Shown in pieces: positions 1 to 52,113 of a stretch of 52,113 nt of DNA. This stretch comes from an uncultured Deinococcales bacterium (lineage in GTDB: Bacteria; Deinococcota; Deinococci; Deinococcales; JAAFIG01). The notes beneath the pieces were generated by a model. The model was not told where the DNA came from, did no database searches, and worked only from the letters and a program-made list of their open reading frames with translations. A program made the position numbers and the translations under genes. The stretch covers positions 1 to 52,113 of the forward strand of contig CAXTKV010000009.1 in NCBI GenBank assembly GCA_964244895.1, written 5' to 3'. How positions within the stretch are numbered: position 1 is the stretch's first letter; every line of letters begins with the position of its first letter.

Positions 1-215
1 GTGTGGCGCTCGTTCAGATCGAGTTCACCGCGCTCGACGAGCCAGAGCGCATCCAGCAAGAGCGGCAACTTGACGACGCTGGCGGCCTGAAAGAGTTCGT
101 GGGCGTTGTGCGCGACCTCCCGCCGGTCGTCCAAACGCCTGGCCGCGAGGCCGATCGTGCCCGAAAAACCCGACGTGATCGCCTCGAGCGCCGCATTGAA
201 ATCGTGTTCGGTCAC
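1..215 (-). CDS. Class A beta-lactamase-related serine hydrolase, 5' part (runs off window)
   Basis: Not in the ORF track. Manual translation from GTG215 gives MTEHDFNAALEAITSGFSGTIGLAARRLDDRREVAHNAHELFQAASVVKLPLLLDALWLVERGELDLNERH, with an SxxK motif (ASVVK) and the typical GELDL segment. TAACAT -10 lies 6 nt upstream. Confidence 0.8.
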   Translation of the reverse strand, partial: MTEHDFNAALEAITSGFSGTIGLAARRLDDRREVAHNAHELFQAASVVKLPLLLDALWLVERGELDLNERH

Positions 216-342
216 GCTCAAATGTTAACGCTCGGAATCTCAACTGCGGGGCATGTCTCGGGAACACCGTCCAGCACGGCCTGCCAAACAATCCTGACCG
301 CTTCACGAGCCAGCTTTACGCGGCTCGCGCTAGACTCATGGC

Positions 343-1332
343 GTGACCGCGACCGCGCTCAGCAAACACCCATACCTGGCCGAACACCCCGGCATCCGCG
401 TCAAGGCGCTCAGCGCCTGTCAGGACGAAGCCTGGACGGGACAGAACCGCAACGTCTGGATCGATATCGAATCGCCGACGCCGGAGCATCTGGTGGAACT
501 CTCGAAATCCTTTGCGTTCAACAAACTGGCGCTCGAGGACGCGCTCGAACTCGGGCACTGGGCGCGCTTCGAGGTCTACCCGCAGCACGTCTTCTTGATC
601 TTTCGCACGCTGGCCGAACCCGAGGACGTGACCGACCGCACCGAGCGCGTGTCGTTCTTCTGGTACCCGGAACTGCAGTCTTTGATCACGATTCGCAACG
701 AACCCGTGACCTACCTGGAAGCCGTCTGGCAGGAGATGAACGCCCGCAAGGATCGAACGCCGGTGGACATCATGTACGCGCTCTTGCAGCGCGGCGCGGA
801 CACGTTTTTTACCTTCGTGGACGAACTCGAGAGCCGCACCGACGATCTCGAGGAGCGGGTCTTTACTGGCAAGCTGATTCCGGGCGCGGCGGCCAGTTTC
901 GCCTCCCAGGTCTTCGAGTTGAAGCACACCATGATTTCAGCCCGCAGGCTCGTGTCCGGCGCCCGAGAAACCGTCGCGCAATTCGCGCGGCACGCCACCA
1001 TGCTCTCGCCGGAGGGCGCGATCCTGTTCCGCGACGTGACCGACCACCTGGCGCGCGTCTACGACGGTCTGGATTCGGCAAGGGACGTGCTCACCAGCCT
1101 CTTGGACGTTCACCTCTCGGTGCAATCGAACCGCATGAACGAGGTCATGAAAACCCTGACGATCGTGTCCACGGTGTTCTTGCCGCTGACCTTCCTGGCG
1201 GGCGTGTGGGGCATGAATTTCAAGTTCATCCCGGAACTCCAGTGGCCGCTCGGGTACCTGTTCGCGTGGAGCAGCTTCGCGCTGGTCGGATTGGGGTTCG
1301 CGTGGTACTTCAAGCAGCGGGGCTGGTGGTGA
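343..1332 (+). CDS. corA: CorA-family Mg2+/Co2+ transporter
   Basis: MNEVMKTLT...LPLTFLAGVWGMNF (GMN motif) followed by two C-terminal TM helices; TAGACT -10 at 331-336. Confidence 0.93.
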   Translation: MTATALSKHPYLAEHPGIRVKALSACQDEAWTGQNRNVWIDIESPTPEHLVELSKSFAFNKLALEDALELGHWARFEVYPQHVFLIFRTLAEPEDVTDRTERVSFFWYPELQSLITIRNEPVTYLEAVWQEMNARKDRTPVDIMYALLQRGADTFFTFVDELESRTDDLEERVFTGKLIPGAAASFASQVFELKHTMISARRLVSGARETVAQFARHATMLSPEGAILFRDVTDHLARVYDGLDSARDVLTSLLDVHLSVQSNRMNEVMKTLTIVSTVFLPLTFLAGVWGMNFKFIPELQWPLGYLFAWSSFALVGLGFAWYFKQRGWW

Positions 1333-1451
1333 ACATCGGCTCGCGATTCTCGAGTCGCGGACGATCGAATGCCGTGCGCTCGGGCGCAGATGCAATAAAA
1401 CTCCGTTCAGCACGGCGTTCTCGAGATCCACAGCCCACGGGAGGTTCATAG

Positions 1452-2273
1452 ATGCCGTTGTACGTTCTGGCTGACATTCACGGTCGCGCGGATCTCCTAG
1501 AAGGCGTGCTGGAAAAAGTTTCCGACGACACGAAGTTCGTGTTCATCGGTGACGCGATTGACCGTGGCCCGCGCAACCGCGACGCGATCCGGATGCTCTC
1601 GCAGCTCGCGGACGAGGGACGGATGGTGCTCTTGAAGGGCAACCACGAAGCCATGATCGAGGACGTGGACGACACCTACGACCGGTACGCCCGAGAGAAG
1701 GACGGCCCGCAAGCCGACGTGCGCCGCACCGATGCCAGGAACGCCCTGGAAAACTGGATCATGAACGGCGCCGATACCGTCATCCCAGAATATGGCGGTT
1801 GGGACAGCGATTTTGACAAGGGCGGCCAATCGGACGCCTTCGGGCCGTGGGGTTTGCCACCTGAACTCCTGGCCTGGGCCGCGCGCTGCCAGCTCGAGTA
1901 CCGCCACGCCACCCCGACCGGAGAAATTCTGTGCGCCCACGCCGCGCCACCCGTCAAGATCAAGGGTTACCGCAGCCTGGAAGAATCGATGGTCTGGGCT
2001 CGCCCCGAACAGGGGCCGTTCCCGCTGCCTGAAGGCGTGAAACTGAGCGTCCACGGTCACACGCCGATTTGCGCCCCGATGCAGTTGGGTCAGAACATCT
2101 TCATCGATCTGGGCGCGTTCTGGACGGGTTGCCTGTGCGCCTACGACCTGGAATCCGAGACGATCACGGTCTTCAAGGGCGAGGGCGCGAACCCCCTGGA
2201 TCGCTTGCCCGTGATCGAACCCGCAGGTGGGATCGAACCCGTGACGCTGCCGTACACGGTCGTCGAACTGTAA
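1452..2273 (+). CDS. Calcineurin-like Ser/Thr protein phosphatase family metallophosphoesterase
   Basis: DIHG, GDAIDRG, GNHE, HA and HGHTP motifs; GGAGG RBS upstream. Confidence 0.88.
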   Translation: MPLYVLADIHGRADLLEGVLEKVSDDTKFVFIGDAIDRGPRNRDAIRMLSQLADEGRMVLLKGNHEAMIEDVDDTYDRYAREKDGPQADVRRTDARNALENWIMNGADTVIPEYGGWDSDFDKGGQSDAFGPWGLPPELLAWAARCQLEYRHATPTGEILCAHAAPPVKIKGYRSLEESMVWARPEQGPFPLPEGVKLSVHGHTPICAPMQLGQNIFIDLGAFWTGCLCAYDLESETITVFKGEGANPLDRLPVIEPAGGIEPVTLPYTVVEL

Positions 2274-2407
2274 GGGTTCTCGAGGATCGCGTTGATGGCG
2301 TCTCGAGGCAGAACGCTTCGGGTTGAGATCAGGCTTGAACGCGATGGACACGGCATTTCTCGAGATGCGCGCATTTCCTGAATCAGCGATCGAGTACGTC
2401 TCAAGGT

Positions 2408-2571
2408 GAGGGCAGGTACCTACCCCTACAAACACCGAGTCTTGTACGGGGTTGCCCTCTCGTGAATAAACCTCCTGCGAAAGTCGATCTTCACGCCCGT
2501 TCCCTACGAGGGCAACCATAAAGGTTGCCCCTACAGGACAGGGTTTGTAGGGTAACCCTCGCGGTTATCCT
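2408..2571. repeat. Cluster of GTAG-type REP palindromes (family B)
   Basis: Units at 2408-2430, 2508-2535 (reverse strand TGTAG-GGGCAACC-tttat-GGTTGCCC) and 2546-2571 (TGTAG-GGTAACC-ctcgc-GGTTATCC). The 21-mer GGGCAACCATAAAGGTTGCCC recurs at 21715-21735. Confidence 0.75.
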
Positions 2572-2618
2572 CACCTCGAGATTCGGGCTCGAAGGCATTC
2601 ACGCGGCATGGATACTCG

Positions 2619-2668
2619 AGAACACCGTCCAGGACGCAAATTTAAACGTGCGTGCTGAACGGTGTTCT
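2619..2668. repeat. Family A palindromic intergenic repeat (doublet)
   Basis: AGAACACCGTCCAGGACGCA - AT-rich spacer - TGCGTGCTGAACGGTGTTCT, between convergent genes. Confidence 0.85.
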
Positions 2669-2669
2669 T

Positions 2670-4511
2670 TTAGCGCGGCACGAACACCAGCGCGTTCGGC
2701 ACGGTTCTGCCCCAACGCCCGGAAAGCATTCCGCCCGAGACGTAGACCGCCGCCGATGACCCCGAATCCAACCTCACCGCGTCCATCAGCCCCGCCGCGA
2801 TCAGGGCTCGAGCGAATTGCTCGGGTGTGGCCTGGTCCATCAACGCGACCGCGTACCGGCCCTGCGCGTCCAGCCCGAACGCGACCTGGCGGGTGGAACG
2901 CCAGATTTCGGCGTTGACATCGAAGCCTTCTTGCTGCGGATTGACGGCGTACTTTCCAGCCCGCACGAGCATCGGGCCCGCTGCCAGCGCGTTGGTGGCG
3001 TTCGCCCAGGCCGGGTCGGACCAGGTCACGCCCAGGTTCGCGACCGTGCCGGGATCGGCGCGGTTCAAGGCATCGAAGGCGGCGGGACTGAAGGTCAGCG
3101 TCACCAATCCGGGCGCGGGCGTGAAGACTTCGGTGCGGCGCTCGAGGATCACGGTGCGGCTGATGCCCTGCGCATCCACCTGCGGCCCCAGCGTCAGGGT
3201 CACGAAACCCGGCGCGCCGACGCTGACGAAGCCGTCTCCAACGAAGGCCGTCAGCCAGCTCGGGTTGGGTTTCGGCCCGAGCGCGTTGATATTGATCGAG
3301 GCGGCATCAGCCAGTCCGACCGTCAAGCGCACGCGCGGCGTGCCGAACAGGACACCGCTCTCGAGCAAGCCGAAACTGGCGCGGTTGCCGCGCGCGTAAC
3401 CCAGCAACGAACCGCCCGCGATGGCCAGGTCGACGCTGGCGCCGGTCGCGCCGTCGAAGTAGCCGCCGTTGACGGCCACGACCGCCCCAGCGCGCCCCGC
3501 GTGTTCCAGTACGGATCTCGTACCGCCCCACGGCGCGGCGACCAGGCTGGGCTTGTAGGCTGCCGGGTCGAGCGTCACCAGGCTCAATTTCAATGGGCCA
3601 TCGCCGCTCGATTCGATCGTCACGCCGGGTGGTGTCGGGTCGGGGGTTGGCGGTGCTTCGTCGGGGGTTTCGGCGTCAATCACCAACCTGTCCGGTTCGA
3701 CCAGCGTGAAGGCTCGAGCGGCGGCGCGCAGCGCGATCTCGATTTCGATCACGGCATCCGGCCCGTCCTGCACGGTTCGTAACCGTGAAACCGATTCCGT
3801 GCCGACGCTGGTGACGCGCGGCGAGATGATCGTGTTCGGCAGCACCACCCGAACGCGTCCGGGTTCCACGGTCGCGTTCGGTAGCGTCGCGCGCCCCAGA
3901 TCGAGCACCAACCGCGAGGCGCGACCCCGGTTGAGCCGGAAGTCCACGACCTGATTCGGGACTTCCGGCGTGTCCGGCAGCGCCTCGATCAGGATGTTCG
4001 CACCGTTCAACCTGAGGTTGAATCCGAGCGCGCTCAGGACGCGCACGGGCAACCAGGCTTGCCCGTTGACGACCACGGGCGCGCCCAGATTCTCCAGCCC
4101 GATCGGCAGGCCGCGCCAGCCGGATTCGGGGTTGTACTCCAGAGCGAACCCGGAGCGGCTGAGGCGCAATCCTTCCCCGAGCACTCGCGTCAGGACCCCG
4201 AAGCGGGACATGGCGCTGACCGGGATGCGTTCGTCGGTCACGTCTCCGGTCGCTCCGCCCAGGTCGGAGCGCGTCTCGAGCGGCAATTGCGAGTTCAGCC
4301 CGACGATCCTGACCGGGGTGGCCTGCGCCACTGCGGAGCAGGCCAGTCCCACCGAGGCCAGGTGCGCGATCAGCCAGACGACGGCGCGGGGACGGGATCG
4401 AAGAGTAAAAGAACCGTATCTGACGGTATTCTTGAGGGTAGAACCGCCTGAAAGCGCGTCAGGCAGCGCATCTTCTCGCTTCAGGTGTGCATTTGCACCA
4501 GATAATCCCAT
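2670..4511 (-). CDS. Secreted phosphodiester glycosidase (NAGPA/DUF2233) family protein with AMIN-like domain; start uncertain
   Basis: VNGGYF, AGPMLV, RQVAFG, LDSGSS and VPNAL motifs; RLVLDL and PDRLVID AMIN-like motifs; hydrophobic signal-like segment near 4310-4385. Confidence 0.78.
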   Translation of the reverse strand: MGLSGANAHLKREDALPDALSGGSTLKNTVRYGSFTLRSRPRAVVWLIAHLASVGLACSAVAQATPVRIVGLNSQLPLETRSDLGGATGDVTDERIPVSAMSRFGVLTRVLGEGLRLSRSGFALEYNPESGWRGLPIGLENLGAPVVVNGQAWLPVRVLSALGFNLRLNGANILIEALPDTPEVPNQVVDFRLNRGRASRLVLDLGRATLPNATVEPGRVRVVLPNTIISPRVTSVGTESVSRLRTVQDGPDAVIEIEIALRAAARAFTLVEPDRLVIDAETPDEAPPTPDPTPPGVTIESSGDGPLKLSLVTLDPAAYKPSLVAAPWGGTRSVLEHAGRAGAVVAVNGGYFDGATGASVDLAIAGGSLLGYARGNRASFGLLESGVLFGTPRVRLTVGLADAASININALGPKPNPSWLTAFVGDGFVSVGAPGFVTLTLGPQVDAQGISRTVILERRTEVFTPAPGLVTLTFSPAAFDALNRADPGTVANLGVTWSDPAWANATNALAAGPMLVRAGKYAVNPQQEGFDVNAEIWRSTRQVAFGLDAQGRYAVALMDQATPEQFARALIAAGLMDAVRLDSGSSAAVYVSGGMLSGRWGRTVPNALVFVPR

Positions 4512-4533
4512 TTTCACCGCTAGAATTCCGATC

Positions 4534-5028
4534 ATGATTGAGCCCAGTATCGCCCTCTATGGTGAGGCGTACACCCGCGTCAACGAGATCCTGGATGGAC
4601 TCCTGACCAAAGCGCACGTGCGCTACGCCATGCTCGTGGATCGCAAAGGATTCGTGCTGGCGCACCGCGAGGCGCTGTGGGCTCCGAAACCTCCGGCGCT
4701 CGATTCGATCGCCACGCTGATCGCGGGCAACGCCGCCGCGACCAGCGCACTCTCGAAGCTCTTGGGTGAACGCCGTTTCAACGAACTCGTCCACCAGGGC
4801 GACCACATCGGACTGTACGTCGAAGAAATCGCGTCCGACGCGCTCTTAGCCGTGATCTTCGACGAGACCGCCCCGATCGGTCGCGTCAAACTGTTCGCCA
4901 AAAAAGCCGTCGAGGACACGACCAAGTTGCTCGAGACCCTCGAGCCCGCCCCGGCAGGCATGACGCTGGGCACAGATTTCGCGTCGTCCGCCGGTGCGCT
5001 CTTGGACGATCTGTTCGGTGGGCACTGA
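4534..5028 (+). CDS. mglB: MglB roadblock/LC7 GTPase-activating protein
   Basis: MIEPSIALYG...DRKGFVLAHREALWAPKPPALDSIATLIAGNAAAT closely resembles Thermus MglB. The true start is ATG4534 with TAGAAT -10 at 4521-4526; the gene is adjacent to mglA. Confidence 0.92.
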   Translation: MIEPSIALYGEAYTRVNEILDGLLTKAHVRYAMLVDRKGFVLAHREALWAPKPPALDSIATLIAGNAAATSALSKLLGERRFNELVHQGDHIGLYVEEIASDALLAVIFDETAPIGRVKLFAKKAVEDTTKLLETLEPAPAGMTLGTDFASSAGALLDDLFGGH

Positions 5029-5106
5029 TGAAGCGCGGTTCATGCTGAAAGCCGACGAACGCGAAGCTTCCACTCGAGAAACCGATACAATCGACCGGGG
5101 TCACTC

Positions 5107-5697
5107 ATGAGCACAATCAACTTCGCCGCGCGCGAAATCAACTGCAAGATCGTCTACTACGGTCCCGGCGTGGCCGGTAAGACCACCAACCTCAAGCACA
5201 TCTACGCGCAGGTTCCCGGCAACGTCAAAGGCGAGATGGTCTCCCTGGCGACCGAGGACGAGCGCACGCTGTTCTTCGATTTCTTGCCGATCGACCTGGG
5301 AACGGTGCAGGGCTTCAAGACGCGCTTTCACCTGTACACCGTGCCGGGACAGGTGTTTTACAACGCCAGCCGCAAACTGATTTTGCGCGGCGTGGACGGC
5401 ATCATTTTCGTGGCGGACAGCGCCCCGAACCGTTTGCGCGCCAACGCCGAATCGATGCGCAACCTGCGCGAGAATTTGGAAGAGTACAACCTGACGCTGG
5501 ACGAAGTGCCGATGGTGATTCAGTTCAATAAGCGCGACCTGCCGGACGCGATGCCCGTCGAGATGCTGCGCCTGGTGGTCGATCCCAAGAACGAATTCGG
5601 CGTGTTCGAGGCCAGCGCTCACGAGGGCAAGGGCGTTTTCGAGACGCTGCGGGCGGTCTCCAAGCTCGTGCTGGAACGGTTGGCGCAGGCGAAGTAA
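5107..5697 (+). CDS. mglA: MglA small Ras-like GTPase
   Basis: [31 protein letters not shown] and NKRD motifs. Confidence 0.96.
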
Positions 5698-5710
5698 ACT
5701 TCAATTCCTG

Positions 5711-5743
5711 AATGACCGCCCCACCATCCAGCGGTCATTTTTT
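5711..5743 (+). terminator. Intrinsic terminator of mglBA
   Basis: AATGACCGC / GCGGTCATT stem followed by a T run, just after the mglA stop. Confidence 0.7.
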
Positions 5744-6023
5744 GTGCGCAGAGTCGGCAGCTCGAAAGTTCACAGCGAATTAAAGATCTCCGAGGCGAGC
5801 CTCGGGGTATTCACAGCCTGAAGTCGCACCTTCGAGAAGACGGAACAGCTCGCGCGGTATCAGAGAAAAAGCGAGGCGATCCTCGGGAGTAGGTCCTCAG
5901 AGATGGACCACGAGATCGCACGGTTTTGAATTTTCGATGTCGGCAGGGTGCGAGCTCGAAACACCCCAGGCGAGCGCCCTCCGATCAGGGCGCAACGTGT
6001 GCTGAGGCTCGGTCTGCGCGCGG

Positions 6024-7055
6024 TCACGCCCAACCCGCTAGATTTCGGGTGCGATCCAACAACTTCTGGACGACCAAACCATCTTCGAGCGTCGCACCCT
6101 CGAGCGGTCGGGTTCCGGTTTCAATCTGCGCACGCAAGGCTTGCGCGATCAGGTACGTGCCGAGCTTCCACGGGTCTACTCGCATGGCGAGCGGCACGTC
6201 GTCCGGTGTGGGCGGCGTGATGTCGGCCAGCACGCGGTCGTTGCCGCGCGCGCCCTCGAGTTTGAGGCCACCGCGAAGGATCAGCGTACCGTCGGAACCG
6301 CGCAGAATCAGCACGTCCGTCAGGGCTTGCCGGGCCGCCGCGTTCAAGACGATGGTTCCGGGGGCGCCACCGACTTCAACGATCAGCGCGGCGTAATCGT
6401 CGCTGTCCACGGGGCGCATCGCGCCAGTTTCGTCCTTGCGGGCCTTGACGCCCGTATCCAGACGGGCGCTGATGATCTCGAGTTCGCGTTCAGTGACGAA
6501 GCGCAACCCGTCCAGCACGTGCGATCCGACCGCACCGAGGAAGCCGCCGCCGAGCGCGCGGCTCGACCACCAGTTCCAGGAACCGGCGGGATCGGCCCGA
6601 GATTCGCGGGCAATCCTGGCCTCGACCGAGCGCAGTTCGCCGATGTAGCCGTCCAGAAAGAGTTCGCGCATCCTGCGGCGGGCGGGCACGAAGCGCAATT
6701 CGTGATCCAAAAGCGCCCAGGCTTTGGATGTTTTCGCGGCCTCGAGCATGGCCTCGGCTTCGGCGGCGCTGAGCGCTGTGGGTTTCTCGCAGAGCACGTT
6801 GACGCCCAATTCGAGCGCGGTGCGCGTCTGCTCGAGGTGCTCCATCGGCGGCGTGACGATGCTGACCAGGTCTGCGCCGATCATCGCGTCGCGGTACGCG
6901 GCTGGCGCGTGGTTGAAACCGTGTTCGAGGCGCGCGGCGGCGACCTTTTCCGGGCTGCGTCCCCAGATCGCGTGCATCGTCCAACCGGCGGCGCGAAAGG
7001 CCGGAGCTTGCACGCGCACGCCCCAACCGGTTCCGAGGATCGAGAGTTTCGGCAT
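6024..7055 (-). CDS. Gfo/Idh/MocA family oxidoreductase
   Basis: ILGTGWG Rossmann motif, VLCEKP, GGGFLGAVGSHVLD; TAGACT -10 6 nt upstream. Confidence 0.92.
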   Translation of the reverse strand: MPKLSILGTGWGVRVQAPAFRAAGWTMHAIWGRSPEKVAAARLEHGFNHAPAAYRDAMIGADLVSIVTPPMEHLEQTRTALELGVNVLCEKPTALSAAEAEAMLEAAKTSKAWALLDHELRFVPARRRMRELFLDGYIGELRSVEARIARESRADPAGSWNWWSSRALGGGFLGAVGSHVLDGLRFVTERELEIISARLDTGVKARKDETGAMRPVDSDDYAALIVEVGGAPGTIVLNAAARQALTDVLILRGSDGTLILRGGLKLEGARGNDRVLADITPPTPDDVPLAMRVDPWKLGTYLIAQALRAQIETGTRPLEGATLEDGLVVQKLLDRTRNLAGWA

Positions 7056-7272
7056 GGGTTCAGTCTACGGGGCGGGCATCGGGATGCTTAAACGACCAGA
7101 TTTAATCTCGAGTTCAACCTCGAAAAACACCGTCCAGCACGACCTCTCAAGCCTGCGCGCCGAACGGAGTCCGCGAGACGAGAAGCCCGCGGGAACTGAA
7201 CGGAATGCGTTCGCATCCGAAGCACGACGCCGCCGCGCACGGGTTCAAACGACGGCGGGAGAGGAGAAACCC

Positions 7273-7407
7273 ATGTGCCAGTGCGCTCAATGCCCGTTCA
7301 CACGCTGCCAGAAAACCGACAAGTCCGCCCCGAGGTCGACGATCCCGCCGAAAGTGCGCACTTCTGAACCTCGAGCGGCATCTGCTCGAGCCGAAGCCAA
7401 ACCCTGA
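7273..7407 (+). CDS. Possible 44-aa Cys-rich small protein
   Basis: GAGGAG RBS (7261-7266), then MCQCAQCPFTRCQK...AEAKP*; no homology recognised. Confidence 0.3.
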   Translation: MCQCAQCPFTRCQKTDKSAPRSTIPPKVRTSEPRAASARAEAKP

Positions 7408-7446
7408 GCTGGTTCGCGCCCGCGCCGATCAACTGCCAAAGCTTGC

Positions 7447-7506
7447 GAAGACCGTCCTGGACGCGGATGATTCAATACCAAGAGCGCCGTCCTGGACGGC
7501 GCTCTT
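7447..7506. repeat. Family A repeat: half unit plus collapsed perfect 27-bp palindrome
   Basis: AAGAGCGCCGTCC-T-GGACGGCGCTCTT at 7480-7506, with both arms changed symmetrically relative to the consensus. Confidence 0.8.
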
Positions 7507-7571
7507 CGGTTGGCTTTCGGAAAGGTGCGTTGTTTATCGGGCGATCGCGCCAATCCGGGTATCCTGTAGGC

Positions 7572-8384
7572 GTGACTCAGACCACCGCGAAACCCGCCGC
7601 CAACCAGGGCGGCTTCGGCAAACTGGGCGTGGACTTGATCTTCGTGCTGGCGATCCCGTACCTGCTGCTCCAGCCGCAATTCCCCGGCATGAACTTCGGC
7701 TTCAAGGACCTGATCGGAGGGAGCATCACGGCTTACATCGTGGCTGCGCTCGTGCCGGTGACGTACACGCTGTTCGACGTGGCGCGCACGCGCGTGTTCA
7801 ACCCGATCACGATCCTGGCGGGTTCGGGCGCGCTGATCGGCGGGGCGCTGGCGTTCTTGCGGTTGACGGGCACGACCTACGCGCTCAAGGACTCGTACCA
7901 CTCGATTTTTCTGGCGCTGGTCATGGGCGGATCGTTGATCGTGGGACGACCATTTTTTCGCGTGTTCTTTCAGAGCGCCATGGCACCGAACACCCCCGAA
8001 CACAAATCCATGCTCGAGCGCCTGTTCACCAATCCGCGCGTGCGGCGTGCGCTGGTACTGGCGACCGCCGTGATCCTGATCGAAGCCGTTTTGATCGGCG
8101 CGCTCAACTTCGTGGTCAACAAAGAAATCGTGCTGGACAGGACGTTTGGCTCGGAAGTCTTCAATCAGCAAGTTGCAAACGCCAACGCGATCATGCGCTT
8201 GCCGAGCCTGATCTCGAGCCTGATCTCGTTCGGGCTGGCGTTTTACCTGGTTACGCAGGGCGTCAGCAAGGCCTTTCCGGGCGTGGATTTGTTCGAGGAT
8301 CACTTCTGGGATTCGCTGGAAAAAGCCCAGAATCCGCAGCCCGAACACGCGCCGCTCGAGCCCGTTCCGTCCGAGTCCGCATAA
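7572..8384 (+). CDS. Multi-pass membrane protein (VC0807/IspA-like)
   Basis: About 6 hydrophobic helices and a GSLIVGRPFF motif. Start reassigned to GTG7572 because of TATCCT -10 at 7560-7565. Confidence 0.72.
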   Translation: MTQTTAKPAANQGGFGKLGVDLIFVLAIPYLLLQPQFPGMNFGFKDLIGGSITAYIVAALVPVTYTLFDVARTRVFNPITILAGSGALIGGALAFLRLTGTTYALKDSYHSIFLALVMGGSLIVGRPFFRVFFQSAMAPNTPEHKSMLERLFTNPRVRRALVLATAVILIEAVLIGALNFVVNKEIVLDRTFGSEVFNQQVANANAIMRLPSLISSLISFGLAFYLVTQGVSKAFPGVDLFEDHFWDSLEKAQNPQPEHAPLEPVPSESA

Positions 8385-8386
8385 CG

Positions 8387-8437
8387 GGAACACCGTCCAG
8401 CACGGCACTCTTGGAACTGAGTCCGGGACGGTGCTCC
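8387..8437. repeat. Family A repeat (doublet)
   Basis: GGAACACCGTCCAGCACG...GTCCGGGACGGTGCTCC, starting 3 nt after a stop codon. Confidence 0.75.
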
Positions 8438-8483
8438 TGAGCCCAGCGGGACTGATCTTCCTCAAAAGTCAACACGCTGTCGT

Positions 8484-8508
8484 GAGGGCGGGTCTGTGAC
8501 CCGCCCTC
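8484..8508. terminator. GC-rich hairpin between convergent genes (possible terminator)
   Basis: GAGGGCGGGTC-tgt-GACCCGCCCTC. Confidence 0.45.
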
Positions 8509-8555
8509 CCTCATGACGCATCTCGAGATCTCAGGAACCGTTTCGCATCACGGGC

Positions 8556-9149
8556 TCAAAGATAGGAAAGCTCCAATTCCCCGACCTGACCAGGCCTGAA
8601 TCGCTCGAGTCCCAAACGGGCCAGCGCGAGGCCACCCGGCGCTTCGTCGCGCACCCAGGTAGCACCATCTGGCACGAGTTTCTCGAAATCCTCCAGGCTG
8701 CGTTTGCCGATGGGCACGGGTGTCTGGTGTATGAAGCCGCCTTCGACGGTGTAGAGCGCGCAGTACACGCTTCCCTTGCGCGCGTCCCAGGTCACGGCCA
8801 CGGTTCCATCCCTGGAGGCCGCGACCGCTTCGAGCGTCGGCACGCCGAGCGCGCCCGCGTTCCAGGCTCGGGCCAATCCCAAGCCCAGACTGGCCGCGAC
8901 GCGGACACCCGTGTACGATCCCGGCCCGGTTCCAACCACGATCAGGTCGGCGAAGGGTTCGATCTTCGCGTCGCGGAAAACGTCCTGGATGTACTCGAGC
9001 GCCCGTTCCGCGTGCGAGCGATCGACCCGTTCGATCCTTTCGACCGCCGAAACCTCGCGCCCGTCCTCGAGCCTCAGCAATCCGATGCTCAGGTACGGTG
9101 TGGCCGTCTCGAGCGCCAGCACCGTCAGAAGGCTCTGCCCACCGCTCAC
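8556..9149 (-). CDS. tsaB: tRNA threonylcarbamoyladenosine biosynthesis protein TsaB
   Basis: VLALETAT, GTGPGSYTGVRV, GVPTLEA and DARKGSVY motifs; probable GTG9149 start overlapping the MFS stop (GTGA). Confidence 0.9.
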   Translation of the reverse strand: MSGGQSLLTVLALETATPYLSIGLLRLEDGREVSAVERIERVDRSHAERALEYIQDVFRDAKIEPFADLIVVGTGPGSYTGVRVAASLGLGLARAWNAGALGVPTLEAVAASRDGTVAVTWDARKGSVYCALYTVEGGFIHQTPVPIGKRSLEDFEKLVPDGATWVRDEAPGGLALARLGLERFRPGQVGELELSYL

Positions 9150-10480
9150 CGCCACCGCCTCCAATCGAGCGCCTCGCGCAGCGTCCACGATTCGGGTTCA
9201 TTCACGGGCCGCAGAAAGCGCCAGGCTTGCGTCCGCAGCACCGCGCTGACCACGATCAGCGAGTGGTACGCCGTCCACTGGTAGCCGAAGAGGTTGCCCG
9301 TACCGAACCTCGAGAAGCCGTCCAGCAGCACGCCGGACGCGAATCCGCCGATGAATCCCGCCAGCCCGGTGACGGCAGAGAGAACGGCGATGAAGCTGGC
9401 GCGGTTGTCGCGGGGCGCGCTGGCGAGCGCCAGGTTGAACTGCGCCGGGTTGATCGCACCCCAGATCAGCGCGTCCACCACGCCCGCCAGCCAGATCGGC
9501 CAGAGGTTCCCCGGCGTGGCCAGCAACCAGGTGAACGGCAGCAGCGTGCCCGCCCCGATGGTCGTGAATTCCAGCACGGGTTTGGTACCGATCCGATCCG
9601 CGATCCGGCCCCAGATCGGCGCGAGCACCAGCGCGGACACGGACGCGATCACGATCCAGATGGCAATTTGCGTGTAGGTCATGCGCAGGTGTTTCAGGAA
9701 GTACGGGATCACGAACGGCGCGGACACCAGCACCGCGAAGGTCCAGTAGGACGCGAACACCAGGTAGCGCCTGAAGTTCTCGTCTCGGAATGGCACCGCG
9801 AAGGTTTCCTTGAGCGGCAAGCGGGCGGCGGTCACGGGCGGTTCGGAGTGCGTCAACAGCAGCACAGCCGCGATGCAGCCCGCGATCACGGCAGCGCCCA
9901 GCACGACCTGGAAGCTCACGGGCGCAGCCACCGCATCCACGAACGCACCCGCCAAGAGCGTCGCCAACATGCCGACGACACCGTGGACGCCGCTGCGGAA
10001 CCCGAAGTACCGTCCGCGTTCCTTGGGCGGCACGACATCTCCGATCCAGGCCGTCCAGAGCGTGCCGTTGCCCGCCAGGAAAATGCTGGAAACGCCAATC
10101 ATGGCGATCAAGAGCGGCACCCGCGCCGCGTCCGAAGCGATCAGGGGCAGCACCACCGCGAACGCCCAGACGATCCGCCCGATCAGGGCCGTGGCGACCG
10201 CCAGGTACTTGCGCCGCCCCGCGCGTCCCGCCAGCCAGGCCACGAACGGCGTCAGCACCTGTCCCAGCAGTGGCACGCTCGAGATCAAACCCAGCTCGAA
10301 CGGGGTCGCACCCATGAAAAGCGCGTAGCCAGTCAGGATGCTGCCCTGCGTCCAGTTGATGAACAGCATCGAGAATCCGCCCTCGAGCACGGAGAGGTTC
10401 ATGGTGCGTTTCGCGTCGGCCTCGGTGAAATCGGGGCCGGGTTTCATGGCGCGTTTGATGATGGAAAAGTAATCGCGCAC
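9146..10480 (-). CDS. MFS transporter
   Basis: About 12 TM helices; WGRIADRIGTK motif A; ERGRYFG. Confidence 0.9.
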   Translation of the reverse strand: MRDYFSIIKRAMKPGPDFTEADAKRTMNLSVLEGGFSMLFINWTQGSILTGYALFMGATPFELGLISSVPLLGQVLTPFVAWLAGRAGRRKYLAVATALIGRIVWAFAVVLPLIASDAARVPLLIAMIGVSSIFLAGNGTLWTAWIGDVVPPKERGRYFGFRSGVHGVVGMLATLLAGAFVDAVAAPVSFQVVLGAAVIAGCIAAVLLLTHSEPPVTAARLPLKETFAVPFRDENFRRYLVFASYWTFAVLVSAPFVIPYFLKHLRMTYTQIAIWIVIASVSALVLAPIWGRIADRIGTKPVLEFTTIGAGTLLPFTWLLATPGNLWPIWLAGVVDALIWGAINPAQFNLALASAPRDNRASFIAVLSAVTGLAGFIGGFASGVLLDGFSRFGTGNLFGYQWTAYHSLIVVSAVLRTQAWRFLRPVNEPESWTLREALDWRRWR

Positions 10481-10886
10481 GCGGGCAGTCTACCGCCCAG
10501 CTTTTGCTGTGGCTCGAGTCCAAATCGGTGCGCGCGCAGCCGAGATCCAAGCGCAGACCGTTCTGGACGGCGTTTCCTCGAGTCCAGGAAGTACCGTCTG
10601 GGACGGCCCGTTGATGTTTGGCTCTGGGCTCGCATATGCTCCATTCATGCGGATCGAGTTCGCGCGGTTCGAGGTTCTGGTGCGTTTCACCTATCGCATC
10701 CCAGGCTTGCATTGACCGGGGATCTGTTTGTTATTGTGGCGTTCAGGAATTGGCAAACATCTCGACCAAATTTCGATGAAATGTTTCAACAGCACCGACG
10801 GAACGCGCCCAGCGTTCGACCAGACCGTGACACCTGACCAGGATTGACCCGTTACCGCGTCAATTCTGAGAACCACCGGAGGCCGA

Positions 10887-11699
10887 ATGACCCAGTCACA
10901 GTTGAGCGCGACCGCCACGACACCATCGACCGATGCACTGGTGAGCGTCAAAAACGTCGATAAGCGCTACCAGAACGGCACCTTGGCGCTCGAGCAGATC
11001 AATCTCGAGGTGCGCGCTGGGGAGTTCATCTCGCTGGTCGGGCCGTCAGGTTGCGGAAAATCGACGCTGCTCAGGATCATCGCCGGGCTGGGCGACGCCT
11101 CGAACGGCGAGGTCGCGGTCAACGGCCAGAAACCGGGCAGTTCTCAGGCGCGCGGGCTGGCGTCCTTCGTGTTCCAGGAAGCGACCCTGCTGCCGTGGCG
11201 CACCGTGCGACACAACGTCGAATTGCCGTTGGAATTGCAGGACATCCCGAAAGAAACCTGGAAGGCCACCGTCGACGAGGCGCTCGAGCTGGTCGGATTG
11301 AGCGCCTTCGAGAAAGCCTTCCCGCGCGAGTTGTCCGGCGGCATGAAAATGCGCGTCAGCATCGCGCGCGCCCTGGTGACCAAACCCAAGTTGCTGCTGA
11401 TGGACGAACCCTTCGGTGCGCTCGACGAGATCACGCGCCAGCGCCTGAACGCGGATTTGTTGCGACTGAAGGATTTAACCGGCGCGACCGTCGTGTTCGT
11501 GACGCACAACATGTTCGAGGCGGTTTTTTTGTCCAGCCGGATCGCAGTCATGAGCCGCCAGCCGGGGCGTTTCGTGGCGATGGTCGACGTGCCCGCGCCG
11601 TACCCCAGAGTGAGCGAATTCCGGGGTTCGGACGTGTTCGGTCAGACCGTGCTGAACGTGGAAAAGGCTTTAGAGGCCGGTTCTGGCGGTCAGCATTAG
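10887..11699 (+). CDS. ABC transporter ATP-binding protein (NitT/TauT/SsuB type)
   Basis: GPSGCGKST, LSGGMKMR, LLLMDEPFGALD. Confidence 0.93.
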   Translation: MTQSQLSATATTPSTDALVSVKNVDKRYQNGTLALEQINLEVRAGEFISLVGPSGCGKSTLLRIIAGLGDASNGEVAVNGQKPGSSQARGLASFVFQEATLLPWRTVRHNVELPLELQDIPKETWKATVDEALELVGLSAFEKAFPRELSGGMKMRVSIARALVTKPKLLLMDEPFGALDEITRQRLNADLLRLKDLTGATVVFVTHNMFEAVFLSSRIAVMSRQPGRFVAMVDVPAPYPRVSEFRGSDVFGQTVLNVEKALEAGSGGQH

Positions 11700-11768
11700 C
11701 CCGTTCAGGATCGAGCAGGTGCGAGCGCCGAACCACCCCCAAATCCAACGCCCCGAGAAGGAGTCACG

Positions 11769-12620
11769 ATGACCACCAACGATGTCCGCAGCGCGATTCC
11801 CGGCAGCCTCACGACCGCTCGAGCCACGAAACGCCCCTCAAAATTCCTCGAGACGTACTTGCCGCCGATCATCGGTTTTCTGGTATTCATCGCGGTCTGG
11901 CAGATCGGCGTGAGCGTCTCCAGGGTCAAGCCTTTCATCGTGCCGGGGCCGCTGGACGTGGTCAACGGTTTCATTGAAAACAGGGTCAACCTGTTCGATT
12001 CCGCCGTGACTTCGGCGGGTGAAGCGGTGGTCGGGTTCGTGATCGCGGGCGTGCTGGGCGCGCTGATCGCGTTCTTGCTGGCCAGCAACAAACTGATCGA
12101 GCGCACCTTTTACCCGTATGCGGTCATGCTTCAGGCCACGCCGATCATCGCGATTGCGCCGATCATCATCATCTGGTTCGACGTGGGCTTCAACAGCATC
12201 GTGGTGATCACGGTGATCGTATCGATCTTTCCGATCATCGCCAACACCACCCAGGGCCTGATCAGCGTGGATCACAACCTGGTGAATCTCTTCAAGCTCT
12301 ACGGCGCGCGCAGCCTGCGGACGCTCTGGAAGTTGCGCTTGCCGTTCGCGCTGCCGTACCTGATCACCGGCTTGCGGATCGCGGCGGGCCTGACGATCAT
12401 CGGCACGATCGTCGGCGAGTACATGGCGGGCATGGGCGGCGGTCACGGCGGCTTGGGCTTCACGATCGCCGAAGCCGCGCGCCATTTCCAGACCGCCTAC
12501 CTGTTCGCTGCGGCGCTGACCTCCGCGATGCTGGGCGTGAGCTTCTTTCTGGCGGTCAACCTGGCCGGGTACTTGCTCTTGCGCAACTGGCACGAGAGCG
12601 CCGTCAAACAAGAAAACTAG
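11769..12620 (+). CDS. ABC transporter permease (NitT/TauT/SsuC type)
   Basis: QATPIIAIAP, YGA...KLRLPFALPYLITGLRIA and GGLG motifs. Confidence 0.92.
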   Translation: MTTNDVRSAIPGSLTTARATKRPSKFLETYLPPIIGFLVFIAVWQIGVSVSRVKPFIVPGPLDVVNGFIENRVNLFDSAVTSAGEAVVGFVIAGVLGALIAFLLASNKLIERTFYPYAVMLQATPIIAIAPIIIIWFDVGFNSIVVITVIVSIFPIIANTTQGLISVDHNLVNLFKLYGARSLRTLWKLRLPFALPYLITGLRIAAGLTIIGTIVGEYMAGMGGGHGGLGFTIAEAARHFQTAYLFAAALTSAMLGVSFFLAVNLAGYLLLRNWHESAVKQEN

Positions 12621-12682
12621 ACGCCGACTGGCATATCGCTTATTCCCGACCCCGCATTCTCGAGCACCCCTGAGGAGGGCGT

Positions 12683-13666
12683 ATGAAAAAAGTGGTTCGC
12701 GCAGGTATCGCAGGTCTGGCCATCGCCGCAGCCGGAGGCGCGCTGATCGCGCAGCAGACGGGCGCACAATCGATGACGGAAGTCAGCTTCATCCTGAACT
12801 GGTTCGTCGAACCGCCGCACGGCGGGTACTACGCCGCCATGAAGGACGGGCTTTACGAGAAAGCGGGCCTCAAGGTCAAGCTGATTCCGGGCGGCCCGGA
12901 CGTGGCCGGGCAGACCCTGCTGGCGGCGGGCAAGGTGCAATTCGCCGAGACCGACCCGCCCGCCGTGCTGAACGCGCGCGCGCAGGGCGCACCGTTGGTG
13001 TCCGTCTTCGCCACCTTTCAGGATTCGCCGCAGTGCTTCTTGTACCACAAGGAAAACCCGGTCAAGAGCTTCGCCGATTTCAAGGGCCGTACCGTCGAGG
13101 TCAGCCCCGGCGCGCCCTTCTGGGATTTCATCGAGGCCAAATACAACCTCAAAGGCCAGTACAAGCGCATCAATTACGGCGGTCAGATGGGGCCGTTCGT
13201 GCAGGACAAGACGCGCTTGACACAGTGCTACGCCATCGCCGAACCGTTCGATCTCGAGAAGCAGGGTGTGGATTTCGGTGTGTTCCTGGTGGCCGAATCG
13301 GGCTTCGATCCTTACGTGACCATCTCCACCACCGAGGACTACATCAAGTCCAATCCCGAGACCATCAAGGCGTTCATCGGTGCGACCCAGGAAGGCTGGA
13401 AGCGGTACCTGAAAAACCCGGCCAACTACGAGGACGCGCTCCAGTCCGGCAACAAGGATCTGAAATCCGATTACATGAAGTGGGGTTCCAAGCAGGTCGG
13501 GCGTTACGTGATGGGCGTGGACGGCGTGACCGCCAAGGCGGGCATCGGTGCGATGACGGACGCGCGCTGGAAGTCGATGGCCGATCAGTTGCTGTCCGTC
13601 GGCGTGCTGAAGAAGGCCGCCGATTGGAAGAGCGCCTACTCGAATAGCTTTCTGCCCAAGCCCTGA
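12683..13666 (+). CDS. ABC substrate-binding protein, NMT1/THI5-like
   Basis: Signal peptide; LNWFVEPPHGGYYAA...GLYEKAGLKVKLIPGGP signature. Confidence 0.88.
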   Translation: MKKVVRAGIAGLAIAAAGGALIAQQTGAQSMTEVSFILNWFVEPPHGGYYAAMKDGLYEKAGLKVKLIPGGPDVAGQTLLAAGKVQFAETDPPAVLNARAQGAPLVSVFATFQDSPQCFLYHKENPVKSFADFKGRTVEVSPGAPFWDFIEAKYNLKGQYKRINYGGQMGPFVQDKTRLTQCYAIAEPFDLEKQGVDFGVFLVAESGFDPYVTISTTEDYIKSNPETIKAFIGATQEGWKRYLKNPANYEDALQSGNKDLKSDYMKWGSKQVGRYVMGVDGVTAKAGIGAMTDARWKSMADQLLSVGVLKKAADWKSAYSNSFLPKP

Positions 13667-13722
13667 GGCTCGAGCCACGAGGCTGATCGTGGGGGCGGCA
13701 TTTGAGCGCCGCCCCCATCCAT

Positions 13723-13778
13723 GACACCGTCCTGCACGCAAGAGTGAACGCTCGAGAAACACCGTCCTGGACGGTCTC
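13723..13778. repeat. Family A repeat
   Basis: GACACCGTCCTGCACGCA followed by AAACACCGTCCTGGACGGTCTC; preceded by a GC hairpin at 13691-13716. Confidence 0.7.
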
Positions 13779-13802
13779 GCTCGAACCACAGGAGAAAACC
13801 GC

Positions 13803-14288
13803 GTGAGCATCGGCCCCCTCGTTCTCGATTTGCTGACCTTGAAGCAGGGCATCGTGCTGATGTGGGCCGTCTGGATGAGCCTGGTCGTGTTGCTGAACGT
13901 ACTGGACGCGCTCAAAATGAGCGGTCGCTTGCCGCCGAGTTGGAAGTTCGCCAGCGGGAATTTCTGGTACATCGGTCAGGTCACCAAAATTTACGGAACG
14001 CCCGCCTGGATCAACTGGGTTTTTTTCGTGATCGTGATCGCCTGGGAAACCTTGGGTTCAATCATGCTCTGGGTCGCGCTGGTCGGTTTCGACGGCTCGA
14101 GCTACGCGATGCTGAACTCCGCCTGGGTGATCAACCTGGCCCTGTGGGCCGCGTTCATCGTGATGGACGAGATCTTTCTGGCCTGGGCCGCAGAGATCGG
14201 CAACAGCAACGCCATGGACGCCCACCGGAGTTTGTTCGTGGCGTGGCTGGTCAGTCTGATGGCGATTCACCTGCTTCCGAACGTCTGA
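13803..14288 (+). CDS. Four-TM membrane protein of unknown function
   Basis: AGGAG RBS, four hydrophobic segments, host-like codon use, located inside the operon. Confidence 0.75.
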   Translation: MSIGPLVLDLLTLKQGIVLMWAVWMSLVVLLNVLDALKMSGRLPPSWKFASGNFWYIGQVTKIYGTPAWINWVFFVIVIAWETLGSIMLWVALVGFDGSSYAMLNSAWVINLALWAAFIVMDEIFLAWAAEIGNSNAMDAHRSLFVAWLVSLMAIHLLPNV

Positions 14289-14449
14289 TTCGAGCAGTGC
14301 CCATCGACGTGTAAATCGAGCAGCCCCAACCGACGTTTACTTCTCCGTTGTTCTCGAGAACACCGTCCTAGACGTAGATATTGAACACCATCACAGACGG
14401 TATTTGCATACGACCCTTCAAACTCGAGAAGCGCAACATGGGATGAACA

Positions 14450-15229
14450 ATGAACCGATTCTTACCGAGCATGACCTGGACGCAAATCAAAGACCTCGAC
14501 AAGCAGGAGGGCGCGCTGGTGCTGCCGATTGGCGCAATCGAGCAGCACGGGCCGCACCTGCCGACCTGGACGGACGCGTTGATCGCGGAACGCATGGTGC
14601 AGTTGGCGCTGGAACGCCTGCCTGACTCGGCCAAAGTCTGGCGGCTGCCCGTGCAAAGTTACGGCAAATCGAACGAACACGCGGGCTACGCGGGGACGTT
14701 CGCGCTGTCCGCCAGCACGCTGATGGCGGTCGTGCGGGACATCGCGCTCGGTGCGAAACTGGCGGGCTTCCGACGGCTGGTGTTCGTCAACGCGCACGGC
14801 GGCAACACGGCGTTGTTGCAGATGATGGCACGAGAAATCCGGGTCGAGACGGGATTGATGGTCTTCACGATGGCCTCGAGCGCGGGCGCAATTGACCCGA
14901 TTGAGATCACGCCCGAGGAAGCCCGTTTCGGAATTCACGCCAACGATTGGGAGACCAGCATCGTGCTGGCGCTCGAACCGGAACTGGTTCACATGGACGA
15001 GGCCGTCAGAAGCTTCCCGGAATTTCCGCAGACGCAGAACCTGAGCTTGACGCAGGGCAACGCGGTCGTGGCCTGGCTGACGCGCGACTGGAGCCCCACG
15101 GGCGTGTTCGGCGACGCGACCGTCGCGACGCTCGAGAAGGGTCGGGCCAGGCTCGAGGCGTGCGTGGTCAAGCTGGCCGAGGTGCTCGAGGAGATCAGCC
15201 GTTTTGAAATCCCGGAGGCGAAACCGTGA
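14450..15229 (+). CDS. Creatininase-family amidohydrolase
   Basis: PIGAIEQHGPHLPTWTD, SNEH, NAHGGN and HANDWETS motifs. Confidence 0.92.
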   Translation: MNRFLPSMTWTQIKDLDKQEGALVLPIGAIEQHGPHLPTWTDALIAERMVQLALERLPDSAKVWRLPVQSYGKSNEHAGYAGTFALSASTLMAVVRDIALGAKLAGFRRLVFVNAHGGNTALLQMMAREIRVETGLMVFTMASSAGAIDPIEITPEEARFGIHANDWETSIVLALEPELVHMDEAVRSFPEFPQTQNLSLTQGNAVVAWLTRDWSPTGVFGDATVATLEKGRARLEACVVKLAEVLEEISRFEIPEAKP

Positions 15230-15239
15230 GGAGGGCGGC

Positions 15240-16475
15240 GTGAACGCGGCCTGGGTGCTGCGCGACGCGCGGCTCGAGGACGAGGCGCTGGTGGACATTG
15301 CGCTCGAGGGCGGTCGGATCGTGGCGATCGGGCAAAAGCTGCCGATCGCCGGCCTCGAGGAACGCGATCTGGCGGGCCGCACCGTGCTGCCGGGACTGGT
15401 CGAGGCGCACTGTCACGTCGATAAAAACTTGACGATTGATCGGGTCGGCAACGCGTCCGGGACGCTTCTGGAGGCCATCGAGAGGTGGATCGCCTTCAAA
15501 CCCAATCTGACGAAATCCGATTACCTGGAGCGCGGCGCGCGCGGCCTCGAGATGGCGATTGCGGCGGGCACGACGACGCTGCGAACGCACGTGGACGTGG
15601 ACGCGAACGGCTTCGCGGCGCTCGAGGCGCTGCTAGAACTGAAAAGCCGCTATTCCGATGCGCTCGAGATTCAGATCGTGGCGCTGGGCGCACCGGGGCT
15701 GGGCGGCGCGCCATTGGAGGCGATGATCCGTGCGCTCGAGCTGGGGGCGGATGTCGTCGGCGGTTGCCCCGCGATCCACGCCGACCCGATGGCGGAAGTC
15801 GCGGCGGCGCTCGATCTGGCATCGCGCTTCGACAAACCCGCCGATCTTCACGTCGACGAGAACGAGCGCCCCGATTCCCTGTCGCTCGAGATGCTGGCGG
15901 ACGAGACCATCAAACGCGGGCTCGAGGGGCGCGTCACGGCGGGGCACTGCTGCTCGCTGGATTTCATGGATCAACGCGCGGCGGATCGCGTCATGGACAA
16001 GGTGGCGCGGGCGCGCATCAACATCGTGACGCTGCCCGCCTGCAATTTGAACCTTCAGGGCCGAGGCATGCACCCGACGCCGCGCGGCCTGACGCGCGTC
16101 AAGGAACTGCTGGCGCGCGGCGTGAACGTCGTGATCGGCTCGGACAACGTCCAGGATCCGTTCCACCCGGTCGGCAATTACGATCTGCTGCACGCGGCCA
16201 ACATCGCGGCGATGGCGGCGCAGATGACCAGCCGGGACGAATTGCTCGAGACGATACGGATGGTCACGAACCGGCCCGCGCATTCCTTGGGGCTCGAAGG
16301 CTACGGTCTTTTTGAAGGCGCGAGGGCGGATCTGATCGTGCTGGACGCGCATTCAAGAATTGCGTCGGTGACGGAGTTGCCGCAGCGTCTGGCGGTCTTC
16401 AAAGCGGGCAGGCTGGTCTCGAGCACGAGCCTGAAAAAAACCGTGATGGACAAAGAGGTTTCCTCGTGGACATGA
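15240..16475 (+). CDS. Cytosine-deaminase-like (COG0402) amidohydrolase 1
   Basis: PGLVEAHCHVDK, RTHVDV, LHVDE, AGHC, GSDNVQDPF motifs; start GTG15240 after GAGGAGG. Confidence 0.88.
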   Translation: MNAAWVLRDARLEDEALVDIALEGGRIVAIGQKLPIAGLEERDLAGRTVLPGLVEAHCHVDKNLTIDRVGNASGTLLEAIERWIAFKPNLTKSDYLERGARGLEMAIAAGTTTLRTHVDVDANGFAALEALLELKSRYSDALEIQIVALGAPGLGGAPLEAMIRALELGADVVGGCPAIHADPMAEVAAALDLASRFDKPADLHVDENERPDSLSLEMLADETIKRGLEGRVTAGHCCSLDFMDQRAADRVMDKVARARINIVTLPACNLNLQGRGMHPTPRGLTRVKELLARGVNVVIGSDNVQDPFHPVGNYDLLHAANIAAMAAQMTSRDELLETIRMVTNRPAHSLGLEGYGLFEGARADLIVLDAHSRIASVTELPQRLAVFKAGRLVSSTSLKKTVMDKEVSSWT

Positions 16476-17710
16476 TTCTGCGCGGAGCGCGGCTGCGATC
16501 CGGCGAGGTCGCGGACATCGGCATTTCTGACGGTGTGATCGCCGCCATCGCGCCCAGGCTCGAGGAAAACGCGAAGCTGGAGCTTCAAGCCGACGGACGG
16601 CTGACGATTCCCGCCTTTGTGAACGGGCATTTGCACGCCTGCAAAAGCTTCTGGCGCGAGCCGCTCTCGAGGCTGCATCCGGGCTTGGATGTTCGGGACG
16701 CGGGTGCGCGCTTCGCTGGCATCGCGGAAGTCAAACGGAACTACACCGTCGATGACGTGTTTCAGCGCGCGGAGGCAACCATCAAACTCGCGCTTCAGCA
16801 CGGCACCTGCGCCATCCGGTTGTTCGCGGACGTGGACGACGACGCGGGATTGCGGGCGCTCGAGGCGCTCTTGAAGATCCGGCAGAAATACGCGAGCGTC
16901 ATGACCGTGCAGGTCGTAGCCTTCCCCCAAAATGGTGTGTTCAGGCACCGATCCACGACCGAAGCCTTGATGCGCCGAGCGCTGGAATTGGACGTGGACG
17001 CGCTCGGCGGGATTCCGTGGCTGGAACCGACGGAAGAATCGCAGAAAGCGCACGTCGATCTGGTGCTCGAGCTGGCGAGATCGCGGAACCTGGACGCGCA
17101 TTTCGTGCTGGACGACACGGACGATCCCACGTCCAGAACGGCAGAATTCGTCGCGGCGCGAACCATCGAGCTGGGCCTGGAAGGTCGGGTTCACGGCACG
17201 CAGGCCAACGCGCTGGCCTATTACGACGACGCGCACGCGGCGCGCGCGATCCGGTTGATCAAGGACGCGGGCATGACGATCTTCTCGAACGCGCACGTGG
17301 CGCTCGTAACTGCACCCGCGCGGCACCAGCCGATGCCGCGCGGCATGACGCGGGTGCGCGAGTTGCTGGCGGCGGGCGTGCCCGTGGCGACCGCGCAGGA
17401 CGACATCGACAACCCGTACTACTGCTTCGGGCGCAACGACCTGCTGGAGGTCGCGCAGTACATGGCGCACCTGGCTCAGCTCGGCTGGGGCGAGGATCTG
17501 GAGGCTGTGCTCGAGATGGTCACGAGCGTTCCCGCGAAAGCCATCAAGCTCGAGGGTTACGGCCTCGAGGTCGGGAATCGTGCGAATATCCTCGTGCTGG
17601 ACGCCGCCTCGTGGCGCGAGGCGGTACAGTTTCAGTCCGAGAAATCCTTCGTGATCGTGGGCGGCAGGCTGGTGGCTCGGGGCGAGCGGAAGAGAGAATT
17701 GTATGTCTAA
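16466..17710 (+). CDS. Cytosine-deaminase-like amidohydrolase 2 with divergent active site
   Basis: PAFVNGHLHACK, QVVAFPQ, RGMTRVRELL and AQDDIDNPYY motifs; the HxDE motif and the downstream His are altered. Confidence 0.85.
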   Translation: MDMILRGARLRSGEVADIGISDGVIAAIAPRLEENAKLELQADGRLTIPAFVNGHLHACKSFWREPLSRLHPGLDVRDAGARFAGIAEVKRNYTVDDVFQRAEATIKLALQHGTCAIRLFADVDDDAGLRALEALLKIRQKYASVMTVQVVAFPQNGVFRHRSTTEALMRRALELDVDALGGIPWLEPTEESQKAHVDLVLELARSRNLDAHFVLDDTDDPTSRTAEFVAARTIELGLEGRVHGTQANALAYYDDAHAARAIRLIKDAGMTIFSNAHVALVTAPARHQPMPRGMTRVRELLAAGVPVATAQDDIDNPYYCFGRNDLLEVAQYMAHLAQLGWGEDLEAVLEMVTSVPAKAIKLEGYGLEVGNRANILVLDAASWREAVQFQSEKSFVIVGGRLVARGERKRELYV

Positions 17711-17774
17711 AGGAACACCGTCCAGCACGCACAATCTCGAGTTTCGAGGAACGTCGTCCTGGACGGTGTTCCTT
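17710..17774. repeat. Family A repeat (doublet)
   Basis: AAGGAACACCGTCCAGCACGCA...GTCCTGGACGGTGTTCCTT, abutting a stop codon. Confidence 0.85.
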
Positions 17775-17815
17775 AAGAATTCGGAACCCGAGGGCTCGCG
17801 CACACGGAGGTCGCC

Positions 17816-19225
17816 ATGAACCAACGAATCGTTACCGCACTCGAGGCCATCGTCGGCGAGGGGCAAACCTTCACCGATCCGAAATCGCTCGAGGTCTTCA
17901 GCAGGGATCATTACTGGTTTTCTCCGGTGCTGACCGCCATGCTGGAATCCAAACGCGCCGAGGTGGTGGTCGCGCCGGGGACGAAAGAGGAGCTGATCGA
18001 GGTCATCCGGCTGGCCGTGCGCGAAAGCGTGCCGCTGGTCGTGCGCGGCGCGGGTACGGGCAATTACGGTCAGGCGGTACCCCTTTCTGGCGGCATCCTG
18101 GCGAACTTGCACCGCTTGAACCGCATCCTCGAGATCGATCCAGTCACGAAAACGGCGCGCGTCGAGGCGGGCGTGCGCATGGGCGCGCTCGAACGCAAAG
18201 CGCGCGAGGTCGGGCTGGAACTGCGGATTTACCCCTCGACCTGGGCGACCTGCACCTTCGGCGGTTTCGTCGGCGGCGGCTTCGGCGGCGTGGGTTCGAT
18301 CCAGTACGGCACGCTCTGGGACGGCAACGTGCTGGGTCTCGAGGTCGTGCCGATCACCGAGGACGCCGAACCCGTGACGCTCGAGGGCTGGGATTGCGCC
18401 GCCATGATTCACGCCTACGGCACAACCGCCGTCATGACCGAACTGCGCGTGCCGCTGGCCGACGCGGTGGCCTGGGAGGAGTGCGCGATTTCATTTCCGA
18501 CGCTGGAAAACGCGATCCGTTTCGCCAGGGACGTGGCGATGGACACAAACGAACGCAAGCGCGAGATCGCCATCAACGAATGGCCGATTCCGAGTTACTT
18601 CGCGCCGCTGGTCAAGGATGGCGGCGTCAGGGATGGCCGCGCCGACGTGCTGCTCGAAATCGAGTCCGGTCGCTCGAGCGCCCTGGGCGAACGCGCCTCG
18701 AAGTACGGGGGGACGCTGGACTGGACGCGGCCTCACGCCGAATACCACGCCGCCGGGTTCAACCTGACTGATTTTGCCTGGAACCACACGACGCTCTGGG
18801 CGCTCAAAACGGAACCGACCATCACCTACCTGCAATCGCGCTTCGAGGCGGATCGCGTACTGGAGCAGGTCGCGGCCCTGAAAGAAAAGTTCGGCGACGA
18901 GATCGTGATCCACCTCGAGTTCATCCGCGAGAACATGCAGGACGGCGGAACCGTGGTGGCCGCCGGGTTGCCGCTGGTGCGTTTCACCACCAAAGAGCGC
19001 CTCTACGAGATGATCAAATTCTGCGAATCCATCGGCGTTCAGATCGCAGACCCGCACCAGTACTATCTGGACGCGGATTCCAGGTGGGCCGGGAACACCG
19101 TGCTGGAGGGCGTCAAACGCTGGAACCCGCACGGCTTATTGAACCCCGGCAAGATTCGCGTCCTGGAGACGGGTCAGGCGTTCGATGCGGGCACGTGGTT
19201 CGAGACGAGAACTCGAGTGCCCTGA
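17816..19225 (+). CDS. FAD-binding oxidoreductase (GlcD/VAO-type FAD_binding_4)
   Basis: RGAGTGNYGQ, VEAGV, TFGGFVGGG and C-terminal NPHGLLNPGK. Confidence 0.9.
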   Translation: MNQRIVTALEAIVGEGQTFTDPKSLEVFSRDHYWFSPVLTAMLESKRAEVVVAPGTKEELIEVIRLAVRESVPLVVRGAGTGNYGQAVPLSGGILANLHRLNRILEIDPVTKTARVEAGVRMGALERKAREVGLELRIYPSTWATCTFGGFVGGGFGGVGSIQYGTLWDGNVLGLEVVPITEDAEPVTLEGWDCAAMIHAYGTTAVMTELRVPLADAVAWEECAISFPTLENAIRFARDVAMDTNERKREIAINEWPIPSYFAPLVKDGGVRDGRADVLLEIESGRSSALGERASKYGGTLDWTRPHAEYHAAGFNLTDFAWNHTTLWALKTEPTITYLQSRFEADRVLEQVAALKEKFGDEIVIHLEFIRENMQDGGTVVAAGLPLVRFTTKERLYEMIKFCESIGVQIADPHQYYLDADSRWAGNTVLEGVKRWNPHGLLNPGKIRVLETGQAFDAGTWFETRTRVP

Positions 19226-19251
19226 TCAACCCGCCGCGCTCGAGCGCACGA

Positions 19252-19317
19252 TTCAGGAGCACCGTCCAGCATGGTGTTCTTGAATCATTGAAGATGTGCG
19301 TCCAGGACGGTGTTCTT
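19252..19317. repeat. Family A repeat
   Basis: GGAGCACCGTCCAGCATGGTGTTCT followed by TGCGTCCAGGACGGTGTTCTT. Confidence 0.8.
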
Positions 19318-19518
19318 GGGGTATACCGACGCGAATCTCGAGTTGTAGACGTACTGGATCGCCGATCTCGAGCGGCAACGGCGGCTCGAGATCGGTGCGG
19401 ACGGAAGGTTCCGATCCGACGAACTCGCCCGGCGCGGCAGCCCCGAGATGCGCGAGAGATTCAGTCCGCAGGTTCGCCCAGCTACGTCGCGCAGGCCCGA
19501 TCGCGGTACGATTCGCGC

Positions 19519-20166
19519 ATGGACAGACACACGCCATTTTCGTTTCCCGGCGCGCGCGTGGATCGGCTCGTGACCGGGCCATTCCAGGAGAACGCGTACA
19601 TCGTGGTCGGCGCGAATTCCAAAGGCGTGATCGTCGATCCGGGAGCCGACGCGGAAGACATCCTGAGGCTGGTCGAACAACTCGGGGCGCGCATCGAGGC
19701 GGTGTTGGTGACGCACGCGCACCTGGATCACATGGGCGCGGTCGATCCGGTGCGCGACGCGCTCAACGTGCCCGTCTACCTGCACCCGGACGCCAGAGAA
19801 ACCTGGGATCAGGCGCACGTCACGGCGGCGCGCTGGAACGTTCCGTTCATGCAACCGCGCCCACCGGATCGCGATCTGAAACTCGGAGCGCTCGAGATCG
19901 GCGGGTTGGAATGGAACGCGCTCTACACGCCGGGCCACGCGAACGGGCACGTCAGCCTGTACTCGAGCCAGGGTTTCGTGCTGGCCGGAGACGCGCTCTT
20001 CAAGGGATCGGTCGGTCGCACAGACTTGTCCGGTGGCGATCACGGGCTGCTGATCCAGAGCATCCGCTCGCAGTTGATGACGCTGCCGCCGGAAACCATC
20101 GTGCTGAGCGGTCACGGCCCACAGACGACCATCGGCGAGGAGGCGCGCTCGAACCCGTTCCTCTAA
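19519..20166 (+). CDS. MBL-fold metallo-hydrolase (glyoxalase II-like, YcbL/GloC type)
   Basis: THAHLDH, TPGH, GDALF, GHGP and NPFL motifs; start ATG19519 with TACGAT -10. Confidence 0.9.
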   Translation: MDRHTPFSFPGARVDRLVTGPFQENAYIVVGANSKGVIVDPGADAEDILRLVEQLGARIEAVLVTHAHLDHMGAVDPVRDALNVPVYLHPDARETWDQAHVTAARWNVPFMQPRPPDRDLKLGALEIGGLEWNALYTPGHANGHVSLYSSQGFVLAGDALFKGSVGRTDLSGGDHGLLIQSIRSQLMTLPPETIVLSGHGPQTTIGEEARSNPFL

Positions 20167-20226
20167 AAGCCTCTCCTCTGCCCAGATTCGGCACACGGCG
20201 CGCCTCGCTCGAGGTACGCTGATGTC

Positions 20227-20607
20227 GTGCCCGACACCATCGCGTTGATCGCTCACGACCAGAAGAAAGACGATCTGGCGAGCTTCGCGCTCGAGCACCG
20301 GGACTTGCTTTCCAGGTTCCGCCTGATTGCCACCGGAACCACGGGCCGAATCCTGATGGAGTTCACCGGTCTGGAAATCACGCCGTTGCTCTCCGGGCCG
20401 TTGGGCGGCGACCAGCAGATCGGCGCGATGGTCGCTCAGGGCGGCGTGGCCGCCGTGATTTTCTTTCGCGATCCGTTGACGGCCCAACCGCACGAACCCG
20501 ATGTCAGCGCGCTGTTGCGCATCTGCGATGTCCACGATGTTCCGCTCGCCACCAACCCAGCCTCCGCGACCGCGCTGATCGCCTGGTTCGCTCAGCGATT
20601 CAACTGA
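20227..20607 (+). CDS. mgsA: Methylglyoxal synthase
   Basis: [46 protein letters not shown]. Confidence 0.96.
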
Positions 20608-20654
20608 TGCGGGAGCTTTACGCAAGATTGACCTCTGGAACGAATACTGCGCCG

Positions 20655-21572
20655 ATGGTGAGCGTTCGCGTCCTGCTCTCGTGGCTGATCCTGGCCGCGT
20701 CTCTCGGTTCGGGACGCGCGGAACCCGCACCTCGCGAACCCGACCCGCCAGAACCCGCCGAGAGCGCCCCGACCACCACCGAAACCCCGCCACCACCCGC
20801 CAGCGCGGGCGTGCGCCTGAGCAACACGGTCAGCGTAAACGCACCGAATCCCGCCAAACCGCGCACCGCCAGCCCCAAACCGAACGCGAAAAGCGGCGCA
20901 AAAAGCATCGTGCTCGAACAGAAGCGCGTGCGCGGCGTGGATGTCAAGATCGTGCGCGTCAACCTCTGGGATCGGCGCGTGTTCGTCTCGCCGGTCATGC
21001 CCGCGCTCGGGCTCGGCAAGGGCGGCGAGCGCTTCGCACGGATGGTCGCGGGCTCGAGCGCCGTGGCGATCGTCAACGGCGGGTATTTTCATCCGCGATC
21101 CTTCAGCCTGACCGGGGATCTTGTCGTCAAGGGGCGGCACCTGACGACCCAGGGTCCCGTGCGCACGGCGCTCGGCATCACCTCGGATGGGCGCGCCAGC
21201 GTCACGGCGGGCGCGACCTCGAGCAACATCGCCTGGCGCGAGTTCGAGACGGCCATCAGCAACGGCCCGTGGGTGCTTCGGTCGGGCAAGATCATGGTCT
21301 ACCCGCGCGAGGAAGGCTACACCGATCGCGGCATCGAGCGTCCAGCCGCCCGCAGCGCGGTCGGCGTGACCAGCCAGCGCAAGCTGTTCATCGTCAGCAC
21401 CCGCCAGAAGGTCAACCTCTACGATCTGGCCAAGCTGATGAAGGCGCTCGGCGCGCGCGAAGCGATCGCATTGGATGGCGGCTCGAGCGTCGGGTTGGCC
21501 TGGAAGGGCAAGGTCTTGATTCGTCCCGCCCGAAAGATCGCTTACGGCATCGGTGTCTACGTTCGTCCGTGA
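20655..21572 (+). CDS. Secreted phosphodiester glycosidase (NAGPA/DUF2233) family protein
   Basis: Signal peptide, Pro-rich linker, VNGGYF, GPWVL, ARSAVG and ALDGGSS motifs. Confidence 0.85.
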   Translation: MVSVRVLLSWLILAASLGSGRAEPAPREPDPPEPAESAPTTTETPPPPASAGVRLSNTVSVNAPNPAKPRTASPKPNAKSGAKSIVLEQKRVRGVDVKIVRVNLWDRRVFVSPVMPALGLGKGGERFARMVAGSSAVAIVNGGYFHPRSFSLTGDLVVKGRHLTTQGPVRTALGITSDGRASVTAGATSSNIAWREFETAISNGPWVLRSGKIMVYPREEGYTDRGIERPAARSAVGVTSQRKLFIVSTRQKVNLYDLAKLMKALGAREAIALDGGSSVGLAWKGKVLIRPARKIAYGIGVYVRP

Positions 21573-21620
21573 GAACACCGTCCAGCACGCAGTTCGCTAT
21601 TCGTGTGCTGGACGGTGTTC
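21572..21620. repeat. Family A repeat (doublet)
   Basis: GAACACCGTCCAGCACGC...GTGTGCTGGACGGTGTTC, overlapping the stop codon. Confidence 0.85.
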
Positions 21621-21671
21621 CGTTGCAGGCGGCTGGACGCTCGAGCGACCCGTCGAACACGTCTGGAGGGC

Positions 21672-21737
21672 AGGGTAACCGCAAGGGTTACCCTTACAAA
21701 AGCCTGTTGTGAAGGGGCAACCATAAAGGTTGCCCTC
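21672..21737. repeat. Family B (GTAG-type) REP doublet
   Basis: GGGTAACCgcaagGGTTACCCttaca and GGGCAACCataaaGGTTGCCC; near-identical to the units at 2508-2571. Confidence 0.75.
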
Positions 21738-21789
21738 GCATCAACGCGTTCTGGGGACTGACTTTCGCAAGAGGTTCAATGACCTTTAT

Positions 21790-23187
21790 TTAGATCGGCG
21801 AGAGCTTGAAGACCGTGCCCGAGCCATCATCGGTGATCAACAAATTCCCGTCCGCGTCGGGGATCGCGTCCACCGGAGATCCAAAACGACCATCTTTCGA
21901 GGTGGGATCGGTGATCCAGCCCGTCACCAGGTCTATCGGGTCGGCTGGCGCGCCGTCGGCACCGAACGGAAAAAAAATCACCTTTGAACCCACCAACCTC
22001 GAGCAGTTCCAACACGCGCGGAGCGCCGCCACCGCACCGTTCTTGTAGGCGCTCGAGAAGGCGCTCTGCTGCAGGAACGTCAAACCGAGCGGTGTCGTGT
22101 GCGCCTTCATGCCCTTGACGGCGCGGTCGGCGGTGGCGCAATTAAAGACGCTGTTGTCGCGGTTGTTGACGAAATCCGGGTTGAGCGGCATGTTGGACAA
22201 TCCGCTGGCGGTGCTGGCATCGGCGTTGCAGTACGGCCAGCCGTAATTCCCGCCGTCGCGAACCTTGACCAGCAATTCGGGCGGGTTGTCGTCCACGTAA
22301 GATTGCACGCGCTGCCCGAGGTCGCTGACGCCGTCACCGGTGATGTCCTTGTCGAACGGGTAATAGATGTCATCGCGCCCCACGACCGTAACCCACAGGT
22401 CGTTCGTGCCGGGCAGGAAATCCATGCCGTTGACGTTGCGCAAGCCCGCAGCCACCAGCCTTCCGCCGGTGGTCGCGTCGGTCGCCGTTTTGGGGTCGAA
22501 CTCGTAGATCGCACCGCGTTTGGGCGCGGCTTTCTGATCCGCCGGATCGGCGTTGGTGGCGGAAGCGATCTCGACCAACATCTGCCCGGTGGCCCGGTTG
22601 ATGACCATGTTCTTCAGTTCGTGCCCGTACTGGCCTTTCAAAGCGCTCGAGGAATCGCCGTCCGGCAGATTCGTGACGATCGGCTCGAGGGCTCGGCGGG
22701 TGGTGTCACCAGCGACGTAGACGGATCGGGTCACGCGGTTGCTCTCGGTCGTGTACAGGTAGGTCGTGCCTGAAAAGGTGGCCAGCACCATGCCGTGCGG
22801 TTTCTTCAGCCCCATCGCGAAATCGCTGATGGTGTAGTCCGAACCCGACTTGTGCATCAGCAAGATCTTGCCGGAAGACGGCTGCGAAATCAGCACGTCG
22901 CCGGTCGGCAAGAGCAGCATGAATCTCGGTCGATCCACGCGCGCGATCACGGAGAGTTTGAATCCTGGCGGAACCGTGAAAACTCGCTCTTGAGTGAACG
23001 CACCGTACCGCATGGATACGGGAACATCCACGGCCTGCTGGACGCTGGCGGCGGGTGGATAGGCCGGGGGCGCGACGGGTGCCGCACCGCCCGTGTCGGG
23101 GCACGCGGTCAGCGTCGTTCCGAAAATCGACAGGCTCGCGATCACGCGCCAGGGCAGTCCAAAACGTACTTTTTCGGGTTTCATCAT
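21790..23187 (-). CDS. PQQ-dependent sugar/L-sorbosone dehydrogenase-like lipoprotein (beta-propeller)
   Basis: LTAC lipobox; GLRNVNG, GGNYGWPY, AHTTPLGLTF and DGNLLITDD motifs. Confidence 0.85.
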   Translation of the reverse strand: MMKPEKVRFGLPWRVIASLSIFGTTLTACPDTGGAAPVAPPAYPPAASVQQAVDVPVSMRYGAFTQERVFTVPPGFKLSVIARVDRPRFMLLLPTGDVLISQPSSGKILLMHKSGSDYTISDFAMGLKKPHGMVLATFSGTTYLYTTESNRVTRSVYVAGDTTRRALEPIVTNLPDGDSSSALKGQYGHELKNMVINRATGQMLVEIASATNADPADQKAAPKRGAIYEFDPKTATDATTGGRLVAAGLRNVNGMDFLPGTNDLWVTVVGRDDIYYPFDKDITGDGVSDLGQRVQSYVDDNPPELLVKVRDGGNYGWPYCNADASTASGLSNMPLNPDFVNNRDNSVFNCATADRAVKGMKAHTTPLGLTFLQQSAFSSAYKNGAVAALRACWNCSRLVGSKVIFFPFGADGAPADPIDLVTGWITDPTSKDGRFGSPVDAIPDADGNLLITDDGSGTVFKLSPI

Positions 23188-23290
23188 CTACGAAAACCTC
23201 CGGGCGCGGTGGACACCCACGACGGCGCGATTCGAGCGTATGCGCTCATTATGAACGTCACACCAAGGCCCGGTGAGCGCCGACGCGACG

Positions 23291-23344
23291 CGAAAATACC
23301 GTCCGGGGCGCATACTCAAAATTGCGTCCTGGACGGTATTCTCG
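23291..23344. repeat. Family A repeat (doublet)
   Basis: AATACCGTCCGGGGCGCA...TGCGTCCTGGACGGTATT. Confidence 0.8.
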
Positions 23345-23709
23345 AGCTGATCTCACGAGCGGAGGCGCGATCGGACGCCTCGCAGATAGACCTCCGGGGT
23401 CGAGCGATGACGTGAACGTGACGGTTCGCTGGTGCGCGAGTTCGTGCACGTTCAAATACGATCGCGAGATCAGATTCAGCCGGGCTCGACTTCGGGAATG
23501 CCACCTCCGACGAAGATGCTCTGGCGCGTCCGAGATCGCGAGCGCTCATCTCGCGTCGCGGAAAATACAGTTTGCGCTTCAGACCTCGACACCAGCCCGC
23601 TACGCGTCAGCCGGGGGTTCTTCCGAGTCTTCACCGCTGACCAAGTTTCTTGCGCTTCCAGTCAAGGGAGTTCGTTCGCGCTCACCCGTTAGACTGCCCT
23701 AGATCATTG

Positions 23710-24771
23710 ATGCCATCTCGAGGACGCCACAAGATTTTCGTCGGAGCCGCCGCCGGTGTCGGCAAAACCTACCGGGCACTTCAGGAAATCCGCGACCGCC
23801 GCAAGGACGGCGCGGACGCGCTGATCGGCGTGCTGGAAACGCACGGGCGCACCGAAACCGTGGCCGCCGCCGAGGGCTTACCGCTCTTTCCGCGCCTGGA
23901 AATCGAGTACAAGGGCGTGACCCTGCGCGAGCTCGACGTGGACGGATTGATCGAACGCGCCCCGCAACTCGTGATGGTCGACGAGCTGGCGCACACCAAC
24001 GCGCCCGGATCGAAAAACCCGAAGCGCTTCCAGGACGTTGAACGCCTTCTAGAGGCGGGCATCGACGTGATCAGCACGCTCAACGTCCAGCACCTCGAGA
24101 GCCTGAACGACGACGTGGCGCGTTTAACCGGCGTGCGGGTGCGCGAACGCGTGCCGGATCGGGTGGTGCTGGACGCCGACGAGGTCGTGATCGTGGACAT
24201 CAGCCCGGAGGCGCTCCAGGAGCGGCTCAAAGCCGGAAAGATCTACGCCCGCGACAAGGTCGATCAGGCGCTGGGCAGTTTCTTCAAGCTCGAGAACCTC
24301 AGCACCTTGCGCGAGATCGCGCTCCGGCACACGGCGGACGTGGTCGAGGAAGAACCGCGCCGCCCCGAGGAAGTCCTGGGGCGCGGCATCAAAGAGCACA
24401 TCGCGATCGCGGTGCGCGCCGAAGCCCGCGAGGCCAGGCTGATCCGGCGCGGCGCGAGGGTCGCGCAGCGCTTATCGGCGGATCTGGTGGTGGTTCACGT
24501 CAAGCAGCGCCCGTACCTGGACAATGAACTCGAGGTGCTGAACGAACTCGAAGCCCTGACCCGCGAATTCGGCGGCGGCTGGCACGTGATCGAGGGCAGC
24601 GACATCGCCTCGAGCCTGGTGTCGTTCATCCGCCAGCAGGACGTGACGCAGGTGGTCGTCGGCGAGACGCACCGATCCCGGCTGGCGGAGATCGTCAAGG
24701 GCAGCGTGGTTCACGAGGTCATGCGCCGCACGCACGGCGTGGACGTGTACGTGATCGCAGACGAGGATTGA
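23710..24771 (+). CDS. kdpD: Stand-alone KdpD N-terminal sensor (KdpD domain plus USP domain; no TM or kinase)
   Basis: GRHKIFVGAAAGVGKTY, ETHGR, VDELAHTN and STLNVQHLESLND motifs, then a USP domain (VTQVVVGET...GSVVHEVMR); ends without a transmitter domain. Confidence 0.9.
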   Translation: MPSRGRHKIFVGAAAGVGKTYRALQEIRDRRKDGADALIGVLETHGRTETVAAAEGLPLFPRLEIEYKGVTLRELDVDGLIERAPQLVMVDELAHTNAPGSKNPKRFQDVERLLEAGIDVISTLNVQHLESLNDDVARLTGVRVRERVPDRVVLDADEVVIVDISPEALQERLKAGKIYARDKVDQALGSFFKLENLSTLREIALRHTADVVEEEPRRPEEVLGRGIKEHIAIAVRAEAREARLIRRGARVAQRLSADLVVVHVKQRPYLDNELEVLNELEALTREFGGGWHVIEGSDIASSLVSFIRQQDVTQVVVGETHRSRLAEIVKGSVVHEVMRRTHGVDVYVIADED

Positions 24772-24772
24772 C

Positions 24773-24826
24773 CGGGAACATCGTCCAGGACGCATTCATT
24801 TATTTGCGTCCTGGACGATGTTCCCG
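24773..24826. repeat. Family A repeat, perfect 22-bp inverted arms
   Basis: CGGGAACATCGTCCAGGACGCA-ttcatttatt-TGCGTCCTGGACGATGTTCCCG, filling the gap between convergent genes. Confidence 0.9.
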
Positions 24827-24829
24827 AGG

Positions 24830-25498
24830 CTAAAGCAATCCCTTGCGGAGCGCCTTGACCGCCGCCTGCGTCCTGTCTGACACGCGCAGACGCTCCAGAA
24901 TCTCCTGAACGTGGGTTTTGACGGTTGAGAGGCTGATCTCGAGCGCCTGCGCGATTTCCTTGTTGCCCATGCCGTCCGCGATCAAGCGCAGTACCTCGAG
25001 TTCGCGGGGTGACAGGTTGGTTTCACCATCGCTGGCGGGCGTGATGCGGCCCAGCACCAGGTGCGCGATCTGCGGGTCGAGGTAGGCGCTGCCCAACGCG
25101 GCGGCGCGAATGGCGATCAGCAGGCTCGAGGGGTCGGTGGTCTTGAGGCAGTACGCGTCCGCACCGCTCGCCAGGGCGGCCAGCACCTCCTGCTCGAGTT
25201 GATGCACGGTCAGCATGACGACGCGGGCTTTCGGGTGCGCGGCCTTGAGGCGGCGCGTGGCCTCGATGCCGTCAATGCCGGGCAAGCCGATGTCCATCAC
25301 GACCACGTCGGCGGGGTGTTCCGAGTACAACTCGAGCGCCTCCTCGCCGCTGCGGGCCTCGCCGATGACGCGCAGGCCGGGGTCGCGGTTGATCGCCACG
25401 CGCAGCCCGTCGCGGGTGAAGGCGTGATCTTCGACCAAAAAGACCGTGTTTCCCGAATCATCAATGGCGGGCACCGCGCCGGGCGCGTTCTCGTTCAC
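24830..25498 (-). CDS. NarL/LuxR-family response regulator
   Basis: VEDH, VVVMDIGLPGIDG receiver domain; LSPRELEVL...GNKEIA...TVKTHV LuxR HTH. Confidence 0.93.
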   Translation of the reverse strand: MNENAPGAVPAIDDSGNTVFLVEDHAFTRDGLRVAINRDPGLRVIGEARSGEEALELYSEHPADVVVMDIGLPGIDGIEATRRLKAAHPKARVVMLTVHQLEQEVLAALASGADAYCLKTTDPSSLLIAIRAAALGSAYLDPQIAHLVLGRITPASDGETNLSPRELEVLRLIADGMGNKEIAQALEISLSTVKTHVQEILERLRVSDRTQAAVKALRKGLL

Positions 25499-27048
25499 GC
25501 CGTCCCCAACGGTGTTTTCTGCACAGTAGGGCTGCCCACGGCGGGCAGCTCGAACCAGAAGACGCTGCCGCCGCCCTCGCGCGGGTGGTAGCCGATGCGC
25601 CCACCGTGGGCCTCGATGATGCGCCGGGAAAGGTACAGGCCCAGACCGCTGCCGCCGCCCGCTCGCCCGCCCGCGAAGCGCGTGAACAGCCGCGGTTCGA
25701 GTTCGAGGTTGACGCCCGGCCCGCGATCCGCGACCTCAAGCCTGACCAGGCCGGGTTTCGAGGAACCGTCCGTGCGCTCCAGGTTGACTTCGATCCTCGA
25801 TTGCGGTGGGCTCCAGCGCACGGCGTTCTCCAGCAGGTTCTGGATCACGCGGCGCAGGTCGGGACTGCTACCGCGCACGACAGACGCATCCTGAAGGTTC
25901 CATTCCAGGTTCAAGCCCTTCTCGCGCATCGGATTCTCGAGGCGCACGGCCACGGCTCGGGCCTCGCGCTCGAGGCCGACGGTATCGTCCTGGGTGCGGG
26001 TCTCGCCGCTCTCGTAACGCGCCACCAACAGCAGCGTGTCCGCCAGCGCCAGCAAGTCCTCGTTGGCTTCCATGCCGTGCTCCAGGTTGTGGCGGTACTC
26101 GTCGCTGATCGGGCCGAACGCGCCCTCGAGCGCCAGACGCATGTTGACGCCGTTCGCCACCAATGGCGTGCGCAGGTCGTGGCTGAAGGCGTAGACCAGA
26201 TCGCGGATCACACCGCTGCGGCGTTCGAGTTCCAGGCGGTTGCGCTCGAGGCGCTCGAAGAGTTCCACACGCTCTAACGCGGCACTGAGCGGCGCGATCA
26301 GATTTTCGACGATCACCGTGGCGTCTTTTCTGGGTTCCAAGATTCCCAACAGAAGCGGCGCGCGCCCCGACCACGACAGGCCCGCGATCAGGGCGCGGTT
26401 GGCAATCAGACCGTAATCTGCGGCCTGTTCGGTCAGGATCACCCGTTCCGGCCCCGCACCGACCAACCAGGCGGGCAGCCGCGAACCGATCGGCCAGGCC
26501 GCCAACGACTGCGGCTGCGCGACCCTCGGTGCGGCGAACGACTCGACCCCGCCCGAGGCCAGCACCACCCCTCTGGCCTCGAGCGCCACCGTCAGCGATT
26601 CCGCCACCTTGCTTAAGGCCGCTTCGAGCGTGCGCTCGCCGTTGACCGCCGCCAGCACGCGTTCGATGTCGCGCTCGCGGCGGGCTCGGGCTTCTTCGAG
26701 GCGCAGCGCGCCCAATCGGCTCGAGGTCACGGACAAGGCCGTGGTCATCCAACCGACCAGCACGAACGATGCCGCCAGCAGGCCGCGGTTGGCCAGGCTG
26801 ACCGCATCGAAAGCGCCGTCCGCGCGGGCGTTCAACCAACCCGCGACGGCATCCGTGATGAGCGCCGCGATCACCAGCCCCAGGGTGAAGCGCCTCGAGA
26901 ACACCAGCCCGGATAGCGCAATCGGGATGTTCAACAGGATCGCCACCACCAGCCGTTGCGGGGTCAGCACGTCCGCCGTCACGAACGCCACGAACATCAC
27001 CAGGCAGGCCGTCATGACCGGCGCGGCGAGGGGCGGACGAACGTTCAC
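25495..27048 (-). CDS. Membrane histidine kinase (KdpD C-terminal-half-like)
   Basis: About 4 N-terminal TM helices; H-box SHDLRTPL; NLLENAVR, DRGPG and GSGLGL motifs. Start GTG27048 has TACGAT -10 6 nt upstream. Confidence 0.9.
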   Translation of the reverse strand: MNVRPPLAAPVMTACLVMFVAFVTADVLTPQRLVVAILLNIPIALSGLVFSRRFTLGLVIAALITDAVAGWLNARADGAFDAVSLANRGLLAASFVLVGWMTTALSVTSSRLGALRLEEARARRERDIERVLAAVNGERTLEAALSKVAESLTVALEARGVVLASGGVESFAAPRVAQPQSLAAWPIGSRLPAWLVGAGPERVILTEQAADYGLIANRALIAGLSWSGRAPLLLGILEPRKDATVIVENLIAPLSAALERVELFERLERNRLELERRSGVIRDLVYAFSHDLRTPLVANGVNMRLALEGAFGPISDEYRHNLEHGMEANEDLLALADTLLLVARYESGETRTQDDTVGLEREARAVAVRLENPMREKGLNLEWNLQDASVVRGSSPDLRRVIQNLLENAVRWSPPQSRIEVNLERTDGSSKPGLVRLEVADRGPGVNLELEPRLFTRFAGGRAGGGSGLGLYLSRRIIEAHGGRIGYHPREGGGSVFWFELPAVGSPTVQKTPLGTA

Positions 27049-27096
27049 AGCCGCATCGTACCGCGCCGCGCCGTACCGCCACAGACGCAACCTCAA

Positions 27097-27120
27097 GGGG
27101 TCGGTCATGTGGCTGACCCC
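27097..27120. promoter_or_regulatory. Imperfect palindrome in the divergent kinase/kdp promoter region (candidate regulator site)
   Basis: GGGGTCGGTCAT / GTGGCTGACCCC, about 40 nt upstream of a TAGGTT -10-like hexamer (27161-27166). Confidence 0.35.
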
Positions 27121-27205
27121 GCGCGTCACCCGGCGGATACCGCGCGTGGCGGCCCGCGCCTAGGTTCATGTGTGAAGGAGCCTGAGGCTCCAAAGGAGGC
27201 ATCTT

Positions 27206-27286
27206 GTGCTGTGGGTTCTGTTGATTATCGCGGTCTTGCTCGGGGCGTACCTGGTGTACGCGATGTTGAAACCGGAGGCGTTCTGA
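27206..27286 (+). CDS. kdpF: KdpF, K+-ATPase small subunit (26 aa)
   Basis: AAGGAGG RBS; MLWVLLIIAVLLGAYLVYAMLKPEAF* matches the YLxYAxxxPExF KdpF motif. Not in the ORF track. Confidence 0.88.
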   Translation: MLWVLLIIAVLLGAYLVYAMLKPEAF

Positions 27287-27367
27287 ATGGTCATCTTCGG
27301 ATTGTTGATCCTGGTCGGTCTGTTCCTGCTCTGCGGAGCCTTCATCGGCGGTTCGGAACGGATGTGA
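27287..27367 (+). CDS. 26-aa hydrophobic peptide, kdp-associated
   Basis: ATG directly after the kdpF stop; MVIFGLLILVGLFLLCGAFIGGSERM*. Confidence 0.7.
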   Translation: MVIFGLLILVGLFLLCGAFIGGSERM

Positions 27368-27504
27368 ACCCGATGATCGAAGTGCTCGAGGTGCTGGTCA
27401 TGACGGCGTTCCTGAGCTGGGGTTTGTTCACTTGGCTGACGCGTGAACCCTTCCGGGTCGAGCTCAAATCCAGACCCGGAGGGCTCGAGCGGAGCGGGTC
27501 GTGA
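27364..27504 (+). CDS. 46-aa single-TM peptide, kdp-associated
   Basis: GTGA overlap with the previous stop; MNPMIEVLEVLVMTAFLSWGLFTWLTREPFRVELKSRPGGLERSGS*. Confidence 0.6.
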   Translation: MNPMIEVLEVLVMTAFLSWGLFTWLTREPFRVELKSRPGGLERSGS

Positions 27505-27602
27505 ATCACGCCGAAATTCTGAGCGTTTTGATCTTCGTCCCGTTGGTTTGCTTGAGCTTCGCGATGGGTCAACGCGCGCTGCGCGAGCAGTGGTGGAAGT
27601 AA
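27501..27602 (+). CDS. 33-aa single-TM peptide, kdp-associated
   Basis: GTGA overlap; MNHAEILSVLIFVPLVCLSFAMGQRALREQWWK*. Confidence 0.6.
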   Translation: MNHAEILSVLIFVPLVCLSFAMGQRALREQWWK

Positions 27603-27617
27603 CTGAGGAGGCTCGGC

Positions 27618-27821
27618 GTGACGCCGTTCTTGAACATGGTGGCCGTGATCGCACTGCTCTCCTGGACGCTGATCATCCTCAGCATTGTGAATGACCTCAG
27701 ACGCCTGCTCGAGCGCGAACGTTCAGAGCGACCGCCTCGAGCGCGCAATCGAATGGAGAGACACGGTGGGCGCGCAACCTCGAGGCACGATGACCGAAAG
27801 GTCTTGAAGGGGAAACACTGA
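27618..27821 (+). CDS. 67-aa single-TM protein with basic tail, coupled to kdpA
   Basis: GAGGAGG RBS, N-terminal hydrophobic helix, TGATG overlap with the kdpA start. Confidence 0.6.
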   Translation: MTPFLNMVAVIALLSWTLIILSIVNDLRRLLERERSERPPRARNRMERHGGRATSRHDDRKVLKGKH

Positions 27822-29677
27822 TGGAAGTCCTATTGACATACGCAGCAATCTTCTTGCTCGCTTGGCCGCTCGGGATCTACATGTCCCGCGTGTTCCACGG
27901 CGAGCGCACCTTCCTCGACCCCGTGCTGAACCCAGTCGAACGCGGAATGTATCGGCTTTTTCGAATCGATTCCGAGCGCGGCATGGACTGGCGCGGCTAC
28001 GCCATGGCGATCCTCTGGACGAACCTGCCGATCGCCCTGGTCGGCTACCTGATCCTGGTCTTCCAGGACAAACTGCCGCTCAATCCGGACAACATGGGGC
28101 CAGTTTCGTGGGTCACGGCGCTCCACACGGCGGCATCTTTTATCACGAATACGAACCAGCAGCATTACTCGGGACAGGCGCAGTTCTCGTATTTTTCTCA
28201 GATCGTCGCGCTGGTCACGATGATGTTCGTCACGCCCGCCGTCGGCATGGCCGCGATGATCGCCGTGCTGCGCGGCATCACCGGCGGATTGCGCCCAAAG
28301 GACGTGCCCGAATATGCGCCGTTGACGTGCGCCAACCTGGGCAACTACTACGTGGACGTGACCCGGGCCATCACGCGCTTGCTGCTGCCGTTGTCGCTGG
28401 TGCTGGCGCTGATCCTGACTGCTCAGGGCGTCCCGAGCACGTTCTCTGGAGCCAAAACGGCCACGCTGCTCGAGCCGTACACGGTCACCAACCAGGATAA
28501 AACCACCACCAAGGTCACGACCCAGACGATTCCCGTCGGGCCGGTCGCGTCGCTGGTGGCGATCAAGCAAATCGGTACGAACGGCGGCGGTTGGTACGGC
28601 CCGAATAGCGCTGCGCCGCTCGAGAACCCGACGCCGCTGACAAACTTCCTGGAAGCCATTTCAATTTTGCTGATTCCCGTATCGGGCATCTTCATGATCG
28701 GGTACTTCACGCGCCGCCCGCGTTTCGGCGTGACGATCATGGGCATCATGGTCGTGCTCTCGGTCGCGCTGGCCTTCGTCTCGATCTCAACGGGTACGCA
28801 ACCGAATTCGGCCTTCGCGGGCCTGGCCGCGCCGGGGCCAAACATGGAGGGCGTGGAAACCCGAATTGGTACGGTCGCATCGACCTTGTGGGCCACGATC
28901 ACGACGCAGACCTCGAACGGTTCAGTCAACGCCATGCACGATTCGCTGAACCCGATCACGCTGTTGGTGCCATTCACCGGGATGTGGCTCAACCTGATCT
29001 TCGGCGGCGAAGGCGTGGGCTTTTTGAACTTCTTCGTTTACCTAATCGTGACCGTGTTCATTGCGGGGTTGATGGTCGGGCGCACACCGGAACTGTTCGG
29101 GCGAAAGGTCGAGGCTCGAGAAATGAAGCTCGCATCGATCGCGCTTCTATTAGGCACGGTGCTGGTGCTGGTGCCGTCCGCCATCACGCTGGCCATTCCC
29201 GCCATCACCGGCAATTCCAACCCGGCCTTCCACGGCCTGTCTCAGGTGCTCTACGAGTACTCTTCAGCCTTCGCCAACAACGGTTCCGGTCTGGCTGGGC
29301 TGGGCACGGCTGAGTCGACCTGGTGGAACGTGACCTGCGCGGTCGTACTGATTCTGGGGCGCTTCATCCCGATCATCGCACCGCTGGCCATCGCGGGATT
29401 CCTGGGAGCCAAGAAGGCCGCACCAGAGACTTCCGGCACGCTTCGGGTGGACACGGCTATTTTTGCCGGGACGACGCTCAGCGTGATCCTGATCGTCGGC
29501 GCGCTGAACTTCCTGCCCGTCGCGGTTCTGGGGCCGATCGCGGAAAGCCTGAGCGTCGGCAAACCCTTACCCGCGCCCGTGCCGCTCGGCTCGAGCCTGA
29601 ACGCGCCATATCCGACACCTGCTGTCACGACCAAACCCGCCCTGACACCTACTGAACTCGCCGTGAGGTCACGATAA
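27821..29677 (+). CDS. kdpA: K+-transporting ATPase subunit A
   Basis: Pore-loop motifs [29 protein letters not shown] and [14 protein letters not shown]. Confidence 0.97.
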
Positions 29678-31737
29678 TGCAAGCCTCGACGCCCAATTCC
29701 AAAAGCACCAGCCGCCGCGCCGCGCCGCTGATCGCGCCAGATCAGATCGGCTCGAGCCTGGCGGAAGCCTTCCGCAAACTGAATCCCCTATACATCGCCA
29801 AGAACCCCGTGATGTTCGTGGTCGAGGTCGGCACGGTCATCACGCTGTACTTCACGGTTGCCAATGCCCTCGCGGGCAAGTCCTTCGGTTACGAACTGGC
29901 CATCACCGTCCTGCTGTTCCTGACGGTCTTGTTTGCCACCTTCGCTGAGGCCGTCGCGGAGGCGCGCGGCAAAGCGCAAGCCTCGTCCCTGCGAGCCGCG
30001 CGCGCCGACACGCCATCCAGACGCATCGTCGGCGAACGCGAGGAGACCGTCTCGAGCACGATGCTCACCAAGGACGACCGCGTGCGCGTCAGCGCTGGCG
30101 AGATCATTCCCGCCGACGGCGAGATCGTAGAGGGGCTGGCGATGGTGGATGAATCTGCCATCACGGGTGAATCCGCGCCCGTCCTGCGCGAATCCGGCGG
30201 TGACTTCTCGAGCGTCACGGGCGGCACGAAAGTCCTGTCCGACGAAATCGTCGTGCGCGTCAGTACCCTACCTGGCGAGAGCTTCCTGGATCGCATGATC
30301 GCGCTGATCGAGGGGGCGAGCCGCCAGAAAACCCCGAACGAGATCGCGCTCAGCATCCTCCTGGCCGGATTCACCCTGATTTTCCTGGTCGTGACCGCGA
30401 CCCTTTTGCCCTTCGCCGCGTTCGTCGGCACGACGGTCAGCGTCACGACGCTGGTGGCCCTGCTGGTCTGCCTGATCCCGACGACCATCGGCGGGTTGCT
30501 GCCCGCCATCGGCATCGCGGGCATGGATCGCGCATTGCGGGCAAACATCATCGCCAAGTCCGGGCGTGCCGTAGAAGTCGCGGGCGACATCGACACGCTG
30601 CTGCTGGACAAGACGGGCACGATCACGCTGGGCAACCGACAGGCAACCGCTTTCGTGCCGGTTCCCGGCGTGACCGAAGAGCGCCTGGCGCACGCCGCGC
30701 ACCTGGCATCTCTGGCGGACGGCACGCCGGAGGGCAAGAGCATCGTGGAACTGGCGCAGATCAGGGGCTCGAAGGTGGACGCCGGATTCCGCGAGAAATC
30801 CGAATTCATCGAGTTCACTGCGCAGACCCGCATGAGCGGCGTCAACGCGCCGGATGGCAAGCAGATCCGCAAGGGCGCGCCCGACCGGATGATGCGCATG
30901 GTCAAGGAGTCCTACCACCCCGTCCCACCGGAACTCGAGGCGGCGGTCGAACGCATCGCGCGCGGTGGCGGCACGCCATTGATCGTGGCAGAGGACGGCG
31001 AAGCGTTGGGCGTGGTGGCGCTTTCCGACATCGTCAAGACGGGCATCAAGGAGCGCTTCGCGCAGCTTCGCAAAATGGGTTTGAAAACCGTCATGATCAC
31101 TGGCGACAACCCACTGACTGCCAAGGCCATCGCCGACGAGGCCGGAGTGGACGACTTCCTGGCCGAAGCCACCCCCGAAGACAAAATGCGCATGATCAAG
31201 GAAGAGCAGGCCAAGGGCAAGCTGGTCGCCATGATGGGCGACGGCACGAACGACGCCCCGGCCCTCGCGCAGGCGGACGTGGGACTGGCCATGAACTCCG
31301 GCACGCAGGCCGCCAAGGAAGCGGGCAACATGGTCGATCTGGACTCCGACCCGACCAAGCTCCTGGAGGTCGTCGAGATCGGCAAGCAACTCTTGATCAC
31401 GCGCGGCGCACTGACCACCTTCAGCATCGCCAATGACGTGGCCAAATACTTCGCGATCCTGCCCGCGATGTTCGCGGGAACCATTCCGGCGCTGAACGCC
31501 CTGAACGTCATGGGGCTCGCCAGCCCGCAGAGCGCAATCCTGAGCGCGGTGATCTTCAACGCGATCATCATCCCTGCGCTCATTCCCGTGGCGCTGCGCG
31601 GCGTCAAGTACCGCCCATCGAGCGCCAACACGATCCTGGCCAACAACTTGCTGGTCTACGGCCTGGGCGGAGTGATCCTGCCGTTTATCGGTATCAAACT
31701 GATCGATCTCGTGCTGGCCGCGCTGCGGCTGACCTGA
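29677..31737 (+). CDS. kdpB: K+-transporting P-type ATPase subunit B
   Basis: [18 protein letters not shown] and [10 protein letters not shown] motifs. Confidence 0.98.
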
Positions 31738-31747
31738 AGGGATTCAT

Positions 31748-32371
31748 ATGATCGCCAAGACCATCGACCCAACCACCGTCACGCTCGAAAATCTGGACTC
31801 GAGCGGTGGCACCCCCCTGACCTGGATCATCTTCGGGGTTGCATCGTTTGTCCTCTGGGGGCTGCTGTACCCGGTCGTCATCACCCTGATTGGCGGGGCG
31901 CTGTTTCCCGGCCCGGCCAACGGATCGCTGATCGAGAAGAACGGTCAGGTCGTCGGCTCGAGCCTGATCGGACAGAATTTCGCATCCGCCAAGTACTTCA
32001 TTGGGCGCCCTTCGGCGGCGGGTACCGGCAACAATCCGACTTCGATGTCGGGCTCGAACTACGGTTCGTCGAACCCCGCACTGCGCGAGCGGGCCGAAGG
32101 CGATTCGAAAGCGATCGCGGCCAGAGAAGGTGTCACGCCCGATCTGATTCCGGTCGATCTGATCGCCGCGTCGGGCGCGGGCGTGGATCCGCACATCAGC
32201 CCGGCGGGTGCCGAGCTTCAGGTCAACCGCATCGCGAAAGCTCGAGGACTCGACCCGCAAAAGGTGCGCGAACTCGTGCAGGCGAACACGCAGCAACCCC
32301 TGGTCGGTGCGCTCGGCATGCCTCGGGTGAATGTGCTCGAGTTGAACCTGGCGCTCGATGCCCTGAAATAA
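31748..32371 (+). CDS. kdpC: K+-transporting ATPase subunit C
   Basis: ANGSLI, GSSLIGQ, SGSN, GVDPHIS and VNVLELNLALD motifs. Confidence 0.96.
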   Translation: MIAKTIDPTTVTLENLDSSGGTPLTWIIFGVASFVLWGLLYPVVITLIGGALFPGPANGSLIEKNGQVVGSSLIGQNFASAKYFIGRPSAAGTGNNPTSMSGSNYGSSNPALRERAEGDSKAIAAREGVTPDLIPVDLIAASGAGVDPHISPAGAELQVNRIAKARGLDPQKVRELVQANTQQPLVGALGMPRVNVLELNLALDALK

Positions 32372-32375
32372 ACCG

Positions 32376-32408
32376 AGGCGGGGTACGGATCACCGTATCC
32401 CGCCTTTC
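32376..32408 (+). terminator. Probable terminator after kdpC
   Basis: AGGCGGGGTACGG-atca-CCGTATCCCGCCT, followed by a short pyrimidine tail. Confidence 0.55.
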
Positions 32409-32420
32409 TCTAGGGGAACG

Positions 32421-33956
32421 ATGTCACTCGCGGATCGCTTGCTGGGGCGAAGGCTGGCCAACAAGGAGGAAGGCGAGCAACGCATCGGCCCGTTGATGGG
32501 CGTGCCCGTCCTGGGATTGGACGCGCTCTCGAGCGCCGCTTACGGCCCGGAGACGGCGCTGACGGTGCTGTTACCGCTCAGGGCGCTCGGGCTGAACGTC
32601 ATCGAACCGATCACGGCGCTGGTGGTGGCGATTTTGTTGATCGTTTACCTCTCGTACCGTCAGACCATCGCCGCCTACCCGAACGGCGGCGGATCGTACA
32701 CGGTCGCCAAGGAAAACCTGGGTGAACGACCCGGATTGATCGCAGCTGCGGCGCTGGTGATCGATTACATTCTGAACGTCGCGGTGGGCATCTCGGCTGG
32801 TGTCGGCGCACTGGTCTCTGCGGTTCCAGCATTGCTGCCGGGACGGCTGGTGCTGTGCCTGGTAATTCTGGTCGCGATCGCACTGGTGAACCTGCGCGGC
32901 GTCCGAGAATCCGGCGCGGCCTTCATGATGCCCACGGTGCTGTTCGTCGGATGCCTGTTCGCGGTGCTGGTGGCGGCGGTGACGGGGCGGGGCGTTTTTT
33001 ATTACCTGACGATCGCCGCCGTGCTGGCGGTACTTTCCCTGTCGGCCAACACCAGCTTCGCGGATTTTCCAAGGCTCTGTCGCGCGATCGCGCTCGATGA
33101 CTACCTGCCTCACGCCTTCTCCGCGCGTGGCCGACGCCTCGTATTCACCGCCGGAATCGTCGTGCTGTCCGTACTCGCGGGGATTCTGCTGGTCGCGTTC
33201 GGTGGCGTGACCGACCGCTTCATTCCGTTGTTCGCCATCGGTGCGTTCCTGGCCTTCACCATGTCCCAGGCGGGCATGGTGGCGCACTGGCGCAAGATCG
33301 GCGGGCGCGGCACGCGAGTACCGATGCTGGTCAATGGCCTGGGCGCGATCACGACCGGCGCGACGCTGATCGTGCTGATCGCTTCAAAATTCACCGAGGG
33401 CGCGTGGGTGACGGTGCTGATGATCCCGGCCCTGCTGCGCGTCTTCGCCGGAGCCAAACGCCACTACCGCAGCGTCACCCGCGAAACGGCTTGCACGCTG
33501 CCGCTCGACCTGACCGAGCTGCAAGCCCCGATCGTGGTCGTGCCCGTCAAGGGTTGGGACACCATCGCCCGAAAAGCCCTGCGTTTCGCCATGAAACTTT
33601 CGCCGGACGTCAAAGCGATTCACGTCAGATCCAGCGATCTGGAAAGCGATCTCGAGCGAGATTGGTTGTGGCTGGTGGCGGCACCCGCGACCAGCGCAGG
33701 TCGAGCCCCGCCCGAGCTGATCGCCGCGCCCAGTCCGTACCGGCGCTTCTTTCAGCCGTTCCTCGAGGGGATCGAACGGCTCGAGCTCGAGAACCCCGAC
33801 CGGCAGATCGCGGTGATCATCCCGGAACTGGTCGAGGCGCGCTGGTACCACTACCTGCTGCACAACCAGCGCGCCACGACCCTCAAGGCGCTGTTGCTGT
33901 TTCGAGGAAATCGTCGGATCGTCGTGGTGAACGTGCCGTGGTATCTGGCAAACTGA
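32421..33956 (+). CDS. KimA/YdaO-like APC-family K+ transporter with apparent internal in-frame deletion (possible pseudogene)
   Basis: DALSSAAYG, YPNGGGSYTVAKENLG, IDYIL, NLRGVRESG and ANTSFADFP motifs. The RAF..GC.ALTGVEA(I/V)SN helix region is absent. Confidence 0.8.
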   Translation: MSLADRLLGRRLANKEEGEQRIGPLMGVPVLGLDALSSAAYGPETALTVLLPLRALGLNVIEPITALVVAILLIVYLSYRQTIAAYPNGGGSYTVAKENLGERPGLIAAAALVIDYILNVAVGISAGVGALVSAVPALLPGRLVLCLVILVAIALVNLRGVRESGAAFMMPTVLFVGCLFAVLVAAVTGRGVFYYLTIAAVLAVLSLSANTSFADFPRLCRAIALDDYLPHAFSARGRRLVFTAGIVVLSVLAGILLVAFGGVTDRFIPLFAIGAFLAFTMSQAGMVAHWRKIGGRGTRVPMLVNGLGAITTGATLIVLIASKFTEGAWVTVLMIPALLRVFAGAKRHYRSVTRETACTLPLDLTELQAPIVVVPVKGWDTIARKALRFAMKLSPDVKAIHVRSSDLESDLERDWLWLVAAPATSAGRAPPELIAAPSPYRRFFQPFLEGIERLELENPDRQIAVIIPELVEARWYHYLLHNQRATTLKALLLFRGNRRIVVVNVPWYLAN

Positions 33957-33970
33957 GCCAATAAGCTTCG

Positions 33971-34254
33971 AGAACACCATCCAGCACGCATATTTAATTT
34001 GTGTGCTGGAGCGCGATGGCCCGTCAGGTGCTGTCGTGTGAGCAAGAGGGTGTTCTCGGTTACGCTCGAGTGACTGGTGGATCAGGAATGACCCGAGGCT
34101 CGAGGCGATACCCGATCAGGTTTTTCGCATTCGTGTCGGATCGCGACCCTTCAAGAACACGCGTTGATGTGATCCACGTCGAACCCCACGTGCTCAAAAA
34201 CGAAGAGCACCGTCCCGGACGCCGCCTAAAGAATGCATTGTGAACGGCGTTCTC
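33971..34254. repeat. Two degenerate family A repeats
   Basis: AGAACACCATCCAGCACGCA...TGTGTGCTGGA (33971-34010) and GAGCACCGTCCCGGACGC...GAACGGCGTTCTC (about 34203-34254). Confidence 0.6.
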
Positions 34255-34366
34255 GGATTGTTCATCCAAAGAGCAGCGCCTCGAGCCCTGGCTTTTGGAC
34301 AACGGCGTTCGGTAGAACCAACTACGAGTTCAGCCGAACCAAACCACCGAGTTCTGCATTGACCGC

Positions 34367-34951
34367 TCAACGGGATAAAAACCAGATGGCGACCAGCAGA
34401 AACCAGATCGTGTACGTAAAGATGAACACGCGTTCCACAAACCCGAAAATGCTCCTCAACGGTCTGAACATCGTCAAGACGATCCCCGCCAGGGCAGCCG
34501 CGACGATCCACTTGAGTGTCGGCCAGATCGGATGGAGGGACGCGAGGTGCGAATCTTGCACCAAAAAATCTGTCGCCTTGTCAATCACCAAATAGACGAG
34601 CGTGAAATTGGCGATCGCGAAGACGTAGTGCGCAATGCCGGTCGGTGTTCGCTTCGCGCCCTCCAAGTCCGTCGGCAGCGCTGCAACCCCGATGCGCGAC
34701 ACGACCATCAACACCAGGTAGAGCGCGATCGCGCTCGGGAATCTGGGTTCCGGCGACGCATAGAACAACCAAGCCAGCGAGAGCGCGCCGAGGCTTCCAA
34801 CCACGACGTAGATTCGGAAGAGCCCGGCGCTCGTCCCGACGCCGTAGTCGCTGACGGCGTTGCGCACCAGGTTGTATTCGCGATTCGTCAGGTGCAGCGC
34901 TAAAAGCAACATCAGGGTGATCGCGTACAAAATCGTGCTTGCAGCCGCCAT
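34367..34951 (-). CDS. DUF998-family membrane protein
   Basis: LH...YNLVRNAVSDYG, PTD, H and GFVER pattern with about 6 TM helices; GGAGG RBS. Confidence 0.8.
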   Translation of the reverse strand: MAAASTILYAITLMLLLALHLTNREYNLVRNAVSDYGVGTSAGLFRIYVVVGSLGALSLAWLFYASPEPRFPSAIALYLVLMVVSRIGVAALPTDLEGAKRTPTGIAHYVFAIANFTLVYLVIDKATDFLVQDSHLASLHPIWPTLKWIVAAALAGIVLTMFRPLRSIFGFVERVFIFTYTIWFLLVAIWFLSR

Positions 34952-35073
34952 AGTCAGGTCACCTCCAGGTCACGCCGTCGCGCACCACCCAAGTAAGCGC
35001 AGTCATCGCAACCTTCCTCGCCGCCCAAGACAGTTACGACCCGAGACAGATACGGATGGTGCGGCTCGTCCAA

Positions 35074-35493
35074 TCATTTTTGTTCGGGTTCGGAGATCAG
35101 CGAATCGGCGTGGCGGTGAATCAGCTTCCAGTCGCCAGCTTCCCGACGGAAGATTTCGGTCACGCGCAGGTTGAACGGCGCGGCTTGCTCACCCACGCTG
35201 GCCGTGGCGCGCTGGAAGCCGACCCAGTAGCCCAGGTCGCCGCTCGAGTCCATCTGCGCGATCTCGAAGTGGCCCTCACCCGCGCCAGGCGCGAAAATGG
35301 CGGCGTCGCGCTCGTATCTCGAGGACACCTGTTCGGCGCCCTCGACGTGACCGCCCATCGGGGCGAAAAAACTGGCGGGCGAGGTCGCTGCCGAGATGCG
35401 CACGAGCGGCCCAGCATCACCGTTGATGTAGGCCCTGGCGGCGGCTTCGCGGCGCGTCATGAACTGCTGAAAGTCGTGCTGGTCATCGGTCAT
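35074..35493 (-). CDS. SnoaL/NTF2-like (YybH/DUF4440) protein
   Basis: LRVTEIFRREAGDWKLIHRHAD motif; start ATG35493 after GGGAGG. Confidence 0.82.
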   Translation of the reverse strand: MTDDQHDFQQFMTRREAAARAYINGDAGPLVRISAATSPASFFAPMGGHVEGAEQVSSRYERDAAIFAPGAGEGHFEIAQMDSSGDLGYWVGFQRATASVGEQAAPFNLRVTEIFRREAGDWKLIHRHADSLISEPEQK

Positions 35494-35589
35494 GTTTGGC
35501 CTCCCGTTCGAGTTGATTCCTTGCATTTCCATTGTCCAGCGCAACCTGATGCTGCCCTGAGGCTGACTGGTTCGGCCTTCGAGCCTCGA

Positions 35590-35638
35590 GGGCACCGTCC
35601 TGGACGCCTGACCCTTCTCGTGTCCTGGACGGTGTTCC
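35590..35638. repeat. Family A repeat (doublet)
   Basis: GGGCACCGTCCTGGACGC...GTGTCCTGGACGGTGTTCC. Confidence 0.8.
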
Positions 35639-35709
35639 TGGCGCGCGACCACCAAAAGAAGCTCGCCTCGAGCCGGAACTCGAGGCGAGGAATTTGAATC
35701 CGGACGCGT

Positions 35710-36933
35710 TCAGCCGGAGAGCTTACCGATGATCGCGAACATCGGCAGGAACATGCCGGCCACGATCAATCCGACGATCGCGCCCAGGAACACGATCATG
35801 ATCGGCTCGAGGGCGGCGGTGAGCTGATCGACGGCTTCGTCGACCTCTCGCTCGTAATAATCCGCGACCTTGGCGAGCATCGAGTCGAGCGCGCCGGTTT
35901 CCTCGCCGATCGAGATCATGGAGGTCACCATCGGCGGGAAGATGCTGGATGCGGCCATCAGCGGCTGCGAGATCTGCTCGCCCTGCTGGACGGCGTTCTT
36001 GGCGTTGGTCAGGGCATCCTCGATGATCGCGTTGCCCGCCGCGCCCTTGGTGATCTCGAGGGTTTCGATGATGTTCACACCGCTCGCCAGCAGCAGCGAA
36101 AAGGTGCGGCTGAACGATGAGAGCGCAGATTTTTTCAAGAGGTTGCCGAAGACCGGAATCTTGAGCTTGACCGCGTCGATCACGTGCCGCCCCTGGTTGG
36201 TCTTGTAGTACTGCTGGAAGGCAAAATACGCGGCAATCGCAATCACGCCCAGCACCCAACCCATCGTCTGCAGGAAGTTCGAGACCGCGATCAGCGCGCG
36301 CGTGATGAACGGCAAATCCGCACCGAGCTGCGTCAGGATCGTGGCGAACTGCGGCACGATGGTCGTCAACAGGAAGTACGTCACGCCGAGCGCGAAGACC
36401 AGCACGATCACCGGGTAGGTCATGGCGCTTTTGATCTTGCCGCGCAGCTCGAGTTCCTTTTCCTGGAATTGCGCGATGCGGTCCAGCACCGTGTCCAGCG
36501 TGCCCGAGACTTCACCGGCGCGCACCAGGTTCAGGTACAGGCGGTTGAAGACCTTCGGGTGCTTGGCGATGGCATCAGAGAACGGCAGGCCGCCTTCGAC
36601 ATCCGTGCGAATTTCCTTGAGGATTTTCTGGAATCCGGGGTGTTCGACTTGGCGCTGCATGATGGCGAGCGACTGCACCAGCGGCAGACCGGAGTTGATC
36701 ATCGTGGCGAGCTGTCTGGAGAAAACCGCGACCATCTTCAATCCCGGCAGCGCGCTACCGAGGCCCGGAATCTTGATTTCGGCGTTCAGGCCCCTCTTGG
36801 GTTCCTCGATCGAGAGGATGAAGAAGTTCTTCTCGCGCAGCGTCTCGCGCACGATTTTCATCGATTCTGCTTCCATCGTCGAGAGGATCAGCTTGCCGCC
36901 CTGATCTCGAACCTTGTAGGTATAGGTCGCCAT
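35710..36933 (-). CDS. pilC: Type IV pilus platform protein PilC (T2SS F family)
   Basis: FSRQLATMINSGLPL, AGEVSGTLD, IKSAMTYP, IGEETGALD and LEPIMIVFLG motifs. Confidence 0.93.
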   Translation of the reverse strand: MATYTYKVRDQGGKLILSTMEAESMKIVRETLREKNFFILSIEEPKRGLNAEIKIPGLGSALPGLKMVAVFSRQLATMINSGLPLVQSLAIMQRQVEHPGFQKILKEIRTDVEGGLPFSDAIAKHPKVFNRLYLNLVRAGEVSGTLDTVLDRIAQFQEKELELRGKIKSAMTYPVIVLVFALGVTYFLLTTIVPQFATILTQLGADLPFITRALIAVSNFLQTMGWVLGVIAIAAYFAFQQYYKTNQGRHVIDAVKLKIPVFGNLLKKSALSSFSRTFSLLLASGVNIIETLEITKGAAGNAIIEDALTNAKNAVQQGEQISQPLMAASSIFPPMVTSMISIGEETGALDSMLAKVADYYEREVDEAVDQLTAALEPIMIVFLGAIVGLIVAGMFLPMFAIIGKLSG

Positions 36934-36939
36934 GAGGAT

Positions 36940-36946
36940 TAGTATA
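36940..36946. promoter_or_regulatory. Overlapping divergent -10 hexamers for leaderless pilC and scpB
   Basis: TAGTAT (+, 36940-36945) lies 7 nt before GTG36953; TATACT (-, 36941-36946) lies 7 nt before ATG36933. Confidence 0.6.
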
Positions 36947-36952
36947 GGCTCG

Positions 36953-37708
36953 GTGGATCAAGTCAAGTCCAAAAAAATCACACGGGCTGCGCGCGGCTCG
37001 TCGGGAACGACCAAAACGGTTCTTCATGAAGACTCAGACACGCTCGAGGTGACGGACTCAGACACGCTCGAGGTGACGGACTCAGACACGCTCGGGGTGA
37101 CGGACTCAGATACACCCGAGGTGATGGACTCAGCCGCGCTCGAGGCGTCCCTCGCGCAATCCAGGCCAATTTCCGCTGAAGACCCGCTGCTCGAGACGCT
37201 CTCCGGGGCATTGTTGGCGGCGGGACAACCGATTAAACCCAAAGACATATCAAACTTGCTGGGCGTGCCCACAGAGACCGCGCACAGGCTGATCGAGGTG
37301 CTGCGAAGGCGTTTCAAGGACGCCAACCTGGGTTTCGACATCGAGGCGGTCGCGGGCGGCTTTCGCCTGATCGTCGCGCAGAGCGTCGTCGCGAGGCTCG
37401 AGCCGTTGATGGCTCCGCCGGCCATGCCGGGACTCTCACCGGCCTCGCTCGAGACTTTGGCCATCGTCGCGTACCGCCAGCCGGTCACGCGCGGCGAGAT
37501 CGAACTGATGCGCGGTGCGAGCGCCGGAAGCACCCTGGAAACCCTCCAGGAGCGAGAACTGGTCAAGGTCGTGGGGCGCAGAGACGATGCGGGCCGCCCG
37601 ATGCTGTACGGCACGACGGAGCGCTTCCTGATCGAATTCGGACTGACCGGGCTGAGCGATTTGCCCGTGCTGGACGAGGAAGACTTGGGCGGGTTCCTTC
37701 GCGGGTAG
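36953..37708 (+). CDS. scpB: SMC-Scp complex subunit ScpB with N-terminal repeat extension
   Basis: VAGGFRL, LSPASLETLAIVAYRQPVTRGEIE and GRPMLYGTTERFLIEFGL motifs. Confidence 0.92.
   Translation: MDQVKSKKITRAARGSSGTTKTVLHEDSDTLEVTDSDTLEVTDSDTLGVTDSDTPEVMDSAALEASLAQSRPISAEDPLLETLSGALLAAGQPIKPKDISNLLGVPTETAHRLIEVLRRRFKDANLGFDIEAVAGGFRLIVAQSVVARLEPLMAPPAMPGLSPASLETLAIVAYRQPVTRGEIELMRGASAGSTLETLQERELVKVVGRRDDAGRPMLYGTTERFLIEFGLTGLSDLPVLDEEDLGGFLRG
37031..37146 (+). repeat. 24-bp coding tandem repeat (about 4.8 copies; DSDTLEVT)
   Basis: GACTCAGACACGCTCGAGGTGACG is exact twice, then degenerates. Confidence 0.9.
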
Positions 37709-37733
37709 CGCGGGGCGGTCAGAGGTCAGGGGA

Positions 37734-37779
37734 AACACCGTCTGGTACGCAACTCTAGGAACGCGTACCAGACGGTGTT
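37734..37779. repeat. Family A repeat variant, perfect 17-bp arms
   Basis: AACACCGTCTGGTACGC...GCGTACCAGACGGTGTT. Confidence 0.85.
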
Positions 37780-37791
37780 CTCGAGCGCGGG

Positions 37792-38289
37792 GTGGACGTG
37801 GGGAATCTCAGGCTCGGAGTGATTTCGGATACGCACGGGCTGGTCAGGCCGGAATTGATGGCGTTACTGGAGGGCGCAGACGCGATCCTGCACGCGGGCG
37901 ACGTGGGGGACGAGGAGGTCATCTGGATTCTGGAAACCATCGCGCCAGTTCACGCGGTCGGCGGCAACGTGGATGGCCGCGAGTACCCCGCGAGGCTCGA
38001 GTTGGCGTTCCTGGGCTGGAATTTCGGCATCGAACACGGCCATTTAACGAATCCCAGGGATCGGGTCGGGGCGCTCGTGGGAACGTTCCCAGAGGCAGAT
38101 TTCGTGATTTACGGCCACACGCACCAGCCCAGAATGGATCGGATCGGGCGCGCGACCGCGATCAATCCGGGTTCAGCGGGCGCGAAACGCTTCCGGCAGC
38201 CCGTCACGGCGGGGATGCTCGAGTTGACGCAAACAGATTTCCGTTTTTACCTGCGCGATCTCGAGGCGAGCCGGGAATACCGTCCTTGA
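37792..38289 (+). CDS. YfcE/MJ0936-family metallophosphoesterase
   Basis: ISDTHG, HAGD, GNVD, HGH, GHTH and NPGS motifs. Confidence 0.9.
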   Translation: MDVGNLRLGVISDTHGLVRPELMALLEGADAILHAGDVGDEEVIWILETIAPVHAVGGNVDGREYPARLELAFLGWNFGIEHGHLTNPRDRVGALVGTFPEADFVIYGHTHQPRMDRIGRATAINPGSAGAKRFRQPVTAGMLELTQTDFRFYLRDLEASREYRP

Positions 38290-38325
38290 CGGTCTTTTTT
38301 GGACGCCAAAACGCGTTCAGGACGC

Positions 38326-39057
38326 TCAATCTGCGTGCCTGAGGCTGATCTCGCCGCTCGTGATGCGCTCCAGGCGGTGATTGACGCGCACGAGCAGCGC
38401 ACCCGTGGCGTCAACCCCTTCAGCCAGACCCGCCAGGCTCGAGCCGTCCGCGTGCAGCACCCGAACTTCGCGCCCGATGGTTTCAGCGTGGGCGCGCCAA
38501 GCATCCAGCACCGACGCGAAATCCTGGCGTTCCAGAGGCTGAAGCTGGGCGTCAATACTCCTCAGGATGCGCTCCAGAAGGCGTTCCGGGCGCACGCTTC
38601 CGAACGACTCGAGCGCGGCAGCCCTCACGCCGGGACGTTCCGTGGCGATCAGGTTGACGCCGATACCGATTAACAATTTCCCTGACTGAGCGTCGCGTTC
38701 GATCAGGATGCCCGCGATTTTTTGACCGTCTGGGGCTTGCACATCGTTCGGCCATTTCAGTCGCGCTTGCAGCCCGACCTCGAGCCGGATCGCTTCGACC
38801 AGCGCGACCCCGACCGCCAGCGGCAAAATGCCCAACTGGGCGATCTGAAGACCGGAATCCAGGATGGTCGTGAAGTACAGCCCCGCCCCGGACGGGCTCT
38901 GCCAGCTTCGACCCCGCCGTCCCCGGCCCGCCGTCTGCTGGTCGGCCCAGACGGTCTCGAGCCGTTCAGCACCCGCCCGCGCCAGGTCGCGGGCCAGATC
39001 CATGGTGGATGGGCAAGTCTCGAGGTGGTGGACGCGCCATTGCCCGATCAGTTGCAC
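38326..39057 (-). CDS. birA: Biotin--[acetyl-CoA carboxylase] ligase (no N-terminal HTH)
   Basis: QTAGRGRRGRSW, LKWPND, KIAGIL and IGIGVN motifs. Confidence 0.93.
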   Translation of the reverse strand: MQLIGQWRVHHLETCPSTMDLARDLARAGAERLETVWADQQTAGRGRRGRSWQSPSGAGLYFTTILDSGLQIAQLGILPLAVGVALVEAIRLEVGLQARLKWPNDVQAPDGQKIAGILIERDAQSGKLLIGIGVNLIATERPGVRAAALESFGSVRPERLLERILRSIDAQLQPLERQDFASVLDAWRAHAETIGREVRVLHADGSSLAGLAEGVDATGALLVRVNHRLERITSGEISLRHAD

Positions 39058-39169
39058 CCTGGGACGCTAACGGTTGGCGTCCGGGGCGTCAAGCGAAGCG
39101 CAATGCTGGTATCTCGAGGGGTACGAGCGCCGCTTTCAGTCGGCTCGAGAAATCTGCGGGGAAATATCG

Positions 39170-39216
39170 GAACACCGTCCTGGACGCACTTTAAACGCGC
39201 GTCCAGGACGGTGTTC
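39170..39216. repeat. Family A repeat, perfect 18-bp arms
   Basis: GAACACCGTCCTGGACGC...GCGTCCAGGACGGTGTTC. Confidence 0.9.
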
Positions 39217-39227
39217 TTTTCAGGGGT

Positions 39228-39851
39228 TCAGGCGGTTCGCGCGTAATACCCGCCGGATTCGGAGGTCGAAGTCGGCAGGTGCATCAAGCGCTCGGTGCGC
39301 AAGGTTTCGAGATCAAACACGGAAAGCGTCGACCAGGAGAGCTCGCACGTGTCCTGAACGGTTTTCTCGGCGGCCTCTAGCGCCGCCTGAAGCGCACCGA
39401 GCGGTAAGGAGCGCAGCACGTTGATCTGGCAGGCGACTCGGCGAGCGTCGACGATTTCCGGATGCGGTTCGCCGTTCCAGTCGATCGTGATGTCCTCGCG
39501 CTTGATGCCGTAGACGGCCAGCGCTTCGAGAACCGCGCGGATGGCGGGTTTGGAGCGCGAGCGGGCGCGGCGCACCAACGCGCGCAGTTCCGTCTCGAAA
39601 CGACGCAATTCGGGACGCATCAGCATCCCGAGCACGTCCAGTTCCAGCACCGGCATGCCGCTCATGCCCCAATTCTTGAGGCCGTCTCGCGTCAAGGGAA
39701 GGCTGTAAACCAGCGTGCGCGAGGCGGTCGCGGCGTTGCGGTACAGGTGCGTTTGAAAACGGTGGTTGTACAGACGACCAAAGAATCCGAACTTACGGAC
39801 GGTCATCTCGGTAAAAATGAGTTCAAGTTGCCACGCGGGAGCGTCTTTCAC
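39228..39851 (-). CDS. Hypothetical protein (paralogue of 40005-40616)
   Basis: Start GTG39851 (TATCGT -10 7 nt upstream) aligns with the neighbour's N-terminus; shared WQLE, KFGFFGR, SRTLxYSLP and LMRPE blocks. Confidence 0.75.
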   Translation of the reverse strand: MKDAPAWQLELIFTEMTVRKFGFFGRLYNHRFQTHLYRNAATASRTLVYSLPLTRDGLKNWGMSGMPVLELDVLGMLMRPELRRFETELRALVRRARSRSKPAIRAVLEALAVYGIKREDITIDWNGEPHPEIVDARRVACQINVLRSLPLGALQAALEAAEKTVQDTCELSWSTLSVFDLETLRTERLMHLPTSTSESGGYYARTA

Positions 39852-40004
39852 GCCACAAACGATACGCAGCCGAGATGAACCTGTCCGGTAATAGTTCACG
39901 CTTTTGGAACAGCACGAGGAAAACGATTGGATTCGTGCCGGACGAAGTTTTGTCCGCAAGGCAAATCCGCCACCACGAAGCGGCGGAATGGAACCATCGA
40001 ATCC

Positions 40005-40616
40005 TCAGGTCAGGGCCGTCTGTGCGGACACCGTGAACCGCAAACTCGAGCGTTCAGCCCGGATTTCCTCGAGATCGAAGGTCGTGTACGGCGACCAGGT
40101 CAACTCCGCGCTGATGGTCGCGCTGGAACGGGCGACTTCCATCACCGCCTGACGCAATTCGGGCGTCAGCGGGCGCAGCACATCCAGGCGACACAAGACC
40201 TGACGCAGTTCAGGACGGTCGAACTGCGGTCGGTTGCCCCACTCGACCTGCATTTCTTCGGCGCGGACGCCGTGCTTCAAGAGGTGCTTGACCATCGATT
40301 CGCGCATCGGTTTGGAGAGGCTGCGCGCGCGCCCGACCAGTCGGCGGAACCGGCGCTCGAACATGCTCATTTCCGGGCGCATCAGCATCGCCAGAAATTC
40401 GAGTTCCATCAGGGCCGCGCCCTGCACGCCCCAGTGTTCCAGATCGGCGCGAGGCATCGGCAGGCTGTACATCAGCGTGCGCGAGAAATTCGCGGCATCG
40501 CGGTAGAAGTGCTTGTTGAACGCGCGCGTGTATCGGCGTCCAAAAAACCCGAATTTCGGCACGACCCCCTGGTCGCTAAACACCATCTCGAGTTGCCAGC
40601 CCTTCGCGTCTCTCAC
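40005..40616 (-). CDS. Hypothetical protein (paralogue of 39228-39851)
   Basis: Collinear similarity to the downstream ORF over its full length. Confidence 0.75.
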   Translation of the reverse strand: MRDAKGWQLEMVFSDQGVVPKFGFFGRRYTRAFNKHFYRDAANFSRTLMYSLPMPRADLEHWGVQGAALMELEFLAMLMRPEMSMFERRFRRLVGRARSLSKPMRESMVKHLLKHGVRAEEMQVEWGNRPQFDRPELRQVLCRLDVLRPLTPELRQAVMEVARSSATISAELTWSPYTTFDLEEIRAERSSLRFTVSAQTALT

Positions 40617-40824
40617 AAGTCCATTTGAAGCGAAAATTCTTCAGATCAGCTTAATGGCGTTTGGTAAACCGTTGGCTCGCACAACGGGACACGCTTCGCC
40701 GTGCGCACCAAAGAACTCCGTCCTGGACGGTGTTTTTACTGCTTTCAGCTCGAGGCACGAACGCGTCGCGTCCGGCTCATTTCGCGGTTCTTAGTGAGCG
40801 GCTGTGCTTCGGCTGGGTCGATCT

Positions 40825-41793
40825 TCAACGGCACTTGGCGGAACCAGAATCCTTGAGGCTCGAGCCCGCGACGCCCACGAAGCGCCAGGCGAATCCGTCG
40901 GCGCTCAAGCTCAGGTTCAGCACGCCGAAGGCGCTCGAGTTCCTGACCTGCGATCCGGGCTTGACGAACAGCGCCGGGTAATGGCTCTTGCCGCCCGTGC
41001 CGACCACGAACTGGCGCATGCCGGACGCGTCGGGCTGGCCGTCCTTGCCCAACGGCGCGAAGCGTTCGTAATCGTGATCGTGGCCCGAAAGCACCAGATC
41101 CGCCCCGGCGTCATCGAGCGCGTTCCAGACGGCTCGCATTTCCTCAGCGTTGCCGTGCGGGCCGCTCGAGAACCTGGGGTGATGCCAGTACGCCAGCGTG
41201 CATTTGGTCGGGTTGGCTTTCAGATCCTGTTTCAACCACTCGAGTTGCGGCGATCCCGCACCGCACCCACCGACCGCCCAGCAATTCGAGTTGATCACCA
41301 CCACGTGCCATTCGCCCAGCGCGTAACTGTAATAGCCCTTGCCGGGCGGCCCCGCTGCCTTGCCGAAGTACGCGTAGTAATCCTCGCCCGTACCACCCGA
41401 GAAATCGTGGTTGCCCTGGGCGCTTTTCGTGCGGTTCAGAAACTGCCCCCAGCTCGGTTCGTAGCAATCCCGGTAACGCTTCAAGGAACCCGACGGGTAA
41501 ACGTTGTCCCCGAGCGGCGCGATGATCGCGTCCTTGTTTTGTTTGATCAGCACCTCGAGCAATTTGGCGGTGGCCTCGTCACCGCTCGAATCGCAATCTG
41601 CGATGTCCCCGGCGGCTAATAAGTTAGCGGGCGGCGCGAGCGCGATGTCGGTGTACTGCGGTTGCTCGGGCTGCTGCTCTGTTTGCTGTTGTGGTTCCGC
41701 GAAATCCTCGGAGGGCGTGTCGAAGAGCGCGAAAACGGGGGCGCACGCGACCAGCGCGACCACAGCGAGGATTCCAGCCAGGAGACGGTTCAC
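40825..41793 (-). CDS. Secreted purple-acid-phosphatase-like metallophosphoesterase
   Basis: Signal peptide; AGDIA, GDNVY, GNHD, HHP and GHDHDYER motifs. Confidence 0.9.
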   Translation of the reverse strand: MNRLLAGILAVVALVACAPVFALFDTPSEDFAEPQQQTEQQPEQPQYTDIALAPPANLLAAGDIADCDSSGDEATAKLLEVLIKQNKDAIIAPLGDNVYPSGSLKRYRDCYEPSWGQFLNRTKSAQGNHDFSGGTGEDYYAYFGKAAGPPGKGYYSYALGEWHVVVINSNCWAVGGCGAGSPQLEWLKQDLKANPTKCTLAYWHHPRFSSGPHGNAEEMRAVWNALDDAGADLVLSGHDHDYERFAPLGKDGQPDASGMRQFVVGTGGKSHYPALFVKPGSQVRNSSAFGVLNLSLSADGFAWRFVGVAGSSLKDSGSAKCR

Positions 41794-41924
41794 CAGTTGA
41801 GCTTACGGGTTGGATCGTGAAAGAAACGTGAATCCCAAGTTGCGCACGAAGCATGGACAACCTGGTAAACCGCGCACTCTTTGGGATGACGCAATCATCC
41901 CAAAGAGCGCCTCCGAACAACCTT

Positions 41925-42330
41925 TTACGCTCCGATCCGGAGGTCTCTGATGGTTAAACGCGCTGTCTCGAGTTCCACCTCGAGGCTTCGAAGGTTGCTC
42001 AGACCGATCTCGAGCCGGAACGCTCCAGCTGGTTCAACGATGCTCCTTTCACCTTCGACCGCATCAGGCCGCACGCACCCCTCAAGTGGTGTTCTGCGAT
42101 AGTCGACAGGCCGTGGCCCATCCGCACCGCGCGTTCACCATTGACCTTCAAACTCAAATCCAGGTGATATTCGCCCGCCTGGTAAAGGCGCGATCAGCCT
42201 GCGGTGAACGCGTGCGAACGAACGCCCGCTGCGGCTTTTCGAGAGTCCATCACCAGCACTGCTTCAAAGCGTTTCAGTAGGCTCCCGGACGCCCGGGTTC
42301 CTCGGCACCCTACACGCCGAACGCGGCGGA
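41925..42330 (-). pseudogene. Decayed gene downstream of the S8 peptidase
   Basis: LKRFEAVLVMDSRKAAAGVRSHAFTAG*SRLYQAGEYHLDLSL, then a frameshift, then LNQLGAFRLE...LEVELETARLTIRDLRIGA*; internal TGA at 42194-42196. Confidence 0.5.
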
Positions 42331-42350
42331 TTCACGAGTGACTGAACGCA

Positions 42351-43661
42351 TCACAACCCCATTCTCTGAAGGAATTTATTGATATTGAGACGACCAGCCC
42401 CGAGGTAAATCCCGTACAGGGGGTCGACCAAACTGATCACGTCCCCACTGTTCGTGACGTTAGCGGCCATTTGACCCTGCGACCACAGAGAAGTCGCTTG
42501 CTGTCCCATGGCGAGTGCGATCGCCCCCGAGGCCATCGGCGCAGCGAACGACGTGCCGCTCCAGTACCCGACCCGATCGCTCGGGTAGGGCGAATAGACG
42601 TATTCGCCCGGAGCGCTCACGCTGACACCAGAGCCGTAGTTCGAAAAGGGTGACTTCTTATCACCTGACGTGACGCTGGCGACACTGACGACGAATTGGT
42701 TGCACAGGCAGTTGTACACAAGGTTGAATAGCCCGGAGGCGTAATAGGCGGGAAAGGTGGCGGAAGCGCTGTTGGCGTTGCCCGCCGAAGCGACGACGTA
42801 AATGCCTTTTCTGACCGCCGCTCCGACCATCGATCCGAGCGCTGCAGAATCGGTCGGCGAGCCGAGCGAGAGCTGGATGATCTGGGCATTGTGGTTGATC
42901 GCCCAGTTGATCGCGTTCGCCACGGCGGTCTCCGATCCGGAACCGTCCCGGCTGAGGGCGCGCAGGGGCATGATCTTGGCGTTCGGCGCGATCTGAGCGA
43001 TCACGCCCGCCACGCCCGTGCCGTGTCCATAGGCGATGTAGTTGCCGGATCCCTCGACCTCTTGCGGGATGGCATCGTTGTTGACGAAGTCGTACATGTC
43101 GGCGCTCGAGACGAGTCTGTTCGTGAAGGCCGGGTGCGCGAGATCGATGCCGGTGTCGATCACCGCGATTCTGACGCCGCCGCCGAGGTTCTTGGCTCGG
43201 GCTTGTGCCGCCGACAGGCCAATCTTGGCCCAGGTCGATTTGTTCTCGGTCGGGCTGAGCGAGCTGCCCGTACCACCGCTCCAGGCCGTCCAACCGCCAC
43301 TCCAGGCCGTCCAGCCACCGCTCCAGGCCGTCCAGCCGCCGGTCTGAACGGTCTCCGATCTGAGGTTCGCGGCACTGGGTTCCGGCAGGGAGACTGACTG
43401 GACGTTCTCGTCCGCACCGCGCACGGCGGGATCGTTGGAGGGCACTTGATTGACCCCGAGGATCGCGAAGCCATCCTCGGCTCGCCAGACCTCGACGCGA
43501 CCGCCGTATCGCGCCTCGAGCGCTCGAGGCGTATCGCCTACGTGAAGGTTGACCGTCAGCGCGTACCTGGGCGTCTGGCTGGGGTTCGGGATGGTTCCCT
43601 CAAGCGCGGAGCACGAGGCCAGCGCGACGGTGAGAAGGGAAAAAGCCAGCAGCCTACGCAT
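42351..43661 (-). CDS. S8 (subtilisin-family) serine peptidase lipoprotein
   Basis: LASC lipobox; catalytic triad in VIDTG, HGTGVAG and SGTSFAAP; start ATG43661 after GGAGG. Confidence 0.93.
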   Translation of the reverse strand: MRRLLAFSLLTVALASCSALEGTIPNPSQTPRYALTVNLHVGDTPRALEARYGGRVEVWRAEDGFAILGVNQVPSNDPAVRGADENVQSVSLPEPSAANLRSETVQTGGWTAWSGGWTAWSGGWTAWSGGTGSSLSPTENKSTWAKIGLSAAQARAKNLGGGVRIAVIDTGIDLAHPAFTNRLVSSADMYDFVNNDAIPQEVEGSGNYIAYGHGTGVAGVIAQIAPNAKIMPLRALSRDGSGSETAVANAINWAINHNAQIIQLSLGSPTDSAALGSMVGAAVRKGIYVVASAGNANSASATFPAYYASGLFNLVYNCLCNQFVVSVASVTSGDKKSPFSNYGSGVSVSAPGEYVYSPYPSDRVGYWSGTSFAAPMASGAIALAMGQQATSLWSQGQMAANVTNSGDVISLVDPLYGIYLGAGRLNINKFLQRMGL

Positions 43662-43955
43662 GTGATGCCTCCAGGCGATCAAATTGAGAGGTGTCCCACG
43701 TCTCTACGAACATTAGTTAATAATGTGTCATGTGGTGTCTTACGAAACCCTGACGATTGGACTCGCGATGCGGCAGCGCTGGCAGCCTCACCTCATTCAC
43801 CGAGTCCCGCGAGAACCATCGTTCAGCATGGAATTTTTTCGTAAGGCAAATCTCGCGATCACAGCGGTCTCACGGTAAAAGCCGATGGCGCGGCGCGTGC
43901 GACGCGAAGCCAACCTTTCAGGCGGTTGCTGTTGCCGGGAACGTATGATTCTCGC

Positions 43956-44249
43956 GTGAGCCTCGTTCGACCCGATCACCTGCCCACCAGAACCGAATTC
44001 GCCCTGCCGCACGGCCTGACCATCAGTGGAATCCTCGAGTTCAAGGCCGGAACGCGCCCGTCCCTCGAAGGCGTCTCCCGGCACGACGAGGATGAGGTCT
44101 CGATCATCCTGTCAGCTCGAATGAAAGCCGTCAGCGGCAACCTGGAAGCCGAGTTGCAGGCCGGGGACATCCGCTTCATTCCCTTGCCGGAATCCTGGGC
44201 GATAGTGCTCGAGGGCGCGCACGGGTTGGTCACGAGGGCGCAACAATGA
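43956..44249 (+). CDS. Small cupin-like protein (possibly degenerate)
   Basis: TATGAT -10 6 nt before GTG43956; HDEDEVSIILS...LQAGDIRFIP motif. Confidence 0.55.
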   Translation: MSLVRPDHLPTRTEFALPHGLTISGILEFKAGTRPSLEGVSRHDEDEVSIILSARMKAVSGNLEAELQAGDIRFIPLPESWAIVLEGAHGLVTRAQQ

Positions 44250-44286
44250 TTTCCCGCACGGGATTAACGGCTCGAAAGCGCGCATC

Positions 44287-44664
44287 GTGATCGTCGCCAT
44301 CGGCGTGGACATCATCGAGTTGGATCGCATCCGTGGCGTCTGGCAACGCGAGGACGAGAAGTTCCTGCACCGCATCTTCACCGCACCCGAACGCGATTAC
44401 TGCCTGGGAAAAGCCGACCCGTTGCCGCACCTGGCCGCCCGATTCGCCGCCAAGGAAGCCTTTCAGAAGTGCTGGCCGGAACCCTTTTCCTGGCAGGATG
44501 TCTGGGTCGAACGCGACGGTGACGACTGGGGACGCCGCCCGCAGTTGCGCTTCGCACCGCAAATTCAAGCCGTGATGCAAAAAGAATCCTGGATCGCGCA
44601 CCTGTCCCTGTCCCACACGCACGCGCACGCTGTGGCGACCGCCTTGCTCGAGGAAGTGCGATAA
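44287..44664 (+). CDS. acpS: Holo-ACP synthase (4'-phosphopantetheinyl transferase)
   Basis: IGVDIIELDRI, LAARFAAKEAF and LSLSH motifs. Confidence 0.93.
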   Translation: MIVAIGVDIIELDRIRGVWQREDEKFLHRIFTAPERDYCLGKADPLPHLAARFAAKEAFQKCWPEPFSWQDVWVERDGDDWGRRPQLRFAPQIQAVMQKESWIAHLSLSHTHAHAVATALLEEVR

Positions 44665-44724
44665 AGAGCACCGTCCTGCACGCGTTTTCCTCAGATCAAG
44701 CAATCACGTCCTGGGCGGTCTTCT
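44665..44724. repeat. Family A repeat (degenerate doublet)
   Basis: AGAGCACCGTCCTGCACGC...CGTCCTGGGCGGTCTTCT, immediately after the acpS stop. Confidence 0.7.
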
Positions 44725-44747
44725 CGAGAAGCACATAAACTCGAGGC

Positions 44748-45302
44748 ATGTTCAGCAAAAACCTGACAGACGGCGCGAAACTGAGCTTGCTCGAGCTTCG
44801 GCACGCGGCGGACGTGTTCGCGTTGGTGGACGCGAACCGCGAGCATCTGCGGCGCTGGCTGCCGTGGGTGGACGACACGAGAACCGTGGACGATTCTGGT
44901 CAATTCATCCGCTCGAGCCTCGAGAAATTCGCGCAGGGCGGAGGTTTCGACGCGGGCATCTGGCAGGATGGACGGCTCGCGGGCGTGATCGGCCTGCACT
45001 ACATCAATTGGAACCACCGACGTACGTACCTCGGGTACTGGCTCGGCCAGGAGTTCACGGGGCGCGGCCTGATGACCCGAGCGTGCGAAGCGGTACTCGA
45101 GCACTGTTTCACGGGACTCGGCCTGAACTGCGTCGGTTCGGCGGCAGCCACCGGAAATGCGCCATCGAACGCGGTGCTGCGGCGCGTCGGCTTTCAGTTC
45201 GAGGGCGTGACGCGCGATGCGGAATGGTTGTACGACCACTTCGTGGATCACAACGCGTATTCGATCCTGGAACGAGAGTGGCGCGAGCGGAGGAAATCTT
45301 GA
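44748..45302 (+). CDS. RimL/RimJ-type GNAT N-acetyltransferase
   Basis: NREHLRRWLPW, LGYWLG, GRGLMT and N..S..V..RVGFQFEG motifs. Confidence 0.9.
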   Translation: MFSKNLTDGAKLSLLELRHAADVFALVDANREHLRRWLPWVDDTRTVDDSGQFIRSSLEKFAQGGGFDAGIWQDGRLAGVIGLHYINWNHRRTYLGYWLGQEFTGRGLMTRACEAVLEHCFTGLGLNCVGSAAATGNAPSNAVLRRVGFQFEGVTRDAEWLYDHFVDHNAYSILEREWRERRKS

Positions 45303-45316
45303 ACTCGAGCCATACA

Positions 45317-45366
45317 AGAGCACCGTCCCACACGCATTTTTCTGGGCGCGTGCGGGACGGTGCTCT
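45317..45366. repeat. Family A repeat (doublet)
   Basis: AGAGCACCGTCCCACACGC...GCGTGCGGGACGGTGCTCT. Confidence 0.85.
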
Positions 45367-45436
45367 CGAATCTCGAGCTTCGGATTCGGTGCTTCGGCCC
45401 GGTCACGGATCGAAGATTGACCGCTATACTTGAAGC

Positions 45437-47029
<1,593 letters not shown>

Positions 47030-47096
47030 CCTCTTTTTGCGGCGAGAACCCGAGAATGCGCTCTTTCTCGTTTTCCTCGTGAGAGGCCGAAAGGCG

Positions 47097-47155
47097 AAAC
47101 ACCGTCCAGCACGCACTTCTCGAGGTGCAAAAACTCGCGTCCGGGACGGTGTTCT
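47097..47155. repeat. Family A repeat (doublet)
   Basis: AAACACCGTCCAGCACGC...GCGTCCGGGACGGTGTTCT, between convergent genes. Confidence 0.85.
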
Positions 47156-47160
47156 CGAGA

Positions 47161-48567
47161 TCAGAAGAACGGAGCTGGATTTACGGGAACAGGATCGCCG
47201 TCGGTGGTAACACGAAGCACCTGAAAGTAAAGCTCGTTGGTGGGAAATAAAAATCCTCCACCGACGTTCCCTAGAACTGTTCCTGAAGTAACAAGCTGAC
47301 CAATGCGCACAGAAGGTTCCTGAAGGTTGCGATAGACACTGTATAAGGTTTCTGTATGCGCAATCACAACTGTATAGCCGCTATTTGCCTGGACAAATTG
47401 CGCGGTGATCACCTGACCTTCTTGAACAGCGACGACTTGCGCCCCTGGAGCGGGTGCTTGGATGGTCATATAGTCACCGTTAAATGCGCTAGCAATTGAG
47501 CCACCCGCAATTGGGAATGTAAAACGTCCGATGCTATCGGGCAGGCGTGCGAATTTTGTCGTGGAGGCTTGCGGCGTCGGTGGCGGCGGGTTATTCGCGT
47601 TGTTCGCGGCGTTCTGCGCGGCCAACCGTTTCCTTCGTTCCTCCGCACGCCTTCTGGCTTCACGCGCGATCTGCTCGCGGATGCTCTGGCCTTGCGCCTC
47701 GAGCGATCTGGCCTTGGCGCGCTGTTGCGCGATGCCGGACACGATGCCGGTGATCTGCGATCCGGTCTGTTGCTGCACCTGGTAGACCTGGTACAGCACG
47801 ACTTGCTGCCCGGTGCGCGTCTGGCGCAGGGCCGAGATGCGGTTGTTCAACGCGGCCCGATCCTGGCGGGTTTCGGCCTGTTTCTGCTCGAGCTGGCGCT
47901 GGTAGGCGTTCAGGCGTTGAACTTCGTTCTGAAGCTCAAGTTGCTTGGTGTTCAGCAAGCTGACGTTGGTGTTGAGCGCGTCGATCACGCGCAAATCCTG
48001 CCCGACGAAGCTGTTCAGGTCGCGCGATTTGACCAGCAGGTCGTAGATGTTGTCCGCGCGCGCGAGCAATTTAACGTAGCGGTTGGATCGTTCGCGGTCA
48101 ACGAGCGTCATCAGGGTTTGCACGTCGCGTTTTTGCTGTTCGATGATGGCGGACAACCGCACGATTTCGGCGCGGGCGGCGTCCACCTGGGCTTGCGTCT
48201 GATCGCGCGAGGCGCGAACATCGCGGGTTTCTTTTTCCAGGCGCGTCAGGCGGGCGGACAGGTCGCGCACCTGCTGGTTGAGGTTGGCCTCCTGGCCGCT
48301 CAGGTTGCGCACCTGCCCCTCGAGTTCTCGGGCGCGGGCGGCCTGTTGCTCGCGGGCTTTGCGGCTTTCCTCGAGCTGGCGCTGGAGTTGCTGCTGCTGA
48401 AGTTGCGTCTGGCGCAACTGCTGTTGAATCTGCTGGAGGGTTTGTCCGGACGTGCCGGGCGCGCTCGAGATCACCAGCGTCAACGCCGTCAATCCGAGAA
48501 TCGCCGCGCGCGCTGACGCAAACACGGACTTCTGACCTCTGACCCCTGACCCCCGACTGCTTTTCAT
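47161..48567 (-). CDS. EnvC-like coiled-coil protein with degenerate M23/LytM domain
   Basis: Signal peptide, long coiled coil and C-terminal LytM-like fold lacking HxxxD/HxH. ATG48567 overlaps the ftsX stop (ATGA). Confidence 0.82.
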   Translation of the reverse strand: MKSSRGSGVRGQKSVFASARAAILGLTALTLVISSAPGTSGQTLQQIQQQLRQTQLQQQQLQRQLEESRKAREQQAARARELEGQVRNLSGQEANLNQQVRDLSARLTRLEKETRDVRASRDQTQAQVDAARAEIVRLSAIIEQQKRDVQTLMTLVDRERSNRYVKLLARADNIYDLLVKSRDLNSFVGQDLRVIDALNTNVSLLNTKQLELQNEVQRLNAYQRQLEQKQAETRQDRAALNNRISALRQTRTGQQVVLYQVYQVQQQTGSQITGIVSGIAQQRAKARSLEAQGQSIREQIAREARRRAEERRKRLAAQNAANNANNPPPPTPQASTTKFARLPDSIGRFTFPIAGGSIASAFNGDYMTIQAPAPGAQVVAVQEGQVITAQFVQANSGYTVVIAHTETLYSVYRNLQEPSVRIGQLVTSGTVLGNVGGGFLFPTNELYFQVLRVTTDGDPVPVNPAPFF

Positions 48568-49451
48568 TCGACCTCCCTCAGGTAGCGGTTGGTGGCCCAC
48601 AGGCTTCCCAGCAGGCCCAGCAGCACGCCCAGCACGGTCACGATGGCGATCACCTGCAATACCGTGACGGGTTCGCGGATCAGCGGCAAAAACGGCACGA
48701 TGTCCTGGAGCCGCCCAGCGCCGATGGTGTAGGTCGGGAAGAGCACGATCAGCGTCGCCAGGCTGGCCAGCAAGCCCAGCCCGACGCCTTCCAGGACGTA
48801 GGGCGCGCGGATGAAACCTCGCGTCGCACCGATCAATCGCATGACGTTGATCTCGTCTCGGCGGGCGTACATGGCGACGCGGATCGTGTTCAGGACGTTG
48901 AACAAGGAGTTCAGCAAGAGCAATCCGACCAGCCCGTAACCGAAGGCGCGCACGGCCTGGAGCGCGTTCAGCACGTTGTCCACCACGCCCGCGCCGTATT
49001 CGACGGGTTTTTGAACGCCCGCAATCGCCTCGACTTTGGCCGCCAGCGCCTTGACATCGCGCGGCGATTTGAGCTTGATCACCACCCGGTCGGAGAGCGG
49101 GTTATCGATGATCTTGGTGGCGGACGCGAAGTACGGGTAATCGAGCGTCAGTTGGCTGAGCGCCTGTACCTTGCTGACGAACTCCGCACTTTCCAGGTAC
49201 GGCAGCTGCGCGATCTGTTGTTGCACCTGTGCCGCCTTGTCGCTGGCTTCCGTGGGCGTGCGCGATGGCTCGAGAAAGGCGGTAATCTGCACGTCCTGCT
49301 CGAGGTTGCTGACGATCCGCTCTAGATTCAAGGTGATCAGTCCGACCAGCCCCAGAATCGTCAACGTCAAGGTCATGGTGGTCAGCGTGGCGACGGCGGC
49401 GGTCAGGTTGCCGCGCACGGCCAGCCACGACTGGCGCAGGTGATAGAGCAT
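48564..49451 (-). CDS. ftsX: Cell division permease FtsX
   Basis: NTIRVAMYARRDEINVMRLIGATRGFIRAPYVLEG. Confidence 0.93.
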   Translation of the reverse strand: MLYHLRQSWLAVRGNLTAAVATLTTMTLTLTILGLVGLITLNLERIVSNLEQDVQITAFLEPSRTPTEASDKAAQVQQQIAQLPYLESAEFVSKVQALSQLTLDYPYFASATKIIDNPLSDRVVIKLKSPRDVKALAAKVEAIAGVQKPVEYGAGVVDNVLNALQAVRAFGYGLVGLLLLNSLFNVLNTIRVAMYARRDEINVMRLIGATRGFIRAPYVLEGVGLGLLASLATLIVLFPTYTIGAGRLQDIVPFLPLIREPVTVLQVIAIVTVLGVLLGLLGSLWATNRYLREVE

Positions 49452-49506
49452 TAAGCGCGCACCTCGGGGAAAGGCGCGGGCCGCAAGCCTCGAGCCGCAA
49501 GGCAGG

Positions 49507-49680
49507 AAAGACCGCTCAGGACGCTATTCTCGAGCCTGCAGAAAATACCGTGTGGGACGGTGCATTGCGTAGGGGCGAACACGAGACTTGCCCCGCCCAG
49601 AACCATGCTAGAGCCTACAGACTCCTGAAACGCGTCCTGGGGCTTCCCTCTGACTGCTGACCTCTGACCCCTGACTGCCC
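49507..49680. repeat. Composite repeat patch between ftsE and ftsX
   Basis: Degenerate family A copy (49507-49562), GTAGGGGC...GCCCC REP (49569-49594) and CTGACYN heptamer run (about 49650-49678). Confidence 0.6.
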
Positions 49681-49695
49681 TTGCCGCGCCCGCCC

Positions 49696-50379
49696 TCATA
49701 TCGCGTAGCCGCCGTTCGGGTCGTCGCGCACCAGCTTGCCCTTACGGAGCGTCAGGGTGCGGCGGCGCATGCGTTCGACGATCTCGCGCGAGTGGGTGGC
49801 GACCACGATGGTCGTGCCTTTCAGGTTGACCTCGTTCAGCAACTCCATGATTTCCCAACTCACGTCCGGGTCGAGGTTGCCGGTCGGTTCGTCGGCCAGC
49901 AGCAAGGGCGGGTTGGTCACGACCGCGCGGGCGATGCTGACGCGCTGGCGTTCGCCCAGTGAAAGCTGGATCGGGTACGCGAGCTTCTTGTGGGCGAGGC
50001 CCACCAGCCGCAGCACGCGACTGATGCGCTCCTCCCATTCTTTGGGCGGGACTTCGGTGATTCGCAGCGCGAAGGCGATGTTCTCGAAGACGCTGATGTT
50101 GTCCAGCAGTTGTTGATCCTGAAAGACCATTCCGATGCGGCGGCGGTGGTACGCGATGCGGTTGCCGCGAAATTTGGCCAGCGCGTCACCGGCCACGTAG
50201 ACCTGGCCGCGCGTGGGTTTGACGCGCTTGATGATCAGATTTAAAAAGCTCGATTTGCCCGCGCCGGAATGGCCAGTCAGGTACACGAACTCGCCCTTCT
50301 TGATGGAGAGGTTGAGTTCCTCCAGGGCCAGCGTCCGTGTCACGGGATACTCGAGTGTGACGCGGTGAAACTCAATCAT
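49696..50379 (-). CDS. ftsE: Cell division ATP-binding protein FtsE
   Basis: GHSGAGKSS, RRRIGMVFQD and LLADEPTGNLDP motifs; upstream of ftsX. Confidence 0.94.
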   Translation of the reverse strand: MIEFHRVTLEYPVTRTLALEELNLSIKKGEFVYLTGHSGAGKSSFLNLIIKRVKPTRGQVYVAGDALAKFRGNRIAYHRRRIGMVFQDQQLLDNISVFENIAFALRITEVPPKEWEERISRVLRLVGLAHKKLAYPIQLSLGERQRVSIARAVVTNPPLLLADEPTGNLDPDVSWEIMELLNEVNLKGTTIVVATHSREIVERMRRRTLTLRKGKLVRDDPNGGYAI

Positions 50380-50709
50380 GATGCACGCATCTTAACGTGC
50401 AAAAAGTGAAAACCGTGCGCGAGAGTCCGTCACCGACGATAAAGCCGCGTCAATCGCACGAGGAAGACCGTCCTGCACGGTGATTGAAACTGCTCGAGCA
50501 ACGCGTCTCGGACGGTGCCGTTGACGCTACAGTCAACGCGGCCAGCGAGCGGATCGAGAAACGAACCGGCGTACCTGTTCGTGCGTATGTCCAATTAAGC
50601 GCGACGGTCTATAGCGATGCGCGCGATAAACAGAAAGAATTGTGTAAGAAACGCTGTTTTATCCTTCGCCCATGAAAGACCGCTCGAAGCACCAAAAAGG
50701 AGGCACATC

Positions 50710-50892
50710 ATGATTCCACCCCGCTGGGGACGCCGTGCCGTCCTCGAAGTGCTCGAAGCGTCCCGTCAGGCCAGACGCGAGTGGCACACCCGCATTCCGG
50801 GGTCTTCGCGCAAGCGCGCCCCGAGCGTGCAGCAGTCCAGGCATGTTCAGGTTCGCCGACCCGCGATGTTCGATTCCAACGCGGCGGACTGA
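50710..50892 (+). CDS. Possible 60-aa basic small protein
   Basis: Strong AAGGAGG RBS 6 nt upstream; MIPPRWGRRAVLEVLEASRQARREWH...; no recognised homology. Confidence 0.35.
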   Translation: MIPPRWGRRAVLEVLEASRQARREWHTRIPGSSRKRAPSVQQSRHVQVRRPAMFDSNAAD

Positions 50893-50896
50893 ACCG

Positions 50897-50956
50897 GAAG
50901 ACCGTCTCAGACGCACATCGAGTGGCATCAAGAACACCGTCCTGGACGGTGTTCTT
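50897..50956. repeat. Family A repeat: half unit plus collapsed perfect 27-bp palindrome
   Basis: AAGAACACCGTCC-T-GGACGGTGTTCTT at 50930-50956. Confidence 0.88.
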
Positions 50957-51124
50957 CTGTTGAGTCAACCCGAAGTATCCAGCGTCTGGCGCGTCCAAGA
51001 ATCGCGCGTCTCGCACGTCTGGGCAGCGTGCGAGACAGCGCGGCTGACCATCACCCGTTAGACTGGCGCTCGAGCATTTTCGCTCCGGGCTCGAGAACGC
51101 GCCCGGAGTTCACCGGAGGATTCC

Positions 51125-52113
51125 ATGAAATACGACGTGTTCGTGATCGGATCGGGGCCGGGCGGGTACCACGCCGCGATTCGCGCCTCGCAACTGGGCT
51201 TGAAGGTCGCCATCGCGGAAAAACAGTACTGGGGTGGCGTCTGCCTGAACGTCGGCTGCATGCCGACCAAAGCGCTCCTGCACGTCGGTCAGGAAGTCGC
51301 CAACATCAAGCACGGCGCGGAATTCGGGCTGTCGGTGCTGGACATGAACCTGGACTTGAAGGCCGTCAACGCGTACCGCGAGAAGATCGTCAGGAAGCTC
51401 TCCGGCGGTATCTCGAGCTTGCTGAAGGCCAACAACGTCGCCGCCCTCGACGGCGAGGCGGTGGTCACGTCGCGCAACACCGCGACCATCAAGGGCGGCA
51501 AATCCGGCGATCAGACCGTCGAATTCGACAAATTGATCATCGCCACGGGCGGCGCGCCGAACGAACTCAAGGGCTTTCCGGTGGACGGCCTGGACGTGGT
51601 GGACAGCACCTCGGGCTTGATCATTCCCGACAAGGTTCCGGGGCGCTTCTTGTGCATCGGCGGCGGCGTGATCGGCCTGGAATTCGCCACGATATACAAC
51701 CGGCTGGGTTCAAAAGTCAAAGTCGTGGAATTCCTCGAGCGCTTCGCCATGGGCGTGGACGAGGAAGTCATGAACGAGGCGCTGAAAGCCTTCAAGAAGC
51801 AGGGCATCGAATTCGCCTCCAGCATCGAAGCGACCGGTTTCGAGAAGAAAAAAGACGGCCTGCACGTGACGCTCAAGGATCGCAAGACGGGAACCACGAC
51901 CACTGAAGTCTTCGACCGCATCCTGGTCAGCACGGGCCGCCACCCGATGGGCAAGGGGTTGGGGCTCGAGGAGATCGGCGTCAAGTTCACGGATCGCGGC
52001 GCGCTCGAGGTCGACCCGCAGACCTTAGAGACGAGCATTCCCGGCGTGTACGCCATCGGGGACGTGGTTCCCGGCGCGTGGCTGGCGCACAAGGCCATGA
52101 AGGACGGCCTGGT
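51125..52113 (+). CDS. lpdA: Dihydrolipoyl dehydrogenase (partial, runs off window)
   Basis: MKYDVFVIGSGPGGYHAAIRA, GGVCLNVGCMPTK redox disulfide, IGGGVIGLE and WLAHKA motifs. Confidence 0.93.
   Translation, partial: MKYDVFVIGSGPGGYHAAIRASQLGLKVAIAEKQYWGGVCLNVGCMPTKALLHVGQEVANIKHGAEFGLSVLDMNLDLKAVNAYREKIVRKLSGGISSLLKANNVAALDGEAVVTSRNTATIKGGKSGDQTVEFDKLIIATGGAPNELKGFPVDGLDVVDSTSGLIIPDKVPGRFLCIGGGVIGLEFATIYNRLGSKVKVVEFLERFAMGVDEEVMNEALKAFKKQGIEFASSIEATGFEKKKDGLHVTLKDRKTGTTTTEVFDRILVSTGRHPMGKGLGLEEIGVKFTDRGALEVDPQTLETSIPGVYAIGDVVPGAWLAHKAMKDGL

Follow-up and report, generated by a model that had tools for sequence, protein, structure and literature searches.

Most intergenic gaps in the stretch of DNA analysed here, 52,113 nt of an uncultured Deinococcales bacterium (the window), contain a palindromic repeat, which raises the question of what kind of element it is and what keeps it there. 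An earlier note had interpreted the repeat as a REP/REPIN- or MITE-like element that is selected for hairpin structure or homogenised between its arms. Our analysis favours a different reading, to which we assign a probability of roughly 65%: judged from sequence data, the repeat probably serves as the docking site for a candidate symmetric protein that bends DNA and fills the role of IHF in Deinococcales, and is not a mobile hairpin.

The repeat unit is a mirror-symmetric dyad of 21-23 bp with the pattern AA-N3-CGT-N5-ACG-N3-TT. A weight matrix of this unit identified 59 dyad centres in the window, compared with a mean of 2.1 (maximum 8) in 30 dinucleotide shuffles, none of which contained a pair. 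All 27 loci listed in the earlier note are real, each start being 9-16 nt away from a dyad centre, and the four compensatory arm examples quoted there are present in the sequence. Every arm of a pair is in turn a dyad, centred on CGT-N5-ACG. Instead of arms separated by spacers of about 10-20 nt, all 19 full pairs in the window have centre-to-centre distances of 24-26 or 35-36 bp. The shorter distance is found at 2620..2667 (centres 2631/2656, 25 bp), 8388..8436 (8399/8425, 26 bp), 21573..21620 (21584/21609, 25 bp, beginning at a stop codon), 23294..23341 (23305/23330, 25 bp, divergent gap), 24776..24823 (24787/24812, 25 bp, arms fully complementary), 35590..35637 (35601/35626, 25 bp), 37733..37780 (37744/37769, 25 bp), 39170..39216 (39181/39205, 24 bp) and 45318..45365 (45329/45354, 25 bp, preceding recN). 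It also occurs in three 25-bp pairs with a second dyad of 5 bits, which is weak (7125..7172), 11.9 bits (14358..14405) and 10.6 bits (34205..34252). Pairs with 35 bp between the centres are located at 7447..7504 (7458/7493), 13722..13779 (13733/13768), 44666..44723 (44677/44712), 47097..47154 (47108/47143, following recN), 50463..50520 (50474/50509) and 50897..50954 (50908/50943), the last two in divergent gaps, and pairs with 36 bp at 10553..10611 (10564/10600), 17713..17771 (17724/17760), 19257..19315 (19268/19304) and 49507..49565 (49518/49554, ftsE/ftsX gap). Lone dyads lie at 262..284 in a divergent gap, at 1398..1420 and 40713..40735 (both symmetric), at 4409..4431 and at 33972..33994, where a decayed partner at 25 bp can be recognised by eye. 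The matrix added a lone dyad at 39928..39950, a single dyad at a gene junction (25495..25517) and a symmetric one spanning a stop codon (38275..38297), all three absent from the earlier list. Two further single dyads are intragenic, at 19093..19115 (18.6 bits) and within pilC at 35976..35998 (19.7 bits). Most of the presumed collapsed singlets (7480, 13759, 17745, 50931) turned out to be one half of a 35/36-bp pair and are not free-standing.

The family is not confined to the window. Genome-wide we counted 5,611 centres at 3,625 loci, and these approximately 5,600 dyads occupy 73% of all gaps of at least 60 nt. The weight matrix matched 7,187 times in the genome and 235 times in the reversed genome, and a matrix-free check gave 4,208 intergenic occurrences of CGT-N5-ACG versus 319-408 for three controls, with unchanged spacing peaks. 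Identity between copies is 87% in the arms and 36% in the mid-spacer. Only 4-7% of the strong sites lie inside genes and about 95% are extragenic. According to the gene calls made in this analysis, the pairs are mostly found in tandem or convergent gaps close to stop codons, 204 of the 1,723 main-class pairs are located in divergent gaps, and the 25-bp pairs prefer convergent gaps (248 of 962). As the earlier note had stated, the repeat belongs to an untagged extragenic palindrome family: sequence logos contain no unpaired terminal GTAG or CGTC tag, and the CGTC of the dyad is internal and paired with GACG. Rfam gave no match within the window, and we found no description of the repeat in the literature; since these searches were aimed at the repeat and not at a CRISPR-leader motif, the latter may be in print.

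The spacing of the pairs falls mostly into two classes one DNA turn apart, as 1,764 of 2,005 neighbouring centres are separated by 25/26 or 35/36 bp. A further 110 have distances of 30/31 or 40-42 bp and seven are closer than 24 bp. The spacer sequence drifts, whereas its length does not. In an 81%-identical relative, an orthologous pair retained its 25-bp spacing despite a diverged spacer. In a relative with about 92% identity the 35-bp pair at 13722..13779 shows no internal indel, although indels are present in its flanks, and the 25-bp pair at 14358..14405 has a distance of 26 bp.

A comparison with relatives revealed where this unit comes from. None of 363 other Deinococcota showed the paired form, its pattern giving at most 8 matches there compared with 963 in this genome, and samples of 38-420 kb from seven relatives contained no abundant dyad family. 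A scan of contigs listed at least 13 single matches and a viral scan 35, none of them with a pair. Nevertheless, the single dyad is present across three families: family totals summed by hand for the flanked dyad pattern were 60 versus 17, 60 versus 15 and 46 versus 6 for the reversed control in three families, 3 versus 3 in a fourth, and 1,872 versus 1 in this genome. At least 18 genomes of the Deinococcus family and nine family relatives carry a dyad ahead of their first CRISPR repeat. The dyad centre is positioned 22-24 nt before the first repeat in 32 of 50 CRISPR-repeat-linked matches from 125 Deinococcaceae and in 13 of 15 from 18 family relatives, or 43 of 65 in total after dropping two without an element-like core; these are counts by hand, the interval covers three of 27 allowed lengths, and the leader side was checked for three arrays. 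At gyrB, 16 of 30 loci have an ungapped dyad 11-12 nt upstream of a -35-like box, with about one expected, where the box was called by eye, the pattern was written after seeing these loci and kin are not independent. The gyrB dyad also occurs in this genome, in which the excess of -35-like boxes downstream of the dyads is only weak (at +18 and +19, 42 each of 3,672, background about 18). Among 20 hand-picked sites in relatives, nine lie 13-20 nt behind a tRNA and five adjoin integrase genes. Thus, the single dyad is ancestral, with few copies at fixed spots in relatives, and was amplified about 300-fold, mostly as pairs, in one lineage. An origin by deletion between arms, as had been proposed for the singlets, found no support.

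Selection for a hairpin was not supported as the main force. Compensation between the arms is real in the 25-bp pairs, where 900 of 3,493 deviations (26%) are compensated versus 14.5% with shuffled arms, and this speaks to some extent against our reading; the excess is small in 26-bp pairs (20.8% versus 15.9%) and disappears in 35-bp pairs (19.5% versus 18.9%). The earlier note was right about some arm homogenisation, which is seen in the 25-bp pairs. Against hairpin selection as the main force speak, besides the 35-bp pairs, inner spacer pairing below chance and the lack of a G-U bias: on the transcribed strand, G-T versus A-C counts were 265 versus 289 and 206 versus 216 for 25-bp pairs, and 181 versus 219 and 154 versus 221 for 35-bp pairs. 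That the pairs serve as terminators or mRNA stabilisers is very unlikely in our view. They fold at about -26 kcal/mol and the 25-bp pairs favour convergent gaps. In addition, the dyads behind the tRNAs of relatives fold into perfect hairpins that have a T run and outer stems with compensatory changes; at these places the dyad thus works as a terminator, too. However, the folding energy is equal on both strands, U-tracts show no bias (2.88 versus 2.73 T or A, n=223), hundreds of pairs are located in divergent gaps, the CRISPR-leader and gyrB copies are not hairpins, and a hairpin does not need length steps of 10 bp. The pairs in divergent gaps and the absence of a G-U bias suggest that the dyad acts at the DNA level and not at the RNA level.

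If the family were a decayed hairpin element of REPIN or MITE type that a now lost Y1 or DDE transposase had spread long ago, this would be in line with the extragenic location, the starts close to stop codons, the compensation in 25-bp pairs and some intragenic pairs that are in-frame insertions within linkers. REPIN spacers, too, are described as conserving length over sequence (PMC3116915). The comparison of orthologous gaps did reveal added DNA, as gaps in other genera are shorter by a median of 149 nt (21 comparisons). This growth exceeds the 48-58 nt of a pair and also counts against our own reading. The target-site duplication of an insertion was not seen: among 720 combinations of boundary and length, the top-scoring one gave 10 against 3.5 expected in 813 copies. 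Furthermore, no identical copies exist among 818, no transposase is encoded between facing lone sites in eight cases, and the genome contains neither a PF01797 (Y1) match nor a tblastn remnant detectable with the Y1 proteins of relatives. The enzyme could have been missed because the assembly is 91% complete; however, 16 of 18 relatives possess Y1, and at the 12 such loci no pair is present. The RAYT or MITE engine assumed before thus found no support. The missing tag, the absent compensation in 35-bp pairs and the fixed jobs of the single dyad in relatives also argue against such an element, and the genome's separate 150-bp family with a GTAG tag has a very different appearance. It is further weakened by the gene pheT, in which a 36-bp pair lies in a stretch that is ungapped versus six relatives from four genera and contains amino-acid replacements; this pair arose in place by substitution, without insertion. 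Likewise, 20 of 32 strong coding sites with a homologue are located in ungapped stretches, and strong coding sites number 33 versus 6.9 in shuffles and none in two control genomes. The coding excess is partly general, as genomes without the family show 1.14-1.19-fold (bare core) and 1.6-1.8-fold (core class) values, so that the bare-core excess is in part background. Taken together, we consider a decayed mobile element unlikely.

We give an equally low weight to the idea that the dyad is the operator for a common helix-turn-helix regulator (of XRE/DdrO, TetR or CRP type), with a regulon that expanded out of control and no role in bending. Its 17-bp YGT-N5-ACR geometry is shared with the RDRM as described in PMC8533742, the place upstream of the gyrB -35-like box is fixed, and the operator at a TetR gene of this genome shares the half-site, with a spacer one base shorter. 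Yet the TetR spacing occurs twice versus 251 times for the spacing of the dyad, the genome has a separate canonical RDRM set of 22 sites, gyrB promoters carry RDRM and dyad side by side, and a regulator has no obvious use at the fixed CRISPR-leader place or behind tRNAs. That the repeat is a DNA uptake signal built up through transformation drive, as in Neisseria (DUS) or Haemophilus (USS), is highly improbable. The genome has ComEC and pilC, pairs are absent from several island-like contigs, and sites are written into proteins: PheT contains one such pair, and NTV.D was counted 9 versus 2 times in 551 aligned orthologues, with a tripeptide enrichment that is not significant across the proteome. 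However, uptake sequences are characterised in PMC2817400 as non-palindromic and 35-65% in genes, a single DUS is sufficient according to PMC2397512, and a dyad shared across families cannot mark self.

In the reading as a docking site for a DNA-bending protein, a putative homodimer, for which a member of the HU/IHF family is our first guess, would occupy each dyad. It may kink the helix at two CG steps, 9 bp apart like the kinks of IHF, and clamp the flanking A/T positions at +/-9-10. With a distance of about 2.4 or 3.4 turns, two dimers would sit on roughly opposite faces and could bend gene ends into a zig-zag that shapes the nucleoid and absorbs supercoils made by transcription. The sites would have spread via added gap DNA and point changes and be held by selection on binding. 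A wrap of 35 bp as in IHF would overlap in the 25/26-bp pairs, which speaks against an IHF-style fit. Three HU-like genes were spotted by eye among the ORFs of this genome. As binders we dropped a 159-aa basic-tailed protein (missing in 11 of 11 genomes of a family having the site, no fold match), a 70-aa paralogue family (family-wide), a DdrO paralogue (none among 25 HTH_3 matches) and the TetR proteins (23 genes screened). CTCGAG was rejected as a cause because its density is similar in relatives without the family (4.3 versus 4.8-6.7 per kb), and an attC identity because of a mismatch in the end consensus and because housekeeping genes neighbour the sites.

It is conceivable, although we hold this only tentatively, that Deinococcales own a sequence-specific symmetric IHF counterpart that acts in spacer acquisition by CRISPR, with integrases and at the gyrase promoter, and that in one genus its site became a genome-wide architectural code, with thousands of phased pairs still being written into gaps and essential genes and a chromosome folded by design at most gene boundaries. 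The dyad offers a precise DNA site for a candidate host factor in a model genus, and as the same motif precedes the first CRISPR repeat in Deinococcus-family genomes, its role in aiming spacer integration is testable in culturable Deinococcus strains. Furthermore, the 300-fold amplification is a natural experiment on how a protein site can give rise to abundant extragenic palindromes in the absence of a transposase, which is a long-standing question in the field of REP-like repeats.

Among known systems, the RDRM/DdrO system of Deinococcus shares the 17-bp dyad, the YGT-N5-ACR core and the presence at gyrB. The RDRM has T-rich outer bases (TT...AA) and about 20-40 sites at repair genes, whereas the dyad has (C/G)A...T(G/C) with 1% T at -7 in the matrix, and the two motifs occur together in gyrB promoters as well as in this genome. 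The DUS of Neisseria and the USS of Pasteurellaceae also reach thousands of copies, are written into coding sequence and are scarce in recently acquired DNA, but the dyad family is palindromic, largely extragenic, arranged in fixed-distance pairs and shared across families. Within the tests on this genome, the family lacks the target-site duplications, near-identical copies and cognate transposon of MITEs. REP/BIME and REPIN-RAYT systems are similar in that extragenic palindromes lie close to stop codons in hundreds to thousands of copies, with inverted doublets and length-constrained spacers, as far as described in PMC3116915 and PMC3733652; REPs, too, are mostly located in tandem or convergent gaps. 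The dyad family is set apart from them by the lack of the unpaired terminal tag before a 5-13-bp stem that defines REPs in PMC3733652, and by the absence of the G-T pairs that REP stems tolerate as RNA or ssDNA hairpins. It also differs in that a RAYT is absent, hairpin compensation is weak or lacking, the spacing has two classes one turn apart, many pairs occur in divergent gaps and the intragenic origin is in place. REP/BIME elements include the BIME-1/RIP class, which binds IHF. To our knowledge, no case is known in which an IHF-type site has multiplied into thousands of pairs with a fixed spacing, and the E. coli IHF consensus is asymmetric, whereas the site described here is a dyad with a GC-rich core. 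The likeness to IHF lies in position and build: IHF introduces two kinks 9 bp apart in a 35-bp wrap, with conserved steps and A/T flanks (PMC8421141), and its site in the E. coli type I-E leader is reported at most 35 bp away from the first of the CRISPR repeats (PMC5224486). The dyad similarly places one site near the first repeat, has conserved steps 9 bp apart with A/T flanks, and occurs close to integrase junctions as well as upstream of a promoter, just as IHF of E. coli serves the CRISPR leader, lambda att and promoters.

The palindromic repeats of the window represent more than a REP family: they are a real, Deinococcales-wide DNA signal with IHF-like placement, and one lineage has multiplied it about 300-fold, as phased pairs. 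All 27 loci that the earlier note had proposed proved to be genuine, with a dyad centre lying 9-16 nt from each proposed start, and the window as a whole holds 59 dyad centres compared to a mean of 2.1 in 30 shuffled sequences. A genome-wide count, which the same note had suggested, extended the family far beyond the window. In the 5.12-Mb genome of this bacterium (G000, assembly 91% complete, with the window as its contig C9) a weight matrix yielded 7,187 matches versus 235 on the reversed genome, corresponding to 5,611 centres at 3,625 loci, with two sites at 1,902 of them. The commonest 11-mer of the genome, GAACACCGTCC, is present in 1,324 copies; the reversed control has a single one, and each of 60 relatives has between 0 and 18. 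According to gene calls made within this analysis, 2,257 of the 3,105 gaps of at least 60 nt contain a site, pairs start shortly 3' of stop codons, and divergent gaps hold 204 of 1,723 pairs.

Each site is a dyad of the form AA-N3-CGT-N5-ACG-N3-TT with two invariant CG steps 9 bp apart, flanked on the outer side almost always by GTGTT and on the inner side by GTGTT or CRWWT. The centres of neighbouring dyads are mainly 25 bp (833 pairs), 26 bp (146), 35 bp (570) or 36 bp (215) apart, less often 30/31 bp (59) or 40-42 bp (51), and only 7 of 2,005 neighbouring dyads are closer than 24 bp. A matrix-free count gave identical distance peaks, and none with three control spacings. With a helical repeat of 10.5 bp, the main spacings equal ~2.4 and ~3.4 turns and the minor ones ~2.9 and ~3.9. 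Along with the near lack of pairs tighter than a footprint, these values suggest that two dimers sit on roughly opposite sides of the DNA, which would form a zig-zag. Between copies the arms are 87% identical and the mid-spacer 36%, and no identical copies were detected among 818 25-bp pairs of G000. The hexamer CTCGAG, which is strongly over-represented throughout the window and in family f1 in a HIP1-like manner (G000 has 4.3 per kb, and samples of relatives have 4.8-6.7), ends 473 of 3,788 outer flanks.

The earlier note considered a REP/REPIN- or MITE-like element whose arms change together. This co-change holds for 25-bp pairs, in which arm compensation reached 900/3,493 (26%) versus 14.5% with shuffled arms, and to a lesser extent for 26-bp pairs (20.8% versus 15.9%), but not for 35-bp pairs (19.5% versus 18.9%). 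Pairing within the inner spacer is below chance, no U-tract bias was found at the pairs, and on the transcribed strand G-T is no commoner than A-C. As the symmetry excess of short pairs is equally large in divergent and convergent gaps, we infer that arm-to-arm copying fits better than selection on RNA. Target duplications were looked for at the pairs and none was detected, and no Y1 domain (the RAYT transposase of REP/REPIN elements) was found in the 91% complete assembly of G000. The domain is present in 16 of 18 relatives, and the pair is absent from all 12 of their Y1 loci inspected. The appearance of a REPIN-like element in G000 is exemplified by a separate GTAG-tagged family of ~150 bp, with two tagged hairpins within long inverted ends, for which no Y1 gene was found; it has 53 near-full copies, of which 42 lie no more than about 110 nt from a dyad, and occurs in the window at 2470-2581 and 21652-21778. 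A further GTAG REP adjoins the pair on metagenome contig L072 and is missing from G000 at that site.

In a count across relatives, which the earlier note had also proposed, the paired pattern reached 963 occurrences in G000 and no more than 8 in 363 other Deinococcota. The orthologous pair on L072 (81% identical) is spaced identically but differs in its spacer sequence. On a ~92%-identical contig a 35-bp pair is indel-free with several indels in its flanks and a second pair is one base longer. In other genera, the site is missing from the orthologous gaps, which are shorter by a median of 149 nt (21 comparisons), in contrast to 12 nt for gaps in which no pair is present in G000 (42 comparisons); therefore, DNA was added. 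Beside this addition, sites also arise in place: in G000, a region of pheT that aligns with six relatives without gaps contains a 36-bp pair, of which one dyad was made by three synonymous changes and the second involved amino-acid replacements. In-gene pairs number 43 in G000 compared to 10-16 in conservative synonymous shuffles; many lie within linkers and some are insertions. Strong coding sites amount to 33 in G000 versus 6.9 in shuffles and to 0 in both genomes without the dyad family, in whose genes the bare core is 1.14-1.19-fold enriched.

Counted on both strands and summed by hand, the flanked pattern is commoner than its reversed control in G000 (1,872 versus 1), in its own family f1 (60 versus 17), in the probably Deinococcus-like f3 (60 versus 15), in the probably Truepera-like f2 (46 versus 6) and more weakly in a further family, f4 (9 versus 2), with no excess in the probably Thermus-like f5 (3 versus 3). 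A stricter search gave a single copy upstream of gyrB in one relative. The core precedes gyrB at 16 of 30 loci outside G000 (f2 6/7, f1 10/18, f4 0/5), where ~1 match is expected from the core density in the relative G006, bearing in mind that the pattern was drawn up after viewing those loci and that related genomes are not independent. These cores align gap-free 11-12 nt before a -35-like box and adjoin the RDRM, the DdrO site of Deinococcus, yet are distinct from it; G000 has the same arrangement. Among 20 sites of relatives chosen by hand, in overlapping classes, nine form a hairpin with T run 13-20 nt behind a tRNA, which makes terminator use a likely second role, five adjoin an integrase, five precede genes, two lie in CRISPR leaders and one is coding. 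A directed search of 125 f3 genomes, counted by hand, gave 50 matches with a CRISPR-type repeat at their end. Of these, 32 had lengths of 64-66, which are 3 of the 27 allowed lengths (~6 expected), and 30 of the 32, spread over 18 genomes, have an element-like core. In 18 f1 relatives 13 of 15 such matches have these lengths (9 genomes). The dyad centre precedes the repeat by 22-24 nt, and the leader side was confirmed for three arrays (L290, L298 and that of G000).

DdrO of G000 (contig C77, 2266-2655) comes with a canonical RDRM set of 22 sites genome-wide, preceding genes that resemble ruvB, uvrB, uvrC, uvrD, gyrA, gyrB and ddrA (named by eye). A possible nucleoid protein of 159 aa (L133:1094-1573, G000 contig C258) has a basic tail resembling an AT-hook, and its codon bias is ribosomal-like; it occurs in 12 of 18 family genomes, has distant relatives in Deinococcus and gave no match in Pfam and fold searches. 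In five family genomes, a ~70-aa protein (L138:1043-1252, G000 contig C170) is represented by 6-14 paralogues each. Directly before the start of a TetR gene (G000 contig C119, 1721-2296) lies a perfect 16-bp operator with the half-site of the element and a spacer one base shorter. A divergent promoter of G006 (L046:10254-10300) contains two related dyads, 26 bp from each other and with a longer spacer, and in the relative G056 two dyads lie 52 bp apart in non-coding DNA (L292), one with four identical occurrences in that genome. The window further contains two tandem cytosine-deaminase-like paralogues (15204-17710), kdpABC together with a KdpD that has no kinase part and, separately, a kinase-regulator pair (23650-33956), a 24-bp repeat, about 6 tandem units long, within the 5' portion of the scpB reading frame (37007-37150) and a Thermus-type PilC match. 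This match, homologues labelled Deinococcales and the DdrO gene with its RDRM sites assign the genome to an uncultured family of Deinococcales.

A literature search on the repeat, not on the CRISPR-leader motif, found no published description of it. The dyad family differs in tag, transposase and G-T pattern from REPs and REPINs as characterized in PMC3733652 and PMC3116915, in target duplication from MITEs, in palindrome and coding share from DNA uptake sequences (PMC2817400, PMC2397512) and in its outer bases from the RDRM (PMC8533742). Deinococcus and Thermus are not mentioned in the main text of PMC3733652, three other Deinococcota are listed in PMC12306157, and the DdrI site is described as CRP-type and even-spaced (PMC11253593). 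A putative symmetric DNA-bending protein would recognise the dyad, and an HU/IHF-family homodimer would be our first guess; three HU-like genes of G000 were spotted by eye. IHF, which in E. coli also acts at att sites and promoters, is to our knowledge absent from Deinococcota. In the E. coli leader, the IHF site is no more than 35 bp away from the first CRISPR repeat (PMC5224486), and the protein wraps 35 bp of DNA, with two proline-induced kinks separated by 9 bp (PMC8421141). A wrap of 35 bp is compatible with the 35/36 class and incompatible with the 25/26 class. Like IHF in E. coli, the dyad is found at a fixed distance in CRISPR leaders, in an upstream promoter position and at integrase junctions, and although by sequence it is not an IHF site, it appears to work like one.

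Follow-up and report, generated by a model that had tools for sequence, protein, structure and literature searches.

How many small membrane peptides can a kdp operon carry ahead of its pump genes, and what might they do there? The window analysed here, a 52,113-nt stretch of one contig from an uncultured Deinococcales bacterium, raises this question. On its plus strand, five coupled hydrophobic ORFs fill the 616 nt ahead of kdpA (27206-27821). The initial annotation had described such a chain of membrane micro-ORFs, and the ORFs, their junctions and a GAGGAGG SD were all found as it described them. The locus contains the following features.

23710-24771 (start approximate), + strand: KdpD-N, a stand-alone N-terminal KdpD sensor with KdpD and Usp domains (PF02702, E 1e-89; PF00582)
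24830-25498, - strand: response regulator of LuxR type, belonging to the split Kdp two-component system (PF00072 and PF00196)
25495-27129 (start maybe 27102), - strand: membrane sensor histidine kinase, divergent from the kdp operon (HisKA and HATPase_c)
27103-27114, no strand assigned: imperfect inverted repeat of the GGTCA-N2-3-TGACC type, upstream of kdpF
27206-27286, + strand: ORF1, KdpF; 26 aa, GTG start, AGGAGG SD
27287-27367, + strand: ORF2, from a second, conserved family of kdp peptides and KdpZ-like in its position; 26 aa, ATG start
27364-27504, + strand: ORF3, predicted TM peptide with a basic tail; 46 aa from GTG, or 43 aa from the ATG at 27373
27501-27602, + strand: ORF4, predicted lineage-restricted TM peptide; 33 aa, GTG start
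27618-27821, + strand: ORF5, predicted TM helix with an Arg-rich tail; 67 aa, GTG start, own SD
27821-29677, + strand: kdpA, ATG at 27821 (PF03814, E 5e-211)
29677-31737, + strand: kdpB, E1-E2 ATPase and HAD domains
31748-32371, + strand: kdpC (PF02669)

The micro-ORFs are closely joined. ORF1 and ORF2 abut (TGA|ATG), and GTGA overlaps link ORF2 to ORF3 and ORF3 to ORF4. A 15-nt gap with GAGGAGG separates ORF4 from ORF5, which runs into kdpA through a TGATG overlap; kdpA has an SD-like AAGGGG of its own. Each ORF has one hydrophobic stretch, with 19-residue Kyte-Doolittle maxima of 2.52, 2.96, 1.77, 2.30 and 2.35 for ORFs 1 to 5. Lys and Arg are absent ahead of the helix and present after it in all five, a placement that predicts an N-out/C-in orientation for every product. 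GC3 is 0.73-0.88 across the five ORFs, against 0.81 for kdpA. The 43-aa form of ORF3 is present in a public protein collection (P0003).

The surrounding genes are those of a Kdp system with a split sensor. KdpD-N scores 400.5 bits on NF038185, under the 550 cut-off, and the best NCBIfam matches of the kinase include the C-terminal part of KdpD. The same divergent kinase/regulator layout is found in Deinococcus radiodurans (PMC5716572) and in A. silvanus. After kdpC lies a KimA-type K+ transporter gene (32421-33956, + strand; E 5e-90 to PDB 6S3K), whose 511-aa product apparently misses about 100 internal membrane-domain residues, in frame. The source genome (5.1 Mb) is the sole member of its genus among 19 genomes of an uncultured family, and its close relatives carry the label 'Deinococcales bacterium'. 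It holds 21,883 copies of CTCGAG, with about 1,711 expected from base composition, an abundance that we take to resemble HIP1-type repeats; several GC palindromes, among them CGGCCG and CCCGGG, are strongly avoided. Five CTCGAG copies fall within ORFs 3-5, a sign that this DNA is native and not a recent foreign arrival.

Could such a chain arise by chance? Counting both strands, the genome has 1,320 small hydrophobic ORF ends, and this is its only chain of at least three, at a hydrophobicity threshold of 1.75 that was chosen after ORF3 had been seen. Shuffled sequence never gave a chain of three in 1,000 trials. With 1,728 long ORFs as its training set, a codon model ranked the assigned frame best of six for each of ORFs 1-5, and the fractions of off-frame segments equalling the score were 0.0003, 0.006, 0.015, 0.041 and 0.115 for the five ORFs. 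A synonymous-only codon score was significant for no whole ORF, KdpF included (0.10-0.23). By these measures, all five coupled hydrophobic ORFs are real. The same measures bear on an alternative in which ORFs 3-5 are decaying remnants or neutral spacers, at most relaying ribosomes to kdpA. Against it, shuffling the ORF3-5 segment alone 1,000 times never gave two coupled hydrophobic frames, and codon use is coding-like in the helix parts of ORF3 and ORF5 (0.003 and 0.002). In its favour, codon use in the ORF5 tail is non-coding-like, scoring below 99.6% of true gene segments.

The identity of the first ORF, already given as KdpF in the initial annotation, is confirmed by its scores of 37.8 bits on PF09604 (cut-off 21.2) and 37.7 bits on TIGR02115 (cut-off 26.85). 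Its pN/pS is 0.29-0.37 against five relatives, with synonymous sites near saturation. KdpF is described as a lipid-dependent stabiliser that is missing from some species (PMC13042032), with a lipid-mediated role (PMC13042032, PMC6255902), and a paper on Caulobacter reports only an unannotated kdpF (PMC8552747).

The other four ORFs are not further copies of KdpF. ORFs 2-5 have no Pfam or NCBIfam KdpF match, and on a local KdpF profile they score 11.4, -1.2, 0.2 and 2.1 bits, with a control maximum of 13.8. Neither this profile nor a C-terminal P-E-x-F places them in the KdpF family. ORFs 3-5 score -0.3, -0.1 and -3.6 bits on the ORF2-family profile, no higher than the control median, and the family motif is absent from them. 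Shared LSW-L-like words had hinted that ORFs 3-5 might be paralogues of KdpF or ORF2, an idea that was rejected: measured against 1,697 TM controls, their scores are those of generic helices. DNA self-comparison also spoke against it, its best score being matched in 21 of 200 shuffles, and ORFs 3-5 are not DNA repeats of one another. Elsewhere in the source genome no paralogue was seen: the best matches reach E 0.33 (ORF1), 0.62 (ORF2) and 0.26 (ORF3), separate searches showed none for ORFs 4 and 5, and blastn of the ORF region returned the self-match alone.

ORF2 belongs to a family of its own. On a family profile built without the window it scores 39 bits, while the maximum among 1,697 TM controls is 8.8. 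It carries the family motif F-x9/10-[ED][RKQHN][LMI] (short form F-x9/10-[ED][RK]L). This motif, derived from the ORF2 family itself, occurs in 32 of 42 peptides encoded after kdpF, 19 of 22 encoded before it, 0 of 98 KdpF sequences and 1 of 1,697 TM controls. The after-kdpF and before-kdpF forms align by hhalign at 94% (E 1e-7), and to KdpF at only 66% and 4%. On profile and motif, the two forms are one family; ORF2 itself scores just 8.5 bits on a before-kdpF-only profile, a level reached by 27 of 1,697 controls. ORF2 matches no Pfam or NCBIfam family, a Pfam search with 69 members found no consistent family, and a PDB sequence search with the ORF2 alignment gave a best E of 0.18. In the ESM Atlas, the best match of a 32-aa ORF2 relative (0.83) falls in an unnamed cluster and is a lead only.

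The family is common in Deinococcota. There are 89 kdpA places in 88 of 364 genomes of the phylum; among the 88 outside the window, 74 were examined, one has too little upstream DNA and 13 lie outside the set. The ORF2 family scored in 66 of these 74 loci (40 after kdpF, 24 before it and two, L150 and L153, directly before kdpA with no KdpF detected nearby), on a profile drawn largely from the same loci. Both peptides are present in 64 loci. The remaining eight comprise one with neither peptide and seven with KdpF only by score; in four of these seven, inspection by eye shows a divergent helix at the ORF2 position. ORF2 has a pN/pS of 0.18-0.40 against five relatives, like KdpF and with synonymous sites near saturation, and by this measure its family is under purifying selection. 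A lack of conservation, which would have spoken against the extra ORFs, does not apply to ORF2, given its strong conservation across these loci. Beyond this Deinococcota set, the family scored in loci from Subdoligranulum, Rhodococcus, Rhizobium and Nonomuraea, and another 64 genome loci yielded six more cases, five of them proteobacterial; it did not score in the fetched E. coli, Halobacterium, Lactiplantibacillus, Comamonas or cyanobacterial loci. As judged from these profile searches, the ORF2 family is old, widespread and mostly unannotated.

What does ORF2 act on? Its coupling to kdpF by direct TGA|ATG abutment, and the persistence of its homologue beside kdpF in the rearranged operon of D. 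radiodurans, are consistent with a role next to KdpF in the pump. A feedback peptide on a sensor kinase, in the manner of MgrB, is another model. Here ORF2, with or without ORFs 3-5, would act on the divergent kinase or KdpD-N and not on the pump. In D. radiodurans the adjacent regulator drives the operon (PMC5716572), which would make the peptides natural feedback products (on feedback to the kinase, see also PMC10730256), and KdpF and KdpD interact in a mycobacterial two-hybrid assay (PMC3618439). On this last evidence the kinase could equally be the partner of ORF2. Yet the same source describes little change in kdp regulation from that interaction (PMC3618439). Peptides of the ORF2 family also adjoin kdpF in Deinococcota, Proteobacteria, Actinomycetota and Bacillota loci, and kinase layout probably differs among these groups. 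We consider kinase feedback improbable.

ORFs 3-5 have a different history. Across 220 distinct kdpA loci, each with 700 nt of upstream sequence, five helices occur in one (the window), four in none and three in 16. Twelve of those 16 are KdpB C-termini and one is doubtful (L049), which leaves a genuine third peptide in three of the 220, namely L002, L020 and one locus from Bacteroides. The first two are sister loci in the family of the source genome (support 99/96 in a tree of 36 rows and 136 columns, which gives the window no firm position), and each has a third helix joined by the same 4-nt overlap. In the Bacteroides finegoldii locus (L172:1118-1448), two unannotated hydrophobic micro-ORFs of 33 and 31 aa lie ahead of kdpF.

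ORF3 is the positional counterpart of the third ORFs in L002 and L020. Its pairwise score with the L002 peptide is reached by 1 of 2,165 controls, yet its profile score of 2.9 bits is reached by 120 of 2,165; its sole match among 5.8 billion proteins is itself. The L002 peptide has four further homologues (P0005, P0006, P0008 and P0009), known from sequences alone, in which the helix is conserved. ORF4 was considered as a homologue of the L020 third peptide and rejected (58 of 1,697 controls, not significant), and its ESM Atlas matches (at most 0.85, unnamed clusters) are leads only. ORF5 has two homologues, P0001 (87% identical) and P0002 (58% identical, 58 aa, with a nine-codon in-frame loss). 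Both keep its helix and its two ends; the last nine residues, retained in both, overlap the SD-like site of kdpA. In 18 genomes of the family, several of them incomplete, ORFs 3-5 have no match below E 0.018. From these searches, ORFs 3-5 are rare and confined to this lineage.

Differences from a related strain, about 7% diverged, indicate how these ORFs evolve. Its contig, from run X1, spans 27072-28300 with 83 differences and one gap. Substitution counts rest on the differences listed (40 of 96, of which 38 were used), and among these the synonymous to non-synonymous ratios are 1:0 for ORF2, 2:6 for ORF3, 6:3 for ORF4 and 2:6 for ORF5. On the listed differences ORF4 looks constrained (P 0.014, uncorrected and with an assumed transition weight), and for ORFs 3 and 5, which stay open and hydrophobic, substitution looks near-neutral. 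Sequence from X3 covers 27440-27669 with one difference and possibly comes from the source sample; it was excluded from the counts. The gap in X1 is a 1-nt deletion at 27764 that shifts the frame in the ORF5 tail. P0001 shares six ORF5 changes with X1 but has no such shift, which makes the deletion either polymorphic or an error of assembly. Disruption of the frames in relatives, an outcome that would count against coding, has this one candidate in the ORF5 tail; no stop codon appears in ORFs 1-5 among the listed differences. The initial annotation had treated the four extra peptides as one class. That grouping is supported neither by distribution nor by constraint, ORF2 being widespread and conserved, and ORFs 3-5 lineage-confined, with 3 and 5 near-neutral on the listed differences.

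The main proposal of the initial annotation amounts to an enlarged Kdp complex, in which each of the four extra peptides would serve as a stoichiometric subunit or an assembly factor. The close coupling of their translation to that of kdpA would suit such a complex, as would the shared predicted topology of the five peptides, the synonymous excess in ORF4, the persistence of ORF5 to 58% identity and the precedent of several small regulators serving P-type ATPases (PMC10925321). However, five of the six family genomes with upstream DNA have no third peptide at all despite KdpA identities of 62-69%. The ratios of ORFs 3 and 5 and the X1 frameshift also argue against it, and the third peptides of the sister lineages L002 and L020 barely align with each other (46 of 2,165 controls do as well). 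We hold an enlarged complex of this kind to be quite improbable.

Other loci show possible traces of decay. L003 has a 10-codon remnant at the ORF2-kdpA junction, and L120, L024 and L130 have non-coding gaps there. These, together with the near-neutral ORFs 3 and 5, the frameshift and the SD-like site that kdpA has of its own, are what decaying remnants or neutral spacers would predict. In addition to the shuffles and the codon use of the helices, the ORF5 SD core is kept in X1 and the nine-codon loss in P0002 is in frame, and both speak against decay. Remnants or spacers are on balance an unlikely description of ORFs 3-5.

We also considered RNA-level control. A search of sequencing runs for this DNA listed no RNA run. 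No sigma-70 promoter or terminator was found inside the ORF chain, and one transcript is inferred. The repeat at 27103-27114 is a candidate site for the LuxR-type Kdp regulator; a pattern written after seeing the regions recovers it in 9 of 16 Deinococcota kdp upstream regions. In D. radiodurans the regulator is required for kdp induction at low K+ (PMC5716572). A predicted hairpin and long stem (27450-27557) covers the ORF4 start (z -2.7, 1 of 7 windows). This structure, a weak match of ORF5 to YonT (E 0.0016) and an Arg-Pro-Pro in the ORF5 tail are the grounds on which ORF3 or ORF5 might be a leader/arrest or type I toxin-like peptide controlling downstream translation or membrane state. But the YonT match (NF047537) reaches 18.5 bits against a cut-off of 45, and listed X1 changes at 27457, 27479 and 27552, checked by hand, break the predicted stems. 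The centroid fold leaves the kdpA SD unpaired, P0002 lacks the Pro-Pro, and Rfam gave no match at gathering level within 26500-28500. We hold a leader or toxin role to be very improbable.

The reading that we favour, with modest confidence, is that KdpF and ORF2 form a pump-stabilising accessory pair, and that ORFs 3-5 are young, fast-evolving and probably dispensable co-translated additions. Under K+ limitation, the split KdpD-N/kinase/regulator system would activate a promoter that lies ahead of kdpF. Translation would begin at the kdpF SD, with ribosomes re-initiating across the overlapping stop and start codons, with further loading at the ORF5 SD and passage into kdpA. Each product would insert as an N-out/C-in helix. 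KdpF would take its known place in the pump, and ORF2 would probably be one more accessory helix that binds and stabilises the membrane domain of KdpABC. The analogies are the lipid-mediated role of KdpF (PMC13042032, PMC6255902) and the small regulators known from other P-type pumps (PMC10925321, PMC7535926, PMC10654040). ORFs 3-5 would be retained mainly as helices with basic tails, and not as partners with fixed interfaces, and would be gained and lost at the ORF2-kdpA junction. The 6:3 ratio of ORF4 and the helix conserved in the third-peptide family of the sister lineage (P0005, P0006, P0008 and P0009) suggest more constraint than 'dispensable' implies. A bolder version, which we think unlikely, makes the ORF2 family an unrecognised fifth Kdp subunit in many bacteria and adds three newborn peptides that dock on the pump or kinase here.

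The Kdp structures in the cited papers are of E. coli KdpFABC, from an operon with one micropeptide. Should the ORF2 family prove to be a subunit or a regulator, the KdpFABC model would lack a component in most Deinococcota and in some bacteria of other phyla. The two-, three- and five-peptide loci of one bacterial family form a natural series for the addition of small membrane ORFs to an operon. Were the fifth-subunit reading true, the pump would have five micropeptide partners and offer a visible case of accessory-subunit birth; if ORFs 3-5 are merely passengers, the locus is of interest for annotation only. By these comparisons the arrangement of five peptides is new but lineage-confined, and its function is putative.

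How does the locus compare with known systems? Like ORFs 1-5, the KdpF of KdpFABC is a single-helix peptide encoded at the head of the kdp operon; unlike the window, with its five, the fetched E. coli locus has kdpF alone before kdpA. The literature searched, which left older clostridial and cyanobacterial kdp papers outside, describes no additional peptides encoded between kdpF and kdpA. Among the small proteins that regulate P-type ATPases are MgtS (with MgtA), sarcolipin and phospholamban (PMC10925321). They resemble the window peptides in being single helices of about 30 aa tied to a pump; their binding and function are shown, and the window peptides are known from sequence alone. No significant sequence match points to an MgtS-like relationship, the best MgtS-like cluster in the Atlas reaching 0.79 (ORF4).

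C. acetobutylicum has two small genes before kdpA in its kdpZYABCXDE operon (Treuner-Lange 1997, as cited in PMC5401905). The window differs in its order, kdpF, ORF2 and three more ORFs, and ORF2 is KdpZ-like by position alone. KdpZ takes the first slot of its operon, as ORF2-family peptides do in other Bacillota, Actinomycetota and Proteobacteria loci; ORF2 itself is not the first gene ahead of a KdpF-like peptide, a place that its family takes in 24 of 74 Deinococcota loci. The clostridial KdpY is the counterpart of KdpF, hence Clostridium has one extra peptide and not the two that the initial annotation gave it. In a clostridial-class locus with two peptides (L175), the first scores as ORF2 family and the second as KdpF. 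The C. acetobutylicum operon suggests KdpZ as the published counterpart of the ORF2 family, which is under-recognised yet was foreshadowed by it.

A RefSeq protein of Mycetohabitans, WP_212667346.1, is a hydrophobic peptide of 34 aa whose gene is coupled to kdpF and which shows a comparable F...C-D-K-L pattern; its name, 'potassium ABC transporter ATPase', is an uncharacterised label. Alone it scores 2.9 bits on the Deinococcota profile, as do 130 of 1,697 controls; a five-sequence non-Deinococcota profile that includes it aligns with the after-kdpF form at 88% (E 3e-6). Separately, cyanobacterial 'subunit F' genes (L170:8488-8760 and L183:4355-4555) lie between kdpB and kdpC and are longer (90 and 66 aa). 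Their products resemble KdpF at the C-terminus and begin with an additional hydrophobic stretch, which does not score as ORF2 family.

Another known system is that of D. radiodurans, which has the same split into KdpD-N, SK and RR with SK-RR divergent (PMC5716572). Its gene order is kdpB-ORF2 family-kdpF-kdpA-kdpC, without a third to fifth peptide, and the ORF2-family peptide and kdpF lie at L174:4152-4438. The plasmid gene table shown for this species lists neither of them. UniProt entry DR_B0085 extends its KdpF to 71 aa, and a small-peptide study treats KdpF as this uncharacterised 71-aa DR_B0085; six supplementary files of that study (PMC9650054), when searched, did not contain the ORF2-family peptide. 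The role of the family could be tested in D. radiodurans, where its peptide sits between kdpB and kdpF.
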